From the NCBI GenBank assembly GCA_964429275.1, contig CAYSBJ010000001.1, positions 62,001-126,000 on the forward strand: 64,000 bases of DNA. The letters run 5' to 3'. A model generated the notes under the pieces. It was not told the DNA's origin. It made no database searches and was given only the letters and a program-made list of their open reading frames with translations. This document shows positions 1 through 64,000 of the stretch, piece by piece (within the stretch, counting starts at the first letter, position 1; each line of letters begins with the position of its first letter). The stretch is from an uncultured Pseudomonadota bacterium. Lineage in GTDB: Bacteria; Babelota; Babeliae; Babelales; JAUPTZ01. The position numbers were made by a program, and so were the translations under genes.

Positions 1-12
1 TTGTATTAACAC

Positions 13-441
13 ATGAAAGAAAACCACATGACATACACTGGTGTCGACATTGTACACATCCCTCGTTTTAAGGCATGGCTCAATTATAAAGAGGCTCAGC
101 TACTCACCATTTTCACATCACGGGAAATAGAAGAGCTCGCTAAACGTGCACCAAAGCAGACACAATTCCTTGCTTCACGCTTTGCTGTAAAAGAAGCATT
201 TTATAAAGCAGTAAGCGCTGCCTGTAGTGTCCACCCGGCTATACAACCATTTGGTTTTCGCGCTATTGCACACTTTATAGAAATAGCACCAGAAGCACGA
301 TGGGGCTGCCCCACGATTCTTTTTGATGCCGAACGTTTTCATGCGGCTACCGGCATTGCACTCCCAAAACTTCAGGCAAGCATTTCTCTTGCACACGACC
401 ACGAATATGCTATTGCACAAGTTCTTGTTACGCTTCTATGA
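13..441 (+). CDS. acpS: Holo-[acyl-carrier-protein] synthase (4'-phosphopantetheinyl transferase); start may be ATG at 28
   Basis: GVDIV, LASRFAVKEAFYKA, WGCP and ISLAHDHEYAIAQV motifs. Confidence 0.9.
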   Translation: MKENHMTYTGVDIVHIPRFKAWLNYKEAQLLTIFTSREIEELAKRAPKQTQFLASRFAVKEAFYKAVSAACSVHPAIQPFGFRAIAHFIEIAPEARWGCPTILFDAERFHAATGIALPKLQASISLAHDHEYAIAQVLVTLL

Positions 442-966
442 AACGGTAACTTTCTTATCTGCCGCTTTCTCTGTGGGCTCATCTGCCGGCTTATCCGAAG
501 AGTCGTCTGCAAGATCAGTTATAGTTGACGCGTTGCTAGCGACATCGGTGCTATCAAGTAATGCCGCCAGCGTAGAAGCATCCTCTTGTGACGACTCTAC
601 ATCGCTCATGAATGCCGTCGCTTTTTTCAAGGTATCTCTCTGATAGGCAACGGCAGGTTGCAAAGCAGTTTTCTCTGCCAGTTGATCTTTCAAGGAGGCA
701 AGCGATTCTTTTTCTTGCTTTAAAATCGTCTGCATTATTGAGTACTGAGGATTTGCCTTATCAAGAGCATTCAATTGTTTTTGCGCAGCATCCACATCAA
801 CTTGCTTATTCTTTATTTTGTCATTCAAGGCGGTAATCTGCTGACCAACAAGCGAAGCATAGTCATCAAGTGGCGTTGATTTGGCAGCCGCATCTAAAGA
901 ATCGGCAGCAACAAGGCTCTGGCCGATCCCAACCACGCAAAAGAAAAGGGCGTACAAGAAATTCAT
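436..966 (-). CDS. Secreted hypothetical protein with coiled coil and acidic tail
   Basis: N-terminal signal peptide (MNFLYALFFCVVGIGQSLVAA); heptad-like Q/K/L segment; D/S-rich C-terminus. Confidence 0.7.
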   Translation of the reverse strand: MNFLYALFFCVVGIGQSLVAADSLDAAAKSTPLDDYASLVGQQITALNDKIKNKQVDVDAAQKQLNALDKANPQYSIMQTILKQEKESLASLKDQLAEKTALQPAVAYQRDTLKKATAFMSDVESSQEDASTLAALLDSTDVASNASTITDLADDSSDKPADEPTEKAADKKVTVS

Positions 967-1130
967 AGGTAAAAATCCTTTAAACCATCAATGAGAATGA
1001 TGATACTTTAAAAAAAGAACCGCCATAGTTGTCAATGAATGTCTTTACCTAAGCCAAAATCCTTTGCATACTTCCTCTGTTTTGCCCCCCAGCGCGGCCA
1101 AACGATCATTTCTGTGATAAGGAGAAAACG

Positions 1131-1634
1131 GTGAAAAACTCAGAAATACAAGCAAATCTCTACGCGCTTGCAGTAGAGGCGATGAAGAGAGCATATAACC
1201 CGTACTCACACTACAGCGTGGGGGCAGCGCTCCAAACGACAGATGGCATAGTGCAAGCAGGATGCAATGTTGAAAACGTCTCTTACCGGCTCACACTCTG
1301 TGCCGAAGCAAATGCAATTGGTGCACTTGTTGGTAAGCATGGCCAGGCTACGGTACAACATATTTTAATTGTGGCCAGCGGCACCGGATTTCCTTCTCCC
1401 TGCGGCGCTTGCCGACAAATTATCGCAGAATTTTCTCAACCAGAAACCGAAGTTCATCTCGCCCGCGCTAAAGAACGGGGCGAAGGATTTGATGTGCGCA
1501 CCTATCGCATCAGCGCACTGCTGCCCCTCAGCTTTAGTCAATCGATATTGCACGAGGCGACAGTACCACATACAGAAATTGTGACGCCAAATGTGGTAGT
1601 AAAAGCAGAAAGTAGACAGAGCGCGGTAGAATAG
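1131..1634 (+). CDS. cdd: Cytidine deaminase (homotetrameric type)
   Basis: AYNPYS, GCNVEN, LCAEANA and PSPCGACRQ zinc motifs; AGGAG RBS before GTG. Confidence 0.93.
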   Translation: MKNSEIQANLYALAVEAMKRAYNPYSHYSVGAALQTTDGIVQAGCNVENVSYRLTLCAEANAIGALVGKHGQATVQHILIVASGTGFPSPCGACRQIIAEFSQPETEVHLARAKERGEGFDVRTYRISALLPLSFSQSILHEATVPHTEIVTPNVVVKAESRQSAVE

Positions 1635-1636
1635 TG

Positions 1637-2503
1637 TTAGAGAGAAGGCTCTGGTGACAACGGAAACAGTTCAACTTGCGGTGGGTGTGACTCACGAAAG
1701 GTTATGTTTTTGTGCAAAATATCGTGAGCAAAATAGCAATAACTATTGTATATCATATTCCCATCGGAGTGGTTAATAGTCGACGCGCCCCCTCCCTGCA
1801 TCATAGACGCATTCCATACAGCATTACAAAGAGCCCTCTCCTGTAGTTCACGCGTCGATAAAGTCGTTATCGCTTTAAGTTGTTTTTGTGCAAACAATTG
1901 AGGATTAAATGGCACACCAGCACCAAGCACACAAGCAATAAGATCGTTCTTTGCCTCTTGAGAGATATCAGGGCCACGGCCGTCCTCAAAGGGTAACCGC
2001 TGCAGATCTATAGGTAACGCAGCATCAACATCAGCGTAAGCCCGAGGAAGAGGAAGTGGTTCTGGCAACTGAAAATCATCGGCAAAATCAACCTTTTTCT
2101 TTTTTAGCGATGGCTTGCTCTTCGACATTAGCGTAGTTGCTGTGCTGACAGTAGTATTTGGCACTTCATTTGTTGGATTATCTGCTTGGCCAAGCTTCTC
2201 TTCCCCGCTTGTAGCAAAAGTACCCACACCACCACCAGCAGCCATAAGCAGGGCCAGAACATTCAGTTTCTTAAGGAGATGCTTCTTGTACGTTAACGCC
2301 GCTTTTTCTTCCGGAGTCTGGGCATTCGTAATGGCTTTGTTCAAGTAAGCCATGTAACCAGTAAAGCCAAGTGTTCCCAACAACCCTCCGACCAGAGAGT
2401 ACTTACTCACGTTATGGATGGTTTCACGCGAAATTGCGCCAACAGTACTCACCGGTACGACTGCTACTACGACCATCAACAAGCCAAAAAATCTATTTTT
2501 CAT
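1637..2503 (-). CDS. Exported protein with hydrophobic hairpin module; N-terminal paralog of 4291..8751
   Basis: Signal peptide, then SLVGGLLGTLGFTGYMAYLNKAI...AQTPEEKA...LKKLN shared with the 1486-aa ORF. Confidence 0.8.
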   Translation of the reverse strand: MKNRFFGLLMVVVAVVPVSTVGAISRETIHNVSKYSLVGGLLGTLGFTGYMAYLNKAITNAQTPEEKAALTYKKHLLKKLNVLALLMAAGGGVGTFATSGEEKLGQADNPTNEVPNTTVSTATTLMSKSKPSLKKKKVDFADDFQLPEPLPLPRAYADVDAALPIDLQRLPFEDGRGPDISQEAKNDLIACVLGAGVPFNPQLFAQKQLKAITTLSTRELQERALCNAVWNASMMQGGGASTINHSDGNMIYNSYCYFAHDILHKNITFRESHPPQVELFPLSPEPSL

Positions 2504-2581
2504 GCACTATACCCCAAATGATTAAGAATTTCAGTGTAATCAATCAGGCAAATAACGCAATAGAAAAGGCCTTTTTTTGCC

Positions 2582-4210
2582 TTAAAAAATCTCATCCACC
2601 AGCGTTTCCAGCTTCTGGACCGCGACCCCGGCCATCATATCGGCGTAGAAGGTTTCGTCATACTCACGGGTACGCACCACCACCGGCATTGGTACCGCAT
2701 GGCCCATAACAAGCGCCTGCTTTTTGGTATCCAATGACGCCAAAATCGCCCGCAGGCCAGAGCCGTTGCTTACACCAGTTAGTACCGCCTGAATGTCTTT
2801 ATCATCAGACAGCAAGGCTACAATCTTGGTTCCCACCTGCGAAATGATTTCCTGGTCAATACCAGAAGGCCGCTGGTCCACAATGAGGAGCGAGACGTAG
2901 TACTTACGCATTTCCCGCGCTATTACGCCGAAAATGGTTTGTTTTGCCGCTTGAGGATTAAGGAACTTGTGCGCCTCTTCAATGGTAATCATAAGTTTTT
3001 TCGGTTCATCCGCTGCATTCTGCGTGGCAAGAAATTTTTCTGTTTTGGCCACATAAATGTCATGAAGACGACGTGTAATGATATTTGAGATGAGCAGATA
3101 ACACAGAAGCGAGGTGTGGTTACCAAACTCCAGTACCACATGGATGCCACGATCAAGGTACTCAAACAGTGTGTCGATAACGGAAGAGCCTTGGCCCTCA
3201 CGGCGCAGAAATGGGAATTTTTCTAAGCGTTTTAACTTGCGATACAAAGCCGCCACCGATTCGGCGTGAGCACCGATTTCTTCGGCAAATTCTTTAGCAT
3301 TTGCTCCCTGCGACAAGAGCACCGAAAGCCACTGTTTTTTGTATTTGTTGGCAATCAAGTACGCAGCTTCAAGAGCAGTCGGATGCAGATTAAGCTCATC
3401 CTGCAATGGCATCACATCTTCCACGCGAATGTCATCAAAACTCAAAAACACTTCAACGTCTGGCGCACAGCCTCGGCGACGGGTTGACTCAGGGTCTAAA
3501 GAAAAGATGGCAACTTTATCGGGGAACAAAGTTTTGAGCCCTTTTACAAACACAATCCCTTCCCCTTCACGACGAGCCTGCACCCCGTACTCTGAATGCA
3601 TATCAAATACCAAATTCACCGCAGCCTGGCTCTTCACTAATCCTGCCAAGATAAGGCGTGTAATGAACGTTTTTCCCGTACCAGTCTTTCCAAAAATGCC
3701 GTTGGAACGCTCGGCAAAAAGGTTCAGATCAAGGCAAATAGGAGTGTCCATATCCAGCGGCTTGCCGATATTAAAATACTTCCGATGAGAGACTTCAGAA
3801 CCAAAGATATGGGCAACATCAGCCGCGCTTGCTTCGAGCACATCAGCAAAATGCGCCGGAATTGTTTTGACTGGCATGCGGGAATGAGTGGCGTGATCAA
3901 GCATCAGCATCGGGCGCAAAGAAACGGTCGCATACATATCACGCTTGCTGAGCATCGCATGCAGCAAAATCTCCTGCTTTGTCGGCGGAAATAAAAGAAT
4001 GTCTTGATTAGTAACCTGCAGCTGTATATCAGTAATGAGCGAAAAAAAACTGTAATGCAGACCACGCACACAGGCAAACTTGCCGGTCTTGATAGACTCC
4101 AGCGGGTAGTCAGCCGACAAACGCATGGTCAGGCCTTCCGTCAGCGAGCCACCAACAATGGTTCCGAGCTGACGAACAGCAGTGTCATTTTTCTTTTTTT
4201 GGGGCATCAT
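2582..4210 (-). CDS. HerA/DUF87-family P-loop ATPase
   Basis: HAS-barrel-like N-terminus, Walker A GKTGTGKT, VFDMHSEY, Walker B ITIEEAHKF, REMRKY and DQRPS. Confidence 0.85.
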   Translation of the reverse strand: MMPQKKKNDTAVRQLGTIVGGSLTEGLTMRLSADYPLESIKTGKFACVRGLHYSFFSLITDIQLQVTNQDILLFPPTKQEILLHAMLSKRDMYATVSLRPMLMLDHATHSRMPVKTIPAHFADVLEASAADVAHIFGSEVSHRKYFNIGKPLDMDTPICLDLNLFAERSNGIFGKTGTGKTFITRLILAGLVKSQAAVNLVFDMHSEYGVQARREGEGIVFVKGLKTLFPDKVAIFSLDPESTRRRGCAPDVEVFLSFDDIRVEDVMPLQDELNLHPTALEAAYLIANKYKKQWLSVLLSQGANAKEFAEEIGAHAESVAALYRKLKRLEKFPFLRREGQGSSVIDTLFEYLDRGIHVVLEFGNHTSLLCYLLISNIITRRLHDIYVAKTEKFLATQNAADEPKKLMITIEEAHKFLNPQAAKQTIFGVIAREMRKYYVSLLIVDQRPSGIDQEIISQVGTKIVALLSDDKDIQAVLTGVSNGSGLRAILASLDTKKQALVMGHAVPMPVVVRTREYDETFYADMMAGVAVQKLETLVDEIF

Positions 4211-4290
4211 ACAGCATACTTTCTTTACGCGGTTTTCGGGGTGATTAGTGATGCCCCATGGTACAAAGATATGGAAAAAAATAAAAGAGG

Positions 4291-7200
4291 CTAGGCTTCA
4301 GCCAAATCTCCAACAGCTTCAGCACTCATTTGGGCAACGTCCACAACAACCACGGAAATATTGTCCCCACTGCCGAGCCTGAAGGCTTCCGCAACTAAGA
4401 GCTTACTAATTTCTTGGCAATCAGCGCCATTGGCACGTTGCGCCTTAACAAACGCGGCAGCGGCCTCATTGGACATCTTGTCCCACAAGCCGTCGCATGC
4501 AAGTACGACAAAGTCAACTGGAGAATTAAGCAGATAAATATCCGGTTTAATGCCAATTACATAGTTCCGCGCCGAACCAGAACCTACTGGTTTGAAATGA
4601 GCGTCGCCAAAGCCACGGGAAACGGATAGGCCACTATCTCCAACGTAACAACGATTATCAAGTTGCACCTTGCCGCCCTGATCTATTATGCGCTTACGCT
4701 CTGCTTCGTCAGTCGGCTTATGGTCTTTTGTTCCAACAATAACATTTCCATCTGCATCCAACGCAATAGCACGGCAATCTCCAAGATTTATAAGACGCTT
4801 TTTGCCATCCACCGTTTGCAGGAAGAACACAGCAGGAGCCCCTCCGACCAGTGTCTCCCCATCAACCTTACCCTCTAATAAAAATGTGTCCAACTCTTTT
4901 ACAGCCTCACATATATTCTCATCAGTTATCGAACCACCAACCAGCTTTGCTTTCAAAAAATCACTAAATTGTCTAGAAACAGTTATTGCCAATTTATAGC
5001 CTCCGCTATGGCCGTCAATAACACCGAAAAGCTTATTGCCTTCAAAATCACGCACACATACTGCATCTTCCATTTCCGACCTCTTCCCTTGGATCTCGGT
5101 CGCGCCCGCATAAGAGGGCATGCTCACAAAGTTATTTGCCTGGTCAAAATTGTACTGTGCGGCCGTTGCTTCCCACAAGCGCTGCTGTTTCTCAACATAG
5201 AGCATCCGCATGCTATCACATTCTTGTATCGACATCTCTTCTAGAGAAGTAGCAAGCTCCCCAAATGTAACACCAGTGGGAGCAAAAGGCTCATCGGGGA
5301 CTACTTCTTGCCCCAAAAGACAACCGTACTTCAAAGTTCCGGAGAGACGGAAATATTCCTGAGGCGAAGAGGAGTAGGCGGCCGGCAGGAGAAGGGCAAA
5401 TCGCCCTTGCTCGTCCTTAAAAACAGGGGCAGAATTGAGGTCTGTTTCCACGAAAGAACTACCAACATGGTACCCATTACTATTAAAGAATTTCTGAAAA
5501 TTCATGTACACCAAAAACTCATCACGCAGCCTCGTCCTCTCATCCGTCAAGTTGTCCCGGCGCACAGCAACCCCTGGGGCTTCCATGGCGCCGCTTCCAT
5601 CCAAAGGCCCACCGGCAGCCGCTCGAGGCGAACGGGGTGCAGAAACAGAGACAGAAGCTACCACTGATGCTGCAGGTCCGGACAAATGAGATACTGACAC
5701 ACTAGGCTCAGTCGGAGCTGGAGCAGGCACGGGGGCAACAACAAATCTAGCCGCAGCCTCTCGAGGCTCCGGCACCGTCACGGCTTCATCATCAGCATCC
5801 ACACTTGCCGCGGCACGTGGTTTAAATTTGAATACGAGCGCCGTTGTGTCGTCTTCCACCTGTGCGCGGCTATTTCTTGCGCTTCTACGTACGAAGTCTA
5901 CAAGCGCTTGTCCAAGATTTTGCTTGTTAGATGCAGCCAACTCAAGCTCTCTTTTAATGTCCTCAAATGAAATAGCCGGCTCTCTCTCTACGCCACTAGA
6001 AGTACTTATATGATCCAAAACACCATCACATGCGACAATCAAATACTCAGCGTTATCAGGGATCTGAAAATCCCTCGTCTCTAGATCGTTTAATAAACCA
6101 TGTACAAAACCAGTATCCCTCTTTGTTCTACCACCCAAGGCCTTATGCTGGGATGGACCAACAACAACGCTTCCATCGCGACAAATAACAAAGCATCCTG
6201 AGTCGCCAGCATTCTGGACCGAGCACGTTCTGCCGTCAGCAGAAATTTGCGCAACGCATGCCATGCAGCCACCGCCAAAAAGTGAAATGCGCCCTATTTG
6301 GTCCGCCAAATCGCGTCCTGAGAATCGTCCAGCTTCAGCCGCATTATAGATATTTTTTTCTTGGTCGTATACGTTACGATAAGAAGCGCTCGCATCAAGC
6401 AATGACCTGCCCTGAGACACCTTTTCCATGAGAAACTTGGCCAAGTTTGCGCCGCCAGCTGCATGCTCAACAGGGCACCCATCAAACATAAGGTGAAAAG
6501 GCACTTGACTGTTTCCATCAAAAACACCTGCGCAAAGCCCGGAAGCAAAAGCTGCATCTTGGTCACATCTAGGCCCAAAACGCCCTTCATTGTAACCGGA
6601 TAGGTGTCCCATATACCAATCACCCAACGGCGTTCCAACACAAAGCGCCTGATCATTACGAGCACCCACAAATGTACAAATTTGAGCTACCCGATTAAAA
6701 CGGTCAACTGTCTCTAGTTTTGGTTCATAAATTTTGTATTCAAATTCTCCAGGCTGTCCCTTTTTTGGTGTAGAAAATCTGTATTCAAATACCCTAAGCT
6801 GTTCAAAATCCGGGTCAAGCGACCGCGTTAATGCCACATCAAATCCTTCCGCCCTCCCCAACAACGCAGGGCGATCAGTTGAGGCGGCTGATGCCGCCTC
6901 AGATTCACCGGCCGGCAGAGAAGTTCCCGCGCGAAGCTCCTTTAAGTAGCTCGCTACTTCTGGATGAGGTTGAGCGAGCTCTTCAGCAGTTTTGCCATCG
7001 TTATCTTTGAGCCCAATATCTGCTCCATGCGTGACTAGAAACTTAACCATAGGTAGATAGCCACTATGAGCTGCGCTCATAAGTGCTGTGCGATTTTTAT
7101 TGTCAACATCTTTTGCATTAATATCCACTCCACGAGCTAGCAAAATCTCAGCGTCTTGAACAAACTGAGCATAGACCCCCTCAACACCCATTTCCTCAGG

Positions 7201-8751
7201 CTTTGCCGTCAGGAGGTCAACAAGACCACTAAAAGTCTCTGGTACCGCAGAAACAGAGCCCGGAGTAAGCCCATTCAAATGCCGCATCAATCGATCTGCA
7301 GGCTTGGGGGTAGAAAGCGGCAATGCGCTAAGAATAGCATCACCGTAGGAATGGCTAAAGCGAGCATTCTCGCGCAAGAACCTGGTCATATTTTCATCCT
7401 CGAGCGCATAGTCAATAGCGGTCTTGCCTTGATCGTCTTTGATAAATGGAGACGCATTCATGATTAACAACTTCGGCACAGCAGGTGTGTTGCGATCACA
7501 AACCGCCATCGTCAGGGCAGTGCGACCACGATCGTTTTTATCATCAATAGAAACGCCCCGCTCAAGAAAGATATCCAGATCCTTGCGAAAACGATCAGCC
7601 AGGGTGTCCAGCGATGCCTCAGCACGAGCGCCATCCCCTTGGAAGAGCTGCGGAATCAAGACATTGAAACGCTCGACGAGCTGGAATAGCGTTGCCGGAG
7701 GGGTATCATAATCGAAAATACCAAACTCCTCCGCATATCTACCAAGATTTTCAGGCTGCCTCATGATGGCCTCTTCGGGCCGTGGTGTCGAAACTCTGTG
7801 CGGTGACGTGGAGCTGGGACTTGCCGAGGTTAATTCGGACGGCGACGCGGGCGACCGAGGCGAACCTGATGCAGAAGCAGGAAAAGGAGCAGCGGGCAAA
7901 ATAGGGGTCGTTAAACCTGAAGTACGAGGCGCCGCCGAAGGTATTGGAGTCCGCGCTGCAGCAAGCGAAGGGCTTATGCCAGAAGGAATTGAAGCCGAAG
8001 GTCGTGGCTCTGCACTGGAGGCTGATGAAGAAGATACAACAGGAATACTGGAGGGCTCAGTCATCCGCACGGCAGGCGCTTGTTGCGGAGCCGACGCGCT
8101 TGAGGATGCCGGAGTAGTTAGTTTCTTTGATGAAGGACGAGTTGACTTCGGATGCTTTAGAGCAACCGGTACTACTGGAAGAGCAGGTACTGAGGCATGA
8201 CCCGAAACCAATGGCTTCAACGCAGCGGGGGACGTAGTAGGTCTTGTTTGCGCAGAAACAACTGGCGATGCCGTTGGCGCTGTAGGGGCCGCTGGCTGAG
8301 GCGTGACTAAAGGCTCTACGGATGGTGCCGCATCGCCATCTTCTTCTCCATCCGAAAGGCTTTCTGCATCATCTTCCGAGGAAGTGCTTCCTCCAGGCGA
8401 AGCAATTAATTCATCATTTTTTGAATGAGTAACCAGCTGAGGCTTATCTTCACCGCGCCCAGCAAGAATACCAGCACCCCCACCGGCGGCAACAATCATG
8501 GCCACGATATTAAGTTTTTTGAGAAGGTTTTTTGTACGCAAAATCTCTGCTTTTTCTTCTGGGGTCTGAGCATTAGCAATAGCCTTATTCAGGTAAGCCA
8601 TGTAACCAGTAAAACCAAGTGTTCCCAGCAACCCTCCGACCAAAGAGAACTTACCAACGTTATACATTGTTTCACGGGGAAGTGCCGTTAGATTACCAGC
8701 TGGAAGACTCACTAAAATGGCCATCATCAGGCCAAAAAACCTTTTTTTCAT
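4291..8751 (-). CDS. Large exported protein: hairpin module, S/P/A linker, ankyrin repeats and two PP2C-type phosphatase domains
   Basis: Ankyrin motifs GRTALTMAV, GKTAIDYA and NRTALMSAAHSG; PP2C motifs VIDGHSG, NLGDCRA, DHKP, VSRGFGD, VLACDGLWD, GSGDNISV; a second divergent set VFDG/AGDSG/ACDGVLD/DDTT. Confidence 0.88.
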   Translation of the reverse strand: MKKRFFGLMMAILVSLPAGNLTALPRETMYNVGKFSLVGGLLGTLGFTGYMAYLNKAIANAQTPEEKAEILRTKNLLKKLNIVAMIVAAGGGAGILAGRGEDKPQLVTHSKNDELIASPGGSTSSEDDAESLSDGEEDGDAAPSVEPLVTPQPAAPTAPTASPVVSAQTRPTTSPAALKPLVSGHASVPALPVVPVALKHPKSTRPSSKKLTTPASSSASAPQQAPAVRMTEPSSIPVVSSSSASSAEPRPSASIPSGISPSLAAARTPIPSAAPRTSGLTTPILPAAPFPASASGSPRSPASPSELTSASPSSTSPHRVSTPRPEEAIMRQPENLGRYAEEFGIFDYDTPPATLFQLVERFNVLIPQLFQGDGARAEASLDTLADRFRKDLDIFLERGVSIDDKNDRGRTALTMAVCDRNTPAVPKLLIMNASPFIKDDQGKTAIDYALEDENMTRFLRENARFSHSYGDAILSALPLSTPKPADRLMRHLNGLTPGSVSAVPETFSGLVDLLTAKPEEMGVEGVYAQFVQDAEILLARGVDINAKDVDNKNRTALMSAAHSGYLPMVKFLVTHGADIGLKDNDGKTAEELAQPHPEVASYLKELRAGTSLPAGESEAASAASTDRPALLGRAEGFDVALTRSLDPDFEQLRVFEYRFSTPKKGQPGEFEYKIYEPKLETVDRFNRVAQICTFVGARNDQALCVGTPLGDWYMGHLSGYNEGRFGPRCDQDAAFASGLCAGVFDGNSQVPFHLMFDGCPVEHAAGGANLAKFLMEKVSQGRSLLDASASYRNVYDQEKNIYNAAEAGRFSGRDLADQIGRISLFGGGCMACVAQISADGRTCSVQNAGDSGCFVICRDGSVVVGPSQHKALGGRTKRDTGFVHGLLNDLETRDFQIPDNAEYLIVACDGVLDHISTSSGVEREPAISFEDIKRELELAASNKQNLGQALVDFVRRSARNSRAQVEDDTTALVFKFKPRAAASVDADDEAVTVPEPREAAARFVVAPVPAPAPTEPSVSVSHLSGPAASVVASVSVSAPRSPRAAAGGPLDGSGAMEAPGVAVRRDNLTDERTRLRDEFLVYMNFQKFFNSNGYHVGSSFVETDLNSAPVFKDEQGRFALLLPAAYSSSPQEYFRLSGTLKYGCLLGQEVVPDEPFAPTGVTFGELATSLEEMSIQECDSMRMLYVEKQQRLWEATAAQYNFDQANNFVSMPSYAGATEIQGKRSEMEDAVCVRDFEGNKLFGVIDGHSGGYKLAITVSRQFSDFLKAKLVGGSITDENICEAVKELDTFLLEGKVDGETLVGGAPAVFFLQTVDGKKRLINLGDCRAIALDADGNVIVGTKDHKPTDEAERKRIIDQGGKVQLDNRCYVGDSGLSVSRGFGDAHFKPVGSGSARNYVIGIKPDIYLLNSPVDFVVLACDGLWDKMSNEAAAAFVKAQRANGADCQEISKLLVAEAFRLGSGDNISVVVVDVAQMSAEAVGDLAEA

Positions 8752-8863
8752 ACGTATATCCTCAGATTATAAAGAGGTTTTAGTATAAACAAATAGATTA
8801 ATAACGCTACAAGAAAAAGCTTTTATCGCCATGACTTCCCTTGTCCTCTCGCAACTCCTGTTT

Positions 8864-10387
8864 TCATCGCGATAACGTCCTAAATGACAATGCCTCCTGA
8901 ATGTGTGGCGCTTCAATGAGCTCACTTCCCGCTAAATCAGCAATAGTTCGGGCAATTTTGAGCACTTTATGATAACCCCGCATACTGAGCCCGAGACGGT
9001 CAAAATTAGCAGCGATTAAAGTATGTGCCACCGCAGCAAGTTTGCAAAATTCGACCACCTGCTGCCCTTGCAGCTGACCATTTAAACACTGCTGACCACG
9101 GGCAAACTGCAGGTCTCTCGCCTTGAGCACGACTGCAGCCATTTCTGCCGAGCTTGGGCCATCTCTTCGTTGCTCGCCGCTCACTTCATCATAATGCACC
9201 GCCCGAACCGGCACATGCAAATCAATGCGATCAAGCAATGGGCCAGAAAGTTTTCCAATATATGACTGCACTTGCTGCGGGCTACATCGGCAACGCTCCG
9301 GATTTCCAAAATACCCACACGGACACGGATTCATGGCTGCAATAAGCAAGAAGGATGCAGGGAAAACCAGTGATCCTTGTGCACGCGATATACGCACAAC
9401 ACCACTTTCCATTGGCTGACGAAGCACTTCAATGGTTGCACGTGAAAACTCAGTCAGTTCGTCTAAAAACAAAATACCATGATGCGCCAAACTCACTTCA
9501 CCAGGACGCGGCACGCTGCCGCCACCAATCAGTCCGGCCTGCGAAACCGTATGGTGCGGCGCACGCACCGGCCGGCGCGTCACCAGTGAGCGTGAACCTA
9601 ACATACCGGCCACTGAATACACTTTCGTAATGCCAATCACTTCTTCAAAAGAAAGCGGCGGCAACAATGTACGCAAACGCTGTGCAAGCATTGTTTTGCC
9701 AGAGCCCGGCGGGCCAATCATAATCAAGTTATGATGACCTGCAGCAGCCAAAAGGAGCGCGCGCTTTGCTGACCACTGACCAGCAACATCGGCCATATCT
9801 TCTGCTGGCTCTTGTGCGCACGCGGCGGCAAATTGCACCTCAAATTGTGATGGCATCGCTGCAATCATTTGTGCCCCGCGCAAATAAGAAATAAGTTCTG
9901 TGATATGGGTCACACCAATTACTTCAATACCTCCAACTAGTGCTGCTTCCGCCGCGTTCCCTGCTGGAACAATTAAGCGCCGCTTTCCTTGCGATCGCAT
10001 GTAATCAGCAATGGCAAGGACTCCACACACGGGTCGTATTGAACCGTCAAGCGCAAGCTCCCCCAAGAACATGGTTTCATCAAAATACGCTTGTTGCGCA
10101 GGAATTTCTCCGGCCGCAAGCAACAGCGCAATCGAAATAGGAACATCAAACAACACATCCTGTTTCTTAATGTGCGCCGGCGCTAAGTTGACCGTAATTG
10201 AGCGTGTCGGAAATGCGCTTCCACTATTCTTGAGCGCTGCACGAATACGCTCCTTGCTCTCATTGATCGCTTTGTCTGGCAGTCCAACGATCGAAAATGA
10301 AACAAGGCCAGGACTCAAATCAACTTCAACTTCAATTAATTGTGCATCAACACCCACCGTTGTGGCGCTATAAATTCGTGCATGCAT
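8864..10387 (-). CDS. comM: YifB/ComM Mg-chelatase-like AAA+ ATPase
   Basis: IVGLPDKAINESKERIRAA, GPPGSGKT, RAPHHT, GEVSLAHHGILFLDE, AAMNPCPCG; start adjusted to MHARIYS. Confidence 0.93.
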   Translation of the reverse strand: MHARIYSATTVGVDAQLIEVEVDLSPGLVSFSIVGLPDKAINESKERIRAALKNSGSAFPTRSITVNLAPAHIKKQDVLFDVPISIALLLAAGEIPAQQAYFDETMFLGELALDGSIRPVCGVLAIADYMRSQGKRRLIVPAGNAAEAALVGGIEVIGVTHITELISYLRGAQMIAAMPSQFEVQFAAACAQEPAEDMADVAGQWSAKRALLLAAAGHHNLIMIGPPGSGKTMLAQRLRTLLPPLSFEEVIGITKVYSVAGMLGSRSLVTRRPVRAPHHTVSQAGLIGGGSVPRPGEVSLAHHGILFLDELTEFSRATIEVLRQPMESGVVRISRAQGSLVFPASFLLIAAMNPCPCGYFGNPERCRCSPQQVQSYIGKLSGPLLDRIDLHVPVRAVHYDEVSGEQRRDGPSSAEMAAVVLKARDLQFARGQQCLNGQLQGQQVVEFCKLAAVAHTLIAANFDRLGLSMRGYHKVLKIARTIADLAGSELIEAPHIQEALSFRTLSR

Positions 10388-10610
10388 TTCTGATTCCCTT
10401 TGATACACATAGTAAAATAAATCATCAAAAACTTTACCATGTTCCCAGGAAAAAACAACGCTGCAGAAACATTTTAACAGCAACTGTTGCTATTCTACAT
10501 GAGCACCAATTACACTTCTCATGATGCACAAAGGTTGCATCCTCTCCCTCTGGCGCTTCTTGCCAGCACATCAACTGTATTTAAGTAAAACACTCTCATA
10601 GGAGATTCGT

Positions 10611-11195
10611 ATGAAGTACATACATCTTATGGCAGCACTCTGTGTTGCCTCCACGCTGCATGGCGAAGAACAAAAAACCATAAATACGGATGCACAGACG
10701 ATTGCTCTTTCAATACAAAGTCGCATCAGGGAACATTTGGACCCGCACTATCTTACCGTCTGCAAGCAGACAAAAAATAGTCTCAAGCACGGGAGCGATC
10801 AAGCGAAACTCCGCATGCGAGAAACCCAAAAACAACTACAAGAAGAATGTAATGAAATGAAGCAAAAGGTGTACCAAGATTACCTTGCAGCGCGAGCAAC
10901 CAAACAAGACGCAGAGAATAACTCCCTTGCCCGACTTAAAGAGGTCAAAGCACTGGTCAAAAAACACTCTCCAACGCTCAACGATCTGCTCGAAATAACA
11001 CATGAGTACGTAAGCGCCCTCCTCAAACAAGCGGTGATCGCTGATGACGGCACAGCAATCACCCTTCTTGAAAAGGAACGGGAATGGCTACGAAACCTTG
11101 AGAAAACAAGCTTAAAAGCTGGTATATCTTTTGATGAACCACTGACAAAACCAGGAAAAAAAAGCCAAAAACGCGGCCGCACCAAAAACGCTTAA
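10611..11195 (+). CDS. Secreted helical hypothetical protein with basic C-terminus
   Basis: AGGAG RBS, signal peptide, tail KPGKKSQKRGRTKNA. Confidence 0.7.
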   Translation: MKYIHLMAALCVASTLHGEEQKTINTDAQTIALSIQSRIREHLDPHYLTVCKQTKNSLKHGSDQAKLRMRETQKQLQEECNEMKQKVYQDYLAARATKQDAENNSLARLKEVKALVKKHSPTLNDLLEITHEYVSALLKQAVIADDGTAITLLEKEREWLRNLEKTSLKAGISFDEPLTKPGKKSQKRGRTKNA

Positions 11196-11202
11196 ATACT
11201 GC

Positions 11203-11243
11203 TCTGGAAGCCGGATTTGCCATCGTCGAATCCGGCTTCCAGA
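11203..11243. terminator. Strong stem-loop after 10611..11195 (no clear U-tract)
   Basis: TCTGGAAGCCGGATT ... AATCCGGCTTCCAGA perfect 15-bp inverted repeat. Confidence 0.6.
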
Positions 11244-11376
11244 CAATACAAATAGAATAGACTATTGCAAGCTAGCGATACACTTTTCTATACTCAAACA
11301 TGACAAAAGAGTCCATAACACAGAGTTTTTTGCCATTAACGAGAGTAAACAACGTTCATACAATGGAGCATGCCTT

Positions 11377-11748
11377 ATGAACAACCACAAAATTTTGATC
11401 GCCCTCCTGGGCATTCTCGCCGTCACATCGGCTCCGTCCTGCTGCACGCAAGAGGCAGAGACAACACAAACAATAGAATCTGAAGACACTACCGCAACGC
11501 CTTTTGCCGTCACCGACTACGACAGTGATGATCAAATGCAAATCTTCACAGACGCCAACTCAGAAAGCGCAGAAATCGACAACAGCGTCTCAGACATAGC
11601 GGCAACTGATTCAATCTCGTTTAATAGCGACATTTTACCGGATACCGATTACAATTCAGCATCCGACGCCACAAGCGATACCGCGGCAGACGAAAATTCG
11701 TCCCAACGCACAAGCCTCTATATTGACGATCAAACCGAAAATAAATGA
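11377..11748 (+). CDS. Small secreted acidic (D/S/T-rich) protein
   Basis: GGAG RBS, signal peptide, low-complexity acidic mature region. Confidence 0.7.
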   Translation: MNNHKILIALLGILAVTSAPSCCTQEAETTQTIESEDTTATPFAVTDYDSDDQMQIFTDANSESAEIDNSVSDIAATDSISFNSDILPDTDYNSASDATSDTAADENSSQRTSLYIDDQTENK

Positions 11749-11788
11749 TAAAAATTCAACCATCTTACCCCTAAAAAGGAGCTATACT

Positions 11789-12166
11789 ATGAACAAAAAA
11801 ACAATGCTTTTACTCGCAATGCTTGCCTCATCGAGCATAATCGTTGCAGAGGAAGAATCATTTAATGACTTAACTCCAGAGCAAATTGAACAGCTCATGG
11901 CAGCTTTTGAGAATGACCCTGAAGCTATGAAGATCCTTCAAGAATCCGCCGAAGAAGAAGTCCAGAAAGAAGAAACTCAAGACAATGCTGATAAGGCAAC
12001 AGAAGAAGCAGTAGAAGCAGTGGCCGAAGCAGTAAAAGAAACAACCGAAGCCGAAGAAGCGGCAGAAAAGGCAGAAGAAGAAAAAGCAGAAGCCGAAGAA
12101 GCAGTAGAAAACGCAGCAGCAGCAGTAGAAAAAGCAGAAGTATTGGACGCTGTAGCAAACTCCTAA
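11789..12166 (+). CDS. Small secreted E/A-rich acidic helical protein
   Basis: AGGAG RBS before ATG 11789, signal peptide MNKKTMLLLAMLASSSIIVA, EEA repeats. Confidence 0.75.
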   Translation: MNKKTMLLLAMLASSSIIVAEEESFNDLTPEQIEQLMAAFENDPEAMKILQESAEEEVQKEETQDNADKATEEAVEAVAEAVKETTEAEEAAEKAEEEKAEAEEAVENAAAAVEKAEVLDAVANS

Positions 12167-12179
12167 CAAGGGACCTACT

Positions 12180-12488
12180 ATGAAAAAATCGCTTTATATA
12201 GCAAGTTTTTTCACAATCCTTGCGGGTGCTACATCGCTTCTCGCGGATGACACTAGTGAATCAACTTCTGTACCGATGACCAGTGATGAAACAGCGGCGA
12301 TAGCTACGTGGAAATCATTGCTTGCAAATGCACCAGATTCAGCGGTATGGACAACGGAAAGTGGCAGACGCACCTTCATGAAACTCCTTCGCGCATACAT
12401 GCCAAAATTTGGTGGCCCGCACGGCGGCGGCAAAGGCCCTAGAGGCCCACGCCCACCCCATGCAGATCTTGCCGAGAGCGGAAGCTAA
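12180..12488 (+). CDS. Small secreted protein with G/P-rich tail
   Basis: Signal peptide ending LLA-DD; follows the previous ORF after 13 nt. Confidence 0.7.
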   Translation: MKKSLYIASFFTILAGATSLLADDTSESTSVPMTSDETAAIATWKSLLANAPDSAVWTTESGRRTFMKLLRAYMPKFGGPHGGGKGPRGPRPPHADLAESGS

Positions 12489-12501
12489 CATTACCAAATA
12501 C

Positions 12502-12540
12502 CAATAGAGGCCGATGTGTTACGCTCATCGGCCTCTATTG
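12502..12540 (+). terminator. Stem-loop closing the small secreted-protein cluster
   Basis: CAATAGAGGCCGATG ... CATCGGCCTCTATTG perfect 15-bp inverted repeat. Confidence 0.65.
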
Positions 12541-12619
12541 TCTCTATCGATTCATTGACGTTTCCACTCATTTTAAGAAAAACTATCTTCCCGGTAGATC
12601 ATTATTCAAATGAGGCGCA

Positions 12620-13354
12620 ATGAAAGCTAATATTATTTTTTCCTTACTTATCACCTCCCTGCATGTCGTTACTATTACCGCAACCGATGATGTTGCCGTT
12701 ACCGCAAAAAAAGAGGGATGTAGCAATTTTTACGATGCCATCGTAGCCGCCGGTGTTTACGAACATGCGAAGAAAAAACCTGATGAGAACGGCTCACTAG
12801 CTCCATTCACCGTCTTTGCACCCACGAACGAAGCCTTCGCTGCCATAAAAGACATAGATCCTAAAAAAAAGAAGAAGATTATTATGCTTCATGTTGTACC
12901 GGGCAAAAAAATAGCGAAAACAGCTGATGATATGAAAGATGGAGTAACAACTGTCGGCGAACAGCTCCTCTTTGAAAAAGAAGGAAAAATAAGCCTTGAT
13001 GGTGCTCAAACTAAAGCATCCATAACAAAAGGCCCTATCGATGCAAACAATGGGGTTGTATACCTAATCGATACCGTTCTGTTACCCGCTGGTGAAACCA
13101 TAAAGAAACCAGAGCAAAAACCTGAACACACAGAAGAACAAAAAACAGAGCCTAAGCCTGAACACGCTGTAGAAACTAAAACAGAACCTAAGGCAAAAAC
13201 AAAAGCAGCGGCACCAATAATTACTGAGAATACTGCGCAAGCGCTGGTAACCAGTGTCACGCAACTTACTCAGTCAATTCAGCTACTTATTCATGTCATA
13301 CAGCAAGCGCAAGCAGCCAGCGAGTCCCCAGCACCCGCAGCTTCCATAAAATAA
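12620..13354 (+). CDS. Secreted fasciclin (FAS1) domain protein
   Basis: FTVFAPTNEAF, HVVPG and NGVVYLIDTVLLP; signal peptide; KPE-rich linker. Confidence 0.88.
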   Translation: MKANIIFSLLITSLHVVTITATDDVAVTAKKEGCSNFYDAIVAAGVYEHAKKKPDENGSLAPFTVFAPTNEAFAAIKDIDPKKKKKIIMLHVVPGKKIAKTADDMKDGVTTVGEQLLFEKEGKISLDGAQTKASITKGPIDANNGVVYLIDTVLLPAGETIKKPEQKPEHTEEQKTEPKPEHAVETKTEPKAKTKAAAPIITENTAQALVTSVTQLTQSIQLLIHVIQQAQAASESPAPAASIK

Positions 13355-13356
13355 AA

Positions 13357-14793
13357 TTACAACTCACGGTACGCAAGCAAACGCGCATGCAAAAAGAGAT
13401 AGAGCCGTCGCTCCTGTTTATTACGAACTTCACCAGAGAAAAGCCGTCCAATTAATGGTAATTTTCGTATCCAAGGGATTCCGGTATCTTCCTCTGTTTG
13501 TCCGGCCTGCGTTAGCCCACCAAGCAATACCGTTTGCCCATCATCAAGCACCACTACATTGTTAACCCGAGAGGTAACGATGGTGGGATAGGTCGTACTA
13601 GTACTCGTAGGGGAAAGATGCGAATTTTCCACAAAAACTTCGAGCCGTACCCGCTTACCATCGGCTAGAACTTGTGGCTTAATCTGCACCTTCACCCCCA
13701 CATCTTTATAATTGGCAGAGCGCACTGTGCGTGTGCGCCCTTCCACAGCATCTTCAGTAAAAATCTCAATCGGCACGCTTTGCCCTTCATGCAATATCGC
13801 AAGCTTGCCCGAGCAACTCATAATCTGTGGCGCAAGCAAGGTGCGCACCCAATTTCGACTTTCAGCAGCATTCAAAACCACATTGAGTGCATTCATCGAA
13901 GTAGCACTATTGAAAAGAAATGGTAACTCAAGGGAATTCCCCGTGCTTTGCACTGTTTTGAATAGCCATGGTAAAGTCGTAGGTGGCGTACCCCCAACAG
14001 AAGAAAACGGCATATGCCCCCCACCATATGAAAACTGCACGTTAAGCCCCAAGCGTGTCATAAAATCTGCCCGCGCAATAACAATCCGAGCCTCAATACG
14101 AACTTGTGGCAACGGCACATCAATTGCTTTTACCATACGCTTAAACAACCTCACCTGCTCAGCAGTCCCTTGCACAATCACCCGATGCCCATCATCATCA
14201 ATGAAAAAATATTGGCTCCGTGATGCGCCAATATATTGTCGTATGCACTGCTGCCACATAGCTTCTAAGCGCAACTTCAGTTGCTCCGTCCAAGAAATCC
14301 ACGTCACCACAACCGCATCATGAACTGGCGGTTCAAAAATAGACAAAAGTATCTGACGTGCTCGCTTTATTAAAACGGTACGGGGCGCCACATGCAACAC
14401 CCGATTAACAATCAAAATCCCCAGCGGCGGCGAATGACTCGTAAGTAACGTATGCAACACACTTCCAATAGGCTCTCCCCGCACCACCAGAAGCGGCACA
14501 TTGCCGCCCACTGCATCATCCACCACCACCGAGAGCTGTGCTCGCTCAGCAAGAAGCTCAACTGCTTCCCTCAGCGGCGTCGCTTGCAATGACAATTCAA
14601 CTGATACCCGCAAAGCCGGATGGTTGAAGCAGTCATTTAAAAAATCATCAATACGGCGGTTGCTTTGCTCTCCCTCCTCCTTTCCTTTCGCGACCACAAT
14701 CGGCTCCAATGGCTGAATCATGAGGGGAGCCGATTGTGGCTCTGCAACCAGCTCAATACAGCTGGCAAAAAGAAACACCATATAAAAAATCAT
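13357..14793 (-). CDS. Secretin (PilQ/GspD family)
   Basis: QVRIEARIV, YKDVGVKVQIKPQV, DGQTVLLGGL, GIPWIRKLPLIGRLFS; ATG 14793 overlaps the upstream stop (ATGA). Confidence 0.88.
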   Translation of the reverse strand: MIFYMVFLFASCIELVAEPQSAPLMIQPLEPIVVAKGKEEGEQSNRRIDDFLNDCFNHPALRVSVELSLQATPLREAVELLAERAQLSVVVDDAVGGNVPLLVVRGEPIGSVLHTLLTSHSPPLGILIVNRVLHVAPRTVLIKRARQILLSIFEPPVHDAVVVTWISWTEQLKLRLEAMWQQCIRQYIGASRSQYFFIDDDGHRVIVQGTAEQVRLFKRMVKAIDVPLPQVRIEARIVIARADFMTRLGLNVQFSYGGGHMPFSSVGGTPPTTLPWLFKTVQSTGNSLELPFLFNSATSMNALNVVLNAAESRNWVRTLLAPQIMSCSGKLAILHEGQSVPIEIFTEDAVEGRTRTVRSANYKDVGVKVQIKPQVLADGKRVRLEVFVENSHLSPTSTSTTYPTIVTSRVNNVVVLDDGQTVLLGGLTQAGQTEEDTGIPWIRKLPLIGRLFSGEVRNKQERRLYLFLHARLLAYREL

Positions 14794-15272
14794 ACGACAA
14801 TCTTCCAAGAATACCGCCCTGAAAAACCGCATGGCTTAAGACTATATAAAGAAATGGGGATAGCGTGCAGCGAACAAAGCCAGGCACAATGAATTATTTT
14901 TCCTTTACTGCCTATTACCGTAATAGTGTGGCCGGCAGCCCGTACGTGACATTGTGCCTGCTGCGCGCACACTTCAATTTTTTGGCGCCAGTTAATAACG
15001 GGCACCGATTTTGGCGACAACATATCAGCAGAAGCCAAAACCAATACGCCACATGATGGCCATTGGTACCAGCACCATGCACTCAAAAGAAGGCACAAGC
15101 TTACAAAAAGCCACAGCACGCGGCGCACTAAGAATAAGTAGGGAAAATAGAAATAGATCATACGGCATGCACCAGTTCCTGCCGCACACCCATGTCGTTG
15201 ATAGCGAAACAATAGAATAAAATTAAGGCCGCTGTAAAGCACTTTCCTTAAAAAGTGCCGCCAGTGCGTCAT
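14790..15272 (-). CDS. Hypothetical membrane protein translationally coupled to the secretin (start uncertain)
   Basis: One hydrophobic segment; its stop overlaps the secretin start; no recognisable motif. Confidence 0.45.
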   Translation of the reverse strand: MTHWRHFLRKVLYSGLNFILLFRYQRHGCAAGTGACRMIYFYFPYLFLVRRVLWLFVSLCLLLSAWCWYQWPSCGVLVLASADMLSPKSVPVINWRQKIEVCAQQAQCHVRAAGHTITVIGSKGKIIHCAWLCSLHAIPISLYSLKPCGFSGRYSWKIVV

Positions 15273-15336
15273 TTTTGAACCATTTTTTTCTCAATCTAAA
15301 GACATGAAGCAAAAAAACTCGTCACAGCAATTCACT

Positions 15337-16977
15337 TTAACTCAGCCTCGTCAGGGAGGTAGTGCGATGAAAGGAGATAGCCCTATGATGGGCATAGTCC
15401 CGCAATGCAACCAAAGAGCCATGTGCAAGAAGAGCCCCCGTCAGCACCTTCCCCTCAGGAAATTGCTCAGAATAAACTGTTTCTTCTCGTTTCGCCAAAG
15501 AAACAAGCTCCGTAACAGTCCCCTTTAAGAGCGGGTCTAAAACAGCTTTCACTGCACTCAATTGCCCTTTACCACCATCAATAACGATTAAGTCAGGCAA
15601 ATCATCCACTGTTTTATAGCGACGTTGCACTATTTCTTGTAACGAGGCATAGTCGTTCTGGCCATCCACTGTTTTAATGTGAAAGTGGCGAATTCCCGCC
15701 ATATCAGGCCTTCCATCAGTGAAGCGAACGCACGACCCAACCATTGCGTGGCCTTGTTTGTGTGAAATATCAAAACAATCAATCCGCCGCGGCGTTCGTT
15801 TGAGCTTGAGAAACTGACGTAATTGCTGTGCAATTTTTTCTGGGCGCAAATACTCAGCATCGGCATATGCCTGCGCATGAAGCATAATTTCAGTATGTTC
15901 TGGCCGTGGTGGTGCATTGACGACAACTGCATAGTTAAGTTGATGCCATGCCACTGCAAAAGCAGCTAGCAACTCACTATCAACTATCGCATCAGACACT
16001 AATATTTGCGGTGCCGGGCGATAAAGGCGGTAGTAGCTAAAAATGTAGTTACTCAACTCTTGATGGTAGTCATCTTCCATAAGCGGCACACACAAAACGT
16101 GCTCTTTTTTCAAAACCCCCTGACGCTCTCGAAACAAAAAGAGGCAACCAAAAGCGCTTCCCTCAATGGGAGCCCGCCATACCCAAATATCTTTTTCAGC
16201 TAATCGCTGAATTGAAGTCGGTCGATCAAAGCCAGTCGCTAAAGAGGCATACACGCGAGCAAGTGCCTCTTTATACACCACCAACTGAGCTGAACGCTCA
16301 AAAAAGAGTTCTGCATTTGATGCAGCTATCATATTCTCAATCTCGATCATCATCTCATGCGGTTTTGACTGCAACGCTTTGCGCACTAGATCAAGGCGCT
16401 CTTTATAGGCATCCACATCAAAATCAAGGCGACAATTGCCTGCACAGCGACCCAAGTGATACGCCAAACAACCCCCGGCGATAGTACGTGAGCATAATGA
16501 GAGCCTGAATGTTTCCTGTAAAAAACGAAAGGCACTGCGCGCTGCCCCCTTATCAATAAATGGTCCAAAATAGATTCCTTTTTTTGACTTGGTCCGTACC
16601 ATTTGAAACTGCGGCAAAGAAACAATACCTTTATATGCGGCACTACGCATCGGCTCATTGGTTATCAAAAAGTAGATATATGGCTGACCAGTTTTAAGCA
16701 AAATATTGAATGGCGGCTGGTAACTTTGAATCATTTGTGCTTCAAGCAAGAGCGCCGCCAGCTCCGTTTCAGTCTGATGCCACTCTATGGTATCACTCGC
16801 ATCGATAATACTGGTTGCCTTCCACTCTGTCCCGTATCCAGTCAGATAATTCTGCAGCCGCGACCGCAGTACTCGTGCCTTGCCAATATACAAAACCGCC
16901 CCGTCAGTCCGTTTGAACACATAAACACCGGCTGTTTTTGGAGCCTCCTTAATACGCAAAGAAACTTGTTTCAACAT
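15337..16977 (-). CDS. uvrC: Excinuclease ABC subunit C lacking the C-terminal HhH domain
   Basis: GIY-YIG (GVYVFK...LYIGKA), four-Cys cluster, RIDCFDISH, DYASLQE, PDLIVIDGGKGQL. Confidence 0.92.
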   Translation of the reverse strand: MLKQVSLRIKEAPKTAGVYVFKRTDGAVLYIGKARVLRSRLQNYLTGYGTEWKATSIIDASDTIEWHQTETELAALLLEAQMIQSYQPPFNILLKTGQPYIYFLITNEPMRSAAYKGIVSLPQFQMVRTKSKKGIYFGPFIDKGAARSAFRFLQETFRLSLCSRTIAGGCLAYHLGRCAGNCRLDFDVDAYKERLDLVRKALQSKPHEMMIEIENMIAASNAELFFERSAQLVVYKEALARVYASLATGFDRPTSIQRLAEKDIWVWRAPIEGSAFGCLFLFRERQGVLKKEHVLCVPLMEDDYHQELSNYIFSYYRLYRPAPQILVSDAIVDSELLAAFAVAWHQLNYAVVVNAPPRPEHTEIMLHAQAYADAEYLRPEKIAQQLRQFLKLKRTPRRIDCFDISHKQGHAMVGSCVRFTDGRPDMAGIRHFHIKTVDGQNDYASLQEIVQRRYKTVDDLPDLIVIDGGKGQLSAVKAVLDPLLKGTVTELVSLAKREETVYSEQFPEGKVLTGALLAHGSLVALRDYAHHRAISFHRTTSLTRLS

Positions 16978-17140
16978 TACACAACTCTTGTTAGCTCAAA
17001 ACCATTCTCTTGAAAAATACTGCAGCATAGGCATACCTTTTTAATCCTATAACCAAAGCGATTCAGCATGAATGGCCTCCATCGACAACCACTCTGCTGA
17101 GAAACTCTCACCTGCCACAGTATACATAGGATGACCATAT

Positions 17141-17590
17141 ATGAAACAGTTATTATGTCTCGGCCTTCTTTTTATCTCTTTCCCAGCCATTACAGAAACC
17201 TATCAAGAATTTTCTTCCCGCGCAGTGACTGACTTTGCCCGCAAAAGCTACCAACAACATGATCGCATGACCGACTTACAACACCGAAAAGAAAAGAAAT
17301 TCAAACGACAACAACATATAAAAGAACGCCAAGCAAAACGCCATATCGACAACACCGCACGCAAGGGAAAACTACAAGCACATTCAGATCGCATAAACGC
17401 GCAACGCACCTGCGCCACACACAATGAGCAAGTGCGCGACCTCCGCCGCCACAAGCAAAAAAGTCGCCGGCTTCAACAACAAGTCGCTAATCAAAAGCAA
17501 TCATACATAAATCATGAAAAAATTATGACGGAGCAATACATACACATGCATCAGGCCGCACGCGACGCACTCCACAAACTTCCTATTTAA
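17141..17590 (+). CDS. Secreted, highly basic R/K/H/Q-rich helical protein
   Basis: Signal peptide, strongly cationic composition. Confidence 0.65.
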   Translation: MKQLLCLGLLFISFPAITETYQEFSSRAVTDFARKSYQQHDRMTDLQHRKEKKFKRQQHIKERQAKRHIDNTARKGKLQAHSDRINAQRTCATHNEQVRDLRRHKQKSRRLQQQVANQKQSYINHEKIMTEQYIHMHQAARDALHKLPI

Positions 17591-17594
17591 GAAC

Positions 17595-18365
17595 ATGTAT
17601 CGCATCACTGTATCGCTCATTATCCTTGCGTGGATCCAGATGGCTCTCCCAAACGCTCAACCATCACGTGCACCACGGCTCTTAGTTCTTGATACACCCA
17701 TCACAATCGGGTCAAATACAACACTCTGCATTCAAGACACGGTCATCATCAACCTCGCACAGTTTCCATTTATTCTCGCTGATGAGACAAGTACCGTTAG
17801 TTTAGAAAATTGCAGCATAGTCCTTAGCGATGACTACTACTGGAAAAAGGGAAAGCTCAATATAAAAGGGATTTGCCACATTTTAGGGCCACACACTTGG
17901 CACCAACAAATTCCAGGTGCCTGCCTGATTTCCCACAACAGCACGCTTATTCTGGGCAGTGGGATAACTTTCTATTATGAACCATCCGAATCAAATCAGG
18001 CCGGCATTTTGTTTAACGATCAATCATCAACGCTGCAACTTAGCAGCAGTCATTTACGCAGCGGAGACCACGGCCTCACTCTTACTATTGGTACAGTACG
18101 CATTGAGGGGCCCTGCTCTGTGCATGCTGAAAACAACACCCCACAGCGCGGCATCTTCTTCGGATCAGGCACTTCATACAAAGAAAACATAACACTAGAG
18201 CTTCTTGGGCCCGAAGCGCGACTTACCGTCACTGGACCGTATTTTCAAGAAAGAAGCCGGGGATCATTTACCCGCAAGGCATTCAAGTTTTGCGGGAACA
18301 CAGTTCTTGCCTGTGCGCTCTGTGCCGGAATCATGACAATAATGACTAAGCTCACGCAAGATTAG
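17595..18365 (+). CDS. Exported beta-solenoid-like protein with C-terminal hydrophobic anchor
   Basis: Signal peptide; recurring STLxL/TLxI strands; terminal VLACALCAGIMTIM. Confidence 0.65.
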   Translation: MYRITVSLIILAWIQMALPNAQPSRAPRLLVLDTPITIGSNTTLCIQDTVIINLAQFPFILADETSTVSLENCSIVLSDDYYWKKGKLNIKGICHILGPHTWHQQIPGACLISHNSTLILGSGITFYYEPSESNQAGILFNDQSSTLQLSSSHLRSGDHGLTLTIGTVRIEGPCSVHAENNTPQRGIFFGSGTSYKENITLELLGPEARLTVTGPYFQERSRGSFTRKAFKFCGNTVLACALCAGIMTIMTKLTQD

Positions 18366-18413
18366 GTCGTCTCAATCGAGCAATCCAGAGATTTAAATAA
18401 GTTTTTGTTTTTC

Positions 18414-18442
18414 TTGACACCGGTATACCACGTTGATACTCT
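18414..18442 (+). promoter_or_regulatory. Sigma70-type promoter
   Basis: TTGACA-17 nt-TACTCT with extended -10 TG. Confidence 0.7.
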
Positions 18443-18446
18443 TCGC

Positions 18447-18560
18447 GTCATCTTGCAGGAGCAATAGCACTTCTGTGAAACGTCCCTAAATGAACAATGC
18501 TTCACGTATTGTTCGCCCCCCCAACCCTCCGACTTTCCCAAGTTGGAGGGTTCTTTTTTT
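18447..18560 (+). ncRNA. Candidate ~110-nt three-hairpin small RNA
   Basis: Own promoter, stems at 18453-18478 and 18491-18515, terminator 18523-18560, no meaningful ORF. Confidence 0.55.
18523..18560 (+). terminator. Intrinsic terminator
   Basis: AACCCTCCGACTT-TCCC-AAGTTGGAGGGTT followed by CTTTTTTT. Confidence 0.85.
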
Positions 18561-18577
18561 AGTTATCCAAAATACAC

Positions 18578-20110
18578 TTAAGATAGGAGAGCATGCCCGC
18601 CGTCTTTTGGTTTAGTAAACACCAAAATAAACTCATCGGCCGCACGACGAATGGCTGTTTCAACGAGCTCTGATAATCCCTCAGCACTCGCCACCGCGTG
18701 GTATACCTGCGGATAAACCTCAAGAAGATACGAAACAAACTGGCGCGAAAACGTATTAATTTGCAAAATATCCAGCCGATCAAAAAAGTTTTCTTGTAAC
18801 AAGAAAAGAAAAACTATCTCCTCTGCTTGAGTGTACGTCACATGCAAGTCTTGCTTGAGCAACTGTACCGCACGCTCCCCACGATCAATAGCGCGTTGAC
18901 TGGCAGCATCCAACTCAGAACCAAACTGCAAAAAAGCCGCCAGTGCTTCAAACTGGGCCAATTCAAGCTTCAGCGAACCAGCAACTTTTTTCATACTTTT
19001 AATCTGTGCTGCCCCGCCAACCCGCGAAACAGAAAGACCTATACTAATAGCTGGCCTAATTCCATTATTAAACATATTGGTATCAAAAAAGACCTGCCCA
19101 TCTGTTATTGAAATAAGGTTCGTCGCAATGTAAGCAGAAATATCATCACCCTGCGTTTGTATAATAGGAAGCGCAGTCATCGACCCGCCACCATGGTCAT
19201 CGTTCATTTTACCCGCACGCTCAAGAAGTCGTGAGTGTATATAGAAAATGTCTCCAGGGTACGCTTCACGCCCTGGCGGGCGACGAAGTAAAAGAGACAA
19301 CTCTCGATACGCAATTGCGTGATTAGATAAATCATCGTACACAATCAATACATCTTGCCCCTTATCCACGAAATACTCTCCAACCGTACAACCAACGTAC
19401 GGTGACAGAAACTGCTCTAATGCCGTCGCCTTTGCGCTCGCATCAATAACAATGGTATAGGATAGTGCATCATACTGCTGTAAAAGATGGATCATTTTTG
19501 CAGTATCAGACTGTTTATGCCCAATAGCTACATAGATACACACAACGTTTTTGCCTTTTTGATTGATAATCGTATTCAGTGCAGTTGTTGTTTTACCAGT
19601 ACTGCGGTTACCAATAAGCAACTCACGCTGCCCTTTCCCAATTGGAATCAATGCATCAATAACCAAACACCCAGTTTCAAGTGGCTCATTCACTGGTGTA
19701 CGAGCGATGATTCCTGGCGCAGTACGCTCAATAGGACGCAGCTCACTGGTTACCACATCTCCTAATGCATCAAGGGGTTCGCCGGAAGCGCTCACCACGC
19801 GGCCAATCAAACCGTCTCCTACTGGCACACGGAAAGAATTCCCGGTTCGACGTACAATTTCTTGTTCAAAAACTTCTTCTGCCTTATCAAGCAAAATAAT
19901 AGAAACGTAATCTTCATCAAGATCCATCACAATTCCACGGGCACCAGATTCGAAGAGCACAAGCTCACCAAAAACAACGTTCGTTAAACCGTATACCTTA
20001 CATATACCGTCGCCAACCCCGATAACTGTACCAATTTCTTCTATTTCTGCCTGCGCCTTAGGGGTAAGGGCTTTTTCTATAAGCGAAATAACGCCAGCTG
20101 TTTCTTTCAT
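18578..20110 (-). CDS. atpA: F-type ATP synthase subunit alpha
   Basis: PIGKGQRELLIG, GNRSTGKT, RRPPGREAYPGD, SITDGQ, SVSRVGGAAQ. Confidence 0.97.
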   Translation of the reverse strand: MKETAGVISLIEKALTPKAQAEIEEIGTVIGVGDGICKVYGLTNVVFGELVLFESGARGIVMDLDEDYVSIILLDKAEEVFEQEIVRRTGNSFRVPVGDGLIGRVVSASGEPLDALGDVVTSELRPIERTAPGIIARTPVNEPLETGCLVIDALIPIGKGQRELLIGNRSTGKTTTALNTIINQKGKNVVCIYVAIGHKQSDTAKMIHLLQQYDALSYTIVIDASAKATALEQFLSPYVGCTVGEYFVDKGQDVLIVYDDLSNHAIAYRELSLLLRRPPGREAYPGDIFYIHSRLLERAGKMNDDHGGGSMTALPIIQTQGDDISAYIATNLISITDGQVFFDTNMFNNGIRPAISIGLSVSRVGGAAQIKSMKKVAGSLKLELAQFEALAAFLQFGSELDAASQRAIDRGERAVQLLKQDLHVTYTQAEEIVFLFLLQENFFDRLDILQINTFSRQFVSYLLEVYPQVYHAVASAEGLSELVETAIRRAADEFILVFTKPKDGGHALLS

Positions 20111-20112
20111 AA

Positions 20113-20664
20113 CTACTCCTGTGACTCTCTCTGTTGCTGCAGTGTTCGTATGGTCCTGGCAGCACTATGCTCCCAGTAATACAGTGGGGTTTCAATTTTA
20201 ATACCAGCGATTAAAGCACGATCATTTCGATACATAAATCGCAATGTACCGGGAATTTTTGTTGCTACCAATGCCTCTATCTTGCCCTTTCCATCAGCAT
20301 CTAATGGATGCGAAGTACTAACGATAACTTCATGAATGCAATGCATTTTTTTATATTCTTCCTGTAGCATCTCTAAGATGCTGCCTAAAAGATGGAATTC
20401 TTTATAACGCATCACTGCACGCAAAAGTTGCATAAGCTGCCACGGCAAACCAAGACGAGCGGACAATTCATCAATAGCGCTGTGCTTTTCATCAACATGC
20501 GCACTACTTAGTTCAAGCAAATGGAATACAAGCGGGTTCGCCCGACCGCAATCACGAAGCATCTTTATCCCCGCAAACAATTCAGCCTCCGCCATTTCAT
20601 GAGTGCGCAAAAAAGCACGTGCGAAATTACGTGCCTTCTGTTTTCTTTGCGTAAGACGATTCAT
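20113..20664 (-). CDS. atpH: F-type ATP synthase subunit delta (divergent)
   Basis: ARNFARAF, V-S-T-S-HPL and DRALIAGIKI; position between b and alpha. Confidence 0.8.
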   Translation of the reverse strand: MNRLTQRKQKARNFARAFLRTHEMAEAELFAGIKMLRDCGRANPLVFHLLELSSAHVDEKHSAIDELSARLGLPWQLMQLLRAVMRYKEFHLLGSILEMLQEEYKKMHCIHEVIVSTSHPLDADGKGKIEALVATKIPGTLRFMYRNDRALIAGIKIETPLYYWEHSAARTIRTLQQQRESQE

Positions 20665-21172
20665 ATAATGTATCCTTTTTTTCAACCCCGGAAAGCTGTT
20701 TTTGTGCCCGAGACATGTACTGAGGGAAAAGCGCATCGGCCTCTTTTTCAGCCTCATGCAAAGCTTCCGTCAAAACTTTCTCTACCGTCTCCGCCACCAA
20801 TCGATCCCGCGCAACAGCTTGATGCTGCAACGCCGCCCGCACATTCATACTTTCTGCACGCTCGGCAATAATTCGCTCACGCTCGCGCTGCTTATTACTA
20901 CAAATCAAATGCCACGCTTCAAGCTTTGCCGTCAGCAAGGCTATTTGTTTTTCCTGCTGAAGGAATTGCGTAGCAAGCTGTTTCTTTTTTGACACTAAAA
21001 TCATATGCTTCTCTTGCAGTGCAAACCAGCGCTCATCTGATTCCTGACGACGCTTTTCCAAGTATGGTATTACATACTTAACAATCGCGCCATACGCTTT
21101 AATACAAAAAAGAACAAAGAAAGAAAGATTTGTCGCAATACCTATATAAAACCAATAACTAGCTTCCTGCAT
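20627..21172 (-). CDS. atpF: ATP synthase subunit b
   Basis: N-terminal TM plus long coiled coil; operon position. Confidence 0.65.
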   Translation of the reverse strand: MQEASYWFYIGIATNLSFFVLFCIKAYGAIVKYVIPYLEKRRQESDERWFALQEKHMILVSKKKQLATQFLQQEKQIALLTAKLEAWHLICSNKQRERERIIAERAESMNVRAALQHQAVARDRLVAETVEKVLTEALHEAEKEADALFPQYMSRAQKQLSGVEKKDTLYESSYAKKTEGT

Positions 21173-21527
21173 GCAGCGAATCCTCCAGTTTCTTCCTAAA
21201 TGCGGAGAGCTCTTCCGATGAAACAGGCCGCAATATAACGCGAGCAGTACTCTGCGGATTAAGCGCGATTTTTACAGCGTCATTAGCTAACTGGACCTTA
21301 ACATCCTGCTGAAATTGAACCAATTGCAATGCCTTCTCCGACTGAAAGTTGTCCACATCGACTTGTTTGAGAGTTATTTCTTCATTCAGACGACGCTCTT
21401 CGGCTTTCTGCTTAATAAGCGCATCGATTACCGGATCAAATACCATACGACGCAAAGCATAATAAACAACTAAAAAGTTTATTACTTGGATCAGTAGCGT
21501 AAGATTAAACTCTATGAGGCTTTTCAT
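21159..21527 (-). CDS. ATP synthase subunit b' (short)
   Basis: NLTLLIQVINFLVVYYALRRMVFDP is a typical b/b' N-terminus. Confidence 0.75.
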   Translation of the reverse strand: MKSLIEFNLTLLIQVINFLVVYYALRRMVFDPVIDALIKQKAEERRLNEEITLKQVDVDNFQSEKALQLVQFQQDVKVQLANDAVKIALNPQSTARVILRPVSSEELSAFRKKLEDSLHAGS

Positions 21528-21551
21528 GATGCACTATCTTTTTTCTGTGCT

Positions 21552-21800
21552 CTACGCACGAAACAACAGCATCAACGCGATAATAAACGCATAGATGGAT
21601 GATGTTTCGGCTGTTATTAATGCAAACATCATTGTACTGAAGATCGCCCCATAGCTTCCAGGGTTGCGGCTGATACTTTCACAAGCCTTACCTCCAATAT
21701 ACCCTTGACCAAGCGACGGTCCAAGCGCTCCAATGCCCATGCATATCCCAGCACTAAGGTTTGCCGCTACTTTTGCCCAGTTTATTGCTTCCATTTCCAT
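21552..21800 (-). CDS. atpE: ATP synthase subunit c, Na+-type signature
   Basis: GPSLGQG, RNP and AETSSIY; AGGAG RBS before ATG 21800. Confidence 0.93.
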   Translation of the reverse strand: MEMEAINWAKVAANLSAGICMGIGALGPSLGQGYIGGKACESISRNPGSYGAIFSTMMFALITAETSSIYAFIIALMLLFRA

Positions 21801-21859
21801 ATATGCTCCTGCTGTTAAAGTAACATTCAATATATTAGATGTTACCAGTAATGGAGCAT

Positions 21860-21888
21860 AGACTAAGACGCGACCAATCAGTTGTCAA
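21860..21888 (-). promoter_or_regulatory. Sigma70 promoter of the atpE-atpA unit
   Basis: TTGACA-17 nt-TAGTCT on the minus strand. Confidence 0.65.
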
Positions 21889-21932
21889 ATAATTAGCAAA
21901 TTCTTCGCAAGATGGCGGTAAGAACAATCTTT

Positions 21933-22571
21933 TTAGCTTGTCGTAAGTACTGCTCGAGCAGGCGCCGCTTCGCTGCCCACAAATGCGAGCGGCAATAGGT
22001 GCAACAGATAGTCCTGCCGGTCAATAAGCAGCGCACCAAGCCGCAATCCTTCGACTATAACAGCATCAACGTCAAACAAAGCCTTATGAGACGCATAGCC
22101 AGGCTGATTACGCTCAAGCCCTAGTGCATCAACACCAACAAGAGCGACTTTACATGCTGCCAAGTACTCAGCCGCTGATGCACCAAGATAAACCTCGTGC
22201 GGGTTGTATGGTCCATACGACGAGGCCAAACTATTGCGCGTTTTTAACAAAATTCGCTGGCCGGGCTGAATATTAAATGCAACCAAGTCTCTTTCTTCGA
22301 TCGACTCCCCAGTAAGAGAGGTCAAATCAAGCACGCGACAAGGACCATTCATTTTTTCAAGAGAAAGCTGCTCAATCGTTTTACCACCGGGGATAAAATG
22401 AGAGGGAGCGTCTACATGAGTACCAGTATGCATATGAAGACGTAGACATAAAGAATCCTGAACCCCATGGGTCGCTACCGTTCGAAGCTCTTGGACAACG
22501 AGGGGATGCCTATCCTTATACGAAACAGTCCTCGCGGCAAGCGGCCAACTAATATCGATTATAACGCTCAT
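21933..22571 (-). CDS. Cyclase family protein (kynurenine formamidase-like metal hydrolase)
   Basis: HTGTHVDAPSHF, VGVD, SHKALF, IVEGL, EAAPARA. Confidence 0.85.
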   Translation of the reverse strand: MSVIIDISWPLAARTVSYKDRHPLVVQELRTVATHGVQDSLCLRLHMHTGTHVDAPSHFIPGGKTIEQLSLEKMNGPCRVLDLTSLTGESIEERDLVAFNIQPGQRILLKTRNSLASSYGPYNPHEVYLGASAAEYLAACKVALVGVDALGLERNQPGYASHKALFDVDAVIVEGLRLGALLIDRQDYLLHLLPLAFVGSEAAPARAVLTTS

Positions 22572-23506
22572 TTTTCATCTTTTTCGATTTGTTCAACAGC
22601 GTGGCCACCAAAAGCATTCCGCAGAAGTGCCACCAATTTAGTCGCATAGTTTCCACCACTTTCACGTGACCAAGAACGCACCTTAAGTGCCTCTGCAATC
22701 ACCGGCAAAGGAACATTCCGCCGCTTTGCTTCATGCACCGCCCAGCGACCTGTACCATTTTCATGAATTACACCACTTGTTTGGGAAATATTTTCTGGAC
22801 GCTCAAGCACCCCAACCAACAGCTCAAGAAGCCGAGAGCGGATAATTGAACCATGCTGCCATAACTTCGCCAGCTCCGCTGCGTTCAGGGCAGGATACTG
22901 CCCTTCATAAAGAAGATGAAAGCCTTCGGCATACGCCTGCAAAACCCCATACTCTATAGCATTATGAACCATTTTTACGTAATGGCCTGCCCCGACGGGA
23001 CCAACGTGTGCATAACCGTTTACGGCTGCAAAAGAGCGCAGTACATGTTCAATGTACGGCACTACTTCACTGGCAGCCCCAAGCATAACGCAATAACCAT
23101 CCTTTGCACCATGGACGCCGCCAGAAACGCCGGCATCACTTAAAATAATACCAGAACTCATGAGAGCCTCGTGTCGCCGAAGCGTATCACTATACAAGCT
23201 GTTGCCACAGTCAACCACATACAAAGCCGTCCCGCAATCGAAAGCCGTTTTTGCAATCACCAAAGAGGCTAATACTTCATCGACTATATCACCCGCCGGC
23301 ACTAGCAATAGAATACGACTTGTCGCGTTAATAAGAGCTGCGTACGAATCAACGCGGTGCACGCCAGCTGGCGCTTTCGCTGAAGAAGATCGATCATAGC
23401 CAAACACGACATACCCCGCAGCGACTAATCGCTCTGCAATACCACTTCCCATGCGGCCAAGGCCGATGACGCCGACCGCCTCTTTAACGGCGCTCACAGG
23501 ATCCAT
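22568..23506 (-). CDS. gnd: 6-phosphogluconate dehydrogenase, short form
   Basis: GLGRMG, DCGNS, DAGVSGG, GHYVKMVHNAIEYG, LRNAFGGHAV. Confidence 0.92.
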   Translation of the reverse strand: MDPVSAVKEAVGVIGLGRMGSGIAERLVAAGYVVFGYDRSSSAKAPAGVHRVDSYAALINATSRILLLVPAGDIVDEVLASLVIAKTAFDCGTALYVVDCGNSLYSDTLRRHEALMSSGIILSDAGVSGGVHGAKDGYCVMLGAASEVVPYIEHVLRSFAAVNGYAHVGPVGAGHYVKMVHNAIEYGVLQAYAEGFHLLYEGQYPALNAAELAKLWQHGSIIRSRLLELLVGVLERPENISQTSGVIHENGTGRWAVHEAKRRNVPLPVIAEALKVRSWSRESGGNYATKLVALLRNAFGGHAVEQIEKDEK

Positions 23507-24828
23507 TCCATGTTGTTACGCTTACAGAACGCCTCCAGCTCCTTTGGTCCGTTCGTCTGCGGAGCATAGGAATGCACTGGCAATTTTTGCGCGACTAGGG
23601 CATCAGTGATCCGCCACATTTCGGCAATTTCTTCGAAGCTAACAAAGAGTGTGCGGTCTCCTTGCACAATAAGCTCCAATACTCGACCATACGCATCCAA
23701 CTGATCACGTGAATCTGGGTTCGGCCCCTCTGTAACGTGTACTGCTTCAGCAACCTCTTCCCGCCCTATTACTAAGGCAACCGAGTTATCACTAAACGCC
23801 ACGACTGCCATCGGCATATCTTCTATTCGATCCGGGTCATTTGATTTAAATTTTACGTAAATAACCAGTTTTTGCGTCGCCACCATCTTGCCAGTCTTCA
23901 CAAAGATCGCAACCTCATTCCAACGAGGAGCATCTACTGCCACGCGAGCAGCAATAAAGGTTTCAGTCATCGATCCGGAAGCAACAAAAGATTCTTTTTC
24001 ATATCCCTCATACTGCCCAAGAACCGCATCGGCAATCGACAAGCGAGCCAACACCTTTTTCTTTTCGTGACACAAGTCTGGATAATCAAGCACTGGGCTA
24101 TCCACCAATAACAACGCCACCGCTTGAAGCACATGGTTTTGCACCATATCCTGTATGGCGCCAGCCCCATCATAATATCGACCACGTAGATTGATGCCAC
24201 TCTTCTCATTCATAATAACCTGAATAGACTCAATGTTGCCGTTTACCCATAACTCATTAAACGCTTCATCAAGCATTCGCGCCACAGGAAAAGCCACCAC
24301 CGCTTTTTTGGCAAGGAAATGATCCACACGATAAATTTGATTTTCCGGCAACAAAGCACGAATATCTTTTTCTATCTTCAGCGCATCGTCACCACTGCGC
24401 CCAAATGGTTTTTCATACGCGATTCGATGCCAAAATGCTTCATCAGCATCTTGGCGATGCATCACGCCATACTTCAAGGCGTACTTAGTAATAGGAACAA
24501 AAAATTCAGAGCTTGTCGCCAGATACAACAACCGAGATTCAGAATCATCAAGCAGCGCACTGAGCTTCTTATAGAGCTTTGCATCAGCAAAATCACCGTG
24601 CACATACTGTGTTTTTTCGGAAAGAACCTGCCATGCCTTTTCATCCAACTCGCGAACGTGCGGCCGCGCCCGCTCAAGCATCTCTTGCGCGGTTAATTCA
24701 TCGTGCGCTACACCCACAAGACGATAATCGCCACCGCTCGTATGAATAAGATCGTGAATTGCCGGAATAAGTTTACGTGCGGCCAAGTCGCCGGTAGCGC
24801 CGAAAAGTATGATTGTACAAGGGTTCAT
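23494..24828 (-). CDS. zwf: Glucose-6-phosphate 1-dehydrogenase
   Basis: FGATGDLA, EKPFG, RVDHFLAK, DMVQNH, TETF. Confidence 0.92.
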   Translation of the reverse strand: MNPCTIILFGATGDLAARKLIPAIHDLIHTSGGDYRLVGVAHDELTAQEMLERARPHVRELDEKAWQVLSEKTQYVHGDFADAKLYKKLSALLDDSESRLLYLATSSEFFVPITKYALKYGVMHRQDADEAFWHRIAYEKPFGRSGDDALKIEKDIRALLPENQIYRVDHFLAKKAVVAFPVARMLDEAFNELWVNGNIESIQVIMNEKSGINLRGRYYDGAGAIQDMVQNHVLQAVALLLVDSPVLDYPDLCHEKKKVLARLSIADAVLGQYEGYEKESFVASGSMTETFIAARVAVDAPRWNEVAIFVKTGKMVATQKLVIYVKFKSNDPDRIEDMPMAVVAFSDNSVALVIGREEVAEAVHVTEGPNPDSRDQLDAYGRVLELIVQGDRTLFVSFEEIAEMWRITDALVAQKLPVHSYAPQTNGPKELEAFCKRNNMEWIL

Positions 24829-24846
24829 GAACGTTCCTTAAAATCG

Positions 24847-25863
24847 TTAACTATCTAATGGCTCCAGTTCTACCGTATTCTCAGAAATATTGCGAGCTCT
24901 CTTTGACGGCGAAGGCGCTGCGGCATTCAGATCCGGTGGCAACCGAAAATCAATCCCTGACGATACAGTAGCACTATCATCGCAAGCTCTTTTAACCAGA
25001 GATAGAGAAGCAGCATCCGAAACCGGAAGAGCATGAGAGACTAACGTTGGCGATAGCACATCCACCTCTTTTAAGCATTCAAGCCGCTTGCCAGACAAAG
25101 ATCGGTCAGGATTCGGAGAAGACGAAGAATCTGAATCTGACGAAGAATCTGAATCTGACGAAAAATCTGAATCTGACGAGGAATCGGACTCAGACAAGAG
25201 AGCTGCAGATTTAGGAAATTTAGAACTTATCCCAAAAAGATCTTGTATGAATGGAGTTATTGCCGTTCCTAAGACAGATTTATCGGCATCTTTAGACACA
25301 GCATAATCCGAAAAAAATTTGGAAAATGCATACAATGCACGTAAGTCATTCCCATAAATAAAATTAAATCTCCGTCTCTTAAGTTTCTTTAAATGCCACC
25401 CAAGCAGATCGTTTTCTTCGTCAAGACGGATTCCATCCACAAGAAAGCAGGATGGAACCATAACTACATAGATATCGGGCGCTATACACACACTCAGCAA
25501 TTTCTCACCCAAGCCATTACTTTCCAGATCTAGCGGTCGCCAGTCTCCATCAGAAAAATTCAAAATGAACGTAGTGTAATCATAAGCCCACATTATCGTC
25601 CCCACTGAGAACCCGTGTTCAGAAAGTGACCATAGTTTGACCGGGTCTTCGTCGTCTACATAGGTATCAACAACCCCACAGGATCCATCTTTGAGCCGAC
25701 TATGCGGCCGAAAAAGATACCCTTCTTGTTTTTTTCCATTGAAACAAAAAATAGCATGGTTCTTGTAGCCAGGAATCGTAGCCAGCCGATTGTCAACTGC
25801 ACACAAAGACGCACTAAAAAAAACCGAGAAAACACCCACCAATAAAAATCTTAAAAAACTCAC
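24847..25863 (-). CDS. Secreted hypothetical protein with S/D repeat and C-terminal NLS-like motif; paralog of 26111..27124
   Basis: GGAGG RBS 5 nt before GTG 25863; signal peptide; tail PSPSKRAR. Confidence 0.7.
   Translation of the reverse strand: MSFLRFLLVGVFSVFFSASLCAVDNRLATIPGYKNHAIFCFNGKKQEGYLFRPHSRLKDGSCGVVDTYVDDEDPVKLWSLSEHGFSVGTIMWAYDYTTFILNFSDGDWRPLDLESNGLGEKLLSVCIAPDIYVVMVPSCFLVDGIRLDEENDLLGWHLKKLKRRRFNFIYGNDLRALYAFSKFFSDYAVSKDADKSVLGTAITPFIQDLFGISSKFPKSAALLSESDSSSDSDFSSDSDSSSDSDSSSSPNPDRSLSGKRLECLKEVDVLSPTLVSHALPVSDAASLSLVKRACDDSATVSSGIDFRLPPDLNAAAPSPSKRARNISENTVELEPLDS
25121..25192. repeat. 18-bp tandem repeat, 4 units (encodes DSDSSS-type hexapeptides)
   Basis: GACGAAGAATCTGAATCT twice, plus two degenerate units. 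Confidence 0.85.
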
Positions 25864-26053
25864 TCGATCCTCCGAAAATAAAAATATTAATCGGCCGGGC
25901 AGCGACGTGAAAAATCTACCCAAAAGGGTTAGGGGACTCTTAATGCTGAATAAGAGAATAACGGCAATTGAGACTATTTAGGGAGGGGCTTGTTTTGTTC
26001 ACACTACTGCATGAGGGAATAACATCATACACGTTTGCCTCAAAAAAACCTAT
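25833..26053. repeat. Direct repeat copy 1 (promoter, leader and start of signal peptide); partner 27094..27316
   Basis: One mismatch over the first ~119 nt, further conserved blocks beyond. Confidence 0.95.
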
Positions 26054-26110
26054 GGTTACGAGCATTCTGTTCTTTTTACAAAAAAACGCCCCCCATTATT
26101 ACGCCTCGTC

Positions 26111-27124
26111 TTACGCTTCTGGATCACCAACAGATAAGTCTTTACAAGCCTTTTTAGATGGCGATGGTTCAACATCATCTAAGATCAACGGCACCTCGGA
26201 AACCGATGTCGGCGTTGATATCTCACCCTCAGTTAGGCCAGCCGCCTCAGGACTGGATGGCAACCGCCGAGGAATTGGTGAAAATGCAGATCCTGCTGCT
26301 CCAAAAGAAACAGCGCCGGTCGTACTTACTGGCGCTAAACCAAAATAGGACCTAACACGAGGTGTAATAGCATACTTGACCTGATTAACGAATTCAGAAA
26401 GAGGCTCACACGACAACATACTTTTAATTTCCCCGCTGAATTCTGGATTGCAATAATAGGCAAATGCACCAAAAGCGCTCCATGCGGTATACAAGCAAAC
26501 GCTTGGAGACACAGGTAACAATGTCGTGCTAAACTCCACCGAGTTATGCGCTTCTTTGTAATCAGGATTCAGATGCTCATACTGAGCAATAAATTCGTCA
26601 GAATAGAGCGGGTTAACCGAATCCTTTTCAGCACGTTCAGAATTTGCTACAAGCTCTTCCAAAAGCCACTCTCTATGAGAAAGGCTAGGGTCTGAAGGCT
26701 TGCCCGACACCTGCATAATACGCGGAATAGTAACAACATAAATATTACGAAAGACTTGAATACTTGGCAACGGGTAGCCCCAAAAATTTTCTTTAGCCAG
26801 AACGCCTAGCCGCCACTTTCCATACTCAAACCGCAAAAAGAAAGAAGTATCACCAACACACGTAAACCCTGTAGTTTTCCAGCCATTGGGGCTGCTAAGC
26901 GTGAAGGGCGTAACAGTTACTTCTGAGATATCATAAACTGCATTTCCATGCACATCAGGATGAAACATAAAACTTTTTTGAGTAGCCGTATTAATACAAA
27001 GAATAGAATAACTATCAAAGCGGTCAAGTTTCGTTCGATCATCAAGGGTTGCTGTATCCATCGCCAAGAGACCACTGCTTAAACCAATACTCGCACCCAC
27101 CAATAAAAATCTTAAAAAACTCAC
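26111..27124 (-). CDS. Secreted hypothetical protein with C-terminal NLS-like motif; paralog of 24847..25863
   Basis: GGAGG RBS before GTG 27124; shared IYVV-x-x-P and AITP blocks; tail PSPSKKACK. Confidence 0.7.
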   Translation of the reverse strand: MSFLRFLLVGASIGLSSGLLAMDTATLDDRTKLDRFDSYSILCINTATQKSFMFHPDVHGNAVYDISEVTVTPFTLSSPNGWKTTGFTCVGDTSFFLRFEYGKWRLGVLAKENFWGYPLPSIQVFRNIYVVTIPRIMQVSGKPSDPSLSHREWLLEELVANSERAEKDSVNPLYSDEFIAQYEHLNPDYKEAHNSVEFSTTLLPVSPSVCLYTAWSAFGAFAYYCNPEFSGEIKSMLSCEPLSEFVNQVKYAITPRVRSYFGLAPVSTTGAVSFGAAGSAFSPIPRRLPSSPEAAGLTEGEISTPTSVSEVPLILDDVEPSPSKKACKDLSVGDPEA

Positions 27125-27316
27125 TCGATCCTCCGAAAATAAAAATATTAATCGGCCGGGCAGCGACGTGAAAAATCTACCCAAAAGGGTTGGGGGACTC
27201 TTAATGCTGAATGGGGAATGTACAGCAATTCAAACTATCTAAAAGAGGGGCTTGTTTTGTTCACACTACTGCAATGAGGGAATGAGATCATACACATTTG
27301 CTTCAAAAAAACCTAT
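27094..27316. repeat. Direct repeat copy 2; partner 25833..26053
   Basis: Direct comparison, offset 1261 nt. Confidence 0.95.
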
Positions 27317-27355
27317 ACTTGCGCACATTTTGTATTTTCACAACCAGGACTTCTC

Positions 27356-28534
27356 ATGAAAAGACGCCTATTACTGCTCCTCCTGCTCCTCACTTGCGGC
27401 CTGAGCCAAGACTCACTCTCAACCCGACAGACCGGTACCTCCCTCACCCTCTCACAAGGAGAAAAAGCCACTACAAACTCAATGCCTTATTGGCTCAAAA
27501 AAGCTAAGGACTATCAGTCACCAAACATACTACCAGCCGCAATCACCGTAGAAACCTTATTTGGCTCACTCAAAATTACCGAGCCACTACTCATTGAGCT
27601 TATAACCCACCCAGTCCTTGAACGATTAAAAGGTGTAGACCAACATGGCCCCGCAACTCATTTTGGTAAATGGCCAAGCTGGTCACGTTATGAGCATAGC
27701 GTCGGCGTATTTGCTTTGCTGCACATCCACAACTGCCCCCTCGTCGAGCAAGTCGCGGGCCTCTTGCACGATGCATCTCATACCGCTTTTTCTCATTCGG
27801 CCGACCACCTTTTTAATACCGGCAATGAACATTCCTATCAAGATTCAATTCACAACCAATACCTGGAGCGCATGGGCCTCAGGCCTCTCCTTGCGCGTTA
27901 TGGATTCACCATCGATGACATTAACCCGGATCGCCCAGAATTCACCGGCCTTGAGCAAAAAAATCCGATTTTGTGCGCTGACCGCATCCACTATAACTTT
28001 CATGCTGGCCTCGCACATGGACACCTCACCCAAGAGCAAATATATGAGATGGCAAAATCACTGCATTTTGAAAACGGCAAATGGTTTTTTGATAACCAAG
28101 AATACGCTCGAAAATTAGCCGATATCGCGCTCCATTATTGTGAACACTCCCTTGCGCCAGCTGCCAATTTGGTATGGCACCATTGGCTTTGTAATGCACT
28201 CCGTCGCGCTGCCGAACTCGGACTCGTAAACTCAGACGAGATTCACTTCGGAACCGACTCCTACATTTTAGCAAAGCTTGAAGCCAGCCAAGATCGCTCT
28301 ATCAAAGAAATGCTCGCGAAATGCCGCGCACCCCTCAACCATTATTGCAGCGTTGATGACACTACAGCGGCCGACCTGGTGGACTATCCAAAACTCCGCG
28401 CCATCGACCCTTTGGTAAAACTGCCTGGCGAAACAGAAGGGCTTGTACTAACCGCACGAGACGAAGACTATCAAGATGCGATGGAAGGATTGCGGGAAAA
28501 ACTGAAGGCCGGGATGAAAGTACGGTTCTTGTAG
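27356..28534 (+). CDS. HD-domain phosphohydrolase (SAMHD1/YdhJ-like) with signal peptide
   Basis: RLKGVDQHG, SRYEHSVGV, GLLHDASHTAFSH, CADRIHY; N-terminus MKRRLLLLLLLL. Confidence 0.88.
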   Translation: MKRRLLLLLLLLTCGLSQDSLSTRQTGTSLTLSQGEKATTNSMPYWLKKAKDYQSPNILPAAITVETLFGSLKITEPLLIELITHPVLERLKGVDQHGPATHFGKWPSWSRYEHSVGVFALLHIHNCPLVEQVAGLLHDASHTAFSHSADHLFNTGNEHSYQDSIHNQYLERMGLRPLLARYGFTIDDINPDRPEFTGLEQKNPILCADRIHYNFHAGLAHGHLTQEQIYEMAKSLHFENGKWFFDNQEYARKLADIALHYCEHSLAPAANLVWHHWLCNALRRAAELGLVNSDEIHFGTDSYILAKLEASQDRSIKEMLAKCRAPLNHYCSVDDTTAADLVDYPKLRAIDPLVKLPGETEGLVLTARDEDYQDAMEGLREKLKAGMKVRFL

Positions 28535-28566
28535 TCTAAGACACACCGCGGTTCTTATTAAAACTT

Positions 28567-31500
28567 TTAAAATGGCCAACCGATGGGCTCTTGTTGAACC
28601 GATTCGAGGCCGCTTTTATACTGGGCCCAAAGCTCCGAACCCAGCATCTTCTCATTGATAAGCCCGCTATTTTTCTCTATGTAAGAACAAAGGTCAAACC
28701 TTCGGCTGCTAAGCAAGCTCTTAAAGAGATCTATTACTGCACCTTTTAAGTCTTCCGGCACATTAAGTTTGCCCCGCTTAAAGAGCAATGCGGCAAAATA
28801 TTTATTCTCTTTTGCAAGAGCATAAGCAAGAGCCCCCTTGCCAGCGCGGTCCGTACTATCAAGATCCGCTCCTCTCTTAAGAAGGCTGTCTACTATATCG
28901 ACTTCATCATTAATAATGGCAAGCATGAGGGCTGTTTTGCCATCATTTCCTTGATGATTTATGTCTAGACCCCCTACTTCACCAAGCGCCAATAGATAAT
29001 TGGAGAGCTTTTTGGCCCAATCCCTTTCAGGACTGCAAAGAGCACACATCAATGTGTTATATCCTTGTTTGTCGACAACCTTCAAATTCAGCTTAAATTT
29101 CTCTACAAAAAGCCTTACTGCTTGATCAACCGAGCTAAAACCGCGGAGATCCCTCAAGCCTATGATTTTTTTTAAGCACGCCAATTGTAACAAAGGAGCC
29201 TGATTCAAATCGAGTTGCGAGACTTCCGCAAAATGTTCAAGATACGAGTCGTCGAGAGACCAGGAGCTTAACAACTCTAGAAATTTTTTGCCTAAACGTC
29301 CCTTATCACTTGGCGCACAGCAAAAACCTAATTCACGAAGACCCGATGCCAACGCAAAGTGGCGATTCGAAACCGCCGCCACAAAAGCCTCCGATACTTC
29401 TGGACTTTTTAAATTCACGTGCTTACCAAGCCCATGCACAGCAAGATAAGCATAGACCAAAGGTTTTTTTGCCTCATCTAAAAGTTTTTGACCCCCAGCC
29501 GCAATATTCGCACCGTGGAGATGAAAAAATTCTACTGTATAAACATCACCACTGTTCACTGCATCAGCCAAAAATAGATTACTATACTCACACAACGCTT
29601 CTTTTTTTGTTCGCTCATTATAGCCCCTGGTCAAATGAGCTAGAGCTGTCTCCAAATTCATGGATGCACGGCGCTGAATAAACGATCGTATAGAAGCCTG
29701 ATCATCGGCACTCAGTGATCTAATTTCTTGCAATTCCTCCTGCAACACACTTGCTGTCGATTGTGCATTGGAAGGCACTTCAACGGGCGCTTCAATGGAA
29801 CCACTTCTTGAATCTGCAATTATTTCTAAGGTCTTATCAGATTTTACCAACGTATCTAAAGCCCCCGCAGCGCGAAGAATATTAACTAGTTCCTTATCCT
29901 TTTTTTGCACAGCAAGCGAAAGAGCTGTGTCACCATTTTTTGCCTGAGAATTAGGATTGGCTCCTCTCGCAAGAAGACTCCTTACGTACTCAATTTTGCC
30001 ATTTTTTACGGCCAGCATAAGCGCAGAAAAACCTGCATTGTCCTGACGATTGACATTTATCCGAGCCAAAGCGCTATCGCTGCGCCCATAAGATTCCGGC
30101 AGGCCCTGAAATAAAGATTTCTCCTCATCCGAAAGGATAATATCACACACCTCTTGCGCACACTGTCTTTCCTTGGATTCGTCTGCGAGAGCGCACATCA
30201 ACATATTCCGACCGCCACCATCCACAGCATCAAAATCGAGTCTGAAATCCAATGCAAACGTGGCTAACAAATTTCGCGTAGCGCCAGCCGCAATATAATC
30301 GCAGTTCCATAGCCCTGTTTTTCTGTAAAGTACTTTACAACATTCAAGCTGCTTTGCAGGCGTATTCAAGTGAAGTAGACACATATCGAAAAAGCCATTT
30401 AGGGAGTTATTTTTATCCATAAAAAGAGCAGGCGTCCAGTCCGGCAAAAGAAGCAAAAACTTCTCAAACAGAGCCTCTTGGTCAGCATTTTTAGGATCAA
30501 AACCCAAGTCACACAAACCTCGTGCTAAAACCAGATCACCTTTGTGCATCGCCTTCAAAAAAAGCTGCGCCATTTGCGGAGCAGCGGGATCTACATACTC
30601 ACGAAGTCCATTCTCAGCAAGATAGATATAAACAGCAGGATCTACTGCCTTCTTCAAAAGTTCTTTGCCCCCAGCTTTAATATCAACGCCCAACTCAGTA
30701 TGCAAATACCGCACCAGCCCTTCATCACCCCATTGCACCGCATCAGATAAAAATAAGCTGCCATAATGCGCTTTTGCTCGCGCCTCAAAACCTGCGACTG
30801 CCTTATCTAGTAAATTTTGTGCATAAGTAAAATTACTATCAAACCCGACAATAAATTGACGTATTCTAGCCTCAAGTGAAGGGGCAAGCGGTTTAATCTC
30901 CTGTAACTCTTTTACTCTGCCTGATTCTACCTGAGGCGCCGACTGAGGCAAAATTGATTGGAATTCCGGCTTTGCCATTACTTCTAGGAGCTCAACTGCT
31001 GACGCTGATTCCTGCCCAACAGACTCATTAGCACGCATCAACTCATGCACAGGATTTTCAACAACTGCAGTGTCATCGGCCCTTTCACCCACAGCGGTAG
31101 GGACATCTTCACTGCCATCAGTCACAGCCAACCCCGTCTCAGCCGTAACCTGAGCATCCAGCGGCTCACTCTCCTGGCGTTGTTCTTCCCTGGCTGGTTC
31201 TACCTGAGGCGCCGGCTGAAGCAAAATTGATGGGAATTCCGGCTTTGCCATTACTTCTAGGAGCTCAACTGCGGACGCTGATTCCTGCCCAACAGACTCA
31301 TTAGCACCCATCGACTCATGCACAGGATTTTCAACAACTGCAGTATCATCGGCCCTTTCACCCACAGCGGTAGGGACATCTTCACTGCCACCAGCGAGAA
31401 AGGCAAGTAACGCAGTCATCAAGACCGAAGCCCCGCCTGCTTTGAGCAAAGTGTTTACCCGTTTTTTTGCCAATTTATAGGCATTTTTCCGTTCTTCTGA

Positions 31501-31710
31501 GGTGTTTTCAGCCAAATCTATTCGAGCTTTTTTAAGCTGATTATAGGCAAGCAGCAGAGCAACGCCCACACCACCAGCTGCTATCGCACCACCGGTCAGG
31601 ACGTGCTTTCGATATCCAGAGGAAGTGCTCTTTGAAACCGGGCCAGCAAAACTTTGCATTGGCAGCAAAAGCACCACAAACAAAAAGAACGAAGAAAAAC
31701 GCTTTTGCAT
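28567..31710 (-). CDS. Exported ankyrin-repeat protein with N-terminal hydrophobic hairpin and internal duplications
   Basis: GFSALMLAV, GDTALSLAV, GKTALMLAI; signal peptide plus two hydrophobic helices. Confidence 0.87.
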   Translation of the reverse strand: MQKRFSSFFLFVVLLLPMQSFAGPVSKSTSSGYRKHVLTGGAIAAGGVGVALLLAYNQLKKARIDLAENTSEERKNAYKLAKKRVNTLLKAGGASVLMTALLAFLAGGSEDVPTAVGERADDTAVVENPVHESMGANESVGQESASAVELLEVMAKPEFPSILLQPAPQVEPAREEQRQESEPLDAQVTAETGLAVTDGSEDVPTAVGERADDTAVVENPVHELMRANESVGQESASAVELLEVMAKPEFQSILPQSAPQVESGRVKELQEIKPLAPSLEARIRQFIVGFDSNFTYAQNLLDKAVAGFEARAKAHYGSLFLSDAVQWGDEGLVRYLHTELGVDIKAGGKELLKKAVDPAVYIYLAENGLREYVDPAAPQMAQLFLKAMHKGDLVLARGLCDLGFDPKNADQEALFEKFLLLLPDWTPALFMDKNNSLNGFFDMCLLHLNTPAKQLECCKVLYRKTGLWNCDYIAAGATRNLLATFALDFRLDFDAVDGGGRNMLMCALADESKERQCAQEVCDIILSDEEKSLFQGLPESYGRSDSALARINVNRQDNAGFSALMLAVKNGKIEYVRSLLARGANPNSQAKNGDTALSLAVQKKDKELVNILRAAGALDTLVKSDKTLEIIADSRSGSIEAPVEVPSNAQSTASVLQEELQEIRSLSADDQASIRSFIQRRASMNLETALAHLTRGYNERTKKEALCEYSNLFLADAVNSGDVYTVEFFHLHGANIAAGGQKLLDEAKKPLVYAYLAVHGLGKHVNLKSPEVSEAFVAAVSNRHFALASGLRELGFCCAPSDKGRLGKKFLELLSSWSLDDSYLEHFAEVSQLDLNQAPLLQLACLKKIIGLRDLRGFSSVDQAVRLFVEKFKLNLKVVDKQGYNTLMCALCSPERDWAKKLSNYLLALGEVGGLDINHQGNDGKTALMLAIINDEVDIVDSLLKRGADLDSTDRAGKGALAYALAKENKYFAALLFKRGKLNVPEDLKGAVIDLFKSLLSSRRFDLCSYIEKNSGLINEKMLGSELWAQYKSGLESVQQEPIGWPF
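30925..31390. repeat. Intragenic 193-nt direct repeat (30925..31117 and 31198..31390)
   Basis: Near-identical copies offset by 273 nt (in frame), encoding GSEDVPTAVGERADD...APQVE twice. Confidence 0.95.
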
Positions 31711-31860
31711 AGAAAAATCCTTTAAAATTAGACTAATTGAAACCTTGTCTCAGTGTACCCGTAACCCGCGAGGCCCGTCAAGTCGCTGGACAGGAATTCA
31801 AAAAAGTGGCTATAATTCCGCTGCCGTCCCCAAAGTGCACAACTATTAAAAGGATTTCTC

Positions 31861-33051
31861 ATGAAACGGCTTCGCTTACTACTCCTCCTCACCCTCACCA
31901 TACTTACCCCAATCACCCCGACCGGCAGGCGCCTGCCTGAAAACGTTGGCGGAGAAATAGCCACAATCGCCCCCCGTAAAGCTCAAAGGCCAAAATGGCT
32001 TACAGCAGCAGAAAACTACATCGCTCCAGCTAAAATCCCAGAGAAGTTGGAGGTGGAAACTGTTTTCGGAACGATCAATGTAACGGAGCCGGTTCTTATC
32101 GAACTCCTTCAGCACCCGGTCGTTCAACGCATGAAAGAAATTGACCAGCACGGCCCACCAACCTACTTCATCAATCGCGCTACCTTTTCTCGGTATGACC
32201 ACTGTCTCGGTGTATTTGCCTTACTGCGAATGCACGGCAGGCCGTTAGCTGAGCAGGTGGCCGGCCTTCTCCACGATGCCTCACACACCACCTTCTGCCA
32301 CGTTGCCGACCACCTTTTCAAGACAGGCAATCAGCACGCCTATCAAGATATAATTCATAATTGGTACCTTCAAAAGATGCAGGTAGACCAAGTACTTGAA
32401 CGCTACGGCCTCACTATCGAAGAAATAAATCCAGAGCAACCAGCCTATATCGCCCTCGAACAACACCACCCACGACTCTGTGCCGACCGCATCCAGTACA
32501 TCATCAATACCGGGCTCATGCTTGGACGTCTAACACAAGAAGATCTCAGAAATATCCTCGATTCCTTGTCCTTTGAAGGAAACAACTGGGTTTTCAGCGA
32601 TAAAGCCGCAGCGCGCACATTTGCCGATGTCTCCGTTTATTGCACCGAGCATATCTGGAGCGCTCCAATCGAGCTTGCCTGGCGGCACTGGCTGTGCAGC
32701 GCCCTTCAACAAGCGATTGCTATCGATTTAATTAGCTCTGATGATATCCATTTCGGAGTAGACGCCGAAGTCCTCGAGCGACTAAACAACTCGACCGACA
32801 AGCATATCAAAGAGATGATGGCAAAATGCTACAACGCCCAACAACACTTTAATACAGTGACGGCTGGCGACCCATATGACATGGTAGATATGCCAAAAAT
32901 TCGTGCTGTAGACCCTTTAATACGCCGAGAGGAGGAGAACGTAGCAACTCCACTCACACAACTGGACAACGAGTATCGCATCCAGGTAGACGAGCTCCGC
33001 AGCCGCCTGAGTGGTGGGGTGCGTATTAAGCTCCTAGCCGCAGAAACCTAG
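31861..33051 (+). CDS. HD-domain phosphohydrolase with signal peptide; paralog of 27356..28534
   Basis: RMKEIDQHG, SRYDHCLGV, GLLHDASHTTFCH, CADRIQY. Confidence 0.88.
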   Translation: MKRLRLLLLLTLTILTPITPTGRRLPENVGGEIATIAPRKAQRPKWLTAAENYIAPAKIPEKLEVETVFGTINVTEPVLIELLQHPVVQRMKEIDQHGPPTYFINRATFSRYDHCLGVFALLRMHGRPLAEQVAGLLHDASHTTFCHVADHLFKTGNQHAYQDIIHNWYLQKMQVDQVLERYGLTIEEINPEQPAYIALEQHHPRLCADRIQYIINTGLMLGRLTQEDLRNILDSLSFEGNNWVFSDKAAARTFADVSVYCTEHIWSAPIELAWRHWLCSALQQAIAIDLISSDDIHFGVDAEVLERLNNSTDKHIKEMMAKCYNAQQHFNTVTAGDPYDMVDMPKIRAVDPLIRREEENVATPLTQLDNEYRIQVDELRSRLSGGVRIKLLAAET

Positions 33052-33142
33052 ACACTGACAACGTCTCACGTATTGCATTATTTTCCTCTTCGGGTAATCT
33101 CTTCTCAGTAAATATAAACTATTTTTACAGGAGTTTTATACT

Positions 33143-33436
33143 ATGGCGACAATCATCCCTCTTCGCGACCGTGTTTTGATAAAAAGAACCGAAAAAGAAG
33201 AACGAACGGTCTCGGGGATAATACTTCCGGCAACTGCGCAAGAAAAAACACATTGGGGCACTGTCCTTGCTACCGGAAGCGGACGCATTGATAATCAAGG
33301 AAATCTCCACCCCGTTTCAGTAAAAAATGGCGATCTTGTCGTTTTTACTAAATACACTGGCACTGAATTCAAATTCGAAGAAGAAGAATATTTAATCTTG
33401 CGAGAAGAAGATATTCTCGGCGTCGTACAACAATAA
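33143..33436 (+). CDS. groES: Co-chaperonin GroES
   Basis: PLRDRVLIK, SGIILP, LREEDILG. Confidence 0.97.
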   Translation: MATIIPLRDRVLIKRTEKEERTVSGIILPATAQEKTHWGTVLATGSGRIDNQGNLHPVSVKNGDLVVFTKYTGTEFKFEEEEYLILREEDILGVVQQ

Positions 33437-33445
33437 TTTTAGTAG

Positions 33446-35095
<1,650 letters not shown>

Positions 35096-35120
35096 TAATC
35101 TTTATCCCAACATGGATAGC

Positions 35121-35166
35121 AATAAGGACCCAACTTCTAAAGGGAGTTGGGTCCTTATTCGTTTTT
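35121..35166. terminator. Terminator between groEL and the convergent gene
   Basis: AATAAGGACCCAACT ... AGTTGGGTCCTTATT followed by a T-run. Confidence 0.85.
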
Positions 35167-36502
35167 AAGAGCTACTACGCTTCTTATATTGATGCCAAAT
35201 TCCTACTGCTCCTAAGGAAGAAAAAACCCCCAATCCTACCAACAGGCGCCGTACTTTTTTCTTTTCCTTTTCCAACTCAACAAGGGCAGCTCTATCCTGA
35301 GTGCCTGCTTTCATTTTTTCTAATGAGCGCAAACGCAACAATAAAAGAACAGCCAGCAAACCGCCAACAGCAGTTCCCGTCCCCAAAAGTGGTAATAAGA
35401 TCGCCAGACTTCCGCCCTCAGTCGCTGTAATATTACTAATGTGTTCTCTCTGCGACTGATCCCGACCGGTCACAATAGCGGGGATAAGCTCCTTGTCGGC
35501 TGATTTTTTTGATTGCGTCTCTGCTTGCACAAATGCGGGTGCGTCTAATTCTTCGAGCGCCATACGTTGGCGCTCTTCAGATTGCTTCTGTTCCTCCTTA
35601 AGTGCAATCTGGCGCGCCGCCTCCACCGCTTCAGCTTCTCGTGCTATGCGAGCTTTCTCAGCTAATTCCAAAGCCGCTATTTCGCCAGCTATTCTCTTTG
35701 ACTCTGCCAATGCAGCTTGCTCACGAGCCTCCCTCTCTCGCGACTCTGCTTCTAATGTCTCAACTTTACTTTTAATCATTTTGGGAAGCTCTTTATTTGG
35801 ATCAAACTCATCACTAAACGACAAACTTGAAACAAGCTTCCATAAACGTATTTTTTCCGCATGAGAGCGGTTCTCATGTCCTGGCGAGACTAAAGTTTGG
35901 AGCGCTTTAATCGGCAGGTGAACTCCATTAGCCTCCTTCTCTTCATACACTGCATTTAACTTTCGCATATCATCAAGCAACCTCTCAGGGCACTCCTCTC
36001 TTGAGCCGTAATAATACCAGGTACTTACTGTCGCAGGTTCCTTCTTAAGCCAGTTGGTTAGAAATTGAAGCTCCTCAGGGGACGCATAATCACCTGAAAG
36101 AGCCTTGCGAGCAATAACAATCGGAGGCAAACGTTCCGGAACCTCATACTTCAACCAAGATAATAAAAAAATCCGCAAAAAAGCGAAGAAATAGTGCTTA
36201 TTAGCAGCAGCCGCCGCCAGCGACTTTTGTTCAATCTTCACGCACAAACTTTTAATATCAAGCTCCCCGGATAACAAAGCAGGACGCAGCTTTTCTTTAG
36301 CAATTGCAAGGTATTTATCATATCCATGCGCAGAAAAATCAGTATCCTCGAGAGCATCAATAAAATTTGCTACCGCCGCCCACGCATTCTCCTCCGAAGA
36401 AAAAGATTTAGTCTCGGCTAGCCCTTGCACTGCAGCAATCACTAATGAATTAGATAACAATGCGAAACTACACACTAAAAAATACATCGTCCTACCTTTC
36501 AT
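35165..36502 (-). CDS. Exported coiled-coil protein with C-terminal hydrophobic hairpin
   Basis: Signal peptide; E/A/R coiled coil; two hydrophobic helices separated by a basic coil at the C-terminus. Confidence 0.75.
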   Translation of the reverse strand: MKGRTMYFLVCSFALLSNSLVIAAVQGLAETKSFSSEENAWAAVANFIDALEDTDFSAHGYDKYLAIAKEKLRPALLSGELDIKSLCVKIEQKSLAAAAANKHYFFAFLRIFLLSWLKYEVPERLPPIVIARKALSGDYASPEELQFLTNWLKKEPATVSTWYYYGSREECPERLLDDMRKLNAVYEEKEANGVHLPIKALQTLVSPGHENRSHAEKIRLWKLVSSLSFSDEFDPNKELPKMIKSKVETLEAESREREAREQAALAESKRIAGEIAALELAEKARIAREAEAVEAARQIALKEEQKQSEERQRMALEELDAPAFVQAETQSKKSADKELIPAIVTGRDQSQREHISNITATEGGSLAILLPLLGTGTAVGGLLAVLLLLRLRSLEKMKAGTQDRAALVELEKEKKKVRRLLVGLGVFSSLGAVGIWHQYKKRSSS

Positions 36503-36660
36503 AAAAGTATGGTCTCGTCAGTCTAAAAGCCTGGCTGCCCCAGTTCAAGCGTCTAAAATAAAACCAATACAAATGCAGTATTGACAGACAAATTCCCCAA
36601 TAAAGTATGCTGCTCCCTCACTTAAGCAATTCTGTTCGCCCGCAAGAAAGGACCGCTGGC

Positions 36661-38478
36661 ATGCGCCACCACACACTACTCCTTTTACTCTGCCTTACGA
36701 GCTGCATAGCATCTCTGAGCGCTTTTCAGCCTTATGTATCGTATCGTCCGGCTCCTATTCCCGAAATTGGACTCAATCGAAACAGCTACTCCCCTTTCTT
36801 CGTTGAAACTACTACCTCGATGTATGGGCAACTAGCCCACGAGTGTTTTCTGGAAGACCTCAAAGATCGCTATCAATTAAGCGCTCTCTATTTTGGTAGC
36901 GACGACTTTCGCCTAAGCCACATGTTTCAAAACTGCCAAGTACCAACAAACACAAAAAACTACAATCCTTATGTTCGCGTGCTCCGCATGCAGCCGAAAG
37001 TGGAATTTAGCGAGGTTGGCTCCATTTTTGCCTTGCGAGCAGAAGCAGCAGTTGGACCAAACAAATGGTTCCATGTTGGCATAAAAGCCTCCTTGCCATT
37101 TAAGCGACGCGAAATAAATCGCAAAGATATTGGCGCTCGCGGCGTGGCAAACGTACAAGATTTGGCAAGCACAGCAGAAGGACAAGTTGGCGGTACCGAT
37201 ATTGGTGCCGTTAGTGCATACCGACTCGATTTTATCGAAGCTATTCCAGCTTTTGGAGCACTATCTGGACCCGCAGATTATACTGAAAGCATTGCATATA
37301 ATCTTGGCGGTGCCACCGGCGATACCACTCTCTTTACTTCAACAATTCTGAATACCACATACCCAACCAGCAGCGGTAGCATTGGCGGAGCCATAATAAA
37401 GAAAGCGGAAACAGCGATTCCAGGCCCAAGCGAAATCGTAATTTCAGACGTCCCCTTTGGTGTAACCAATACCCAAGTTGATGAGCTTCTGCCACAAAAT
37501 ATCGCATTTGCTCAAACAGGCAAAGTCTATCAGGTACAAACCGCTGTCGATTACACCGGCATATTAGATAGCGCCACTAAAAGTGTCGATCAGCGCATAG
37601 CAGACCAAGACACTAAAGCAACTTTATGGGTAATCGGTACCTACAATAGCGATAGCGAAGCAACAACTGACTCAACCTTTGACCTGAGCACGACTATGTC
37701 GAGTAAGATAAAGGGGTATAATCAAAATGAATATGAATGGTTCTACCAACGCAATTACATTCTTGAATCGCAAATCGCTGACGGCATTGGCGATGCAACG
37801 GTCGAAGCGTATATCGCCTGCGACCTCTTTGATTCGTTTCAACTACGACTCCGCGGGGGCGCCGTTCTACCGACGGCACGACAAAAGACAACTGGCCTCA
37901 ATCCTTATGCTATACACCTAGGCAATCGTGGCCACACCGAGGTATTTATTGCAAGCGGTGTCACCATAGCAATCCCTAAGAGCTCCTGGTTTGTCACCTC
38001 AGATATCCAGTACACAACCGCACTCAATGCTCTTGAATACATATCAGCCACTCCTGTTGGCGCACAAATAAAAAATATGGGGCCTGAAACACAAGCAAAT
38101 ATCTCGTGGCACAGCGCGCAAGGTAATGTCTGGCTTCATTTACAACATCCAGAAACAACAGCACTTACTTTTGCGATAGGCTATGATTGGTATGCCAAGA
38201 TAGAAGACACACTCACCTTCGTTTCGAGCACTATAGAATCATTTCTTGGCAAAACCTACAATGCCACGACACAAAAGTTTGATATTGCAAACCCATTGAC
38301 GCTAGACACGGAGATCGCTAAAAAAAATACCGGTATGGTCAGCCACACACTGCGCTGCTCAACAACCTATCAACCTTCACCGTATATAAAATTTTATGGC
38401 CAATTGGGCTACATACTTGCAGGACGTAATTGTCCTCAAATCACTGAGTATTCCATCGGTTGCTCTATCTCGTATTAG
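36661..38478 (+). CDS. Predicted outer-membrane beta-barrel protein with central insertion
   Basis: Signal peptide; alternating amphipathic strands; terminal YSIGCSISY ending in an aromatic residue. Confidence 0.6.
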   Translation: MRHHTLLLLLCLTSCIASLSAFQPYVSYRPAPIPEIGLNRNSYSPFFVETTTSMYGQLAHECFLEDLKDRYQLSALYFGSDDFRLSHMFQNCQVPTNTKNYNPYVRVLRMQPKVEFSEVGSIFALRAEAAVGPNKWFHVGIKASLPFKRREINRKDIGARGVANVQDLASTAEGQVGGTDIGAVSAYRLDFIEAIPAFGALSGPADYTESIAYNLGGATGDTTLFTSTILNTTYPTSSGSIGGAIIKKAETAIPGPSEIVISDVPFGVTNTQVDELLPQNIAFAQTGKVYQVQTAVDYTGILDSATKSVDQRIADQDTKATLWVIGTYNSDSEATTDSTFDLSTTMSSKIKGYNQNEYEWFYQRNYILESQIADGIGDATVEAYIACDLFDSFQLRLRGGAVLPTARQKTTGLNPYAIHLGNRGHTEVFIASGVTIAIPKSSWFVTSDIQYTTALNALEYISATPVGAQIKNMGPETQANISWHSAQGNVWLHLQHPETTALTFAIGYDWYAKIEDTLTFVSSTIESFLGKTYNATTQKFDIANPLTLDTEIAKKNTGMVSHTLRCSTTYQPSPYIKFYGQLGYILAGRNCPQITEYSIGCSISY

Positions 38479-38487
38479 GAGTTTGTT

Positions 38488-41400
38488 ATGAACCGTACCC
38501 TTCACTTTCTCTTTATAACATGCCTTACAATTACCGGTGGCCTTATGGCTTCTGATCCATACCAGTCATACGTAGACGACCTGGCAGCAAAAGTAACGCT
38601 CGTGAACAACCTTGCTAGTGAGTTTGGCGCGCCACTGGTAACTGATGCAACCAATACCAAAACTGCAGTTACCACCAGCCACACCACAATTACGGCATTT
38701 ATTGATACGTTTGGCGGCAGCGCTCCCTCGGAACTAACAACAATTCAAGCCTCTCTTGCAACTCTTATAACGATATGTGATGACTACATAATTATCGGAA
38801 CTCTGCATAACTCGCTCGCTACCGCTCTCTATACACTGGCTACCATTGACATTTCACAATCAGCAAGCACCAATGCCTCTATTATTAGTACCGGGGTTTC
38901 AACTCTCACCACAGTCATCGGTTCATATGCAACAACACACGCCCTCGGGCTTGGTGGCGAGGGTGGCATTCAAAATAGCGCACAATGGAACCTCTTCTTA
39001 ACTGATTACGCACGCGCAATTATTGCTTTTAACGCCTCTTCGCCAGCCGGAATAGCGCAACGGCTGCAAACATTTGCCACTCACAACATAACTCTTGAAT
39101 CAAACCTTGCTGCGGTTCCGTCACCGAGCGATGACACGGTCATTGACTATGACACCAGCTACACGGGAGCCCAAGCAACAGTAACCGCGACAGCAAATAC
39201 TGTGATAAGCGATCTTGCAGCAGTCACCACCCAACTCGCCTTGCTAACCGCAAGCAATCAAGCAACTCAGGATGACCAAATCGATTACATCGCAGATTCA
39301 TCTATTGTACTACAATCAAAAGTTGATCAATTTAACTCACACACTACCGCGATCAAAAATAAAGCAGCCCTCGGTGTATCGGATATTGCCTTACGGGTTC
39401 TACAGCGACAACTTCTTTTTGACACCGTCACCTACACACAAAAACAGACCCTCATTGACTCCATTACTACCAATCTTGCTGGGAACTCCACTGCCGCAGC
39501 CAATGTCCAATCAGCCGTCAGCGATGTTGGCGCATTACTAACTATCACTCCACCAAGTTTTAACTGTGGTCCTGTAACACCTTCCTCATCGCCAACAGAT
39601 GCACTTGAAGCCATGCAAGCTGAAGTTGATGCGCAAGTGACAACGTACTTAAACAACCTTACAACAACCATAAGAAACCTTTTCGTTTCCCCGCCAAACC
39701 AAGATACTCTTGATGCAGCGCTTCAAACATTAACTCCTGCCGTCTATATCCAAATGACGGCGAACGTGATGTTGAGCTGGCTTACTCAGCGGGTATCTGA
39801 TCTTGGAGCAAATAGTAGCATAAGCCTCGCAGATGCAACTGTAGCTAAATACGTTGCTGAATGGAATGCGTTAAGAACCGTACTTGCAAGTTCTAATGCT
39901 GCAGGAAATACTCTTATCAGTAGCGCGGCTCTGGCACGAATAGCAACCGCACAAAGCAATACAAATTACGCAAGTCTTTTCAACTCGCTACCCGGAAGTG
40001 AAGCCGGAACTGCATTTACGCTGAGGGTAAATGCACTCTTGAAGCTTCCCAGTGGCAGCATACCAACCATTAAAACGCAAGGAATAAATGAATTCCAACG
40101 TCTTGCCGTACAAGTTATTGTCGCTATCCAAAACGGCTCACTCACTGCTCCTGCAACTACCACAACCAACGCTTCTGCCACAACACCAAGCCCTCTAACA
40201 GTACCTGGCTCGCCCAGTACCACCATTAGCGATACCAACATTATGACTTCGCAATTAGATGATGGTGACGAAATCCTTATTACCGGCTCCGGCACGCTAG
40301 GAACCCGCCTTCGCGACCCCATCTTTGCCTCCAGTATCTCTAATAAGCTTTCAGCCGCAGTTAAAATATTTATGAATCAAAGTGCTCGCATAGGCCTAGG
40401 AACAGCAAATATTAGTGCTCACCCCGGAAATACACTTAACGTTCTTGGTGGTAGTGGAGCTTCGGAATCCACATCAGTCCAAATTATACCGGATGGAAAC
40501 TGCTTTCTCGATGTTAATTCAGACCTAATAATCGGGGGCAGTAAGCCAATCATCCCGACTCCTAACTTTGGTACTGATGTGCATCAAATCACCTTTTACT
40601 CTCCGGTTCCTCGCACCATAACCGTTACAGCTAACACTACCTGGGACCTCAGCGATTTTGGCTCCACCGGGAGTGGATACATAGACTACGGAAAACAAAT
40701 TGTATTTGCTGGCCAAATTCGCTTAGTACTCGAACCAGGAGCAAAAATTAGATTTCCCCATGTCGACCCATCCAATATCGCGCAAACGGTCGTTCTCTAT
40801 TTTGATGATCAGGCCTCCATCGTATTCCAAGGAGACCCTCTAGTAATAGGAAAACCATGGACCGACTCCGGTATCGCAGGAACAGACTGTAAACGCAGCA
40901 AAATTCTTGGCATGGGACAAATTTGGCTCAATAAAACATCCAAAATGATTATCAATAAGCCAGCCCTTGTCGGGATTGAAGCCGATTACACAACCCCCAA
41001 AACCGACATAACACTCAGCTTGCAACGAAACGCCCAGGTTTTAATTGGCACCAGTAGTACTGCTGGCGGCGCCCTGCAGATTGGAAACATGTATGATGGC
41101 GGTAGCAGTGCAAACCCAGAAGCTGCAGACGAGGATCCCTATTTCCCTAATAGCCCAGTCCACAGTGAATTCTCACCACATATCACCAGCGTAGATTTCA
41201 CTCTTACGATAAACGGCGATCAACCACTCTTTCAAATCGGGCGGCAAGGCTTTTTTGGTATTGCGGCAGGAATAATAAATAAAGATGGGGCTCCATCTTC
41301 TACCTCACAAGCCCCAAACGGTGTGAGCGGTGTACCACACAGCGCGTGGCAGCTCCAACGGCTCTACAACGTAGGCAACATAACACTTAACATCACACAA

Positions 41401-42060
41401 GGAATTTTTGATCATAGCATTATCACTGACGGAAGCTCGGGAGATTGCTCTCTGCTTGCTGTCTCAAAGCCCGCCAACCAATTTCCTACAAGCAAATACA
41501 TTATCAAGGTTGGCCCAAATGAAAAAGGAGTTATCCGCGGCGGTGGTAACGTCTATTTCGTAGATAAAGATGCTTCTATGGTTTTGGATGGTAGTGGTGC
41601 CGTAACAGCCTCGCCACATACCGTAAGCATTGGAAGCACTGCTGAAACACTAAGTTTCACCCTTTCAAATAGCGGGACCTACGCTCCCTTAGCGCCAAGC
41701 ATTGCGATCAAAGGACGATTTTACAACATTCCGACTATTACCACTTACAGCCTCTATGGCCGCGGGATAGTACAAAGTAGTGATTCAATTCCGTATATTT
41801 TTGCCGGGCCAGCCGAGGAGTTTTTTTCCGCCATAACACTCAATAACTATAGCGATTATAGCGAGCGCTACGTTCCAATGGGCATTATGAATACAATACC
41901 AATGCTGACCTATATAAATAGCGGCACAATTATACGAACCCCGCTCATCACTAGTCGGCTTAAAGACGGCACAAGCGATCAAGCAGCTGGACTGGGTTAC
42001 CTTCGAGGGGCAAAACAAATTTCAGGCGCCCCAAGCTTATTCTATTTACCAACCGAATAG
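38488..42060 (+). CDS. Large secreted protein: T/A-rich helical N-half, beta-rich C-domain shared with 54531..59870
   Basis: AGGAG RBS, signal peptide, shared PDG..NSDL, PNFG, LVLEP, VGIEADY and GGALQIGN blocks. Confidence 0.8.
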   Translation: MNRTLHFLFITCLTITGGLMASDPYQSYVDDLAAKVTLVNNLASEFGAPLVTDATNTKTAVTTSHTTITAFIDTFGGSAPSELTTIQASLATLITICDDYIIIGTLHNSLATALYTLATIDISQSASTNASIISTGVSTLTTVIGSYATTHALGLGGEGGIQNSAQWNLFLTDYARAIIAFNASSPAGIAQRLQTFATHNITLESNLAAVPSPSDDTVIDYDTSYTGAQATVTATANTVISDLAAVTTQLALLTASNQATQDDQIDYIADSSIVLQSKVDQFNSHTTAIKNKAALGVSDIALRVLQRQLLFDTVTYTQKQTLIDSITTNLAGNSTAAANVQSAVSDVGALLTITPPSFNCGPVTPSSSPTDALEAMQAEVDAQVTTYLNNLTTTIRNLFVSPPNQDTLDAALQTLTPAVYIQMTANVMLSWLTQRVSDLGANSSISLADATVAKYVAEWNALRTVLASSNAAGNTLISSAALARIATAQSNTNYASLFNSLPGSEAGTAFTLRVNALLKLPSGSIPTIKTQGINEFQRLAVQVIVAIQNGSLTAPATTTTNASATTPSPLTVPGSPSTTISDTNIMTSQLDDGDEILITGSGTLGTRLRDPIFASSISNKLSAAVKIFMNQSARIGLGTANISAHPGNTLNVLGGSGASESTSVQIIPDGNCFLDVNSDLIIGGSKPIIPTPNFGTDVHQITFYSPVPRTITVTANTTWDLSDFGSTGSGYIDYGKQIVFAGQIRLVLEPGAKIRFPHVDPSNIAQTVVLYFDDQASIVFQGDPLVIGKPWTDSGIAGTDCKRSKILGMGQIWLNKTSKMIINKPALVGIEADYTTPKTDITLSLQRNAQVLIGTSSTAGGALQIGNMYDGGSSANPEAADEDPYFPNSPVHSEFSPHITSVDFTLTINGDQPLFQIGRQGFFGIAAGIINKDGAPSSTSQAPNGVSGVPHSAWQLQRLYNVGNITLNITQGIFDHSIITDGSSGDCSLLAVSKPANQFPTSKYIIKVGPNEKGVIRGGGNVYFVDKDASMVLDGSGAVTASPHTVSIGSTAETLSFTLSNSGTYAPLAPSIAIKGRFYNIPTITTYSLYGRGIVQSSDSIPYIFAGPAEEFFSAITLNNYSDYSERYVPMGIMNTIPMLTYINSGTIIRTPLITSRLKDGTSDQAAGLGYLRGAKQISGAPSLFYLPTE

Positions 42061-42062
42061 TA

Positions 42063-42647
42063 TTATTGCTTCTCCAGATATGCCAACTCACCATCAAGTA
42101 CACGTCGTGTCTGCTGTAATTTAACCCGTTCTTCAGCACTTACTGGGTCATTACCCAAAGCAGCTAGCTGAACGTCAATGGCATCAATTTTGTTCTTAAC
42201 ATTCTTTAGCAGAGCCTTAATGCCTTCACGGCGTTTCTGCCAGAGAACTTTGAGGGCTGCCCCCGCAGCAATACCATGAAGAGCGCGTAGAGCCAATCGA
42301 GCTTTCGCCCAACGATTTGCGCTTTTAAGATCATCACGCATTGAGTTGAGCACTTCTTTCCTCTCAGCAGGCAATGCAGCCCGACCCTCTTCAATGGCAG
42401 CCAAATCATGCGTATTTTTTTTCATTTTTCTAAAGTCCTTCAACCCTCTCCATAGATCATTTGCCAAAAAGCCACCAAGCCCAGCGGTTACAATCCGCGG
42501 ATGATTTAATGCCCACGCAGCAACCTTTTCACGCAGAGATGGGTCGGCTGATCCAGGCACAAACTCCAGATCTTGTTTCACCGCAAAATTTCCTGCTGCG
42601 CCTTGCAAGAAAAAAGGAATTAGCGCAATTATAAAAAACTTTTTCAT
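42063..42647 (-). CDS. Exported small protein with hairpin-like helices
   Basis: Signal peptide; weakly hydrophobic helix-coil-helix. Confidence 0.7.
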   Translation of the reverse strand: MKKFFIIALIPFFLQGAAGNFAVKQDLEFVPGSADPSLREKVAAWALNHPRIVTAGLGGFLANDLWRGLKDFRKMKKNTHDLAAIEEGRAALPAERKEVLNSMRDDLKSANRWAKARLALRALHGIAAGAALKVLWQKRREGIKALLKNVKNKIDAIDVQLAALGNDPVSAEERVKLQQTRRVLDGELAYLEKQ

Positions 42648-42725
42648 GATTTTACCCCTGTATATATAAACCCCGTCCTAGTTTTAGTATGACAAAGCAC
42701 ATGAAGTAAAAACAAGCGGTTACAG

Positions 42726-42760
42726 CAAAAGGGGGCTGCTCAATGAGCAGCCCCCTTTTG
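42726..42760. terminator. Intrinsic terminator (serves 42777..43295 on the minus strand)
   Basis: CAAAAGGGGGCTGCTCA / TGAGCAGCCCCCTTTTG. Confidence 0.85.
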
Positions 42761-42776
42761 ATTTTTTAAGTCGGAA

Positions 42777-43295
42777 TTATTTCAGTTCGTGCCAGGGCAC
42801 CAAAGCATTTCCGGTTACTTTATGGTTTGCATAAAGCTCCGCTGCCAAACCACCAAGCACTATTCCCAAGCACACGTAACTTTTCTTTTTATAACTAGCA
42901 AGCTTGGCTTCCTCTTGTGCCAACTCCGCTTCTAAAGCGTCAAGAACGCTGTCTGACTGAGTCTCGTCGCTTGTCGTAGCATTGCCTGCATCAGTAGTAG
43001 ATTCATCAGTTTCAGCAACGTTTTGCGATTCTGCTTCTGCTACTTCTGCCGCCGCAATCTCGTTCTTCAATTCTACAATGCGCCGTTGAGTTGACTGTAT
43101 TTTTGACGCAACAAAAATTTGATACGCAAAAGCAAGTCCAGCTGTTCCAAAACCAGTCCACCAAACTTTGTTATAAGTATTACGTATAGCCTGGTCCTCG
43201 GGAGTAGGCGACAGGTGACTCTCTGCCTTAACAGATGAACTAATTCCAGCAAACGCCGCAACAAATGTCACAGCCATCAAAATCATTTTTTTCAT
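42777..43295 (-). CDS. Exported TM-coiled coil-TM protein; paralog of 43392..43937
   Basis: KVWWTG...ELK...E.K.AS..K...LYAN...TG shared. Confidence 0.78.
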   Translation of the reverse strand: MKKMILMAVTFVAAFAGISSSVKAESHLSPTPEDQAIRNTYNKVWWTGFGTAGLAFAYQIFVASKIQSTQRRIVELKNEIAAAEVAEAESQNVAETDESTTDAGNATTSDETQSDSVLDALEAELAQEEAKLASYKKKSYVCLGIVLGGLAAELYANHKVTGNALVPWHELK

Positions 43296-43366
43296 ATATA
43301 CCCTTTAAAGGAAAACTAAAGAAACTATTGGTTTCAGGCTCGTTTTTTAGTTACCAGCCAAAAATT

Positions 43367-43401
43367 AGCGTAGCAAAATATATCCAATACGTCAAAGAGG
43401 C
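43367..43401 (-). promoter_or_regulatory. Duplicated sigma70 promoter, copy 1
   Basis: TTGACG-17 nt-TACGCT; 43377..43401 identical to 44011..44035. Confidence 0.75.
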
Positions 43402-43937
43402 TCGCTGTGCCATTTTCTGTCTTCACCCAGTACCATCCGGTAACTTTCCCCCAATTTGAGCGCATCAGCATCATCCCGCCAATTAGAATTAGAAGCCTCG
43501 CCTGTAGCAGCATAATTGGCATACAGGGCAAGGATAAGCCCCACGTAGGCTGCAGCCATGCCGCCGAAAGCGCGTTTCCGCAAAGACGCAAACTTTTCCT
43601 TTTCCTGCTTAAGCGCAAAGCCTAGCGCCAAAAGATGCCCCTCTTTTTGAGTTGCCTTTGCGATGGTAATATCAGCCTTCAACTCAAGCATCCGAGCGTA
43701 AATAGACCACATTTTATTGAGCATAATCGTAGAATACACAAGCCCACCAAACGAAATAATCTCACCACCCCACCACATTTTTGAACAGCGCCCTGGTTTT
43801 TTAGAGGCCCATTCTGCGTACCTGGCTGGCACCGCACTCGGGCTCACGCCATGTACCACGCCAGCAGGGGCCGCAATGGCCACGCAAAGAGAAATCCCAA
43901 AAACTATACTTTTTACACTTAATCTTCTCATACACAA
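43392..43937 (-). CDS. Exported TM-coiled coil-TM protein; paralog of 42777..43295
   Basis: KMWWGG...ELK...EKFASLRK...LYANYAATG. Confidence 0.75.
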   Translation of the reverse strand: MCMRRLSVKSIVFGISLCVAIAAPAGVVHGVSPSAVPARYAEWASKKPGRCSKMWWGGEIISFGGLVYSTIMLNKMWSIYARMLELKADITIAKATQKEGHLLALGFALKQEKEKFASLRKRAFGGMAAAYVGLILALYANYAATGEASNSNWRDDADALKLGESYRMVLGEDRKWHSEPL

Positions 43938-44000
43938 CCCCCAGGGAGAAACTAAAAAACGCGACAGGAAAGCAAATTTCTTACCAAAACCGACCTAATG

Positions 44001-44035
44001 AGCGTACTAGAATATATCCAATACGTCAAAGAGGC
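44001..44035 (-). promoter_or_regulatory. Duplicated sigma70 promoter, copy 2
   Basis: TTGACG-17 nt-TACGCT. Confidence 0.75.
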
Positions 44036-44064
44036 CCACCCGGTAAACCTAGGCAGGCCTCTTT
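44028..44064 (-). terminator. Probable terminator of the membrane PPase gene
   Basis: AAAGAGGCC ... GGCCTCTTT imperfect inverted repeat. Confidence 0.55.
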
Positions 44065-44085
44065 AAAATTGTAACCCAGAAGTGA

Positions 44086-46074
44086 TTACAGAGTTGCAAT
44101 AAGCAACGAAATAATCGACATCAGCTTAATCAAGATGTTCAGTGAAGGACCAGATGTGTCTTTGAATGGGTCCCCAACCGTATCACCAACAACCGCAGCC
44201 TTATGAGCTTCAGAGCCCTTGCCGCCAAAGTTGCCTGCTTCAATATATTTCTTTGCATTGTCCCACGCACCGCCACCATTTGCCATCGAAAGGGCAAGAA
44301 GGATGCCAGACAAGGTTGCACCAGCAAGAAAACCGCCCAAAGCTTCTTTACCAGAAGCCCCGAAGATCAAACGCACTGCGATTGGTGAAAGAATAGTCAA
44401 CATAGCCGGAAGGAACATTTCCTTAAGCGCAGCTGTTGTACTGATTTGGATACAACGTTCATAGTCAGCTTCCGCTTTACCTTCCATGAGCCCTGGGATT
44501 TCCTTGAACTGACGGCGAACTTCTTCAACCATCTTCCATGCCGCAGACCCGACTGAGCGCATTGTCAAAGCAGAGATCAGATATGGCATTACGCCACCGA
44601 TGAAAAGACCAGAGATGATAACCGGGTTCAAGAGATCAAGGTACGCAACACCAGCCGTTTTGCAATATGCCGCAAACATAGCAAGTGAAGCCAGTGCCGC
44701 AGAACCGATAGCAAAACCTTTACCAAGCGCCGCAGTCGTGTTCCCAAGTGCATCAAGACGATCAGTAATTTCACGCACCTTCGAACCAAGACCAGCCATT
44801 TCGGAGATACCACCAGCATTGTCAGCAATTGGACCATACGCGTCAACCGACATCGTAATACCAACAGTGGCAAGCATCGATACCGCTGCAATAGATACAC
44901 CGTACAATCCACCACCATATACAAATGAGAGGTAAATCACACCAGCAAGAGCCATCACAGAAAATACAATCGACTCATATCCAAGAGCAAGACCGTAAAT
45001 GAGGTTCGTCGCCGCGCCAGATTGAGATGCTTCCGCAAGTTCACGCACTGGTTTGCCGCTTGTATAGTAGTCAGTTAACAAACCAACCACAACTCCAGAA
45101 ACCCCACCAAGGAGCACTGAGTAGAACAAAGCAATTTCAAGGCCAGTGTGCGCAATGTACTTATACGAGCCGGCCACAAAGAGCGCTATCGCAATATACG
45201 TCGCGTTGTGCAGCATTGCTGAGAGTTTAGTGCGAATAACAAAAACCGAAAGAAGCCCCACGATAGAACCCAAAAGACCAATAGCTGATAGGACAATTGG
45301 CAAACTCACATAGAGCAAGTTGCCAGCGTGGCCCTCAAAAGCTAAAACCATGGCCGCAATGCATGAACCAACGTATGACTCAAAGATATCAGCACCCATA
45401 CCAGCAGTGTCGCCTACGCAGTCACCTACGTTATCCGCAATAACTGCTGGGTTGCGAGGATCGTCCTCAGGAATGCCCATTTCTACCTTGCCAACCAAGT
45501 CTGCTCCAACGTCAGCTGCTTTGGTAAAAATACCGCCACCCACGCGAGCAAAGAGCGCAATAGAACTTGCGCCAAGACCATAGCAGGTAACCAGCTGAAT
45601 AAAGTTGTCAGCGCCGCTACCCACGAAGAAGTAAAACAACCCGCCAAGGCCAAGAAGACCTAATGAAGCAACCACGAAGCCCATAACCGACCCACCAAAG
45701 AGGGCAGTCAAGAATGCGGCATATTCACCGTCATCTTTTGCCGCCATGGTGGTGCGCTCATTAGCGGTAGTGGCCGCACGCATACCGATAAAACCTGCCA
45801 GCATGGACGACAAAGCACCCACAACATAAGCGCCAGCGGCAAGAGGATTAAACACGAGTGTTAACGCCACAAATGCCACGACCATAACTGCCAACAAGAT
45901 TGTATATTCTTTTCTTAAGAAGGCCATAGCACCCTGACGGATGAGAAGGCCAATTTTTGCCACCTTTGAATCGGTAACTGCTCGCCGGGCTATCATGCCG
46001 AACATAATAAATGTGGTCATCATCCCGAGCACGGACACTGACACAAACATAGTTAGATAACTCAATAGCTCCAT
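44086..46074 (-). CDS. hppA: Membrane-bound ion-translocating pyrophosphatase, K+-dependent, probably Na+-pumping
   Basis: [51 protein letters not shown]. Confidence 0.95.
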
Positions 46075-46153
46075 GCATTCTCCTTGGAACAGTTAACAAT
46101 ATTTGGTTTATAACAGTTGATCGTATCATCTTTAAAGAGCGCCCCTAAAGGCG

Positions 46154-46221
46154 CGTCACTGCGAGAAACGAAGTGACGAAGCAGTCCAGATGTGGATTGC
46201 CGCGCTGCGCTCGCAATGACG
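46154..46221. repeat. REP/RPE-like palindromic element
   Basis: CGTCACTGCGAG...GAAGCAGTCC...GGATTGC...CTCGCAATGACG nested palindrome. Confidence 0.7.
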
Positions 46222-46420
46222 GCATTAAGCCGTCCATAAAATCGACACAGTGTAGAATACTACCCCCCGAATAAATTCAGAAGAAGGCAGTAAGTTTAAT
46301 TAAATGGTGGTTTTTGTAAAGAAATCTGACCAGTTTTTCATTTGCGACCCCCATCGAATAATGATACGCTGCTCCCCATTATTCATTTTTAGTCGATAAA
46401 ACATGGGGAAATACCAGCTT

Positions 46421-47866
46421 ATGAACACCGTTCGCACCCGTTTTGCACCAAGCCCAACCGGCTACCTCCACGTCGGCGGCCTCCGGACCGCTCTCTACGC
46501 ATACCTGCTTGCCAAGAAGCATGGCGGCCAATTCCTCCTCCGCATCGAAGACACCGACCAAACCCGACTTGTTGAAGGAGCAACCCAGAACATCATTCAC
46601 GCTCTTCAATGGGCCGGCATCGAATTCGACGAAGGCCCTGGCAAAGGCGGCCCGTGTGGCCCTTATGTCCAGTCAGAGCGCCTCGATATCTACAAAAAGC
46701 ATGCCCTTGAGCTCATAGAAAAAGGCCATGCCTACCACTGCTTCTGTTCCCCTGAACGACTCGACCAAATTCGCGCCACGCAAATGGCTCATAAATTGCC
46801 ACCAGCGTACGACAAGCACTGTCGGAACCTAAGTGCAGCGACGGTTGCCCAAAAATTAGCTAGTGAGCCAAAATCAGTAATTCGCATGAAGATCCCGCTT
46901 GAGGGCGAACTTACTTTCTCAGATCTCATTCGTGGGCCGGTAACTTTTGGCTACAAAGTAGTAGACGACCAAGTACTAATAAAGTCGGATGGGTTTCCCA
47001 CCTATCACCTCGCCGTAGTAGTTGATGACCATTACATGAAAATCAGCCATGTTATTCGCGGCGAAGAATGGCTTTCTAGCACACCAAAACACCTCCTCTT
47101 GTACGAGTATTTTGGCTGGGAAGCCCCACAATTTGCTCACTTGCCTCTGCTTCTTAACAGTGACCGCAGCAAATTAAGCAAACGACAAGGAGATGTTGCC
47201 GTTGAAGATTACAAAAGAAAAGGCTATCTGCCGGAAGCACTCATAAACTTCATCGCCTTCTTGGGCTGGAATCCGGGGGATACTCGCGAGTTCTTTACGA
47301 TGGAGGAGTTAATCAAGGAATTTTCTTTGGCCTGCGTCGGCAAAGCTGGAGCGGTGTTCAATCTGGAAAAACTAGACTGGCTCAATGGCCAATACATTCA
47401 AAAAATGCCGGCCACTACACTTGTGCAACGCCTCAAACCCTTTGCCGCCGATTATAGCTTTAGCAACTGTGACGATGCCTATTTGGCTCAAGTAATAGAT
47501 CTTTTGCGCGAAAGAACAACGCTTTTGCCGGAGTTTTTCAATAGAGGAAGCTACTTCTTCCAAGCACCAATAAGCTATGACTCAGCAATCGCCGCTAAAG
47601 CGTGGAGCCCAGAAGCAGCAGAGCACATTAAAAATATCCTTGCTCTGTTAGATAAGCTCTCTCCCTTTGATGCGTCAAGCATAGAAGCAGCAATACGAGA
47701 CCATGCCACAAGCCTTGCTATTGGTATGGGCAAAATCATCCAGCCATTGCGCTTTGCCATATCCGGCATGAGCCAAGGGCCGAGTCTGTACCACATCATT
47801 GCCTTACTTGGCAAAGAAGAAGTTGAGCGTCGCTGCTTGACGGCGATTGAACTCCTGAAGGCTTAA
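46421..47866 (+). CDS. gltX: Glutamate--tRNA ligase
   Basis: RFAPSPTGYLHVGG, RIEDTD, VIRGEEW, KLSKR. Confidence 0.97.
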   Translation: MNTVRTRFAPSPTGYLHVGGLRTALYAYLLAKKHGGQFLLRIEDTDQTRLVEGATQNIIHALQWAGIEFDEGPGKGGPCGPYVQSERLDIYKKHALELIEKGHAYHCFCSPERLDQIRATQMAHKLPPAYDKHCRNLSAATVAQKLASEPKSVIRMKIPLEGELTFSDLIRGPVTFGYKVVDDQVLIKSDGFPTYHLAVVVDDHYMKISHVIRGEEWLSSTPKHLLLYEYFGWEAPQFAHLPLLLNSDRSKLSKRQGDVAVEDYKRKGYLPEALINFIAFLGWNPGDTREFFTMEELIKEFSLACVGKAGAVFNLEKLDWLNGQYIQKMPATTLVQRLKPFAADYSFSNCDDAYLAQVIDLLRERTTLLPEFFNRGSYFFQAPISYDSAIAAKAWSPEAAEHIKNILALLDKLSPFDASSIEAAIRDHATSLAIGMGKIIQPLRFAISGMSQGPSLYHIIALLGKEEVERRCLTAIELLKA

Positions 47867-47885
47867 GATTTAGCCGCAAAACGTA

Positions 47886-47996
47886 AAATTCCCTGTATAA
47901 AGTTCGGAAATCTCGAATTTTGTACAGGGAATTTATTGAATTTGGACACAATTCCCTATACATTGTTAGAAGAATAGTAATTTTGTATAGGGAATT
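47886..47996. promoter_or_regulatory. Two tandem inverted repeats built from four AATTCCCTRTAYA half-sites (putative operator)
   Basis: IR1 47886..47934 and IR2 47950..47996, the latter abutting ATG 47998. Confidence 0.65.
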
Positions 47997-47997
47997 T

Positions 47998-49299
47998 ATG
48001 TCATATAAAAACCGTCACGCCGAAGCGCGCATCCGCCTTTTAGCACAAAACTTTAAAGTCCTTCTCGTTACTGGAGCCCGCCAAGTAGGCAAAAGCACCA
48101 TTCTCCGGCACATTTTTCCAGAACTGCCAGTCGTCACCTTCGATCCGCATGAAGATATCCACGGCGCCCTTGCAAGTCCAGACCTCTTCCTTAAAAATAA
48201 CCCAAGCCCCCTCATATTAGACGAAGTACAGTATGCACCAACCCTCCTCTCCGCCATCAAGCGCAAGGTAGATGAGTCACCTGCTATGGGCCAGTACTTT
48301 TTGACCGGCTCCCACCATATCGGGCTCATGAAAGCGGTAGTAGAAGGAATGACAGGAAGGGTTGGCATCCTTGATCTTGAGCGTATGTCGATCTTTGAAG
48401 CAAGCGAGAGCGTCCATTTTGAAGACATCTATCAAGACCCGCCGTCATGGCTTGAAGTATACCTTGTTGATCCAGCTTCAGTTGCGCGCCATTTTAACGG
48501 CCTTGCTGACCACCATACGGTCACTGATGCTCTTTGGCGTGGCGGACTCCCCGTTGCATTAGAAAAACGAGATATCTTAGTCAGCGATTACTTTTCCTCA
48601 TATATTCGCACATACCTAGAACGAGATGTTCTCTATGCAGACCCGTCAGCCGCGTCACCAATCTTCACACGCTTTTTAGGTTCTATGGCTGCACGCACAG
48701 CTCAAGAAATTAATGACACCGACATTATGGGACCACTTGGCATCAAGCGTGAAACATTCACGCAATGGGAGCATATCCTTAGACAAACCTATCAATGGAA
48801 GGAACTCCCTCCGTATTTTGGCAACACACTAAAAAGAATCGTAAAAAGAGGAAAGGGGCATTTTGCCGACACAGGATTATCCGCATACTTGCAAGGCATT
48901 CGAGAACCACTCACCCTTCTCACTCATCCCGCCAACGGCGCGCTTTTCGAGTCTTACTGCGTAAATAGCATTTTTCAAATGATGTCTGGTATGTATAATC
49001 GGCCAATGGTTTATCACTGGCGAACCTACGCCGGTGCTGAAGTTGATATTGTACTCAGCATGAATGGCAAGCTCTACCCTGTCGAAACTAAGTTTGGCAC
49101 CAACCTCAGCAAACATGACGCTCGAGGTATTACTGCTTTTCGTGAAACATACGGCCCACAAGTTCAGCACGGCCTGATTCTTTATCCAGGCGATTACGCC
49201 TATCAACTCTCAGAGCAAGTAACTGTACTGCCATTCAATGCCTTAATGAAAAAACGGAGTATTTCGCTGGGCGAGAACAGTCGCTCGACCAAAGGCTAA
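47998..49299 (+). CDS. AAA+ ATPase with DUF4143 / C-terminal PD-(D/E)xK-like domain
   Basis: GARQVGKS, ILDEVQ, LTGS, DTGL, FES, AEVDIV...PVETK. Confidence 0.87.
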   Translation: MSYKNRHAEARIRLLAQNFKVLLVTGARQVGKSTILRHIFPELPVVTFDPHEDIHGALASPDLFLKNNPSPLILDEVQYAPTLLSAIKRKVDESPAMGQYFLTGSHHIGLMKAVVEGMTGRVGILDLERMSIFEASESVHFEDIYQDPPSWLEVYLVDPASVARHFNGLADHHTVTDALWRGGLPVALEKRDILVSDYFSSYIRTYLERDVLYADPSAASPIFTRFLGSMAARTAQEINDTDIMGPLGIKRETFTQWEHILRQTYQWKELPPYFGNTLKRIVKRGKGHFADTGLSAYLQGIREPLTLLTHPANGALFESYCVNSIFQMMSGMYNRPMVYHWRTYAGAEVDIVLSMNGKLYPVETKFGTNLSKHDARGITAFRETYGPQVQHGLILYPGDYAYQLSEQVTVLPFNALMKKRSISLGENSRSTKG

Positions 49300-49314
49300 A
49301 TCACCGAAGGATCA

Positions 49315-49363
49315 AAAGTGCCTTGCAATTCTGAATTCACAATTCGATTTTGCAAGGCACTTT
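49315..49363. terminator. Stem-loop between convergent genes
   Basis: AAAGTGCCTTGCAA ... TTGCAAGGCACTTT. Confidence 0.7.
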
Positions 49364-49384
49364 CAAAAATTTAATGGAAAACCA

Positions 49385-51880
49385 CTAAAAGCGATACGTT
49401 ACCCGCGCCTGACCACCGCTCACCATTTGAGTACCAAGACTGTCATAGCGCCAATCACCTTTCTGGTCTACACGGCGAGTATTAGCATTTGGGCATCCTT
49501 GGATATCAGTGTACAACGCTCCCGGAATAAATATGCCGACGCGCAAGTCAAACTGCAAGCTATCATATGGACGCCAGCTAACGAGAGCATTGAGCTCAAG
49601 ACCTAAACACTTGCTTGCAAGGGTCGTTGTTGAGGAACCAGAAAAGTACAATTCATTCTTCTGAATATACGCATACAGCGAATCTTCTTTACCATGCCCA
49701 CTACTGTCAGTCGCGCTGTTGCGTGCAAATGTACGTGGCTGATTAATGTTCCATTTATGTGGAGGCGAAACTTCCCAGAAGCAAATCGCGTTACCTTCAA
49801 CCATTACTGTACCACTTGTTAGCGGATACCACTGCGAACCAACACCAATATACTGTAGATTTTCCACCGTTTTGTAGTCGTTATGAGCAAAGAGGTCGTT
49901 GTCCGACATCTCCATTGGGCGCGGCAAGTAACGTGGATAGAACATTACAAACGAAGTCACATAACGTCCGACATAATTTGAGTCACGAAGCGGCATGAAA
50001 TGACTTGAATCCTTATCTTTTTCTGCTGACGCTTGGAACGGATATGCATCACCACCAACGTACCCCATTGCTGCAGAGAAATTCATGCGAGACTCTGGCA
50101 ACGTATAGCGAACATCAAGCAATCCCATAACACCAAGATTGGTAACCGTGTATTCAGGGCGGAAGCGACGCTGAGCACCAAATGGCAAGTTTGCGTTAAA
50201 GAGAATACCGTTCGGCGCGGTATTTACAACGTTAAACACGTTATCATAATAATCAACACCAGTCTTAAAGAGATACTGGCTATACAAAGAGCCGTTCACA
50301 AATGTTCCATGGTCAGGAACTTGCTTCTGGCTCACATACAACTTACCAGCAGTAAAATCATCGGTGCTATGAAGAGGCGCCGCACAGCGGATCTTACCAC
50401 CTTGCTCTGCCATTACTCGATTTGCATTAATATGCTGCATTTCATCAGATACGTAGTATGCACGGTACGGCAAGTATTCCGTCGTAGTATCAAGACCCGC
50501 CGTCGTTGCAGCCGCATCGGTACTATGATCAGAGCTATCATTCAACGACGCACCAAGAAATATATGACTATGATACTTGACTGGTTGGCCGATTTGCTGA
50601 TCAAGCCGGCCAGCTACAGTACTTTGTTGCGGCACTCCCGCATCACCACCGGTACCATAAAGTGTTGCTGTCTGGGTAAAATACGCATCATCAACAATAA
50701 GATGGTTACGATCTATAGGGAACATATACTGCTTGCCGTATTGAAACGCAGTTTCACAGTTTATACTCCAATTGCCGTAGCTATATTCAGTCATAACGCC
50801 GAAAGTTCCTTGCCGCAATGCAGAGTCTGCATCAAACTCAACCTTCAATTCTGGCGCATTTAAAAACACTGCGTATGGCTCTACATACAACGCATGCTGT
50901 TCATCATCAAAGTTAAACGTGCATCCAAGTCGCGCAGCAAAAATATCGGTATCAGCATTTATACCCCGCTCAATATTTCGGGGATCAAGCGACAAATCAC
51001 GGTCAAGGCGCTTTGCTTTTACTTCTTCACGATTGTAAAGAGGGCCACTAGAGCGCTCCTGCCATTTTGAATAATAAAACTCAAAGACCGCATTATCACT
51101 AATGCCTGCCGTAATCAAAAGGCCATTTGGTTTTTGCGGTGCGTTACCAATATCACCTTTTCGCTCAAAACCACGATACTCATCGCCGCCTTCAAAGTAA
51201 TCGCCAAGACTCACACCACGTCCCACAATAAACGGGAAAGTACCAACTTGAATCGACAGAGGATAGTTTATTGTATCGAGAAACGCGTCAAAATTAATCC
51301 TCAACCAACCTTCCTCCAGAAACACAAGTGGCACAATACCCCTATGTGCATGTTCCCCAATTTCTGCTTTTTTTAAAAAGTTAGTTGCATGAAAATAAAC
51401 TTTTTCGGAAAGAATTGGCGTATAAATATAAGGATCAGCCCATAAAGAGAACGCGGTCAATCGCATACCCATTTGAGCTGCTGGCTTACCATAACTACGC
51501 ACTCCATACTGGGAGTGAAAATCGAGATTAAGCTTGCTACGAGTAAAGGCATAAATATCGTTGAAATCATTGCGCAATGTTAGCGGGCGATCAAAAATTT
51601 GCCCTTCCTGGCGGACACGCCCACTCAAAGCGAAATCAACATCTTCTCGATACAGCCCTATGGCATTATCCGTAACCTCTGTTTGCGACATCGCCAAACG
51701 TGTAGTCATTAAATCGGTACGCAACACTGGAAAATGCTGCTCTGCAGATGCACCAAAGTTATTTGAGTACCAAAGAGACGACTGCCTATTGTGCATCAAC
51801 GAAGCCTTAGGATCGCGCGCCAAAATTTGCCCGACCAAGCTCACAATAACTGCTAGACAAAAAATGTAGTTACGTTTCAT
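49385..51880 (-). CDS. Predicted outer-membrane beta-barrel protein; paralog of 51891..54221
   Basis: Signal peptide; amphipathic strands; terminal ARVTYRF. Confidence 0.75.
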   Translation of the reverse strand: MKRNYIFCLAVIVSLVGQILARDPKASLMHNRQSSLWYSNNFGASAEQHFPVLRTDLMTTRLAMSQTEVTDNAIGLYREDVDFALSGRVRQEGQIFDRPLTLRNDFNDIYAFTRSKLNLDFHSQYGVRSYGKPAAQMGMRLTAFSLWADPYIYTPILSEKVYFHATNFLKKAEIGEHAHRGIVPLVFLEEGWLRINFDAFLDTINYPLSIQVGTFPFIVGRGVSLGDYFEGGDEYRGFERKGDIGNAPQKPNGLLITAGISDNAVFEFYYSKWQERSSGPLYNREEVKAKRLDRDLSLDPRNIERGINADTDIFAARLGCTFNFDDEQHALYVEPYAVFLNAPELKVEFDADSALRQGTFGVMTEYSYGNWSINCETAFQYGKQYMFPIDRNHLIVDDAYFTQTATLYGTGGDAGVPQQSTVAGRLDQQIGQPVKYHSHIFLGASLNDSSDHSTDAAATTAGLDTTTEYLPYRAYYVSDEMQHINANRVMAEQGGKIRCAAPLHSTDDFTAGKLYVSQKQVPDHGTFVNGSLYSQYLFKTGVDYYDNVFNVVNTAPNGILFNANLPFGAQRRFRPEYTVTNLGVMGLLDVRYTLPESRMNFSAAMGYVGGDAYPFQASAEKDKDSSHFMPLRDSNYVGRYVTSFVMFYPRYLPRPMEMSDNDLFAHNDYKTVENLQYIGVGSQWYPLTSGTVMVEGNAICFWEVSPPHKWNINQPRTFARNSATDSSGHGKEDSLYAYIQKNELYFSGSSTTTLASKCLGLELNALVSWRPYDSLQFDLRVGIFIPGALYTDIQGCPNANTRRVDQKGDWRYDSLGTQMVSGGQARVTYRF

Positions 51881-51890
51881 TACTCTCTCC

Positions 51891-54221
51891 TTAGAACAAA
51901 TAGGTCAGGCGAACCATTCCGCCAAACGGAATTTTTCGCCCCAAACTGTCAAGATGCACATCACCATTAGCATCAGTACGAACGCCATACTCATTTGGTG
52001 TGCCATCAATATCTTCATATAATTTTCCAGGCACAAATGTTGCAAACAAAGCTCGCACTTCAACGCTTGGCACCGGTGTCCACGTAACCACCGTATTAAA
52101 TTCAAGGCCAAGTTGCTTGCTTGCACGCCGCGTCGTTTGGTATCCCGTAAAATGTAGATCTGATTGCAGCTTCTGCCATATGCCATTAATCGAGGGATCA
52201 CCAAAATCTCGTGTGGCTGACTTATCCCAGGTATACGGAGCAACATCTTGCCAGAAATAAAGCAGGTTACTTTCAATTAATAACTTATTACGATCCTGGC
52301 ATGGTCGGAAAGCTGAGCCAAAACCAAAGTATTGTAAATTAGATGAGTCTTCGAAGTTGTTTGGTGCATACAATAGGGTATCTGAATACGTACTTGGCCG
52401 GGCAATCCGACGGGCTGCTAACACAGCGTACGACTTAACAATTTGGCCTTGATAGTTTCCGTCACGTAATGGCACAAATCCGCTATAGCGCTTATCTTCT
52501 TCCTTATCAAACGGATACTCGGCGCCGCTTATATATCCAACGGCTGCAGAAAGCATCCACTTCTTTGATGGCGTCGTATAAGAAACATCCAATACTCCCA
52601 TTACTCCTGCAAAATCAAGGGTGTATTTATCGCGAAATCTCTTGCCGCCACCGAAAGGAATGTTCGCGTTAAAAAGTGCACCATTCGGTCCTAAGCCGGA
52701 AAACCTAAAGAGGTTATCGTAATAATCAATACCCGTAACGATCTGATAGGGGCTATAGAGTGAGTCATGAGCAGTGATATCAGACGTAAATTTCGAACTC
52801 TTATAGATGTCACCGGCATTCAGAGCATGAGTAGTATCAATTTCATTCGGATGTTCCGGCGGGCCACGACGCACAAAGCTTCCTTGCTGAGAAAGCATAC
52901 GCTCTGCGTTTACATGTGCATTCTCATCAGAAACATAATACGCACGGTAGGGCAAAAACTGGGCCGAATCAAGAGCAGTTCCAGTCGTCATACCCACCAA
53001 AATATGGCTATGATATTTCGCTGGAACGCCAGACGTCACATCAAGCCGACCAGCAATTGCCGATCCTGATTGCGGAACTCCCTCATCAGCGTAAACAGTA
53101 GCTACTTGTTTATAGTACGCATCGTCATACACAACATGATTTCGGTCGATTGGATGCATTATTTGCCGTCCAAATTGAAGCCCAAACTCACCATTTACTT
53201 TCCATCCATCACATTCCCAATCAAGCATGCAACCAACAGTACCAAGTTTCGCACTTGAATCACCTTCAAATTCTACTTTGAGCTCCGGTGCATTCACATA
53301 CACCAAATATGGTTCGGCATACAAAGAAAACCCATCATCAGCGGCATTATGCTTTACTATGCCACGCAGTGAAAACAGATTCCGGTCAGCATTCGTGCCA
53401 CGCTGAATTGAGCGGGGGTCGCTAGCATTTTCATCACGATCAAGGCGCCGCACAGCAATCTCCTTACGTGTATGATCCGGGCCTTGCGATTGCTTCTTCC
53501 ATTGAGAATAATAAAACTCAAGAGCCAGAGACTCGCGATCACCAAGCGTAAGTGTTAACCCAGGAGAAAGATTTGTATTATTACCAAGATTGCCTTCTTC
53601 AAACCATCCCAAGTAATCAATGCCGCCACCAAAGTAATCACCAAGAGCAATTCCACGGCCGATAGCCTGAGCAAAATAACCAATCTTCAACTCAGTCGGC
53701 ACTAGAATCGGCATAAGTTTTTCAAGCTTTACCGCAACAAACCCTTCTTCAAGAAAGGCCAGTGGAACAATCGACTCGTGTCCGTGATCAGAGATATCAA
53801 CTTTTCTGATGTAGTTACCAGAATTGAAGGCTACTGGTTCTATAATGGGCGGCGTATATGCTTTATCGTTGTCATATACTTTAAATGACGTGATACGAAA
53901 ACGCGTGTTGATCACATTTTCGCCATAGGTTTTTTTCCCAAAAACTGCATCTATATCAAAATTAAACCGAGCGCGCTGAAACGTATACCGATCAAAATAA
54001 TCAGATCGAAGCACAAGTGGTGAAAAAAAACTAAATGTTTCTTGACGGATACGCCCTCCGAGCTTTACCTCCACATCTTTTTTACTCAAAAAAAGAGTGC
54101 TCGAGTCCTTCATCTTTTCCACAGCTTCCTGAAAAAGAGTCGTATCTACTGCATACAATGCCTGCGATGCACACACTACATACGCACACCAAAACGCTAC
54201 CGACACTACCCTGCGTTGCAT
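51891..54221 (-). CDS. Predicted outer-membrane beta-barrel protein; paralog of 49385..51880
   Basis: Signal peptide; shared NAPELKVEF, PIDRNH, KYHSHI and LPYRAYYVSDE; terminal VRLTYLF. Confidence 0.75.
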   Translation of the reverse strand: MQRRVVSVAFWCAYVVCASQALYAVDTTLFQEAVEKMKDSSTLFLSKKDVEVKLGGRIRQETFSFFSPLVLRSDYFDRYTFQRARFNFDIDAVFGKKTYGENVINTRFRITSFKVYDNDKAYTPPIIEPVAFNSGNYIRKVDISDHGHESIVPLAFLEEGFVAVKLEKLMPILVPTELKIGYFAQAIGRGIALGDYFGGGIDYLGWFEEGNLGNNTNLSPGLTLTLGDRESLALEFYYSQWKKQSQGPDHTRKEIAVRRLDRDENASDPRSIQRGTNADRNLFSLRGIVKHNAADDGFSLYAEPYLVYVNAPELKVEFEGDSSAKLGTVGCMLDWECDGWKVNGEFGLQFGRQIMHPIDRNHVVYDDAYYKQVATVYADEGVPQSGSAIAGRLDVTSGVPAKYHSHILVGMTTGTALDSAQFLPYRAYYVSDENAHVNAERMLSQQGSFVRRGPPEHPNEIDTTHALNAGDIYKSSKFTSDITAHDSLYSPYQIVTGIDYYDNLFRFSGLGPNGALFNANIPFGGGKRFRDKYTLDFAGVMGVLDVSYTTPSKKWMLSAAVGYISGAEYPFDKEEDKRYSGFVPLRDGNYQGQIVKSYAVLAARRIARPSTYSDTLLYAPNNFEDSSNLQYFGFGSAFRPCQDRNKLLIESNLLYFWQDVAPYTWDKSATRDFGDPSINGIWQKLQSDLHFTGYQTTRRASKQLGLEFNTVVTWTPVPSVEVRALFATFVPGKLYEDIDGTPNEYGVRTDANGDVHLDSLGRKIPFGGMVRLTYLF

Positions 54222-54530
54222 TACTTTCCTTTTTTAAACATAGTCAAACAGACGAGGCATGCTAATAAAATAAATTTTCCACACTCAATGGTTTAATAAA
54301 GAAAAACTCTTGGCAACGAACAAAATTCCACAAATACATTCTCATAAAAAAATGTGATCCATAAAAATACCTGTCTAAATACTCACTCATGCCGATCTAT
54401 TGGCCTTCATATTAACTCCTGGAGCCCCTCTCTCCCGCGCACAAGAAAAGAAGCAGCATCGGCAAACAATTGACACATTAAGCGAATATAAGAAATCATG
54501 TTCGGCAAACGCTCTCGAAAAAGGATCCAC

Positions 54531-57500
54531 ATGAAAAAAATGGTTAAAAAGCTATTATTCTGTATCTTCACACAATTAATCAGCGTGCCTTCACTCACCG
54601 GTATCTCATGGACAATAGCACCTGGCAACCAAAGCGCAACTGCTACTGTTGGAGCGACAACATATACATACAATCTTGCCACAATTCTCGACCCTAACAC
54701 TTTCGCAGGGCCTTTAAAGTCTGTAAATACGGCAACAAATGTAGAATGGATATACAACATTTATTCCTACCAACAATCTGCTTTAGGATGGGGTGAATGG
54801 CATTGGAAAGTAGGAGATCAAACCTGGACCTACAATGTAGCGACTAAGCAATGGGCAGCTGATAATGGCAGACAAATTTGGAGCCACACTGATAGCGATA
54901 CATGGCGGCATGATGCAAGCAACGACACATGGACCTTTCGCTTTGCGTTTTTCCCACCTTGGGCGCACAATATCACCGATACAGCAAATGACGACGCCGT
55001 ATTCACGGAAAGTTGGCAGTACAGTTCATTCTCTAATCAGTGGACAAACATGACGCGTGATCTAATATGGACATTTGACTATCCAACTTTCACCTGGATG
55101 CGAGTAGGTTCAACGGAAACATGGAGAGTAAATTCTATTGAGGAAACAGTTACCTGTACCAGCAGTGGAATGCCAGAAAATCGTTGGAAAATTCTGAACA
55201 ATAACATCTGGATCGAACAAGTAAGCGGCATTCGATGGCAATATCTTACACCAACCACCCCTTATTCTTTTGGGCACCCTGCGTCAGGAATATGGAAGAA
55301 TCTTACGACACTTGAAACATGGTCATTTAATAACAGCACCAAGCTTTGGACCAAAGATGGGGACACAGCTACAACCTACTTCCCACCACTCACGCCACCC
55401 CTCATTGGATTACAAATACAGGCCATTTATGACATTTCTTATGATGTTATAAACACAGTCGCAACGGCTCCTCTACCACCCAGCGGAGACTACACCTGGA
55501 CTGATGGACCAAATACTCTGCATGCAGCAACTACTGACTTTCAAATGACGTTGAGCACTCTCGGAATAACACTTGGGCGAGGATTCCGTTATGGGTTCAA
55601 TAGTTCATACGCATTTCAATCAAGCACAGGGGAAAAGTGGTTTGGGCCTTTTTCAGCGCTAGAGGGCTCCACATATACAAATCAAAGTACTAACATCACG
55701 ACTGCAGACAGCACAACATATCACGCTGGTACGGATAGATTTTGGAGAAACGAAACAAGTGGAAATCATCCATGGCAGTATCATATCGAAAATGATGAGT
55801 GGGTCAATATGAAATCGGGACAAAAAATGTCATTCAATTACGCCACTTTAAAATGGACCAGTGAAAATGGTAGCTTGTGGGAATATCTGTATAGCAATTC
55901 TAAATGGGTATGGCGTAATCACACCGCACACGAAGACTGGGTATATGCTGAAATCCCAGTTGGCCAGGGAAGCTACATTAAATGCTGGCAAAACCTCAAT
56001 ACTGGGGTGTATTGGAGGCCGGATATCATAGGAGCAGTGCCAGTTATCACCAATCGTACAACTTCAGTAGCGTATTCTTACAATTCAACGACTCATCTCT
56101 GGCACCCTTATCTAAACCCCTCTGGCCCTGGTTTAGATCTTTTCCCGCTTCATCCCTCAAACATGGCCGGATATAAAGGTTTTATGCAACGACTGGCTAT
56201 TACTGAAACTACCTCAACTTCGCCCTACCAAAACTCTCTTGGATTATTATCTCGGATTGCAGCAAATAAAGAAACCTTTGCCGCTATACAGTCGAGTTTT
56301 GATACCTTGATAAGCAACTATACAGGGCTTGCACGCTACAACAACTTACTGCCATTTCAAGAAACAGTCTCAAACTTTTATCACACAAACTTATGGTTAT
56401 ACTATGAATATCAAAGCCTTTATCTAGGTTCTAGTGGCGACCAGTGGTTCACGCCAAACAACACCTCAGACTTCCCCATCTGGCTACCAACACGCGGCTT
56501 CTGCAGCACCACGGGTAAAGCTGCATATAAAATACAAGCATACGCTCCAATGATTATGCTCGACACAGTACCTGTTTCCATAGGATTTGCTGCCGATCCG
56601 TTCTTGAACGGAAATGCAATCTACAAACTAAAGCTTGGCAAAGTTACAACCGACCTCGATGTTCCCCCATATTCCATAACAACTTATCGAGCGCAACTAT
56701 ACAAAGGTGAAGAAACGCTCGTTGATCAACAAGTTTTATATCCTCCCGCCAGCGGATCTTATTTATGGCTTTCCTATGATAACGGCCAGATTAACTTTGG
56801 CAGTGGTGACCCGCTCGCCTCGACTGACGTCAAAACACTGTTCGAATACACCATCAATGATGGCGATACTCCTTCTTCTATAAAATACCTCACGTTCAGC
56901 CGACACGATCATGACACCGCTCTGACCATTCAAGCCTCTCCCTATATCCCAGACTACTTTACGACTCAATTTGAAGCTAATGACATGTATAGCCAATGCC
57001 AAGATTGCTTACGCATCGCGCCCCTAGAAGAAATATGGAATACCGCCAAAACAAAATTAACAGCTTTAGCTACTACTGACTCTTCCTACGCGGCAAAAGC
57101 ACGAAGAGCACAGGAGGTCATTGATACTATCCTGGGGACTTACACCGTTACCAAGCCCTCAACTGAAGCCACGGCGCTTGGATCAAGCCTTCAGAGCCAA
57201 AACTCACAACATTACTATGATTACGTATATCGCTCATATGGTTACTCTCAAGGCGCAATGGGACAATATCTCACTTACAACACTCTCACCACAGGGTTAG
57301 AGGATTCCTTCACCCCACTCCTCACGGCGGATCCTTCTTCTCTTACTTCAACAGAGGAACAGACTCTTATTGATAACGTACGATCTGCAGCCAGCGACAT
57401 CATAGAACAAATGGGCGCAAACATTGCAAATCTTACTTACAGCGCAAACCAACTGACCACATTTGAAGAAAATGCCGACTTAGAAACCTTTACCAACTTC

Positions 57501-59870
57501 TTCAACGAAGAAACGGCTCTCCTAAATGATCTTGCAGCACTGCTTGACCTTATGGATCCTTTCATCCTTGATCGATTCTTGCAGCAAGTCGCTCTTTACA
57601 CCAATAATGAAACGCCATCTCAAGCAAGCGTTAATGAAAACAACGCACGTCGTGCCGCAGAGCGCGTAACAGCAATTAACCTCCTAGCGGGACGCATAGC
57701 AAACGGGCAGTCTACTTTGTTTTCCACCTTGACGGCTGCCTGCATCATTTTGTGTATCAATAATAACTTTGACACTATAAGGGTCCAATTGGATACCTAT
57801 CTAACCGCCAATGGGTATATCAATGCACACTTTTTTAATTCACCCCCACTTTCACAGGCAACGGCTACTCACTTGCTGACAACCATATTAGATGTGATGG
57901 AGCCACAAATCGACCTGGACGGCTCTGTTTTTTATACAACTTTTGCAGGGACGAGACAAACGATAGCTGACTCCACAAGCACTGCCTATATGCAAACAAC
58001 TATAACCACGACCGCCCCATCCTTTACGGCAGCCGTAAGCAGCGGCAATATAAACTATCTTAAGAACACCTCTATTTCGACCACGTCAAACGAACATGTA
58101 CGCAACGTAGTACGTGAAGTTACTACACCAAGTGACGTCGCAAAAACAGCAACCTATTCTCGTATTTACATAAAGGATGCAAATGTTGCGCTTGGAAATG
58201 GCAACTACACACAAGCATCAGATAACGCGTTAGCTGTTTTTGGGAGCACAGAACTTACGCCAGACGGGGACACCCTTATCATACTTAATAGCGACTTAAC
58301 TGTTGACGGGGTTAACTTTCTACGTCCGTCTCCCAACTTTGGTTCAGATCCAGCAGCCGCTCTGCGCTGCATACCTGCAACCCCGACAGGGCAAGTTGGC
58401 AAGAATGCGATTATTTTTCATTCTGACACAGAACGAACCATCACCATAACCTCCGGCTCAACCTTTGATCTTACTGCTTTTGGTCAAGGAGGAATTGCTC
58501 AGGGCCAAAAAATAATCTTTAGCGGAAAAATAAAGCTCGTTCTTGAGCCGAACACTCGCTTGCGCTTTCCATACACAGCTCCAGACCAACTAAATAATGC
58601 CCTTGAATTAACGTTTCAAGACGATGCGCAGCTCATATTTCAAGGACTTGATAATTACGACCGCGCTCGATGGACAGATTCTTCAACCGGCTCTGACCTC
58701 GTTCGCACCAAAATACTTGGTGTAGGAAAAATAAACTTCTCTGGCAACGCATCTGCAAAACTCATGCGATCTGCACTTGTAGGCGTCGAAGCTGATTACA
58801 ATTCAAACATTACCGATGTAACGATCGAACTGAACGACCAAAGTTCTTGGTACATCGGTGATACAAATACCACCGGCGGCGGACTCCAAATTGGAAACAT
58901 TATTAATGGTGGCTCAGACAATCTTGGTAACGAAGCAAACTATCCTAACAATACAAACAACCCTCTCTACGGAGATTCTGAAAATCCATTTATTCCAAAT
59001 CCTACCGCTATAAATTTCACGCTCACTTTAAACAGTGGTGGAGCTCTATTCAATATAGGAAGAGAAGGATTTCTTGGTTTTGGTGTCGGCACTGTCAATA
59101 AAGATGGCAACATTAACGGTACATTACCAAACGCCACAACCGATCCAGATACCGATGATAACCAATTCTACGCTTGGAGCGTGCAGAGCCTATTCAACGT
59201 TGGTAATATTACACTCAATCTCCTGAATGGAACTTTTTCTCATCACATAGTTGCTGATGGTACTGACACTAATGGCTCCCTGCTGGCTTTTGGGCCACAG
59301 ATGCCACGAGCCAATTACAAAATTTTAGTAAATAAAACAAAAAAGGATATCATCCTTTGTGGTGGAAATGTTCTTTTTATGCGCGCAGGAACGGTACCAG
59401 AGAATGGCGCCGGCGAAGCAACTCCACGAGTGATTTCAATTTGGAGCACCGTGGCCCCGCTTGTTGGCGGCTCTGCCGACAGCGGCAAGTATTCGATGCT
59501 CGCTCCCGCAGCCCTCTTTATGCTCCGGAATCAAACCAACGTAGCACTTCCCGGCGTCCTTACCTACGGGCGAGCCACAATATCATTAGGATCAGATCTC
59601 TATCAATTTACAGGCCCAGTTGATGAAGTGTATCTTGCCCTGACTTTTCAGGACTTCGCACATAACAATCGCTATGTGGTTGCGTATACCACAAATCTTC
59701 AAAGTGCTATTGCATTTGTTGATACAAGCGGCGCTATCAGAGCTTATGGCCTTAACAAACGGTGGGTTAGCAACCGGCGTGGCCAAACAATTAGTGGTGG
59801 CACAAGCGTCTCGCAAGGCTACTTGCGCGCAGTAACAACAGCTTCAACGCCAAAGAAATTTGTGCAATAG
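54531..59870 (+). CDS. Giant secreted mosaic protein: Trp-rich repeats, helical region and conserved C-terminal beta-rich domain
   Basis: AAGGA RBS before ATG 54531; signal peptide; W-x-Y/F repeats; C-domain homologous to 38488..42060. Confidence 0.82.
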   Translation: MKKMVKKLLFCIFTQLISVPSLTGISWTIAPGNQSATATVGATTYTYNLATILDPNTFAGPLKSVNTATNVEWIYNIYSYQQSALGWGEWHWKVGDQTWTYNVATKQWAADNGRQIWSHTDSDTWRHDASNDTWTFRFAFFPPWAHNITDTANDDAVFTESWQYSSFSNQWTNMTRDLIWTFDYPTFTWMRVGSTETWRVNSIEETVTCTSSGMPENRWKILNNNIWIEQVSGIRWQYLTPTTPYSFGHPASGIWKNLTTLETWSFNNSTKLWTKDGDTATTYFPPLTPPLIGLQIQAIYDISYDVINTVATAPLPPSGDYTWTDGPNTLHAATTDFQMTLSTLGITLGRGFRYGFNSSYAFQSSTGEKWFGPFSALEGSTYTNQSTNITTADSTTYHAGTDRFWRNETSGNHPWQYHIENDEWVNMKSGQKMSFNYATLKWTSENGSLWEYLYSNSKWVWRNHTAHEDWVYAEIPVGQGSYIKCWQNLNTGVYWRPDIIGAVPVITNRTTSVAYSYNSTTHLWHPYLNPSGPGLDLFPLHPSNMAGYKGFMQRLAITETTSTSPYQNSLGLLSRIAANKETFAAIQSSFDTLISNYTGLARYNNLLPFQETVSNFYHTNLWLYYEYQSLYLGSSGDQWFTPNNTSDFPIWLPTRGFCSTTGKAAYKIQAYAPMIMLDTVPVSIGFAADPFLNGNAIYKLKLGKVTTDLDVPPYSITTYRAQLYKGEETLVDQQVLYPPASGSYLWLSYDNGQINFGSGDPLASTDVKTLFEYTINDGDTPSSIKYLTFSRHDHDTALTIQASPYIPDYFTTQFEANDMYSQCQDCLRIAPLEEIWNTAKTKLTALATTDSSYAAKARRAQEVIDTILGTYTVTKPSTEATALGSSLQSQNSQHYYDYVYRSYGYSQGAMGQYLTYNTLTTGLEDSFTPLLTADPSSLTSTEEQTLIDNVRSAASDIIEQMGANIANLTYSANQLTTFEENADLETFTNFFNEETALLNDLAALLDLMDPFILDRFLQQVALYTNNETPSQASVNENNARRAAERVTAINLLAGRIANGQSTLFSTLTAACIILCINNNFDTIRVQLDTYLTANGYINAHFFNSPPLSQATATHLLTTILDVMEPQIDLDGSVFYTTFAGTRQTIADSTSTAYMQTTITTTAPSFTAAVSSGNINYLKNTSISTTSNEHVRNVVREVTTPSDVAKTATYSRIYIKDANVALGNGNYTQASDNALAVFGSTELTPDGDTLIILNSDLTVDGVNFLRPSPNFGSDPAAALRCIPATPTGQVGKNAIIFHSDTERTITITSGSTFDLTAFGQGGIAQGQKIIFSGKIKLVLEPNTRLRFPYTAPDQLNNALELTFQDDAQLIFQGLDNYDRARWTDSSTGSDLVRTKILGVGKINFSGNASAKLMRSALVGVEADYNSNITDVTIELNDQSSWYIGDTNTTGGGLQIGNIINGGSDNLGNEANYPNNTNNPLYGDSENPFIPNPTAINFTLTLNSGGALFNIGREGFLGFGVGTVNKDGNINGTLPNATTDPDTDDNQFYAWSVQSLFNVGNITLNLLNGTFSHHIVADGTDTNGSLLAFGPQMPRANYKILVNKTKKDIILCGGNVLFMRAGTVPENGAGEATPRVISIWSTVAPLVGGSADSGKYSMLAPAALFMLRNQTNVALPGVLTYGRATISLGSDLYQFTGPVDEVYLALTFQDFAHNNRYVVAYTTNLQSAIAFVDTSGAIRAYGLNKRWVSNRRGQTISGGTSVSQGYLRAVTTASTPKKFVQ

Positions 59871-59886
59871 ATCACGGCAACAATTA

Positions 59887-60705
59887 TTACTTGAGAGATA
59901 GAAGCCCCGTATCCCCAATCCTGACCATCCCCTCTTGAGCCAACCGCTCAAGAATGGCCAAAAATTTCTTGCCACTGGCCGTTTTGCCGATGTCAGCCTG
60001 CACGTATGCTGCAAGTTCTTCATGTCGCAACACAGAATACTGAACTAAAATACGAATAATAGCGCCGCGAATTTGGCGATCTGATCCTTCAAATTTTGAT
60101 TGCACCACATGGTGTTTGCTTTGGCGGCTTGGGTTTTTTTGCGTTTTCTTAAGCATTACCCCATAATCCATTAAAGCGTAGTACCATTGCCGCGGATCCT
60201 CCCCTTCAACCGCTTGCGCAACAAGCGGCATTAGTTGCTTATCATGAATTCCTTCTTGATCAGGGAAAAAAAAGTTGATAAAAACCGCACGAATATTTGT
60301 TTCTATAAACACAGTAGGTACCCTGTATGCAAATGCTGCAATCGAGCATGCTGTGGCATATCCTATCCCGGGCAATTTCTCTAAATGCTCTGGTTTTTCT
60401 GGAACCTTTCCACCATGTTTTACTACAATTTCTTGGGCTGCCATGTGCAAAAATTTTGCACGACGATTGTATCCCAAGCCTTGCCATGCGCCAAGAACAT
60501 TTGCCAATGAGGCGGCTGCCAGCGACTCTAAAGTGGGAAAGAGCCCAATAAACTGAAGAAACTTCGGCTCAACCCGATAAGTCTGTGTCTGCTGCAACAT
60601 AATCTCAGATACTAAAACGTAATATGGATTCTCTGTATCACGCCAGGGGAATGGCCGCTTGTACGTGCTATAGTAGGCATGTATTGCAGCTTTAAAGGCA
60701 TCCAA
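59887..60705 (-). CDS. mutY: A/G-specific adenine glycosylase, short form without Fe-S cluster
   Basis: FPWR, VSEIMLQQT, WQGLGYNRRA, LPGIGYATA, ALMDYG; no four-Cys motif. Confidence 0.88.
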   Translation of the reverse strand: MDAFKAAIHAYYSTYKRPFPWRDTENPYYVLVSEIMLQQTQTYRVEPKFLQFIGLFPTLESLAAASLANVLGAWQGLGYNRRAKFLHMAAQEIVVKHGGKVPEKPEHLEKLPGIGYATACSIAAFAYRVPTVFIETNIRAVFINFFFPDQEGIHDKQLMPLVAQAVEGEDPRQWYYALMDYGVMLKKTQKNPSRQSKHHVVQSKFEGSDRQIRGAIIRILVQYSVLRHEELAAYVQADIGKTASGKKFLAILERLAQEGMVRIGDTGLLSLK

Positions 60706-61324
60706 GGTCGCCTCTCTTTGACGTTTCTAGTTTTTCTAGAGGCACGCAATTAAATACAAAATAATTGTCTTTGCTATAGGACGAACAACATTCTTTCTTA
60801 TTTACTGGCAGGAGACAACTCGGTTCCCCCTTCCTGCGCGGTGAACAGCCAGGCTCACGATACACCCAAGATGCAATAAGAATGTGGTCATCTACCACCC
60901 TTGCTTGAAAAGAGCAGTAGATCAGTCCACTGGAAGACAGAATCCACGATACAGAAGCGTTTTCGTGGCAAGCACGGAAAACCTCAAAATCCATAGCATT
61001 ATTAAACATGATATGAATAATAACCCGAAACCTCGATCCCCAAGGATAACGATTCTGACAAAAAAGAGGGCGCCTCAAAACAAAAGGAAATTCTATCGGC
61101 GCATAACACAATTCAAACCAATAAAAGCGCCCAAAAGAGCAACAGTTAGTTGCTTTTGGCTCTACCCACAAAACCTGAGATTTTTTTTGCTTATAAACCC
61201 ACTCAAGCAATTCCTTATTAAAATCTTTCATCGCAGAAAGAACACTCGCGGTCATATCCCTGTGCGGCTGATCTGCCCCAGCGAGAAAACCTGAGAGGCC
61301 TAAAAAAAGTAATAGTATTCTCAC
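60692..61324 (-). CDS. Hypothetical Cys-rich protein with signal peptide
   Basis: Signal-like N-terminus; fills the gap and overlaps the mutY start. Confidence 0.5.
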   Translation of the reverse strand: MRILLLFLGLSGFLAGADQPHRDMTASVLSAMKDFNKELLEWVYKQKKSQVLWVEPKATNCCSFGRFYWFELCYAPIEFPFVLRRPLFCQNRYPWGSRFRVIIHIMFNNAMDFEVFRACHENASVSWILSSSGLIYCSFQARVVDDHILIASWVYREPGCSPRRKGEPSCLLPVNKKECCSSYSKDNYFVFNCVPLEKLETSKRGDLGCL

Positions 61325-61495
61325 ATCATTCTCTAATTTAATTTCAGCACTAAAAAGCGGTAGGAAGTATAGCCAGCCTAGCCGTTACACAGCAAGAAAA
61401 ATTTTCCAAGAAAACGCAAAAATATTGACTCTTTGACTGCAAAACATTCAAGCTGGAATAATAGATCTACACTAAAACAAAATGAAAGGCTATTT

Positions 61496-62350
61496 ATGAA
61501 CGCTACATCTACTAATAAAAAATTATTGCTTCTCTTATGTACTCTTTTCAACGCAGACCTCCTTGCGAATGAGGCGCAAGTGCAGCCATTCGCGGCCGAA
61601 GGTAAATTGGAGCCCCTTAGTCTCCAGTCCCCCATAAACATCAGTACCAAAGTAGGTGGCGGCACTACTAACAGTGATCTGCCAGATATACAGTTTAATT
61701 ACCCAAATACGCTTCCTTTTAAGCTCTCATTCAATGGCCATACAATGCAAGCTGATGTCGATCAAAGTAGCCCTGTAAAGGCGACTATTACACTTAATAC
61801 TGATCCAACAAACCCGGCGTCAACAAACACAGTCTATGAATTAAAACAGTTTCACACTCACAGCCCAGGCGAACATCAAATAGACGGCAGTCGCAGCACA
61901 GTCGAATGGCACTTCGTACATCAATCAGCAAACGGAGACCGGGTTGTTATTGGCGTATTAATGGACGACGGCGCAGAGACCACACCAGCCTATCGCACGA
62001 TTTTAGATACACTCAAGAGCAACCTGCCTGGCGAAGGCCACCATTTGAGTGATAACCAGCCGCTTGGCCAATGCTCGCTCGCAGTACGAACACTTATTCC
62101 TGATGATCAGCGTTGCTGGCGCTACAAAGGTTCCCTGACATCAGCTCCATACTCTCCAGTGTACTGGTGTGTTGTACGTAAAAAAACAAGCATAACCGAG
62201 AGTGATCTTAATACCTTATTCACTGCAATGAAGGTGAACACTCGACCAGTCCAAAATCTTGAGAACCGCTCGGTTATATTTGATACGACTCTTGGTAGCA
62301 GCACAAAAGGGCAGGACAACAGCTCAATGAAAGCGAATCGCTCGAGATAA
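61496..62350 (+). CDS. Secreted alpha-class carbonic anhydrase
   Basis: QSPINI, QFHTHSPGEH, EWHFVH, RYKGSLT, RPVQ. Confidence 0.9.
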   Translation: MNATSTNKKLLLLLCTLFNADLLANEAQVQPFAAEGKLEPLSLQSPINISTKVGGGTTNSDLPDIQFNYPNTLPFKLSFNGHTMQADVDQSSPVKATITLNTDPTNPASTNTVYELKQFHTHSPGEHQIDGSRSTVEWHFVHQSANGDRVVIGVLMDDGAETTPAYRTILDTLKSNLPGEGHHLSDNQPLGQCSLAVRTLIPDDQRCWRYKGSLTSAPYSPVYWCVVRKKTSITESDLNTLFTAMKVNTRPVQNLENRSVIFDTTLGSSTKGQDNSSMKANRSR

Positions 62351-62432
62351 AAAATAACAGCCTATTTAACTCGGTTTGGATCCTGCATAAAGCGCGTCAG
62401 GCTCGAATTAATGCAAGAGAAAGACTTCTCAT

Positions 62433-62482
62433 ATACTCCCTGTTTGTTTTAGAACTAAAACAAGCAGGGAGTATTGTTTTTA
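62433..62482 (+). terminator. Intrinsic terminator
   Basis: ATACTCCCTGTTTGTTTTAG / CTAAAACAAGCAGGGAGTAT then TGTTTTTT. Confidence 0.8.
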
Positions 62483-62606
62483 TTATGGTAAAGTTGTGAC
62501 AATAGCACGCTTCCGCTACACGGCAAAAAACTCCACTAGGTCCCCCGCAATTTTTTCGCTATACTACCTGCCTGTAATTTAAAAATCATAATTCCCAGGA
62601 CCCTTT

Positions 62607-63521
62607 ATGAACGGCACCATCCTTCTCTACTACAAATATGTAGCCATCGAACACCCAGACCAAGTTATGAAATGGATTCGCCCCCTCTGCGAACGCTTAA
62701 ACCTCAAAGGGCGCATTCTTATCGGCACAGAAGGCATCAACGGCACGGTCGGCGGCAGCGTCGATGAGATCGAGCAGTTCAAAAAAGAATTCTTAGCCAA
62801 TCCTCTTTTCGCTGGAACCGACCTGAAGGAAAGCGCTGGTTCTGCAAGGCATTTTCCCCGATTGATGGTAAAAGTAAAGAAAGAAATAGTGGCTCTTGGG
62901 ATTGATCCAGAAGCGCTAACGGTGAAAGACACAGGAACCCATCTTTCGCCAGACGAAGTTCATGAGCTCATTAAGACCAATAAAGAACTTGTTATTCTTG
63001 ATACCCGCAATGATTATGAGTCGCGCATTGGTAAGTTTACCAACGCCATAACTCCAGACCTCAAAACATTCAGAGATTTCCCTGCATACATCGAAGACAA
63101 TCTTGAAACATTCAAAGATAAAGAAGTCCTTATGTATTGCACCGGCGGAATCCGATGCGAACGAGCTACAGCAGTACTAAATGTGAAGAAAGTAGCCAAA
63201 AAAGTTTATCAAATAAATGGTGGTATATGCCGCTACGTCGAAAAGTACCCAGACGGGTTTTTTCGCGGTAAAAACTACGTATTTGATGATCGAATTGCAC
63301 TCACAGTAAATGATGACATCCTCACCAATTGCGACGTTTGCCAAAAACCAGCCGATACGTACACCAATTGCATCAACACCCTCTGCAACAAGCAATTTAT
63401 TGCCTGCGCGACTTGTCGTGAGACCCATGACTATACTTGCTCACAAAACTGTCTTGACGGTATTTTACGCGGTATCGCAAAACCTCGTAAAAATAAAGTT
63501 GGTGTTATTGCTTCCCTCTAA
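62607..63521 (+). CDS. trhO: Rhodanese-domain tRNA U34 hydroxylase (UPF0176)
   Basis: LLYYKY, EGINGT, LDTRNDYE, YCTGGIRCE, YVFDDR. Confidence 0.88.
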   Translation: MNGTILLYYKYVAIEHPDQVMKWIRPLCERLNLKGRILIGTEGINGTVGGSVDEIEQFKKEFLANPLFAGTDLKESAGSARHFPRLMVKVKKEIVALGIDPEALTVKDTGTHLSPDEVHELIKTNKELVILDTRNDYESRIGKFTNAITPDLKTFRDFPAYIEDNLETFKDKEVLMYCTGGIRCERATAVLNVKKVAKKVYQINGGICRYVEKYPDGFFRGKNYVFDDRIALTVNDDILTNCDVCQKPADTYTNCINTLCNKQFIACATCRETHDYTCSQNCLDGILRGIAKPRKNKVGVIASL

Positions 63522-63605
63522 AACCACATAAATATTGTTTTTACCCTGAGCATGTCTATATCTTTTTAGCAAAAGTAACTTACGATTTTTGCTAGAAAGG
63601 CCCGC

Positions 63606-64000
63606 ATGCTCATTTTTTTGCTTTGTACATTTTTACTGGCCAACAACACGATTATAAACGGCTTTGGCTATTCGCAACGCAGACCAGTAGTGCAAAAAAC
63701 AGTCGCTGCCCCCGCACAACCAGCAGCCCCAGTAACGCCAACTTTTGCACAATTGCAAGCGGAATTCGAAGAAAAAACAAGCGGTCCATCAGAAATGGGA
63801 AACACCGTCCTCAAGGGCCTTGCCTCTTTCTATGCAAGCATAGCTCAATTATTGGCGCAACAACGCAGCGCTGATTGGAAAGGCTATTTTTCTAGCGGTG
63901 CCGGCACAAACGCTCTTGGCAGCCTCTCGAGCCGCATACAAGAAGCAAACGCACTTATAAGCGCGCTGTCAACGCAAAAACCTACCGCGGCCTCGGGAAC
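63606..64000 (+). CDS. Secreted hypothetical protein, truncated by the window edge
   Basis: GAAAGG RBS, ATG 63606, MLIFLLCTFLLANN..., frame open to the end of the window. Confidence 0.7.
   Translation, partial: MLIFLLCTFLLANNTIINGFGYSQRRPVVQKTVAAPAQPAAPVTPTFAQLQAEFEEKTSGPSEMGNTVLKGLASFYASIAQLLAQQRSADWKGYFSSGAGTNALGSLSSRIQEANALISALSTQKPTAASG

Follow-up and report, generated by a model that had tools for sequence, protein, structure and literature searches.

In a small host-dependent bacterium of the Dependentiae, a combination of a signal peptide and a hydrophobic helical hairpin has been multiplied, and this architecture is a genus-level expansion. The hairpin is, as judged by sequence comparison, the best-kept part of these fast-evolving proteins. 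We have analysed a 64,000-nucleotide stretch of DNA (hereafter, the window) containing seven ORFs that a preliminary description had grouped together, and have searched the whole genome and related genomes for the same layout. The reading that we prefer, and to which we give about an even chance, is that the products of these ORFs are exported and built around a membrane leader peculiar to this lineage, the hairpin serving as a constant anchor or leader for payloads that evolve fast and are probably host-directed. The leader looks like the bacterium's own way to anchor or deliver host-directed proteins, and the genome thus gives a concrete handle on how Dependentiae deliver signal-peptide-bearing ankyrin proteins to the host.

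All seven ORFs are open frames on the minus strand with the coordinates that the preliminary description had assigned to them, and signal-peptide-like N-termini (a basic n-region, a hydrophobic core and small residues at -3/-1) were accepted in 7/7; signal peptides and helices were called by our own Kyte-Doolittle and charge heuristics, and the putative cleavage sites were read by eye. The layout claimed for every one of them, a signal peptide with two Gly-rich helices and a charged connector, was confirmed in six, in which the hairpin helices are uncharged, hydrophobic and rich in Gly, Ala, Ser and Thr, and the connector is basic and helical. It did not hold for P0005 (42063..42647; 194 aa), which had already been regarded as the weakest member and has a signal peptide followed by two amphipathic charged helices. 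P0005 has no uncharged hydrophobic run past the signal peptide, its two putative helices carry Arg, Asp and Lys, and our census heuristic did not pick up a hairpin in it; we keep it as a doubtful member. The described positions of the module and the described payloads agreed with what we found. The module is N-terminal in three ORFs. P0001 (1637..2503; 288 aa) carries the signal peptide, the hairpin at residues 35-100 (2204..2401), in which the basic connector joins helices 1 and 2, and an orphan domain at its C-terminus; it matches no family of either Pfam or NCBIfam, and a search of 5.8 billion clusters, over the length range covered, left it alone in its cluster. In P0002 (4291..8751; 1486 aa), the signal peptide and the hairpin at residues 35-98 (8458..8649) precede a Pro/Ser/Ala-rich linker of about 250 aa, ankyrin repeats (best stretch at residues 534-605, 6937..7152; PF12796, E 1.6e-17), a SpoIIE/PP2C-like domain (residues 829-976, 5824..6267; PF07228, E 9.6e-7) and a PP2C phosphatase domain (residues 1216-1465, 4357..5106; PF00481, E 1.6e-35, profile positions 4-255 of 255). 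Its sequence contains RSEMED, DGHSGG, DGLWD and GDNIS, which we take to be the metal-site motifs of PP2C. P0003 (28567..31710; 1047 aa) has the signal peptide and the hairpin at residues 36-109 (31384..31605), an acidic linker repeated twice and two ankyrin-containing halves; both P0002 and P0003 match the Pfam ankyrin families PF12796/PF00023 above the curated cut-off. The module is C-terminal in P0004 (35165..36502; 445 aa), which consists of a signal peptide, an orphan domain, a Glu/Ala/Arg-rich coiled-coil-like stretch and a hairpin at residues 363-439 (35186..35416) followed by a basic tail; it matched no Pfam or NCBIfam family and has no relative in its own genome or in five related genomes. 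Nearly the whole protein is occupied by the module in P0006 (42777..43295; 172 aa), in which the signal peptide and helix 1 are followed by a long stalk, helical but for a disordered acidic tip, and by helix 2, and in P0007 (43392..43937; 181 aa), which shows a more typical signal peptide from the Met at residue 3.

The preliminary description had also treated the seven ORFs as one sequence family and had named a failure of the hairpins to align as the outcome that would speak against it, and this outcome was found in part, because the seven do not align together with phmmer or hhalign. P0001, P0002 and P0003 are mutually linked by phmmer (family A), as are P0006 and P0007 (family B), while P0004 and P0005 have no phmmer link; against the family A profile, hhalign probabilities are 6.8% for P0004, 9.5% for P0007, 0.2% for P0006 and 0.6% for P0005. 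Sequence links of only three plus two members, with the other four below 10%, are consistent with the view that there is no shared module, but a convergent composition of a signal peptide and any two hydrophobic stretches, with no common function, in a proteome rich in exported orphans. This view can also draw on the 315 of 921 ORF-genes that have a signal-peptide-like N-terminus by our heuristic, which makes chance combinations possible, and on the six of 35 terminal census matches that were judged false by eye (these were dropped before the charge count given below, leaving 29). We nevertheless consider it very improbable. The heuristic census found 41 matches, 35 of them at a protein end, among the 921 ORF-genes, and none of 608 shadow ORFs of the same genome passed the same filter; therefore, the layout is beyond chance, and it is far commoner than the preliminary description had noted. 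The architecture was found in 15 of 319 genes in a 400-kb sample of a congener (G003), and in 5/95 on its contig C6, which was chosen through AtpA, whereas in two other Dependentiae genomes, where signal peptides are comparably many (187/413 in G045 and 148/367 in G023), it was found in 4/413 and 0/367. Moreover, Gly-rich helices, an aromatic and basic cap and a net-positive helical connector recur across unrelated sequence groups, and AlphaFold2 predicted the same kind of long hairpin, with antiparallel helices, for family A (pLDDT 65, stalk about 80; helices 12-45 and 49-84 in an 87-residue construct of the P0003 hairpin) and for family B (mean pLDDT 71.5, stalk about 90; helices 32-96 and 110-161 in P0006). 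Family A itself is a genuine alignment with a conserved connector motif: a search of 1.84 billion library proteins gave 20 matches at E<=1e-3, and in 18 of them the module lies at residues of about 22-106.

The charge distribution of the hairpin points to where it would be inserted. The median length of the connector is 29 residues (range 14-73). Charged residues make up 30-53% of it, with Lys/Arg numbering 9 in the median, and its net charge is positive in 27 of the 29 terminal hairpins (median +6), while the 15 residues past helix 2 have a median of +1 (Wilcoxon p 8.5e-6). Under the positive-inside rule, such a basic connector would be cytoplasmic and the payload would be periplasmic or lie farther out, and thus the charge bias argues that the hairpin inserts into the inner membrane of the bacterium itself and leaves the payload on the non-cytoplasmic side. 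The preliminary description had proposed a module for membrane insertion or translocation of eukaryote-like domains and had listed retention in the inner membrane with periplasmic payloads as speaking against this; it is in the latter direction that the charges point. Helix 1 is marginally hydrophobic, with a median summed Hessa-scale value of +4.5 versus +1.5 for helices of polytopic proteins, a contrast partly built in because the reference set was picked by a stricter threshold, and it may not integrate on its own; the hairpin helices contain 16% Gly versus 5% in the same strictly picked set. The C-terminal modules end in Lys/Arg tails, for example in P0004, and by the same charge rule their C-terminus would also be cytoplasmic, which a simple hairpin topology does not explain.

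In the reading that we prefer, the leader would begin with a predicted cleavable Sec signal peptide; two Gly-rich helices would follow, joined by a basic connector that doubles back to form an antiparallel helical stalk. The signal peptide would carry the N-terminus across the inner membrane; helix 1 would then re-enter the cytoplasm, with the basic stalk remaining on the cytoplasmic face as expected from the positive-inside rule; and helix 2, lying after a Lys/Arg patch like a signal-anchor, would restart export, so that everything downstream would come to lie outside the cytoplasm. A long Pro/Ser-rich tether often follows helix 2 and leads to ankyrin, PP2C or orphan domains. In the C-terminal versions, the same hairpin would anchor a domain that has already been exported.

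The location so predicted would fit exactly, by its charge asymmetry and Sec signal, a second reading as well, in which the proteins keep their inner-membrane anchor for good, while the ankyrin or orphan domains act in the periplasm or envelope, as scaffolds or regulators of envelope and uptake machines, and never meet host proteins; the long Pro-rich tethers, as in P0002, would suit the spanning of a periplasm. A counter-example to any simple equation of Sec-exported ankyrin proteins with effectors is RARP-1 of the obligate intracellular Rickettsia, which has ankyrin repeats and a Sec signal, leaves the cytoplasm, was once assumed to be a secreted effector and is reported to be purely periplasmic (bioRxiv 10.1101/2022.02.23.481736); it differs from the present proteins in that the abstract describing it mentions no membrane hairpin and in that it is conserved in its genus, in contrast to the quick turnover here. 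We regard residence in the envelope as rather unlikely, mainly on the grounds of payloads and turnover. If it should be correct, it would be a caution against taking every ankyrin protein with a Sec signal for an effector.

Concerning payloads, 40 hairpin proteins were scanned, among which nine have ankyrin, one has PP2C, 31 have no Pfam family and none has a known envelope domain, a result that speaks against the second reading. Beyond P0002 and P0003, seven further hairpin proteins match ankyrin at E<=0.001, one of which (L050) is weak, with 29.9 bits for the whole protein and no single stretch passing. The hairpin leader is present on nine of the 14 ankyrin ORFs of the genome, one of these also having an apparently intact PP2C, and it is common to these nine and about 25 orphans; the proposed tie of the module to eukaryote-like payloads is thus borne out. 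The periplasm is without kinases or ATP, and a PP2C Ser/Thr phosphatase whose motifs are apparently intact would have no obvious substrate there. Ankyrin proteins with Sec signals are known in this phylum: in Chromulinavorax, signal peptides were reported for 44% of CDS and 78% of ankyrin proteins (PMC6561590).

Turnover argues in the same direction. Between G000 and G004, identity is 70-91% for the hairpin, 48-73% for the signal peptide, 41-71% for the payload and 17-34% for the linker, while the H+-PPase is 98% identical; as had been suggested, the module is a conserved part ahead of variable payloads. One would not expect housekeeping factors of the envelope to fall to 41-71% over this distance. 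The orthologs of P0005 and P0007 in G004 are 77% and 79% identical, respectively, with additional copies of the latter in G004, and that of P0003 is P0011. Strong family A matches occur only in three genomes of one genus among 261 genomes of the phylum, and the other members of the window were undetectable in the congener G003, in which AtpA is 92% identical. Such an absence, together with the variation in copy number between close relatives, would also be unexpected for envelope-resident proteins. Should the leader act in sorting or anchoring, it would mark the host-interaction repertoire of the lineage, and as a short transplantable element it would have a directly testable destination.

As for routes out of the cell, the genome (98% complete) has three secretins, one of which (PilQ/GspD-like) is encoded in the window at 13357..14832 on the minus strand, as well as BamA and two T2SS/T4P ATPases, while searches for FHIPEP (T3SS) and VirB4 (T4SS) gave no match. 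Together with the Sec-like N-termini, this agrees with the earlier proposal of Sec-type leaders rather than T3SS signals, and any effector must therefore start through Sec. We know of no route that takes an inner-membrane-anchored protein to the host, and no rhomboid protease able to free a payload was found in our search. Even so, we think it more likely that secretins, vesicles or proteolytic release bring the payloads to the host than that they stay tethered in the envelope.

A third reading, which goes back to the preliminary description, follows the Inc proteins of Chlamydiae more closely: the whole protein would leave by Sec and then by the secretin pathway or vesicles, and the helices would escape the inner membrane and insert in a host or vacuole membrane with the payload facing the host cytosol. 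The eukaryote-like, quickly evolving payloads, the lack of a T3SS or T4SS marker and the vesicle budding that PMC6561590 reports in a cultivated representative of the phylum are favorable to it, and so are the Gly-rich helices that are less hydrophobic than bona fide inner-membrane helices of the same genome (with the aforementioned bias of selection). Membrane effectors of T3SS and T4SS are reported to lie just below the threshold of inner-membrane targeting (PMC6110835), which is also in its favor. The connector, however, bears the signature of a loop kept cytoplasmic during Sec/YidC insertion; a loop as basic as this could cross a host membrane only with help, a protein inserting from the lumen would keep its payload luminal, and no known pathway moves two-helix membrane proteins across the outer membrane. 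We therefore judge it unlikely. The present proteins do resemble Incs in that a hydrophobic hairpin of two helices sits close to one terminus of proteins that evolve fast and are otherwise unrelated, with many paralogues scattered or in small clusters and with coiled-coil-rich members, in an obligately host-dependent bacterium. According to PMC3048545, the bilobed domain of Incs has 40-60 residues and two helices, with a loop of mean length 8 (range 3-22) that lacks Lys, Arg, Asp and Glu, and Incs, which occur only in Chlamydiae, have a T3S signal at the N-terminus; neither the short uncharged loop nor the T3S signal is found here, where the connector is long, charged and net positive and the leader is of Sec type. 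We give a low probability to the broader claim that this lineage has invented a Sec-dependent Inc counterpart, a cassette of signal peptide and Gly-zipper hairpin exporting ankyrin, phosphatase and orphan effectors through secretins or vesicles into a host membrane; if true, this would establish a new principle by which effectors are delivered and displayed.

Several other systems can be compared with our preferred reading. Glycine-zipper two-helix domains also occur in Sec-exported proteins with paired Gly-rich membrane helices. In the Pfam Gly-zipper families, for example those of the Rickettsia 17 kDa antigen/SlyB type, the turn is tight and there is a lipoprotein signal, whereas the connector here is long and basic and there is no lipobox; none of 19 family A modules matched these families even at E<=5, and the seven window proteins had no match at E<=0.01. 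The transmembrane effectors of T3SS and T4SS (Krampen et al., 2018; Malmsheimer et al., 2024) are similarly effector-like with one or two moderately hydrophobic helices, but, according to these papers, they need the signals, chaperones and machines of systems whose FHIPEP and VirB4 markers had no match here, and they are without a Sec signal peptide. An inner-membrane intermediate ahead of secretion is proposed in Legionella work (PMC11602083), which indicates that an inner-membrane stage and delivery to the host need not exclude each other. WD0766 of Wolbachia, compared by description only, belongs to another phylum, has its transmembrane pair at the C-terminus, and is described in passages of PMC3287509 with no mention of a signal peptide or basic connector; it likewise joins ankyrin repeats to two transmembrane domains, and both the number of its repeats and the presence of its transmembrane domains vary among strains.

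The seven minus-strand ORFs named here by their window coordinates (1637, 4291, 28567, 35165, 42063, 42777 and 43392) are all open, as originally described, and each has a basic and then hydrophobic start followed by a plausible cleavage site with small residues at -3/-1, as judged by eye. The preliminary description had ascribed to all of them a hairpin module, or leader, composed of a Sec-type signal peptide, a Gly-rich helix (helix 1), a basic connector and a second Gly-rich helix (helix 2); the rest of each protein is referred to as the payload. Two uncharged, Gly-rich hydrophobic runs flanking a charged connector were indeed found in six of the seven, but ORF 42063 has no such run beyond its signal peptide and its supposed helices hold Arg, Asp and Lys, and it should be dropped from the group or retained only as doubtful. 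The module lies at the N-terminus in 1637, 4291 and 28567 and at the C-terminus in 35165, and accounts for the greater part of 42777 and 43392, in agreement with the earlier assignment. Pfam searches likewise bore out two of the payloads: ankyrin repeats, a SpoIIE-like domain and a full-length PP2C domain in 4291, in which residues about 100–330 form a long Pro/Ser-rich tether, and two ankyrin regions in 28567. For the other five ORFs neither Pfam nor NCBIfam yielded a family at the thresholds applied, apart from a sub-threshold TolC-like coiled-coil match in 42777. In ORF 28567 (P0003; window 28567–31710, minus strand), the acidic linker after the hairpin is near-exactly duplicated (residues ~107–165 and ~198–255) and the two ankyrin-containing halves are alike, and therefore this gene grew by internal duplication.

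The claim that the seven form one family did not hold. In phmmer comparisons, 1637 and 4291 matched each other strongly (E about 1e-40), 28567 matched both weakly (E 3e-5 to 7e-3), 42777 matched 43392 (E 1e-7 to 1e-10), and 35165 and 42063 had no match. When paralogues from the genome and from two congeners were included, 1637, 4291 and 28567 could be aligned convincingly as family A, with conserved positions in the helices and in the connector (a Ser/Thr-x-Glu-x-Lys turn, after which the return helix carries an aromatic residue, Ala-Lys/Arg and Phe). Profile comparison to family A gave probabilities of 6.8% for 35165, 9.5% for 43392, 0.2% for 42777 and 0.6% for 42063, and the latter pair of matching ORFs, 42777 and 43392, aligned well with four intact copies in the closest relative, G004, as family B. 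The seven thus have an architecture in common, and homology is demonstrated within the groups of three and two only. The observation is real but has to be redefined as an architecture class holding at least two true families, and its original interpretation is partly supported. None of the Pfam families, including the glycine-zipper families, matches the module; a protein search with 1637, covering one length class, returned the query alone, and residues 1–115 of 28567 gave no usable match in the ESM Atlas.

The extent of the architecture was examined with a heuristic filter on the 921 non-overlapping ORF-genes of the genome. To pass, a protein had to start like a signal peptide and to have two uncharged runs next to each other, with a connector of 12–75 residues of which at least 30% are charged, and no more than two strongly hydrophobic runs in all. 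It selected 41 proteins, with the module at the N-end in 27, at the C-end in 8 and internally in 6, and none of 608 shadow ORFs passed. Six of the 35 terminal matches look false by eye (among them a Cys-rich protein and some with weak helices), and the filter misses 42777, whose connector has about 75 residues, as well as at least four more genes seen by a stricter first filter or by the profile (C2_326585, C3_19891, C3_84455 and C3_81169), and a fair estimate is 30–35 hairpin genes, about 4% of all genes. They are dispersed, with groES/groEL, H+-pyrophosphatase, ATP synthase, uvrC and other housekeeping genes around them, and tandem pairs or triplets are frequent. Scanning the payloads of 40 hairpin proteins gave ankyrin repeats in 9, one of them also with PP2C, and no Pfam family in 31. 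Conversely, 14 ORFs of the genome have ankyrin matches, and nine of these start with a signal peptide and hairpin, showing that ankyrin proteins of this organism usually begin with the leader; among the remainder, one combines a signal peptide with a single Gly-rich helix, one a single N-terminal Gly-rich helix without signal peptide, one a signal peptide alone, and two none of these elements.

When the family A profile was run against 261 genomes of the phylum, strong matches were obtained only in this genome (10, one of them partial) and in its congeners G003 (14) and G004 (8), the three belonging to one genus. No match was found in two more genomes of the genus (83–84% complete) or in one of the family (64% complete), and the weak and partial matches of seven genomes elsewhere were confined to helix 1. 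A search of 1.84 billion representative proteins with the profile gave 20 matches at E<=0.001, with the module at residues about 22–106 in 18 of them; the remaining two are internal and spurious, one in a TPR-like protein and one in a tape-measure protein of a phage. Ankyrin repeats were found in 9 of the 18 non-window matches scanned, once below the curated cut-off. The same filter gave 35 terminal matches in this genome (921 genes, 315 with signal-peptide-like starts), 4 in a 400-kb sample of G045 (413 genes, 187 such starts) and 0 in one of G023 (367 genes, 148 such starts), the last two being Dependentiae genomes of other families; the four in G045 are all small (93–255 aa) and not Gly-rich. 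A 400-kb sample of G003 (319 genes, 116 such starts) gave 15, a count biased upward in that all contigs except C6, which was picked via AtpA and gave 5 of 95, were picked with knowledge of their family A matches. Judged from two outside genomes, what is seen here is an expansion of the architecture within this genus and not a trait of the phylum.

An H+-PPase fragment is 98% identical between this genome and G004, whereas in four orthologous family A pairs the identity was 70–91% for the hairpin, 48–73% for the signal peptide, 41–71% for the payload and 17–34% for the linker; the G004 orthologs of 42063 and 43392 are 77% and 79% identical, respectively. G003, whose AtpA is 92% identical, has family A members with only about 20–30% identity, and searches there for 35165, 42063 and 43392 found nothing. 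Beside H+-pyrophosphatase, the syntenic site of G004 (C114:2158–5541, L083–L087) carries four family B genes plus one copy truncated at its 5' end, as against two genes in the window, a difference that arose by recent gain or loss of tandem copies. In G004, the counterpart of 1637/4291 (C26:5444–5751, L027/L033) has a frame change with a TGA inside the hairpin connector, which reflects either pseudogenization or a faulty assembly, the G004 genome being 66% complete. The hairpin genes are fast-evolving and variable in copy number, with the hairpin as their most constrained part.

AlphaFold2 modelled the family A alignment with a mean pLDDT of 65 (about 80 in the connector) and a pTM of 0.43, placing helix 1 in continuity with the first half of the connector (12–45), followed by a three-residue turn and a return helix running into helix 2 (49–84). 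For family B the mean pLDDT was 71.5 (about 90 in the stalk), with helices at 32–96 and 110–161 and an acidic disordered tip. What had been called a coil is therefore better described as a predicted antiparallel helical stalk, which would project from a membrane-embedded open end. Foldseek comparison of the family B model with the PDB gave no match at E<=0.001, but generic coiled coils and helical hairpins only, and a homo-dimer prediction with two copies of the family A hairpin scored 0.00, a "no answer" that counts neither way.

In 29 curated cases the median values for the connector are 9 Lys/Arg and a net charge of +6, with a positive net charge in 27, against a median of +1 for the 15 residues past helix 2, which are acidic in several family A members. 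By the positive-inside rule, such a connector is expected on the cytoplasmic face. Cleavage of the signal peptide would leave the mature N-terminus, and all that follows helix 2, outside the cytoplasm, and helix 2, with a basic patch ahead of it, resembles an internal signal-anchor; thus we infer a cytoplasmic connector and a payload beyond the cytoplasm. Two features disturb this topology: the marginal hydrophobicity of helix 1, which is very rich in Gly (16%, where the helices of this genome's polytopic proteins have 5%), the contrast in hydrophobicity being partly built in by the selection thresholds, and the Lys/Arg tails at the end of C-terminal modules. Small residues at -3/-1, such as an internal signal-peptidase site past helix 2 would have, were seen by eye in 1637, 28567 and the further proteins L002 and L003, and not in 4291 or L001.

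The genome (98% complete) encodes BamA, two T2SS/T4P ATPases and three secretins, of which one lies in the window (13357–14832), and gave no match to FHIPEP or VirB4; therefore, any route to a host must start with Sec and continue by a secretin pathway, by vesicles, which are reported for Chromulinavorax (PMC6561590), or by proteolytic release. A rhomboid protease (PF01694) as release mechanism had no match in the genome. We prefer to regard the module as a lineage-specific anchor or export leader that would first insert into the bacterium's own inner membrane and keep on its far side payloads that evolve fast and are probably directed at the host, often via long Pro/Ser-rich tethers. The original proposal that the whole protein leaves the bacterium and the hairpin inserts into a host or vacuole membrane, displaying its payload to host cytosol in the manner of Inc proteins, is less likely, because the connector is long and highly basic and no known route is available; two of the three defining features of Inc proteins (PMC3048545), a short uncharged loop and a T3S signal, are lacking here. 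Membrane effectors of T3SS and T4SS (PMC6110835, PMC11602083) differ in that their machine was not found here, and the two-step Legionella model (PMC11602083) allows an inner-membrane intermediate before delivery. Wolbachia WD0766 likewise pairs ankyrin repeats with two transmembrane domains (PMC3287509).

For such an inner-membrane leader, the payloads probably work on the host and not in the periplasm, because the PP2C motifs are apparently intact, ankyrin repeats are favoured, no envelope-type domain was found and turnover is rapid. That they work in the periplasm or envelope is nevertheless a live alternative, for which RARP-1 gives a precedent (bioRxiv 10.1101/2022.02.23.481736). The leader is a narrowly distributed variation on exported or effector proteins anchored by a hairpin. 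Its interest is that it opens effector delivery to testing in a phylum in which no injection system has been found. The literature on Dependentiae, Inc and ankyrin proteins that was covered, mostly outside subscription journals and supplementary tables, gave no account of such a leader.

The genome comprises 1.21 Mb in 8 contigs, with GC ~46% in the three large ones; the short contigs C4–C7 (4–13 kb) have 60–70% GC and are probably foreign contaminants of the bin. Its small size, signal-peptide-like starts (315 of 921 ORF-genes by a heuristic), ankyrin proteins, and type II secretion and type IV pilus parts with several secretins fit published Dependentiae: signal peptides amount to 44% in Chromulinavorax (PMC6561590), and Yeoh et al. 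describe gspD in two copies as a core trait of the phylum (PMC4776705). Three DNA sequencing runs, from freshwater and wastewater metagenomes, are listed for this sequence, and no RNA run, a listing that has no bearing on expression.

A big share of the window consists of large orphan proteins, including five ORFs (623, 1190, 831, 776 and 1790 aa) without Pfam or NCBIfam family at 36607–42060 (+), 49385–54221 (-) and 54498–59870 (+). Two adjacent orphan ORFs of 358 and 357 aa (24847–25923 and 26111–27184, minus strand) have identical first ~30 residues and are then wholly divergent, one with Ser/Asp-rich repeats and neither with a Pfam family. Directly between the closest family A paralogues, 4291 and 1637, and on the same strand, lies a HerA/FtsK-type ATPase (2582–4210, minus strand; Pfam DUF87, E 2e-30) with weak NCBIfam HerA/CedD matches far under their cut-offs; it was considered as a partner of the two, and no evidence was found. 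F1 ATP synthase genes occupy 18578–21172 (-), namely alpha (by eye; 92% identical in G003), delta/OSCP (Pfam) and a b-like ORF. The window further encodes a eukaryotic-type carbonic anhydrase (61433–62350, plus strand; PF00194, E 1.9e-26) and a fasciclin-domain protein with signal peptide (12620–13354, plus strand; PF02469, E 3.2e-20), domains that are more usual in eukaryotes or on cell surfaces.

Follow-up and report, generated by a model that had tools for sequence, protein, structure and literature searches.

A phylum-wide, apparently undescribed small RNA of Dependentiae with unpaired C-rich tracts, often encoded convergently to atpA

The stretch of DNA analysed here (64,000 nucleotides, referred to below as the window) carries at positions 18414-18560 of the + strand a compact series of signals: TTGACA, a 17-nt spacer, TG-n-TACTCT, three hairpins, a run of seven C residues and an intrinsic terminator. 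The -35 hexamer TTGACA is located at 18414-18419, and the extended -10 element TG-A-TACTCT at 18434-18442 (TG at 18434-18435, TACTCT at 18437-18442). A T-rich tract resembling an UP element (18400-18413) is seen in the sequence directly 5' of the -35 box. The string ttttTttC directly before TTGACA is the consensus of 121 aligned homologous promoters, and this tract could serve as an UP element by function. From the geometry of the promoter, the transcription start is predicted at 18449-18450, 7-8 nt past the -10 box.

The predicted transcript begins with hairpin 1, a 5' domain (18453-18478) in which 18453-18461 is folded against 18470-18478 and which is specific to the genus. It is followed by single-stranded tract 1, GUCCCUAAAU (18482-18491), which is conserved across the family. 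Hairpin 2 (18492-18514) possesses a 9-bp stem, formed by GAACAATGC (18492-18500) and GTATTGTTC (18506-18514), and a variable loop. Single-stranded tract 2, G-C7-AA (18515-18524, with C7 at 18516-18522), corresponds to the family pattern R-C5-7-Y-AA. The intrinsic terminator (18523-18560) comprises a 13-bp stem (18523-18535/18540-18552), the loop UCCC and a U7 tail at 18554-18560. The conserved core of the family covers 18478-18560 (83 nt) and is described by covariance model R1 (84 positions). All these features are on the + strand. A terminator scan called the terminator on this strand; the same consensus scan did not call the promoter, TACTCT matching TATAAT at 3 of 6 positions. An earlier note on this DNA, made from the letters alone, had reported TTGACA-17-TACTCT with an extended -10, hairpins 1 and 2, the C7 run and a terminator. 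The promoter is indeed present at 18414-18442, the other elements were all found, and the predicted fold is identical.

Downstream, on the opposite strand, the convergent neighbour is atpA, encoding ATP synthase alpha (18578-20110, - strand; Pfam PF00006, PF00306 and PF02874). It is the last gene of its operon here, and its stop codon lies 17 nt beyond the U tract. The ATP synthase gene order in the window (18578-21830, - strand) is c subunit (21552-21830), two b-like ORFs, delta (Pfam OSCP), alpha; the operon ends with atpA, and beyond it there is no gene for gamma, beta or epsilon. Many relatives possess, between atpA and the RNA gene and on the strand opposite to the latter, a conserved ORF of ~140-150 aa. 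This lipoprotein-like ORF lies ~80-600 nt downstream of the RNA, has the lipobox-like N-terminus ...SCGKK/CGRK... and the motifs GYNVYR and GP.S.I, and is absent from the equivalent position in the window.

The promoter of the RNA gene appears to be near-consensus and of the sigma-70 type, and the predicted transcript would end at the gene's own intrinsic terminator; this reading is well supported. The strict motif TTGACA-N14-TGnTAnnnT is found once in the three large contigs of the window's genome (C1-C3), at the RNA gene, with ~0.8 occurrences expected from composition, and this single occurrence is not significant alone. Support for the promoter is instead provided by its conservation across homologues: the strict motif TTGAC[AT]-N14-TGnTAnnnT, with TTGAC[AT] at the 17-nt spacing, precedes the core by no more than 115 nt at 127 of 134 distinct homologous loci, as against 0 matches in the 339,378 remaining bases of these loci. 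Among homologues, CCCUAA follows the -10 box at a distance of 16 to 77 nt (mode near 27-35), and the 5' leader is therefore variable. The 122 transcripts that were modelled, each running from the predicted start to the U tail, have a median length of 107 nt (range 83-155).

Two further properties of the assembly were noted. Contigs C4-C7 (4-13 kb) have 60-70% G+C versus 46% for the three large contigs, and they are probably contamination of the bin. On contig C1, outside the window, a crude ORF caller found one open frame of 8,608 codons at about 9175-35001.

Folding of the 113-nt RNA from 18449 gives a minimum free energy of -39 kcal/mol, and the predicted shape corresponds to the hairpins listed above. 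Shuffled sequences reach a mean of -19.7 kcal/mol (z = -7.48), and 0 of 200 dinucleotide shuffles are as stable. Covariation, proposed as a check in the earlier note, was assessed on two alignments. Alignment A1, from which model R1 was made, consists of 30 cores aligned by MAFFT. When the two-helix structure is imposed on A1, pairing holds in 98.8% of cells, and both-sided changes are seen at 7 of 20 pairs. Neither the observed pairing nor the count of both-sided changes is matched by any of 500 column shuffles, and sliding the partners by 1-3 columns reduces pairing to 36-48%. The second alignment contains 100 model-aligned sequences (85 distinct); it is fitted to R1 and is thus biased towards the structure, and in its 85 distinct sequences 99.6% of cells are paired and compensatory changes occur in 9 of 20 pairs, with both conserved helices involved. 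Hairpin 2 is paired in 99.7% of cells, has 5 of 9 pairs changed on both sides and carries a loop of 3-10 nt. In the terminator, 99.6% of cells are paired over the conserved 11 bp, and pair 59-80 is UA in 39, CG in 36 and UG in 10 of the 85 distinct sequences.

The functional strand is the + strand, as follows from two observations. Of 85 sequences, 74 have G-U at pair 62-77, a combination that turns into an A-C mismatch on the - strand, and only the + strand has a U tail. This last point had been claimed beforehand and is borne out, and the G-U pair likewise fits the + strand alone.

Two sets of unpaired letters in the core are invariant or close to it: (G)UCCCU-AA before hairpin 2 and R-C(5-7)-Y-AA after it. 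CCCU-AA of tract 1 is invariant in 85/85 distinct sequences, and a U precedes it in 82/85. In the 122 modelled transcripts tract 1 has a median probability of 0.90 of being unpaired, and tract 2 one of 1.00; UCCCUAA is unpaired in 92% of these transcripts and the C5-7 run in 99%. Stem bases are near-constant as well. The base of hairpin 2 (GAA/UUC) and the terminator segment CCCU.C/G.AGGG are invariant or nearly so, and the 5' arm of the terminator, CCCUYC, prolongs the C-rich stretch of tract 2.

Other parts of the molecule are changeable. The terminator loop reads GUCCU in 22/85 sequences, GUUCU in 10/85, and TCCC or TCCCCA in only 4/85. The suggestion that UCCC is unpaired both in the linker and in the terminator loop can accordingly be kept for the linker, where the motif is conserved throughout the lineage; in the loop it is confined to the genus and is no trait of the family. 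As for hairpin 1, its place is taken in a same-genus homologue by a hairpin of different sequence, and in other families an A/U-rich leader of variable length is present instead. Judged from the aligned homologues, then, the element is wider than the earlier note had described, being a phylum-wide family with hairpin 1 and the UCCC loop outside its conserved core.

Three alignment columns, 44 (the letter before the C run), 52 (the last letter of the run) and 59 (a stem position), split perfectly between 49 distinct sequences with A/U/U and 36 with G/C/C. An A-U or G-C pair between columns 44 and 52 could close a C loop; the pattern may also reflect two clades. The split looks like two clades and would be unusable as independent covariation.

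With 18400-18570 as BLASTN query against 60 relatives, 38 showed a match to the 3' ~80 nt (73-90% identity, E < 1e-6); the hairpin 1 region at the 5' side was matched only in a same-genus genome. Model R1 extends this distribution. The window's genome holds a single copy, scoring 94.2 bits at the locus (E = 1.4e-21). R1 matches 136 of 151 genomes of the order, and 118 of the 124 that are at least 90% complete. In a second sample, for which class-level and phylum-level searches drew identical genomes, all of the same order, 143 of 151 genomes are matched and 8 are not. As a rule there is one strong match per genome (E from 6e-10 to 5e-25); in a few genomes there is also a weak second match (E around 1e-3). 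At least five good genomes (91-96% complete) lack the RNA, which is therefore not indispensable. In the five R1-negative genomes examined, atpA is present with no such RNA beside it, and no diverged copy was found within 1.5 kb of atpA in R1-negative genomes (best E = 0.55).

An exact degenerate pattern searched over all species genomes revealed at least 119 loci. Among these, at least 52 are named as Dependentiae, TM6, Babeliales, Babelota, Babeliaceae, Chromulinivoraceae or Vermiphilus pyriformis, at least 39 are labelled just 'bacterium', and at least 28 bear proteobacterial MAG labels. When named Dependentiae loci were compared with those of the relatives, the sequences were identical in 5 of the 7 pairs tested. 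The lineage to which the family belongs is therefore Dependentiae (TM6/Babeliales). One relative's contig contains two core pattern matches ~10 kb apart, the only clear second copy among the matches listed. That the RNA represents a phylum-wide and apparently undescribed family, whose conserved core spans the linker, hairpin 2, the C run and the terminator stem, is well supported.

The surroundings of the gene were compared at 47 distinct loci with 1.5-kb flanks. The nearest long downstream ORF is convergent at all 47; it is atpA at 34, and the genes at the other 13 include those for an M23 peptidase, a C11 peptidase, a secretin and an HhH-GPD protein. On the upstream side the genes are of many families, occupy both strands and vary from genome to genome. 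Any one frame through the core is open in at most 54 of 134 homologues, and the indels of the hairpin-2 loop are not multiples of three. Sequence features generally expected of a trans-encoded sRNA were found, namely its own promoter and terminator, no conserved frame and compensatory changes. The same-strand gene directly downstream that a cis leader or riboswitch would have is absent at 47/47 loci. The view of the element as a standalone RNA, put forward in the earlier note, is upheld by the promoter conserved at 127/134 loci, the element's own terminator and the convergent downstream gene at every locus. It is almost certain that 18414-18560 contains a real, conserved and independently transcribed non-coding RNA gene of ~110 nt.

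The RNA could act through its two always-unpaired C-rich tracts (GUCCCUAA and the run of 5-7 C), which would pair in trans with G-rich stretches of mRNAs. The chief sites would be Shine-Dalgarno regions of the AGGGA or G-run type. Such pairing could block translation initiation or alter mRNA decay, and it would need neither Hfq nor ProQ. Pairing of the C-rich tracts with G-rich start sites, in the manner of RsaE/RoxS, is tentatively regarded as the likeliest mechanism. To the whole explanation, the non-coding RNA gene together with this pairing mechanism, we would assign a probability of about 0.45.

The genome of the window (97.95% complete) was found to contain no Hfq, ProQ or CsrA; Rho is present. 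Upstream of its start codons AAGGA and AGGAG are enriched, and GGGGG is observed 36 times versus 4 expected and AGGGA 31 times versus 5.6. A run of at least five G is situated just upstream of the start in 51 of 961 self-called genes. Signal-peptide-like N-termini are encoded by 21 of these 51 genes versus 217 of the 910 others (Fisher p = 0.0075, with both the classifier and the starts being crude). Runs of 6-8 G occupy the Shine-Dalgarno position of several signal-peptide genes without Pfam assignment, for example at C1:408949, C1:444857, C1:380167 and C2:57884. The G runs at signal-peptide genes are possible partners of the C run; alternatively they could be phase-variable tracts.

Duplex energies were computed for both tracts against the 961 self-called start regions, with 814 internal windows as a control. 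Tract 1 reaches -12 kcal/mol or lower at 38/961 start sites versus 23/814 internal windows, and tract 2 reaches -16 kcal/mol or lower at 53/961 versus 34/814, counts in which start-site pairing is favoured by a gene-start rule that rewards G-rich upstream motifs. Start sites hardly outdo gene interiors in predicted pairing, and any enrichment is at most marginal. The best 20 annotated target candidates, which include RuvX, DnaG, CTP synthase, ABC transporters, ankyrin/LRR proteins, a T2SSE ATPase and unknowns, are without a common functional theme. An extended complement of either tract was found nowhere else in the genome, and a fuzzy search matched only the RNA gene's own antisense strand.

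Several individual candidates were set aside. Near-matches in front of ATG belong to ORFs of 24-74 aa that are not real genes. Two secreted-protein genes carry UAGGGR followed by a G run, an order that is wrong for colinear pairing. The gene pyrG, considered as a conserved target, was followed in 41 genomes; it was present in 25, and 24 start regions were examined. Its G run is absent even in two same-genus genomes. For the lipoprotein-like neighbour gene, 0 of 8 start regions are G-rich. Another ncRNA cassette family of this genome was examined for G runs and repeats, and no sign of an interaction with the RNA was seen. Complementarity of the tracts to 16S and 23S rRNA, examined in two relatives, is no better than that of shuffled tracts; the window's genome itself contains no rRNA. 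The proposal of a trans-acting sRNA that pairs with Shine-Dalgarno sequences has therefore fared unevenly: the sRNA gene stands, the enrichment of predicted pairing at start sites in its own genome is at most marginal, and the pyrG candidate is not conserved.

Alternatively, the RNA could be a housekeeping molecule that acts through a protein or RNP partner, as a sponge, cofactor or scaffold, and not by pairing with mRNAs; the partner would read the C-rich single strands together with the two conserved stems. One argument is the nature of the conservation. The 83-nt core, stem bases included, is near-constant across families whose atpA proteins are only ~55-59% identical, and such conservation of stem sequence is unusual for a purely base-pairing sRNA and hints at a partner. 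The gene is also single-copy and present in ~95% of high-quality genomes, and the target scans yielded nothing convincing. Its promoter points in the same direction: a perfect -35 plus extended -10 motif occurs in the genome at the RNA gene alone, and the same strict motif fronts a tRNA gene in one relative. In that relative, which lacks the RNA, this is the sole genome-wide match of the strict motif (- strand), which suggests that the motif marks promoters of stable-RNA strength in this lineage. Within R1-negative genomes the motif leads to a tRNA gene and to an ORF. No obvious partner has emerged, however. The candidate binders Hfq, ProQ and CsrA are those not found in the genome. Rho prefers C-rich RNA, yet it occurs in 5/5 genomes without the RNA as well as in 5/5 with it, so that there is no phyletic link. 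The rRNA comparison in two relatives likewise gave no better than the shuffled tracts, and some complete genomes do without the RNA. A protein- or RNP-mediated role is considered less likely than pairing with mRNAs, yet it is a serious rival to it.

A further possibility is that the element belongs to the convergent ATP synthase operon as a cis module, through antisense overlap, transcriptional interference, a shared terminator or a 3'-end stabiliser. Convergent atpA at 34/47 loci from many families would agree with this, as would the atpA stop 17 nt past the U tract in the window and the ability of the hairpin to form on the - strand transcript too. However, the RNA is equally conserved at the 13/47 loci with another convergent gene, and in many relatives the ~140-aa lipoprotein-like ORF and ~450 nt intervene between atpA and the RNA. 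The U tract serves the + strand only, the common G-U pair becomes a mismatch on the - strand, and five genomes have atpA with no such RNA beside it. A strong promoter that is conserved indicates that the product itself is needed. A cis role tied purely to the atp genes is very improbable in view of the conserved promoter, the variable upstream genes, the assortment of convergent downstream genes and the missing conserved frame.

It is also conceivable, as a highly improbable case, that this lineage-defining RNA of obligate intracellular bacteria does not regulate mRNAs and instead targets a protein or a G-rich nucleic acid foreign to the usual sRNA repertoire, in the most extreme form after export to the protist host. 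The invariant CCCUAA (18484-18489) and CCCCAACCC (18519-18527; CCCUAACCCU in the other clade) resemble the C-strand repeats of eukaryotic telomeres, a likeness that may simply follow from C-rich composition.

Least credible of all is the absence of an independent gene, i.e., a 3' UTR of the ORF at 17595-18365 (named in the earlier note as the finding that would overturn it), a leader or riboswitch of a downstream gene, or a small coding gene: the upstream ORF does end 49 nt before the -35 box and mechanical ORFs do overlap the element (18490-18615, +, 41 aa; 18362-18541, -, 59 aa), but these readings are excluded by the promoter conserved at 127/134 loci, upstream genes that differ and at several loci lie on the opposite strand, a same-strand downstream gene at 0/47 loci, and the lack of a conserved frame.

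Dependentiae are a widespread phylum whose members live inside protists and are almost all uncultured. To our knowledge, very few regulatory sRNAs are conserved across a whole phylum. An RNA that is kept almost letter for letter in ~95% of good genomes, behind the best promoter of the genome, is probably central to physiology. With the alignment, the structure and the covariance model in hand, the family is ready for curation. The RNA could serve as a marker of Dependentiae and, in the few members that can be cultivated, as a defined starting point for RNA biology. If it is true that it acts on G-rich start sites without Hfq, the logic of RsaE/RoxS would have arisen independently in a distant lineage.

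The RNA was compared with known families and with the literature. Rfam 15, whose use as a check had been advised, gave 0 matches at the gathering score in the whole window and 0 in 20 homologous loci. Relaxing the threshold to E of 10 for 18300-18650 produced chance-level matches only (PyrR, Spy779816, sX13 and others), the best with E = 0.21. Searches of the main articles of the open-access literature yielded no description of this RNA, nor of any regulatory RNA of Dependentiae. The earlier designation of the RNA as undescribed thus holds for Rfam 15 and for the literature searched. The parts consulted of the Chromulinavorax destructans genome paper name only ffs, rnpB and ssrA as ncRNAs (PMC6561590).

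With SRP RNA, 6S RNA, tmRNA and RNase P RNA the element shares one strong copy per genome, a phylum-wide distribution and a strong promoter. Unlike them, it has no Rfam match in the window, and its size and fold, with two short hairpins, do not fit. SRP RNA was rejected as an identity: the genome's sole RF00169 match lies on contig C2 (120759-120846, 50.1 bits), and the window has none.

A closer likeness is to RsaE/RoxS (RF01820), an sRNA of ~100 nt that likewise has a promoter and a terminator of its own, leaves several conserved C-rich tracts unpaired and is conserved more widely than is usual for regulatory sRNAs. Its C-rich regions pair with G-rich Shine-Dalgarno sequences, with no clear need of Hfq in the portions of the reports consulted (PMC4409812; PMC2790875). 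The differences are that RF01820 is absent from the 10 matches obtained at E up to 10 for 18300-18650, that RsaE/RoxS belongs to Bacillales, another phylum, and that the C tracts of the present RNA are otherwise arranged, in linkers beside conserved stems.

The sRNA sX13 of Xanthomonas (RF02232) resembles the present RNA in combining hairpins with C-rich motifs. It sets C-rich loop motifs against G-rich mRNA motifs and is Hfq-independent. The match to its model, however, reaches 13.8 bits versus a gathering score of 50 (E = 2.6), and the C tracts here are placed in linkers instead of hairpin loops. In RepG of Helicobacter pylori, a C/U-rich region, located in the terminator loop, pairs with a homopolymeric G repeat in an mRNA leader. 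Comparably, the C5-7 run could pair with the G-run start regions of the window's genome, whereas the terminator loop is not conserved in the Dependentiae RNA. The RNA is a member of none of these families, and its closest functional analogues are the C-rich sRNAs RsaE/RoxS, sX13 and RepG.
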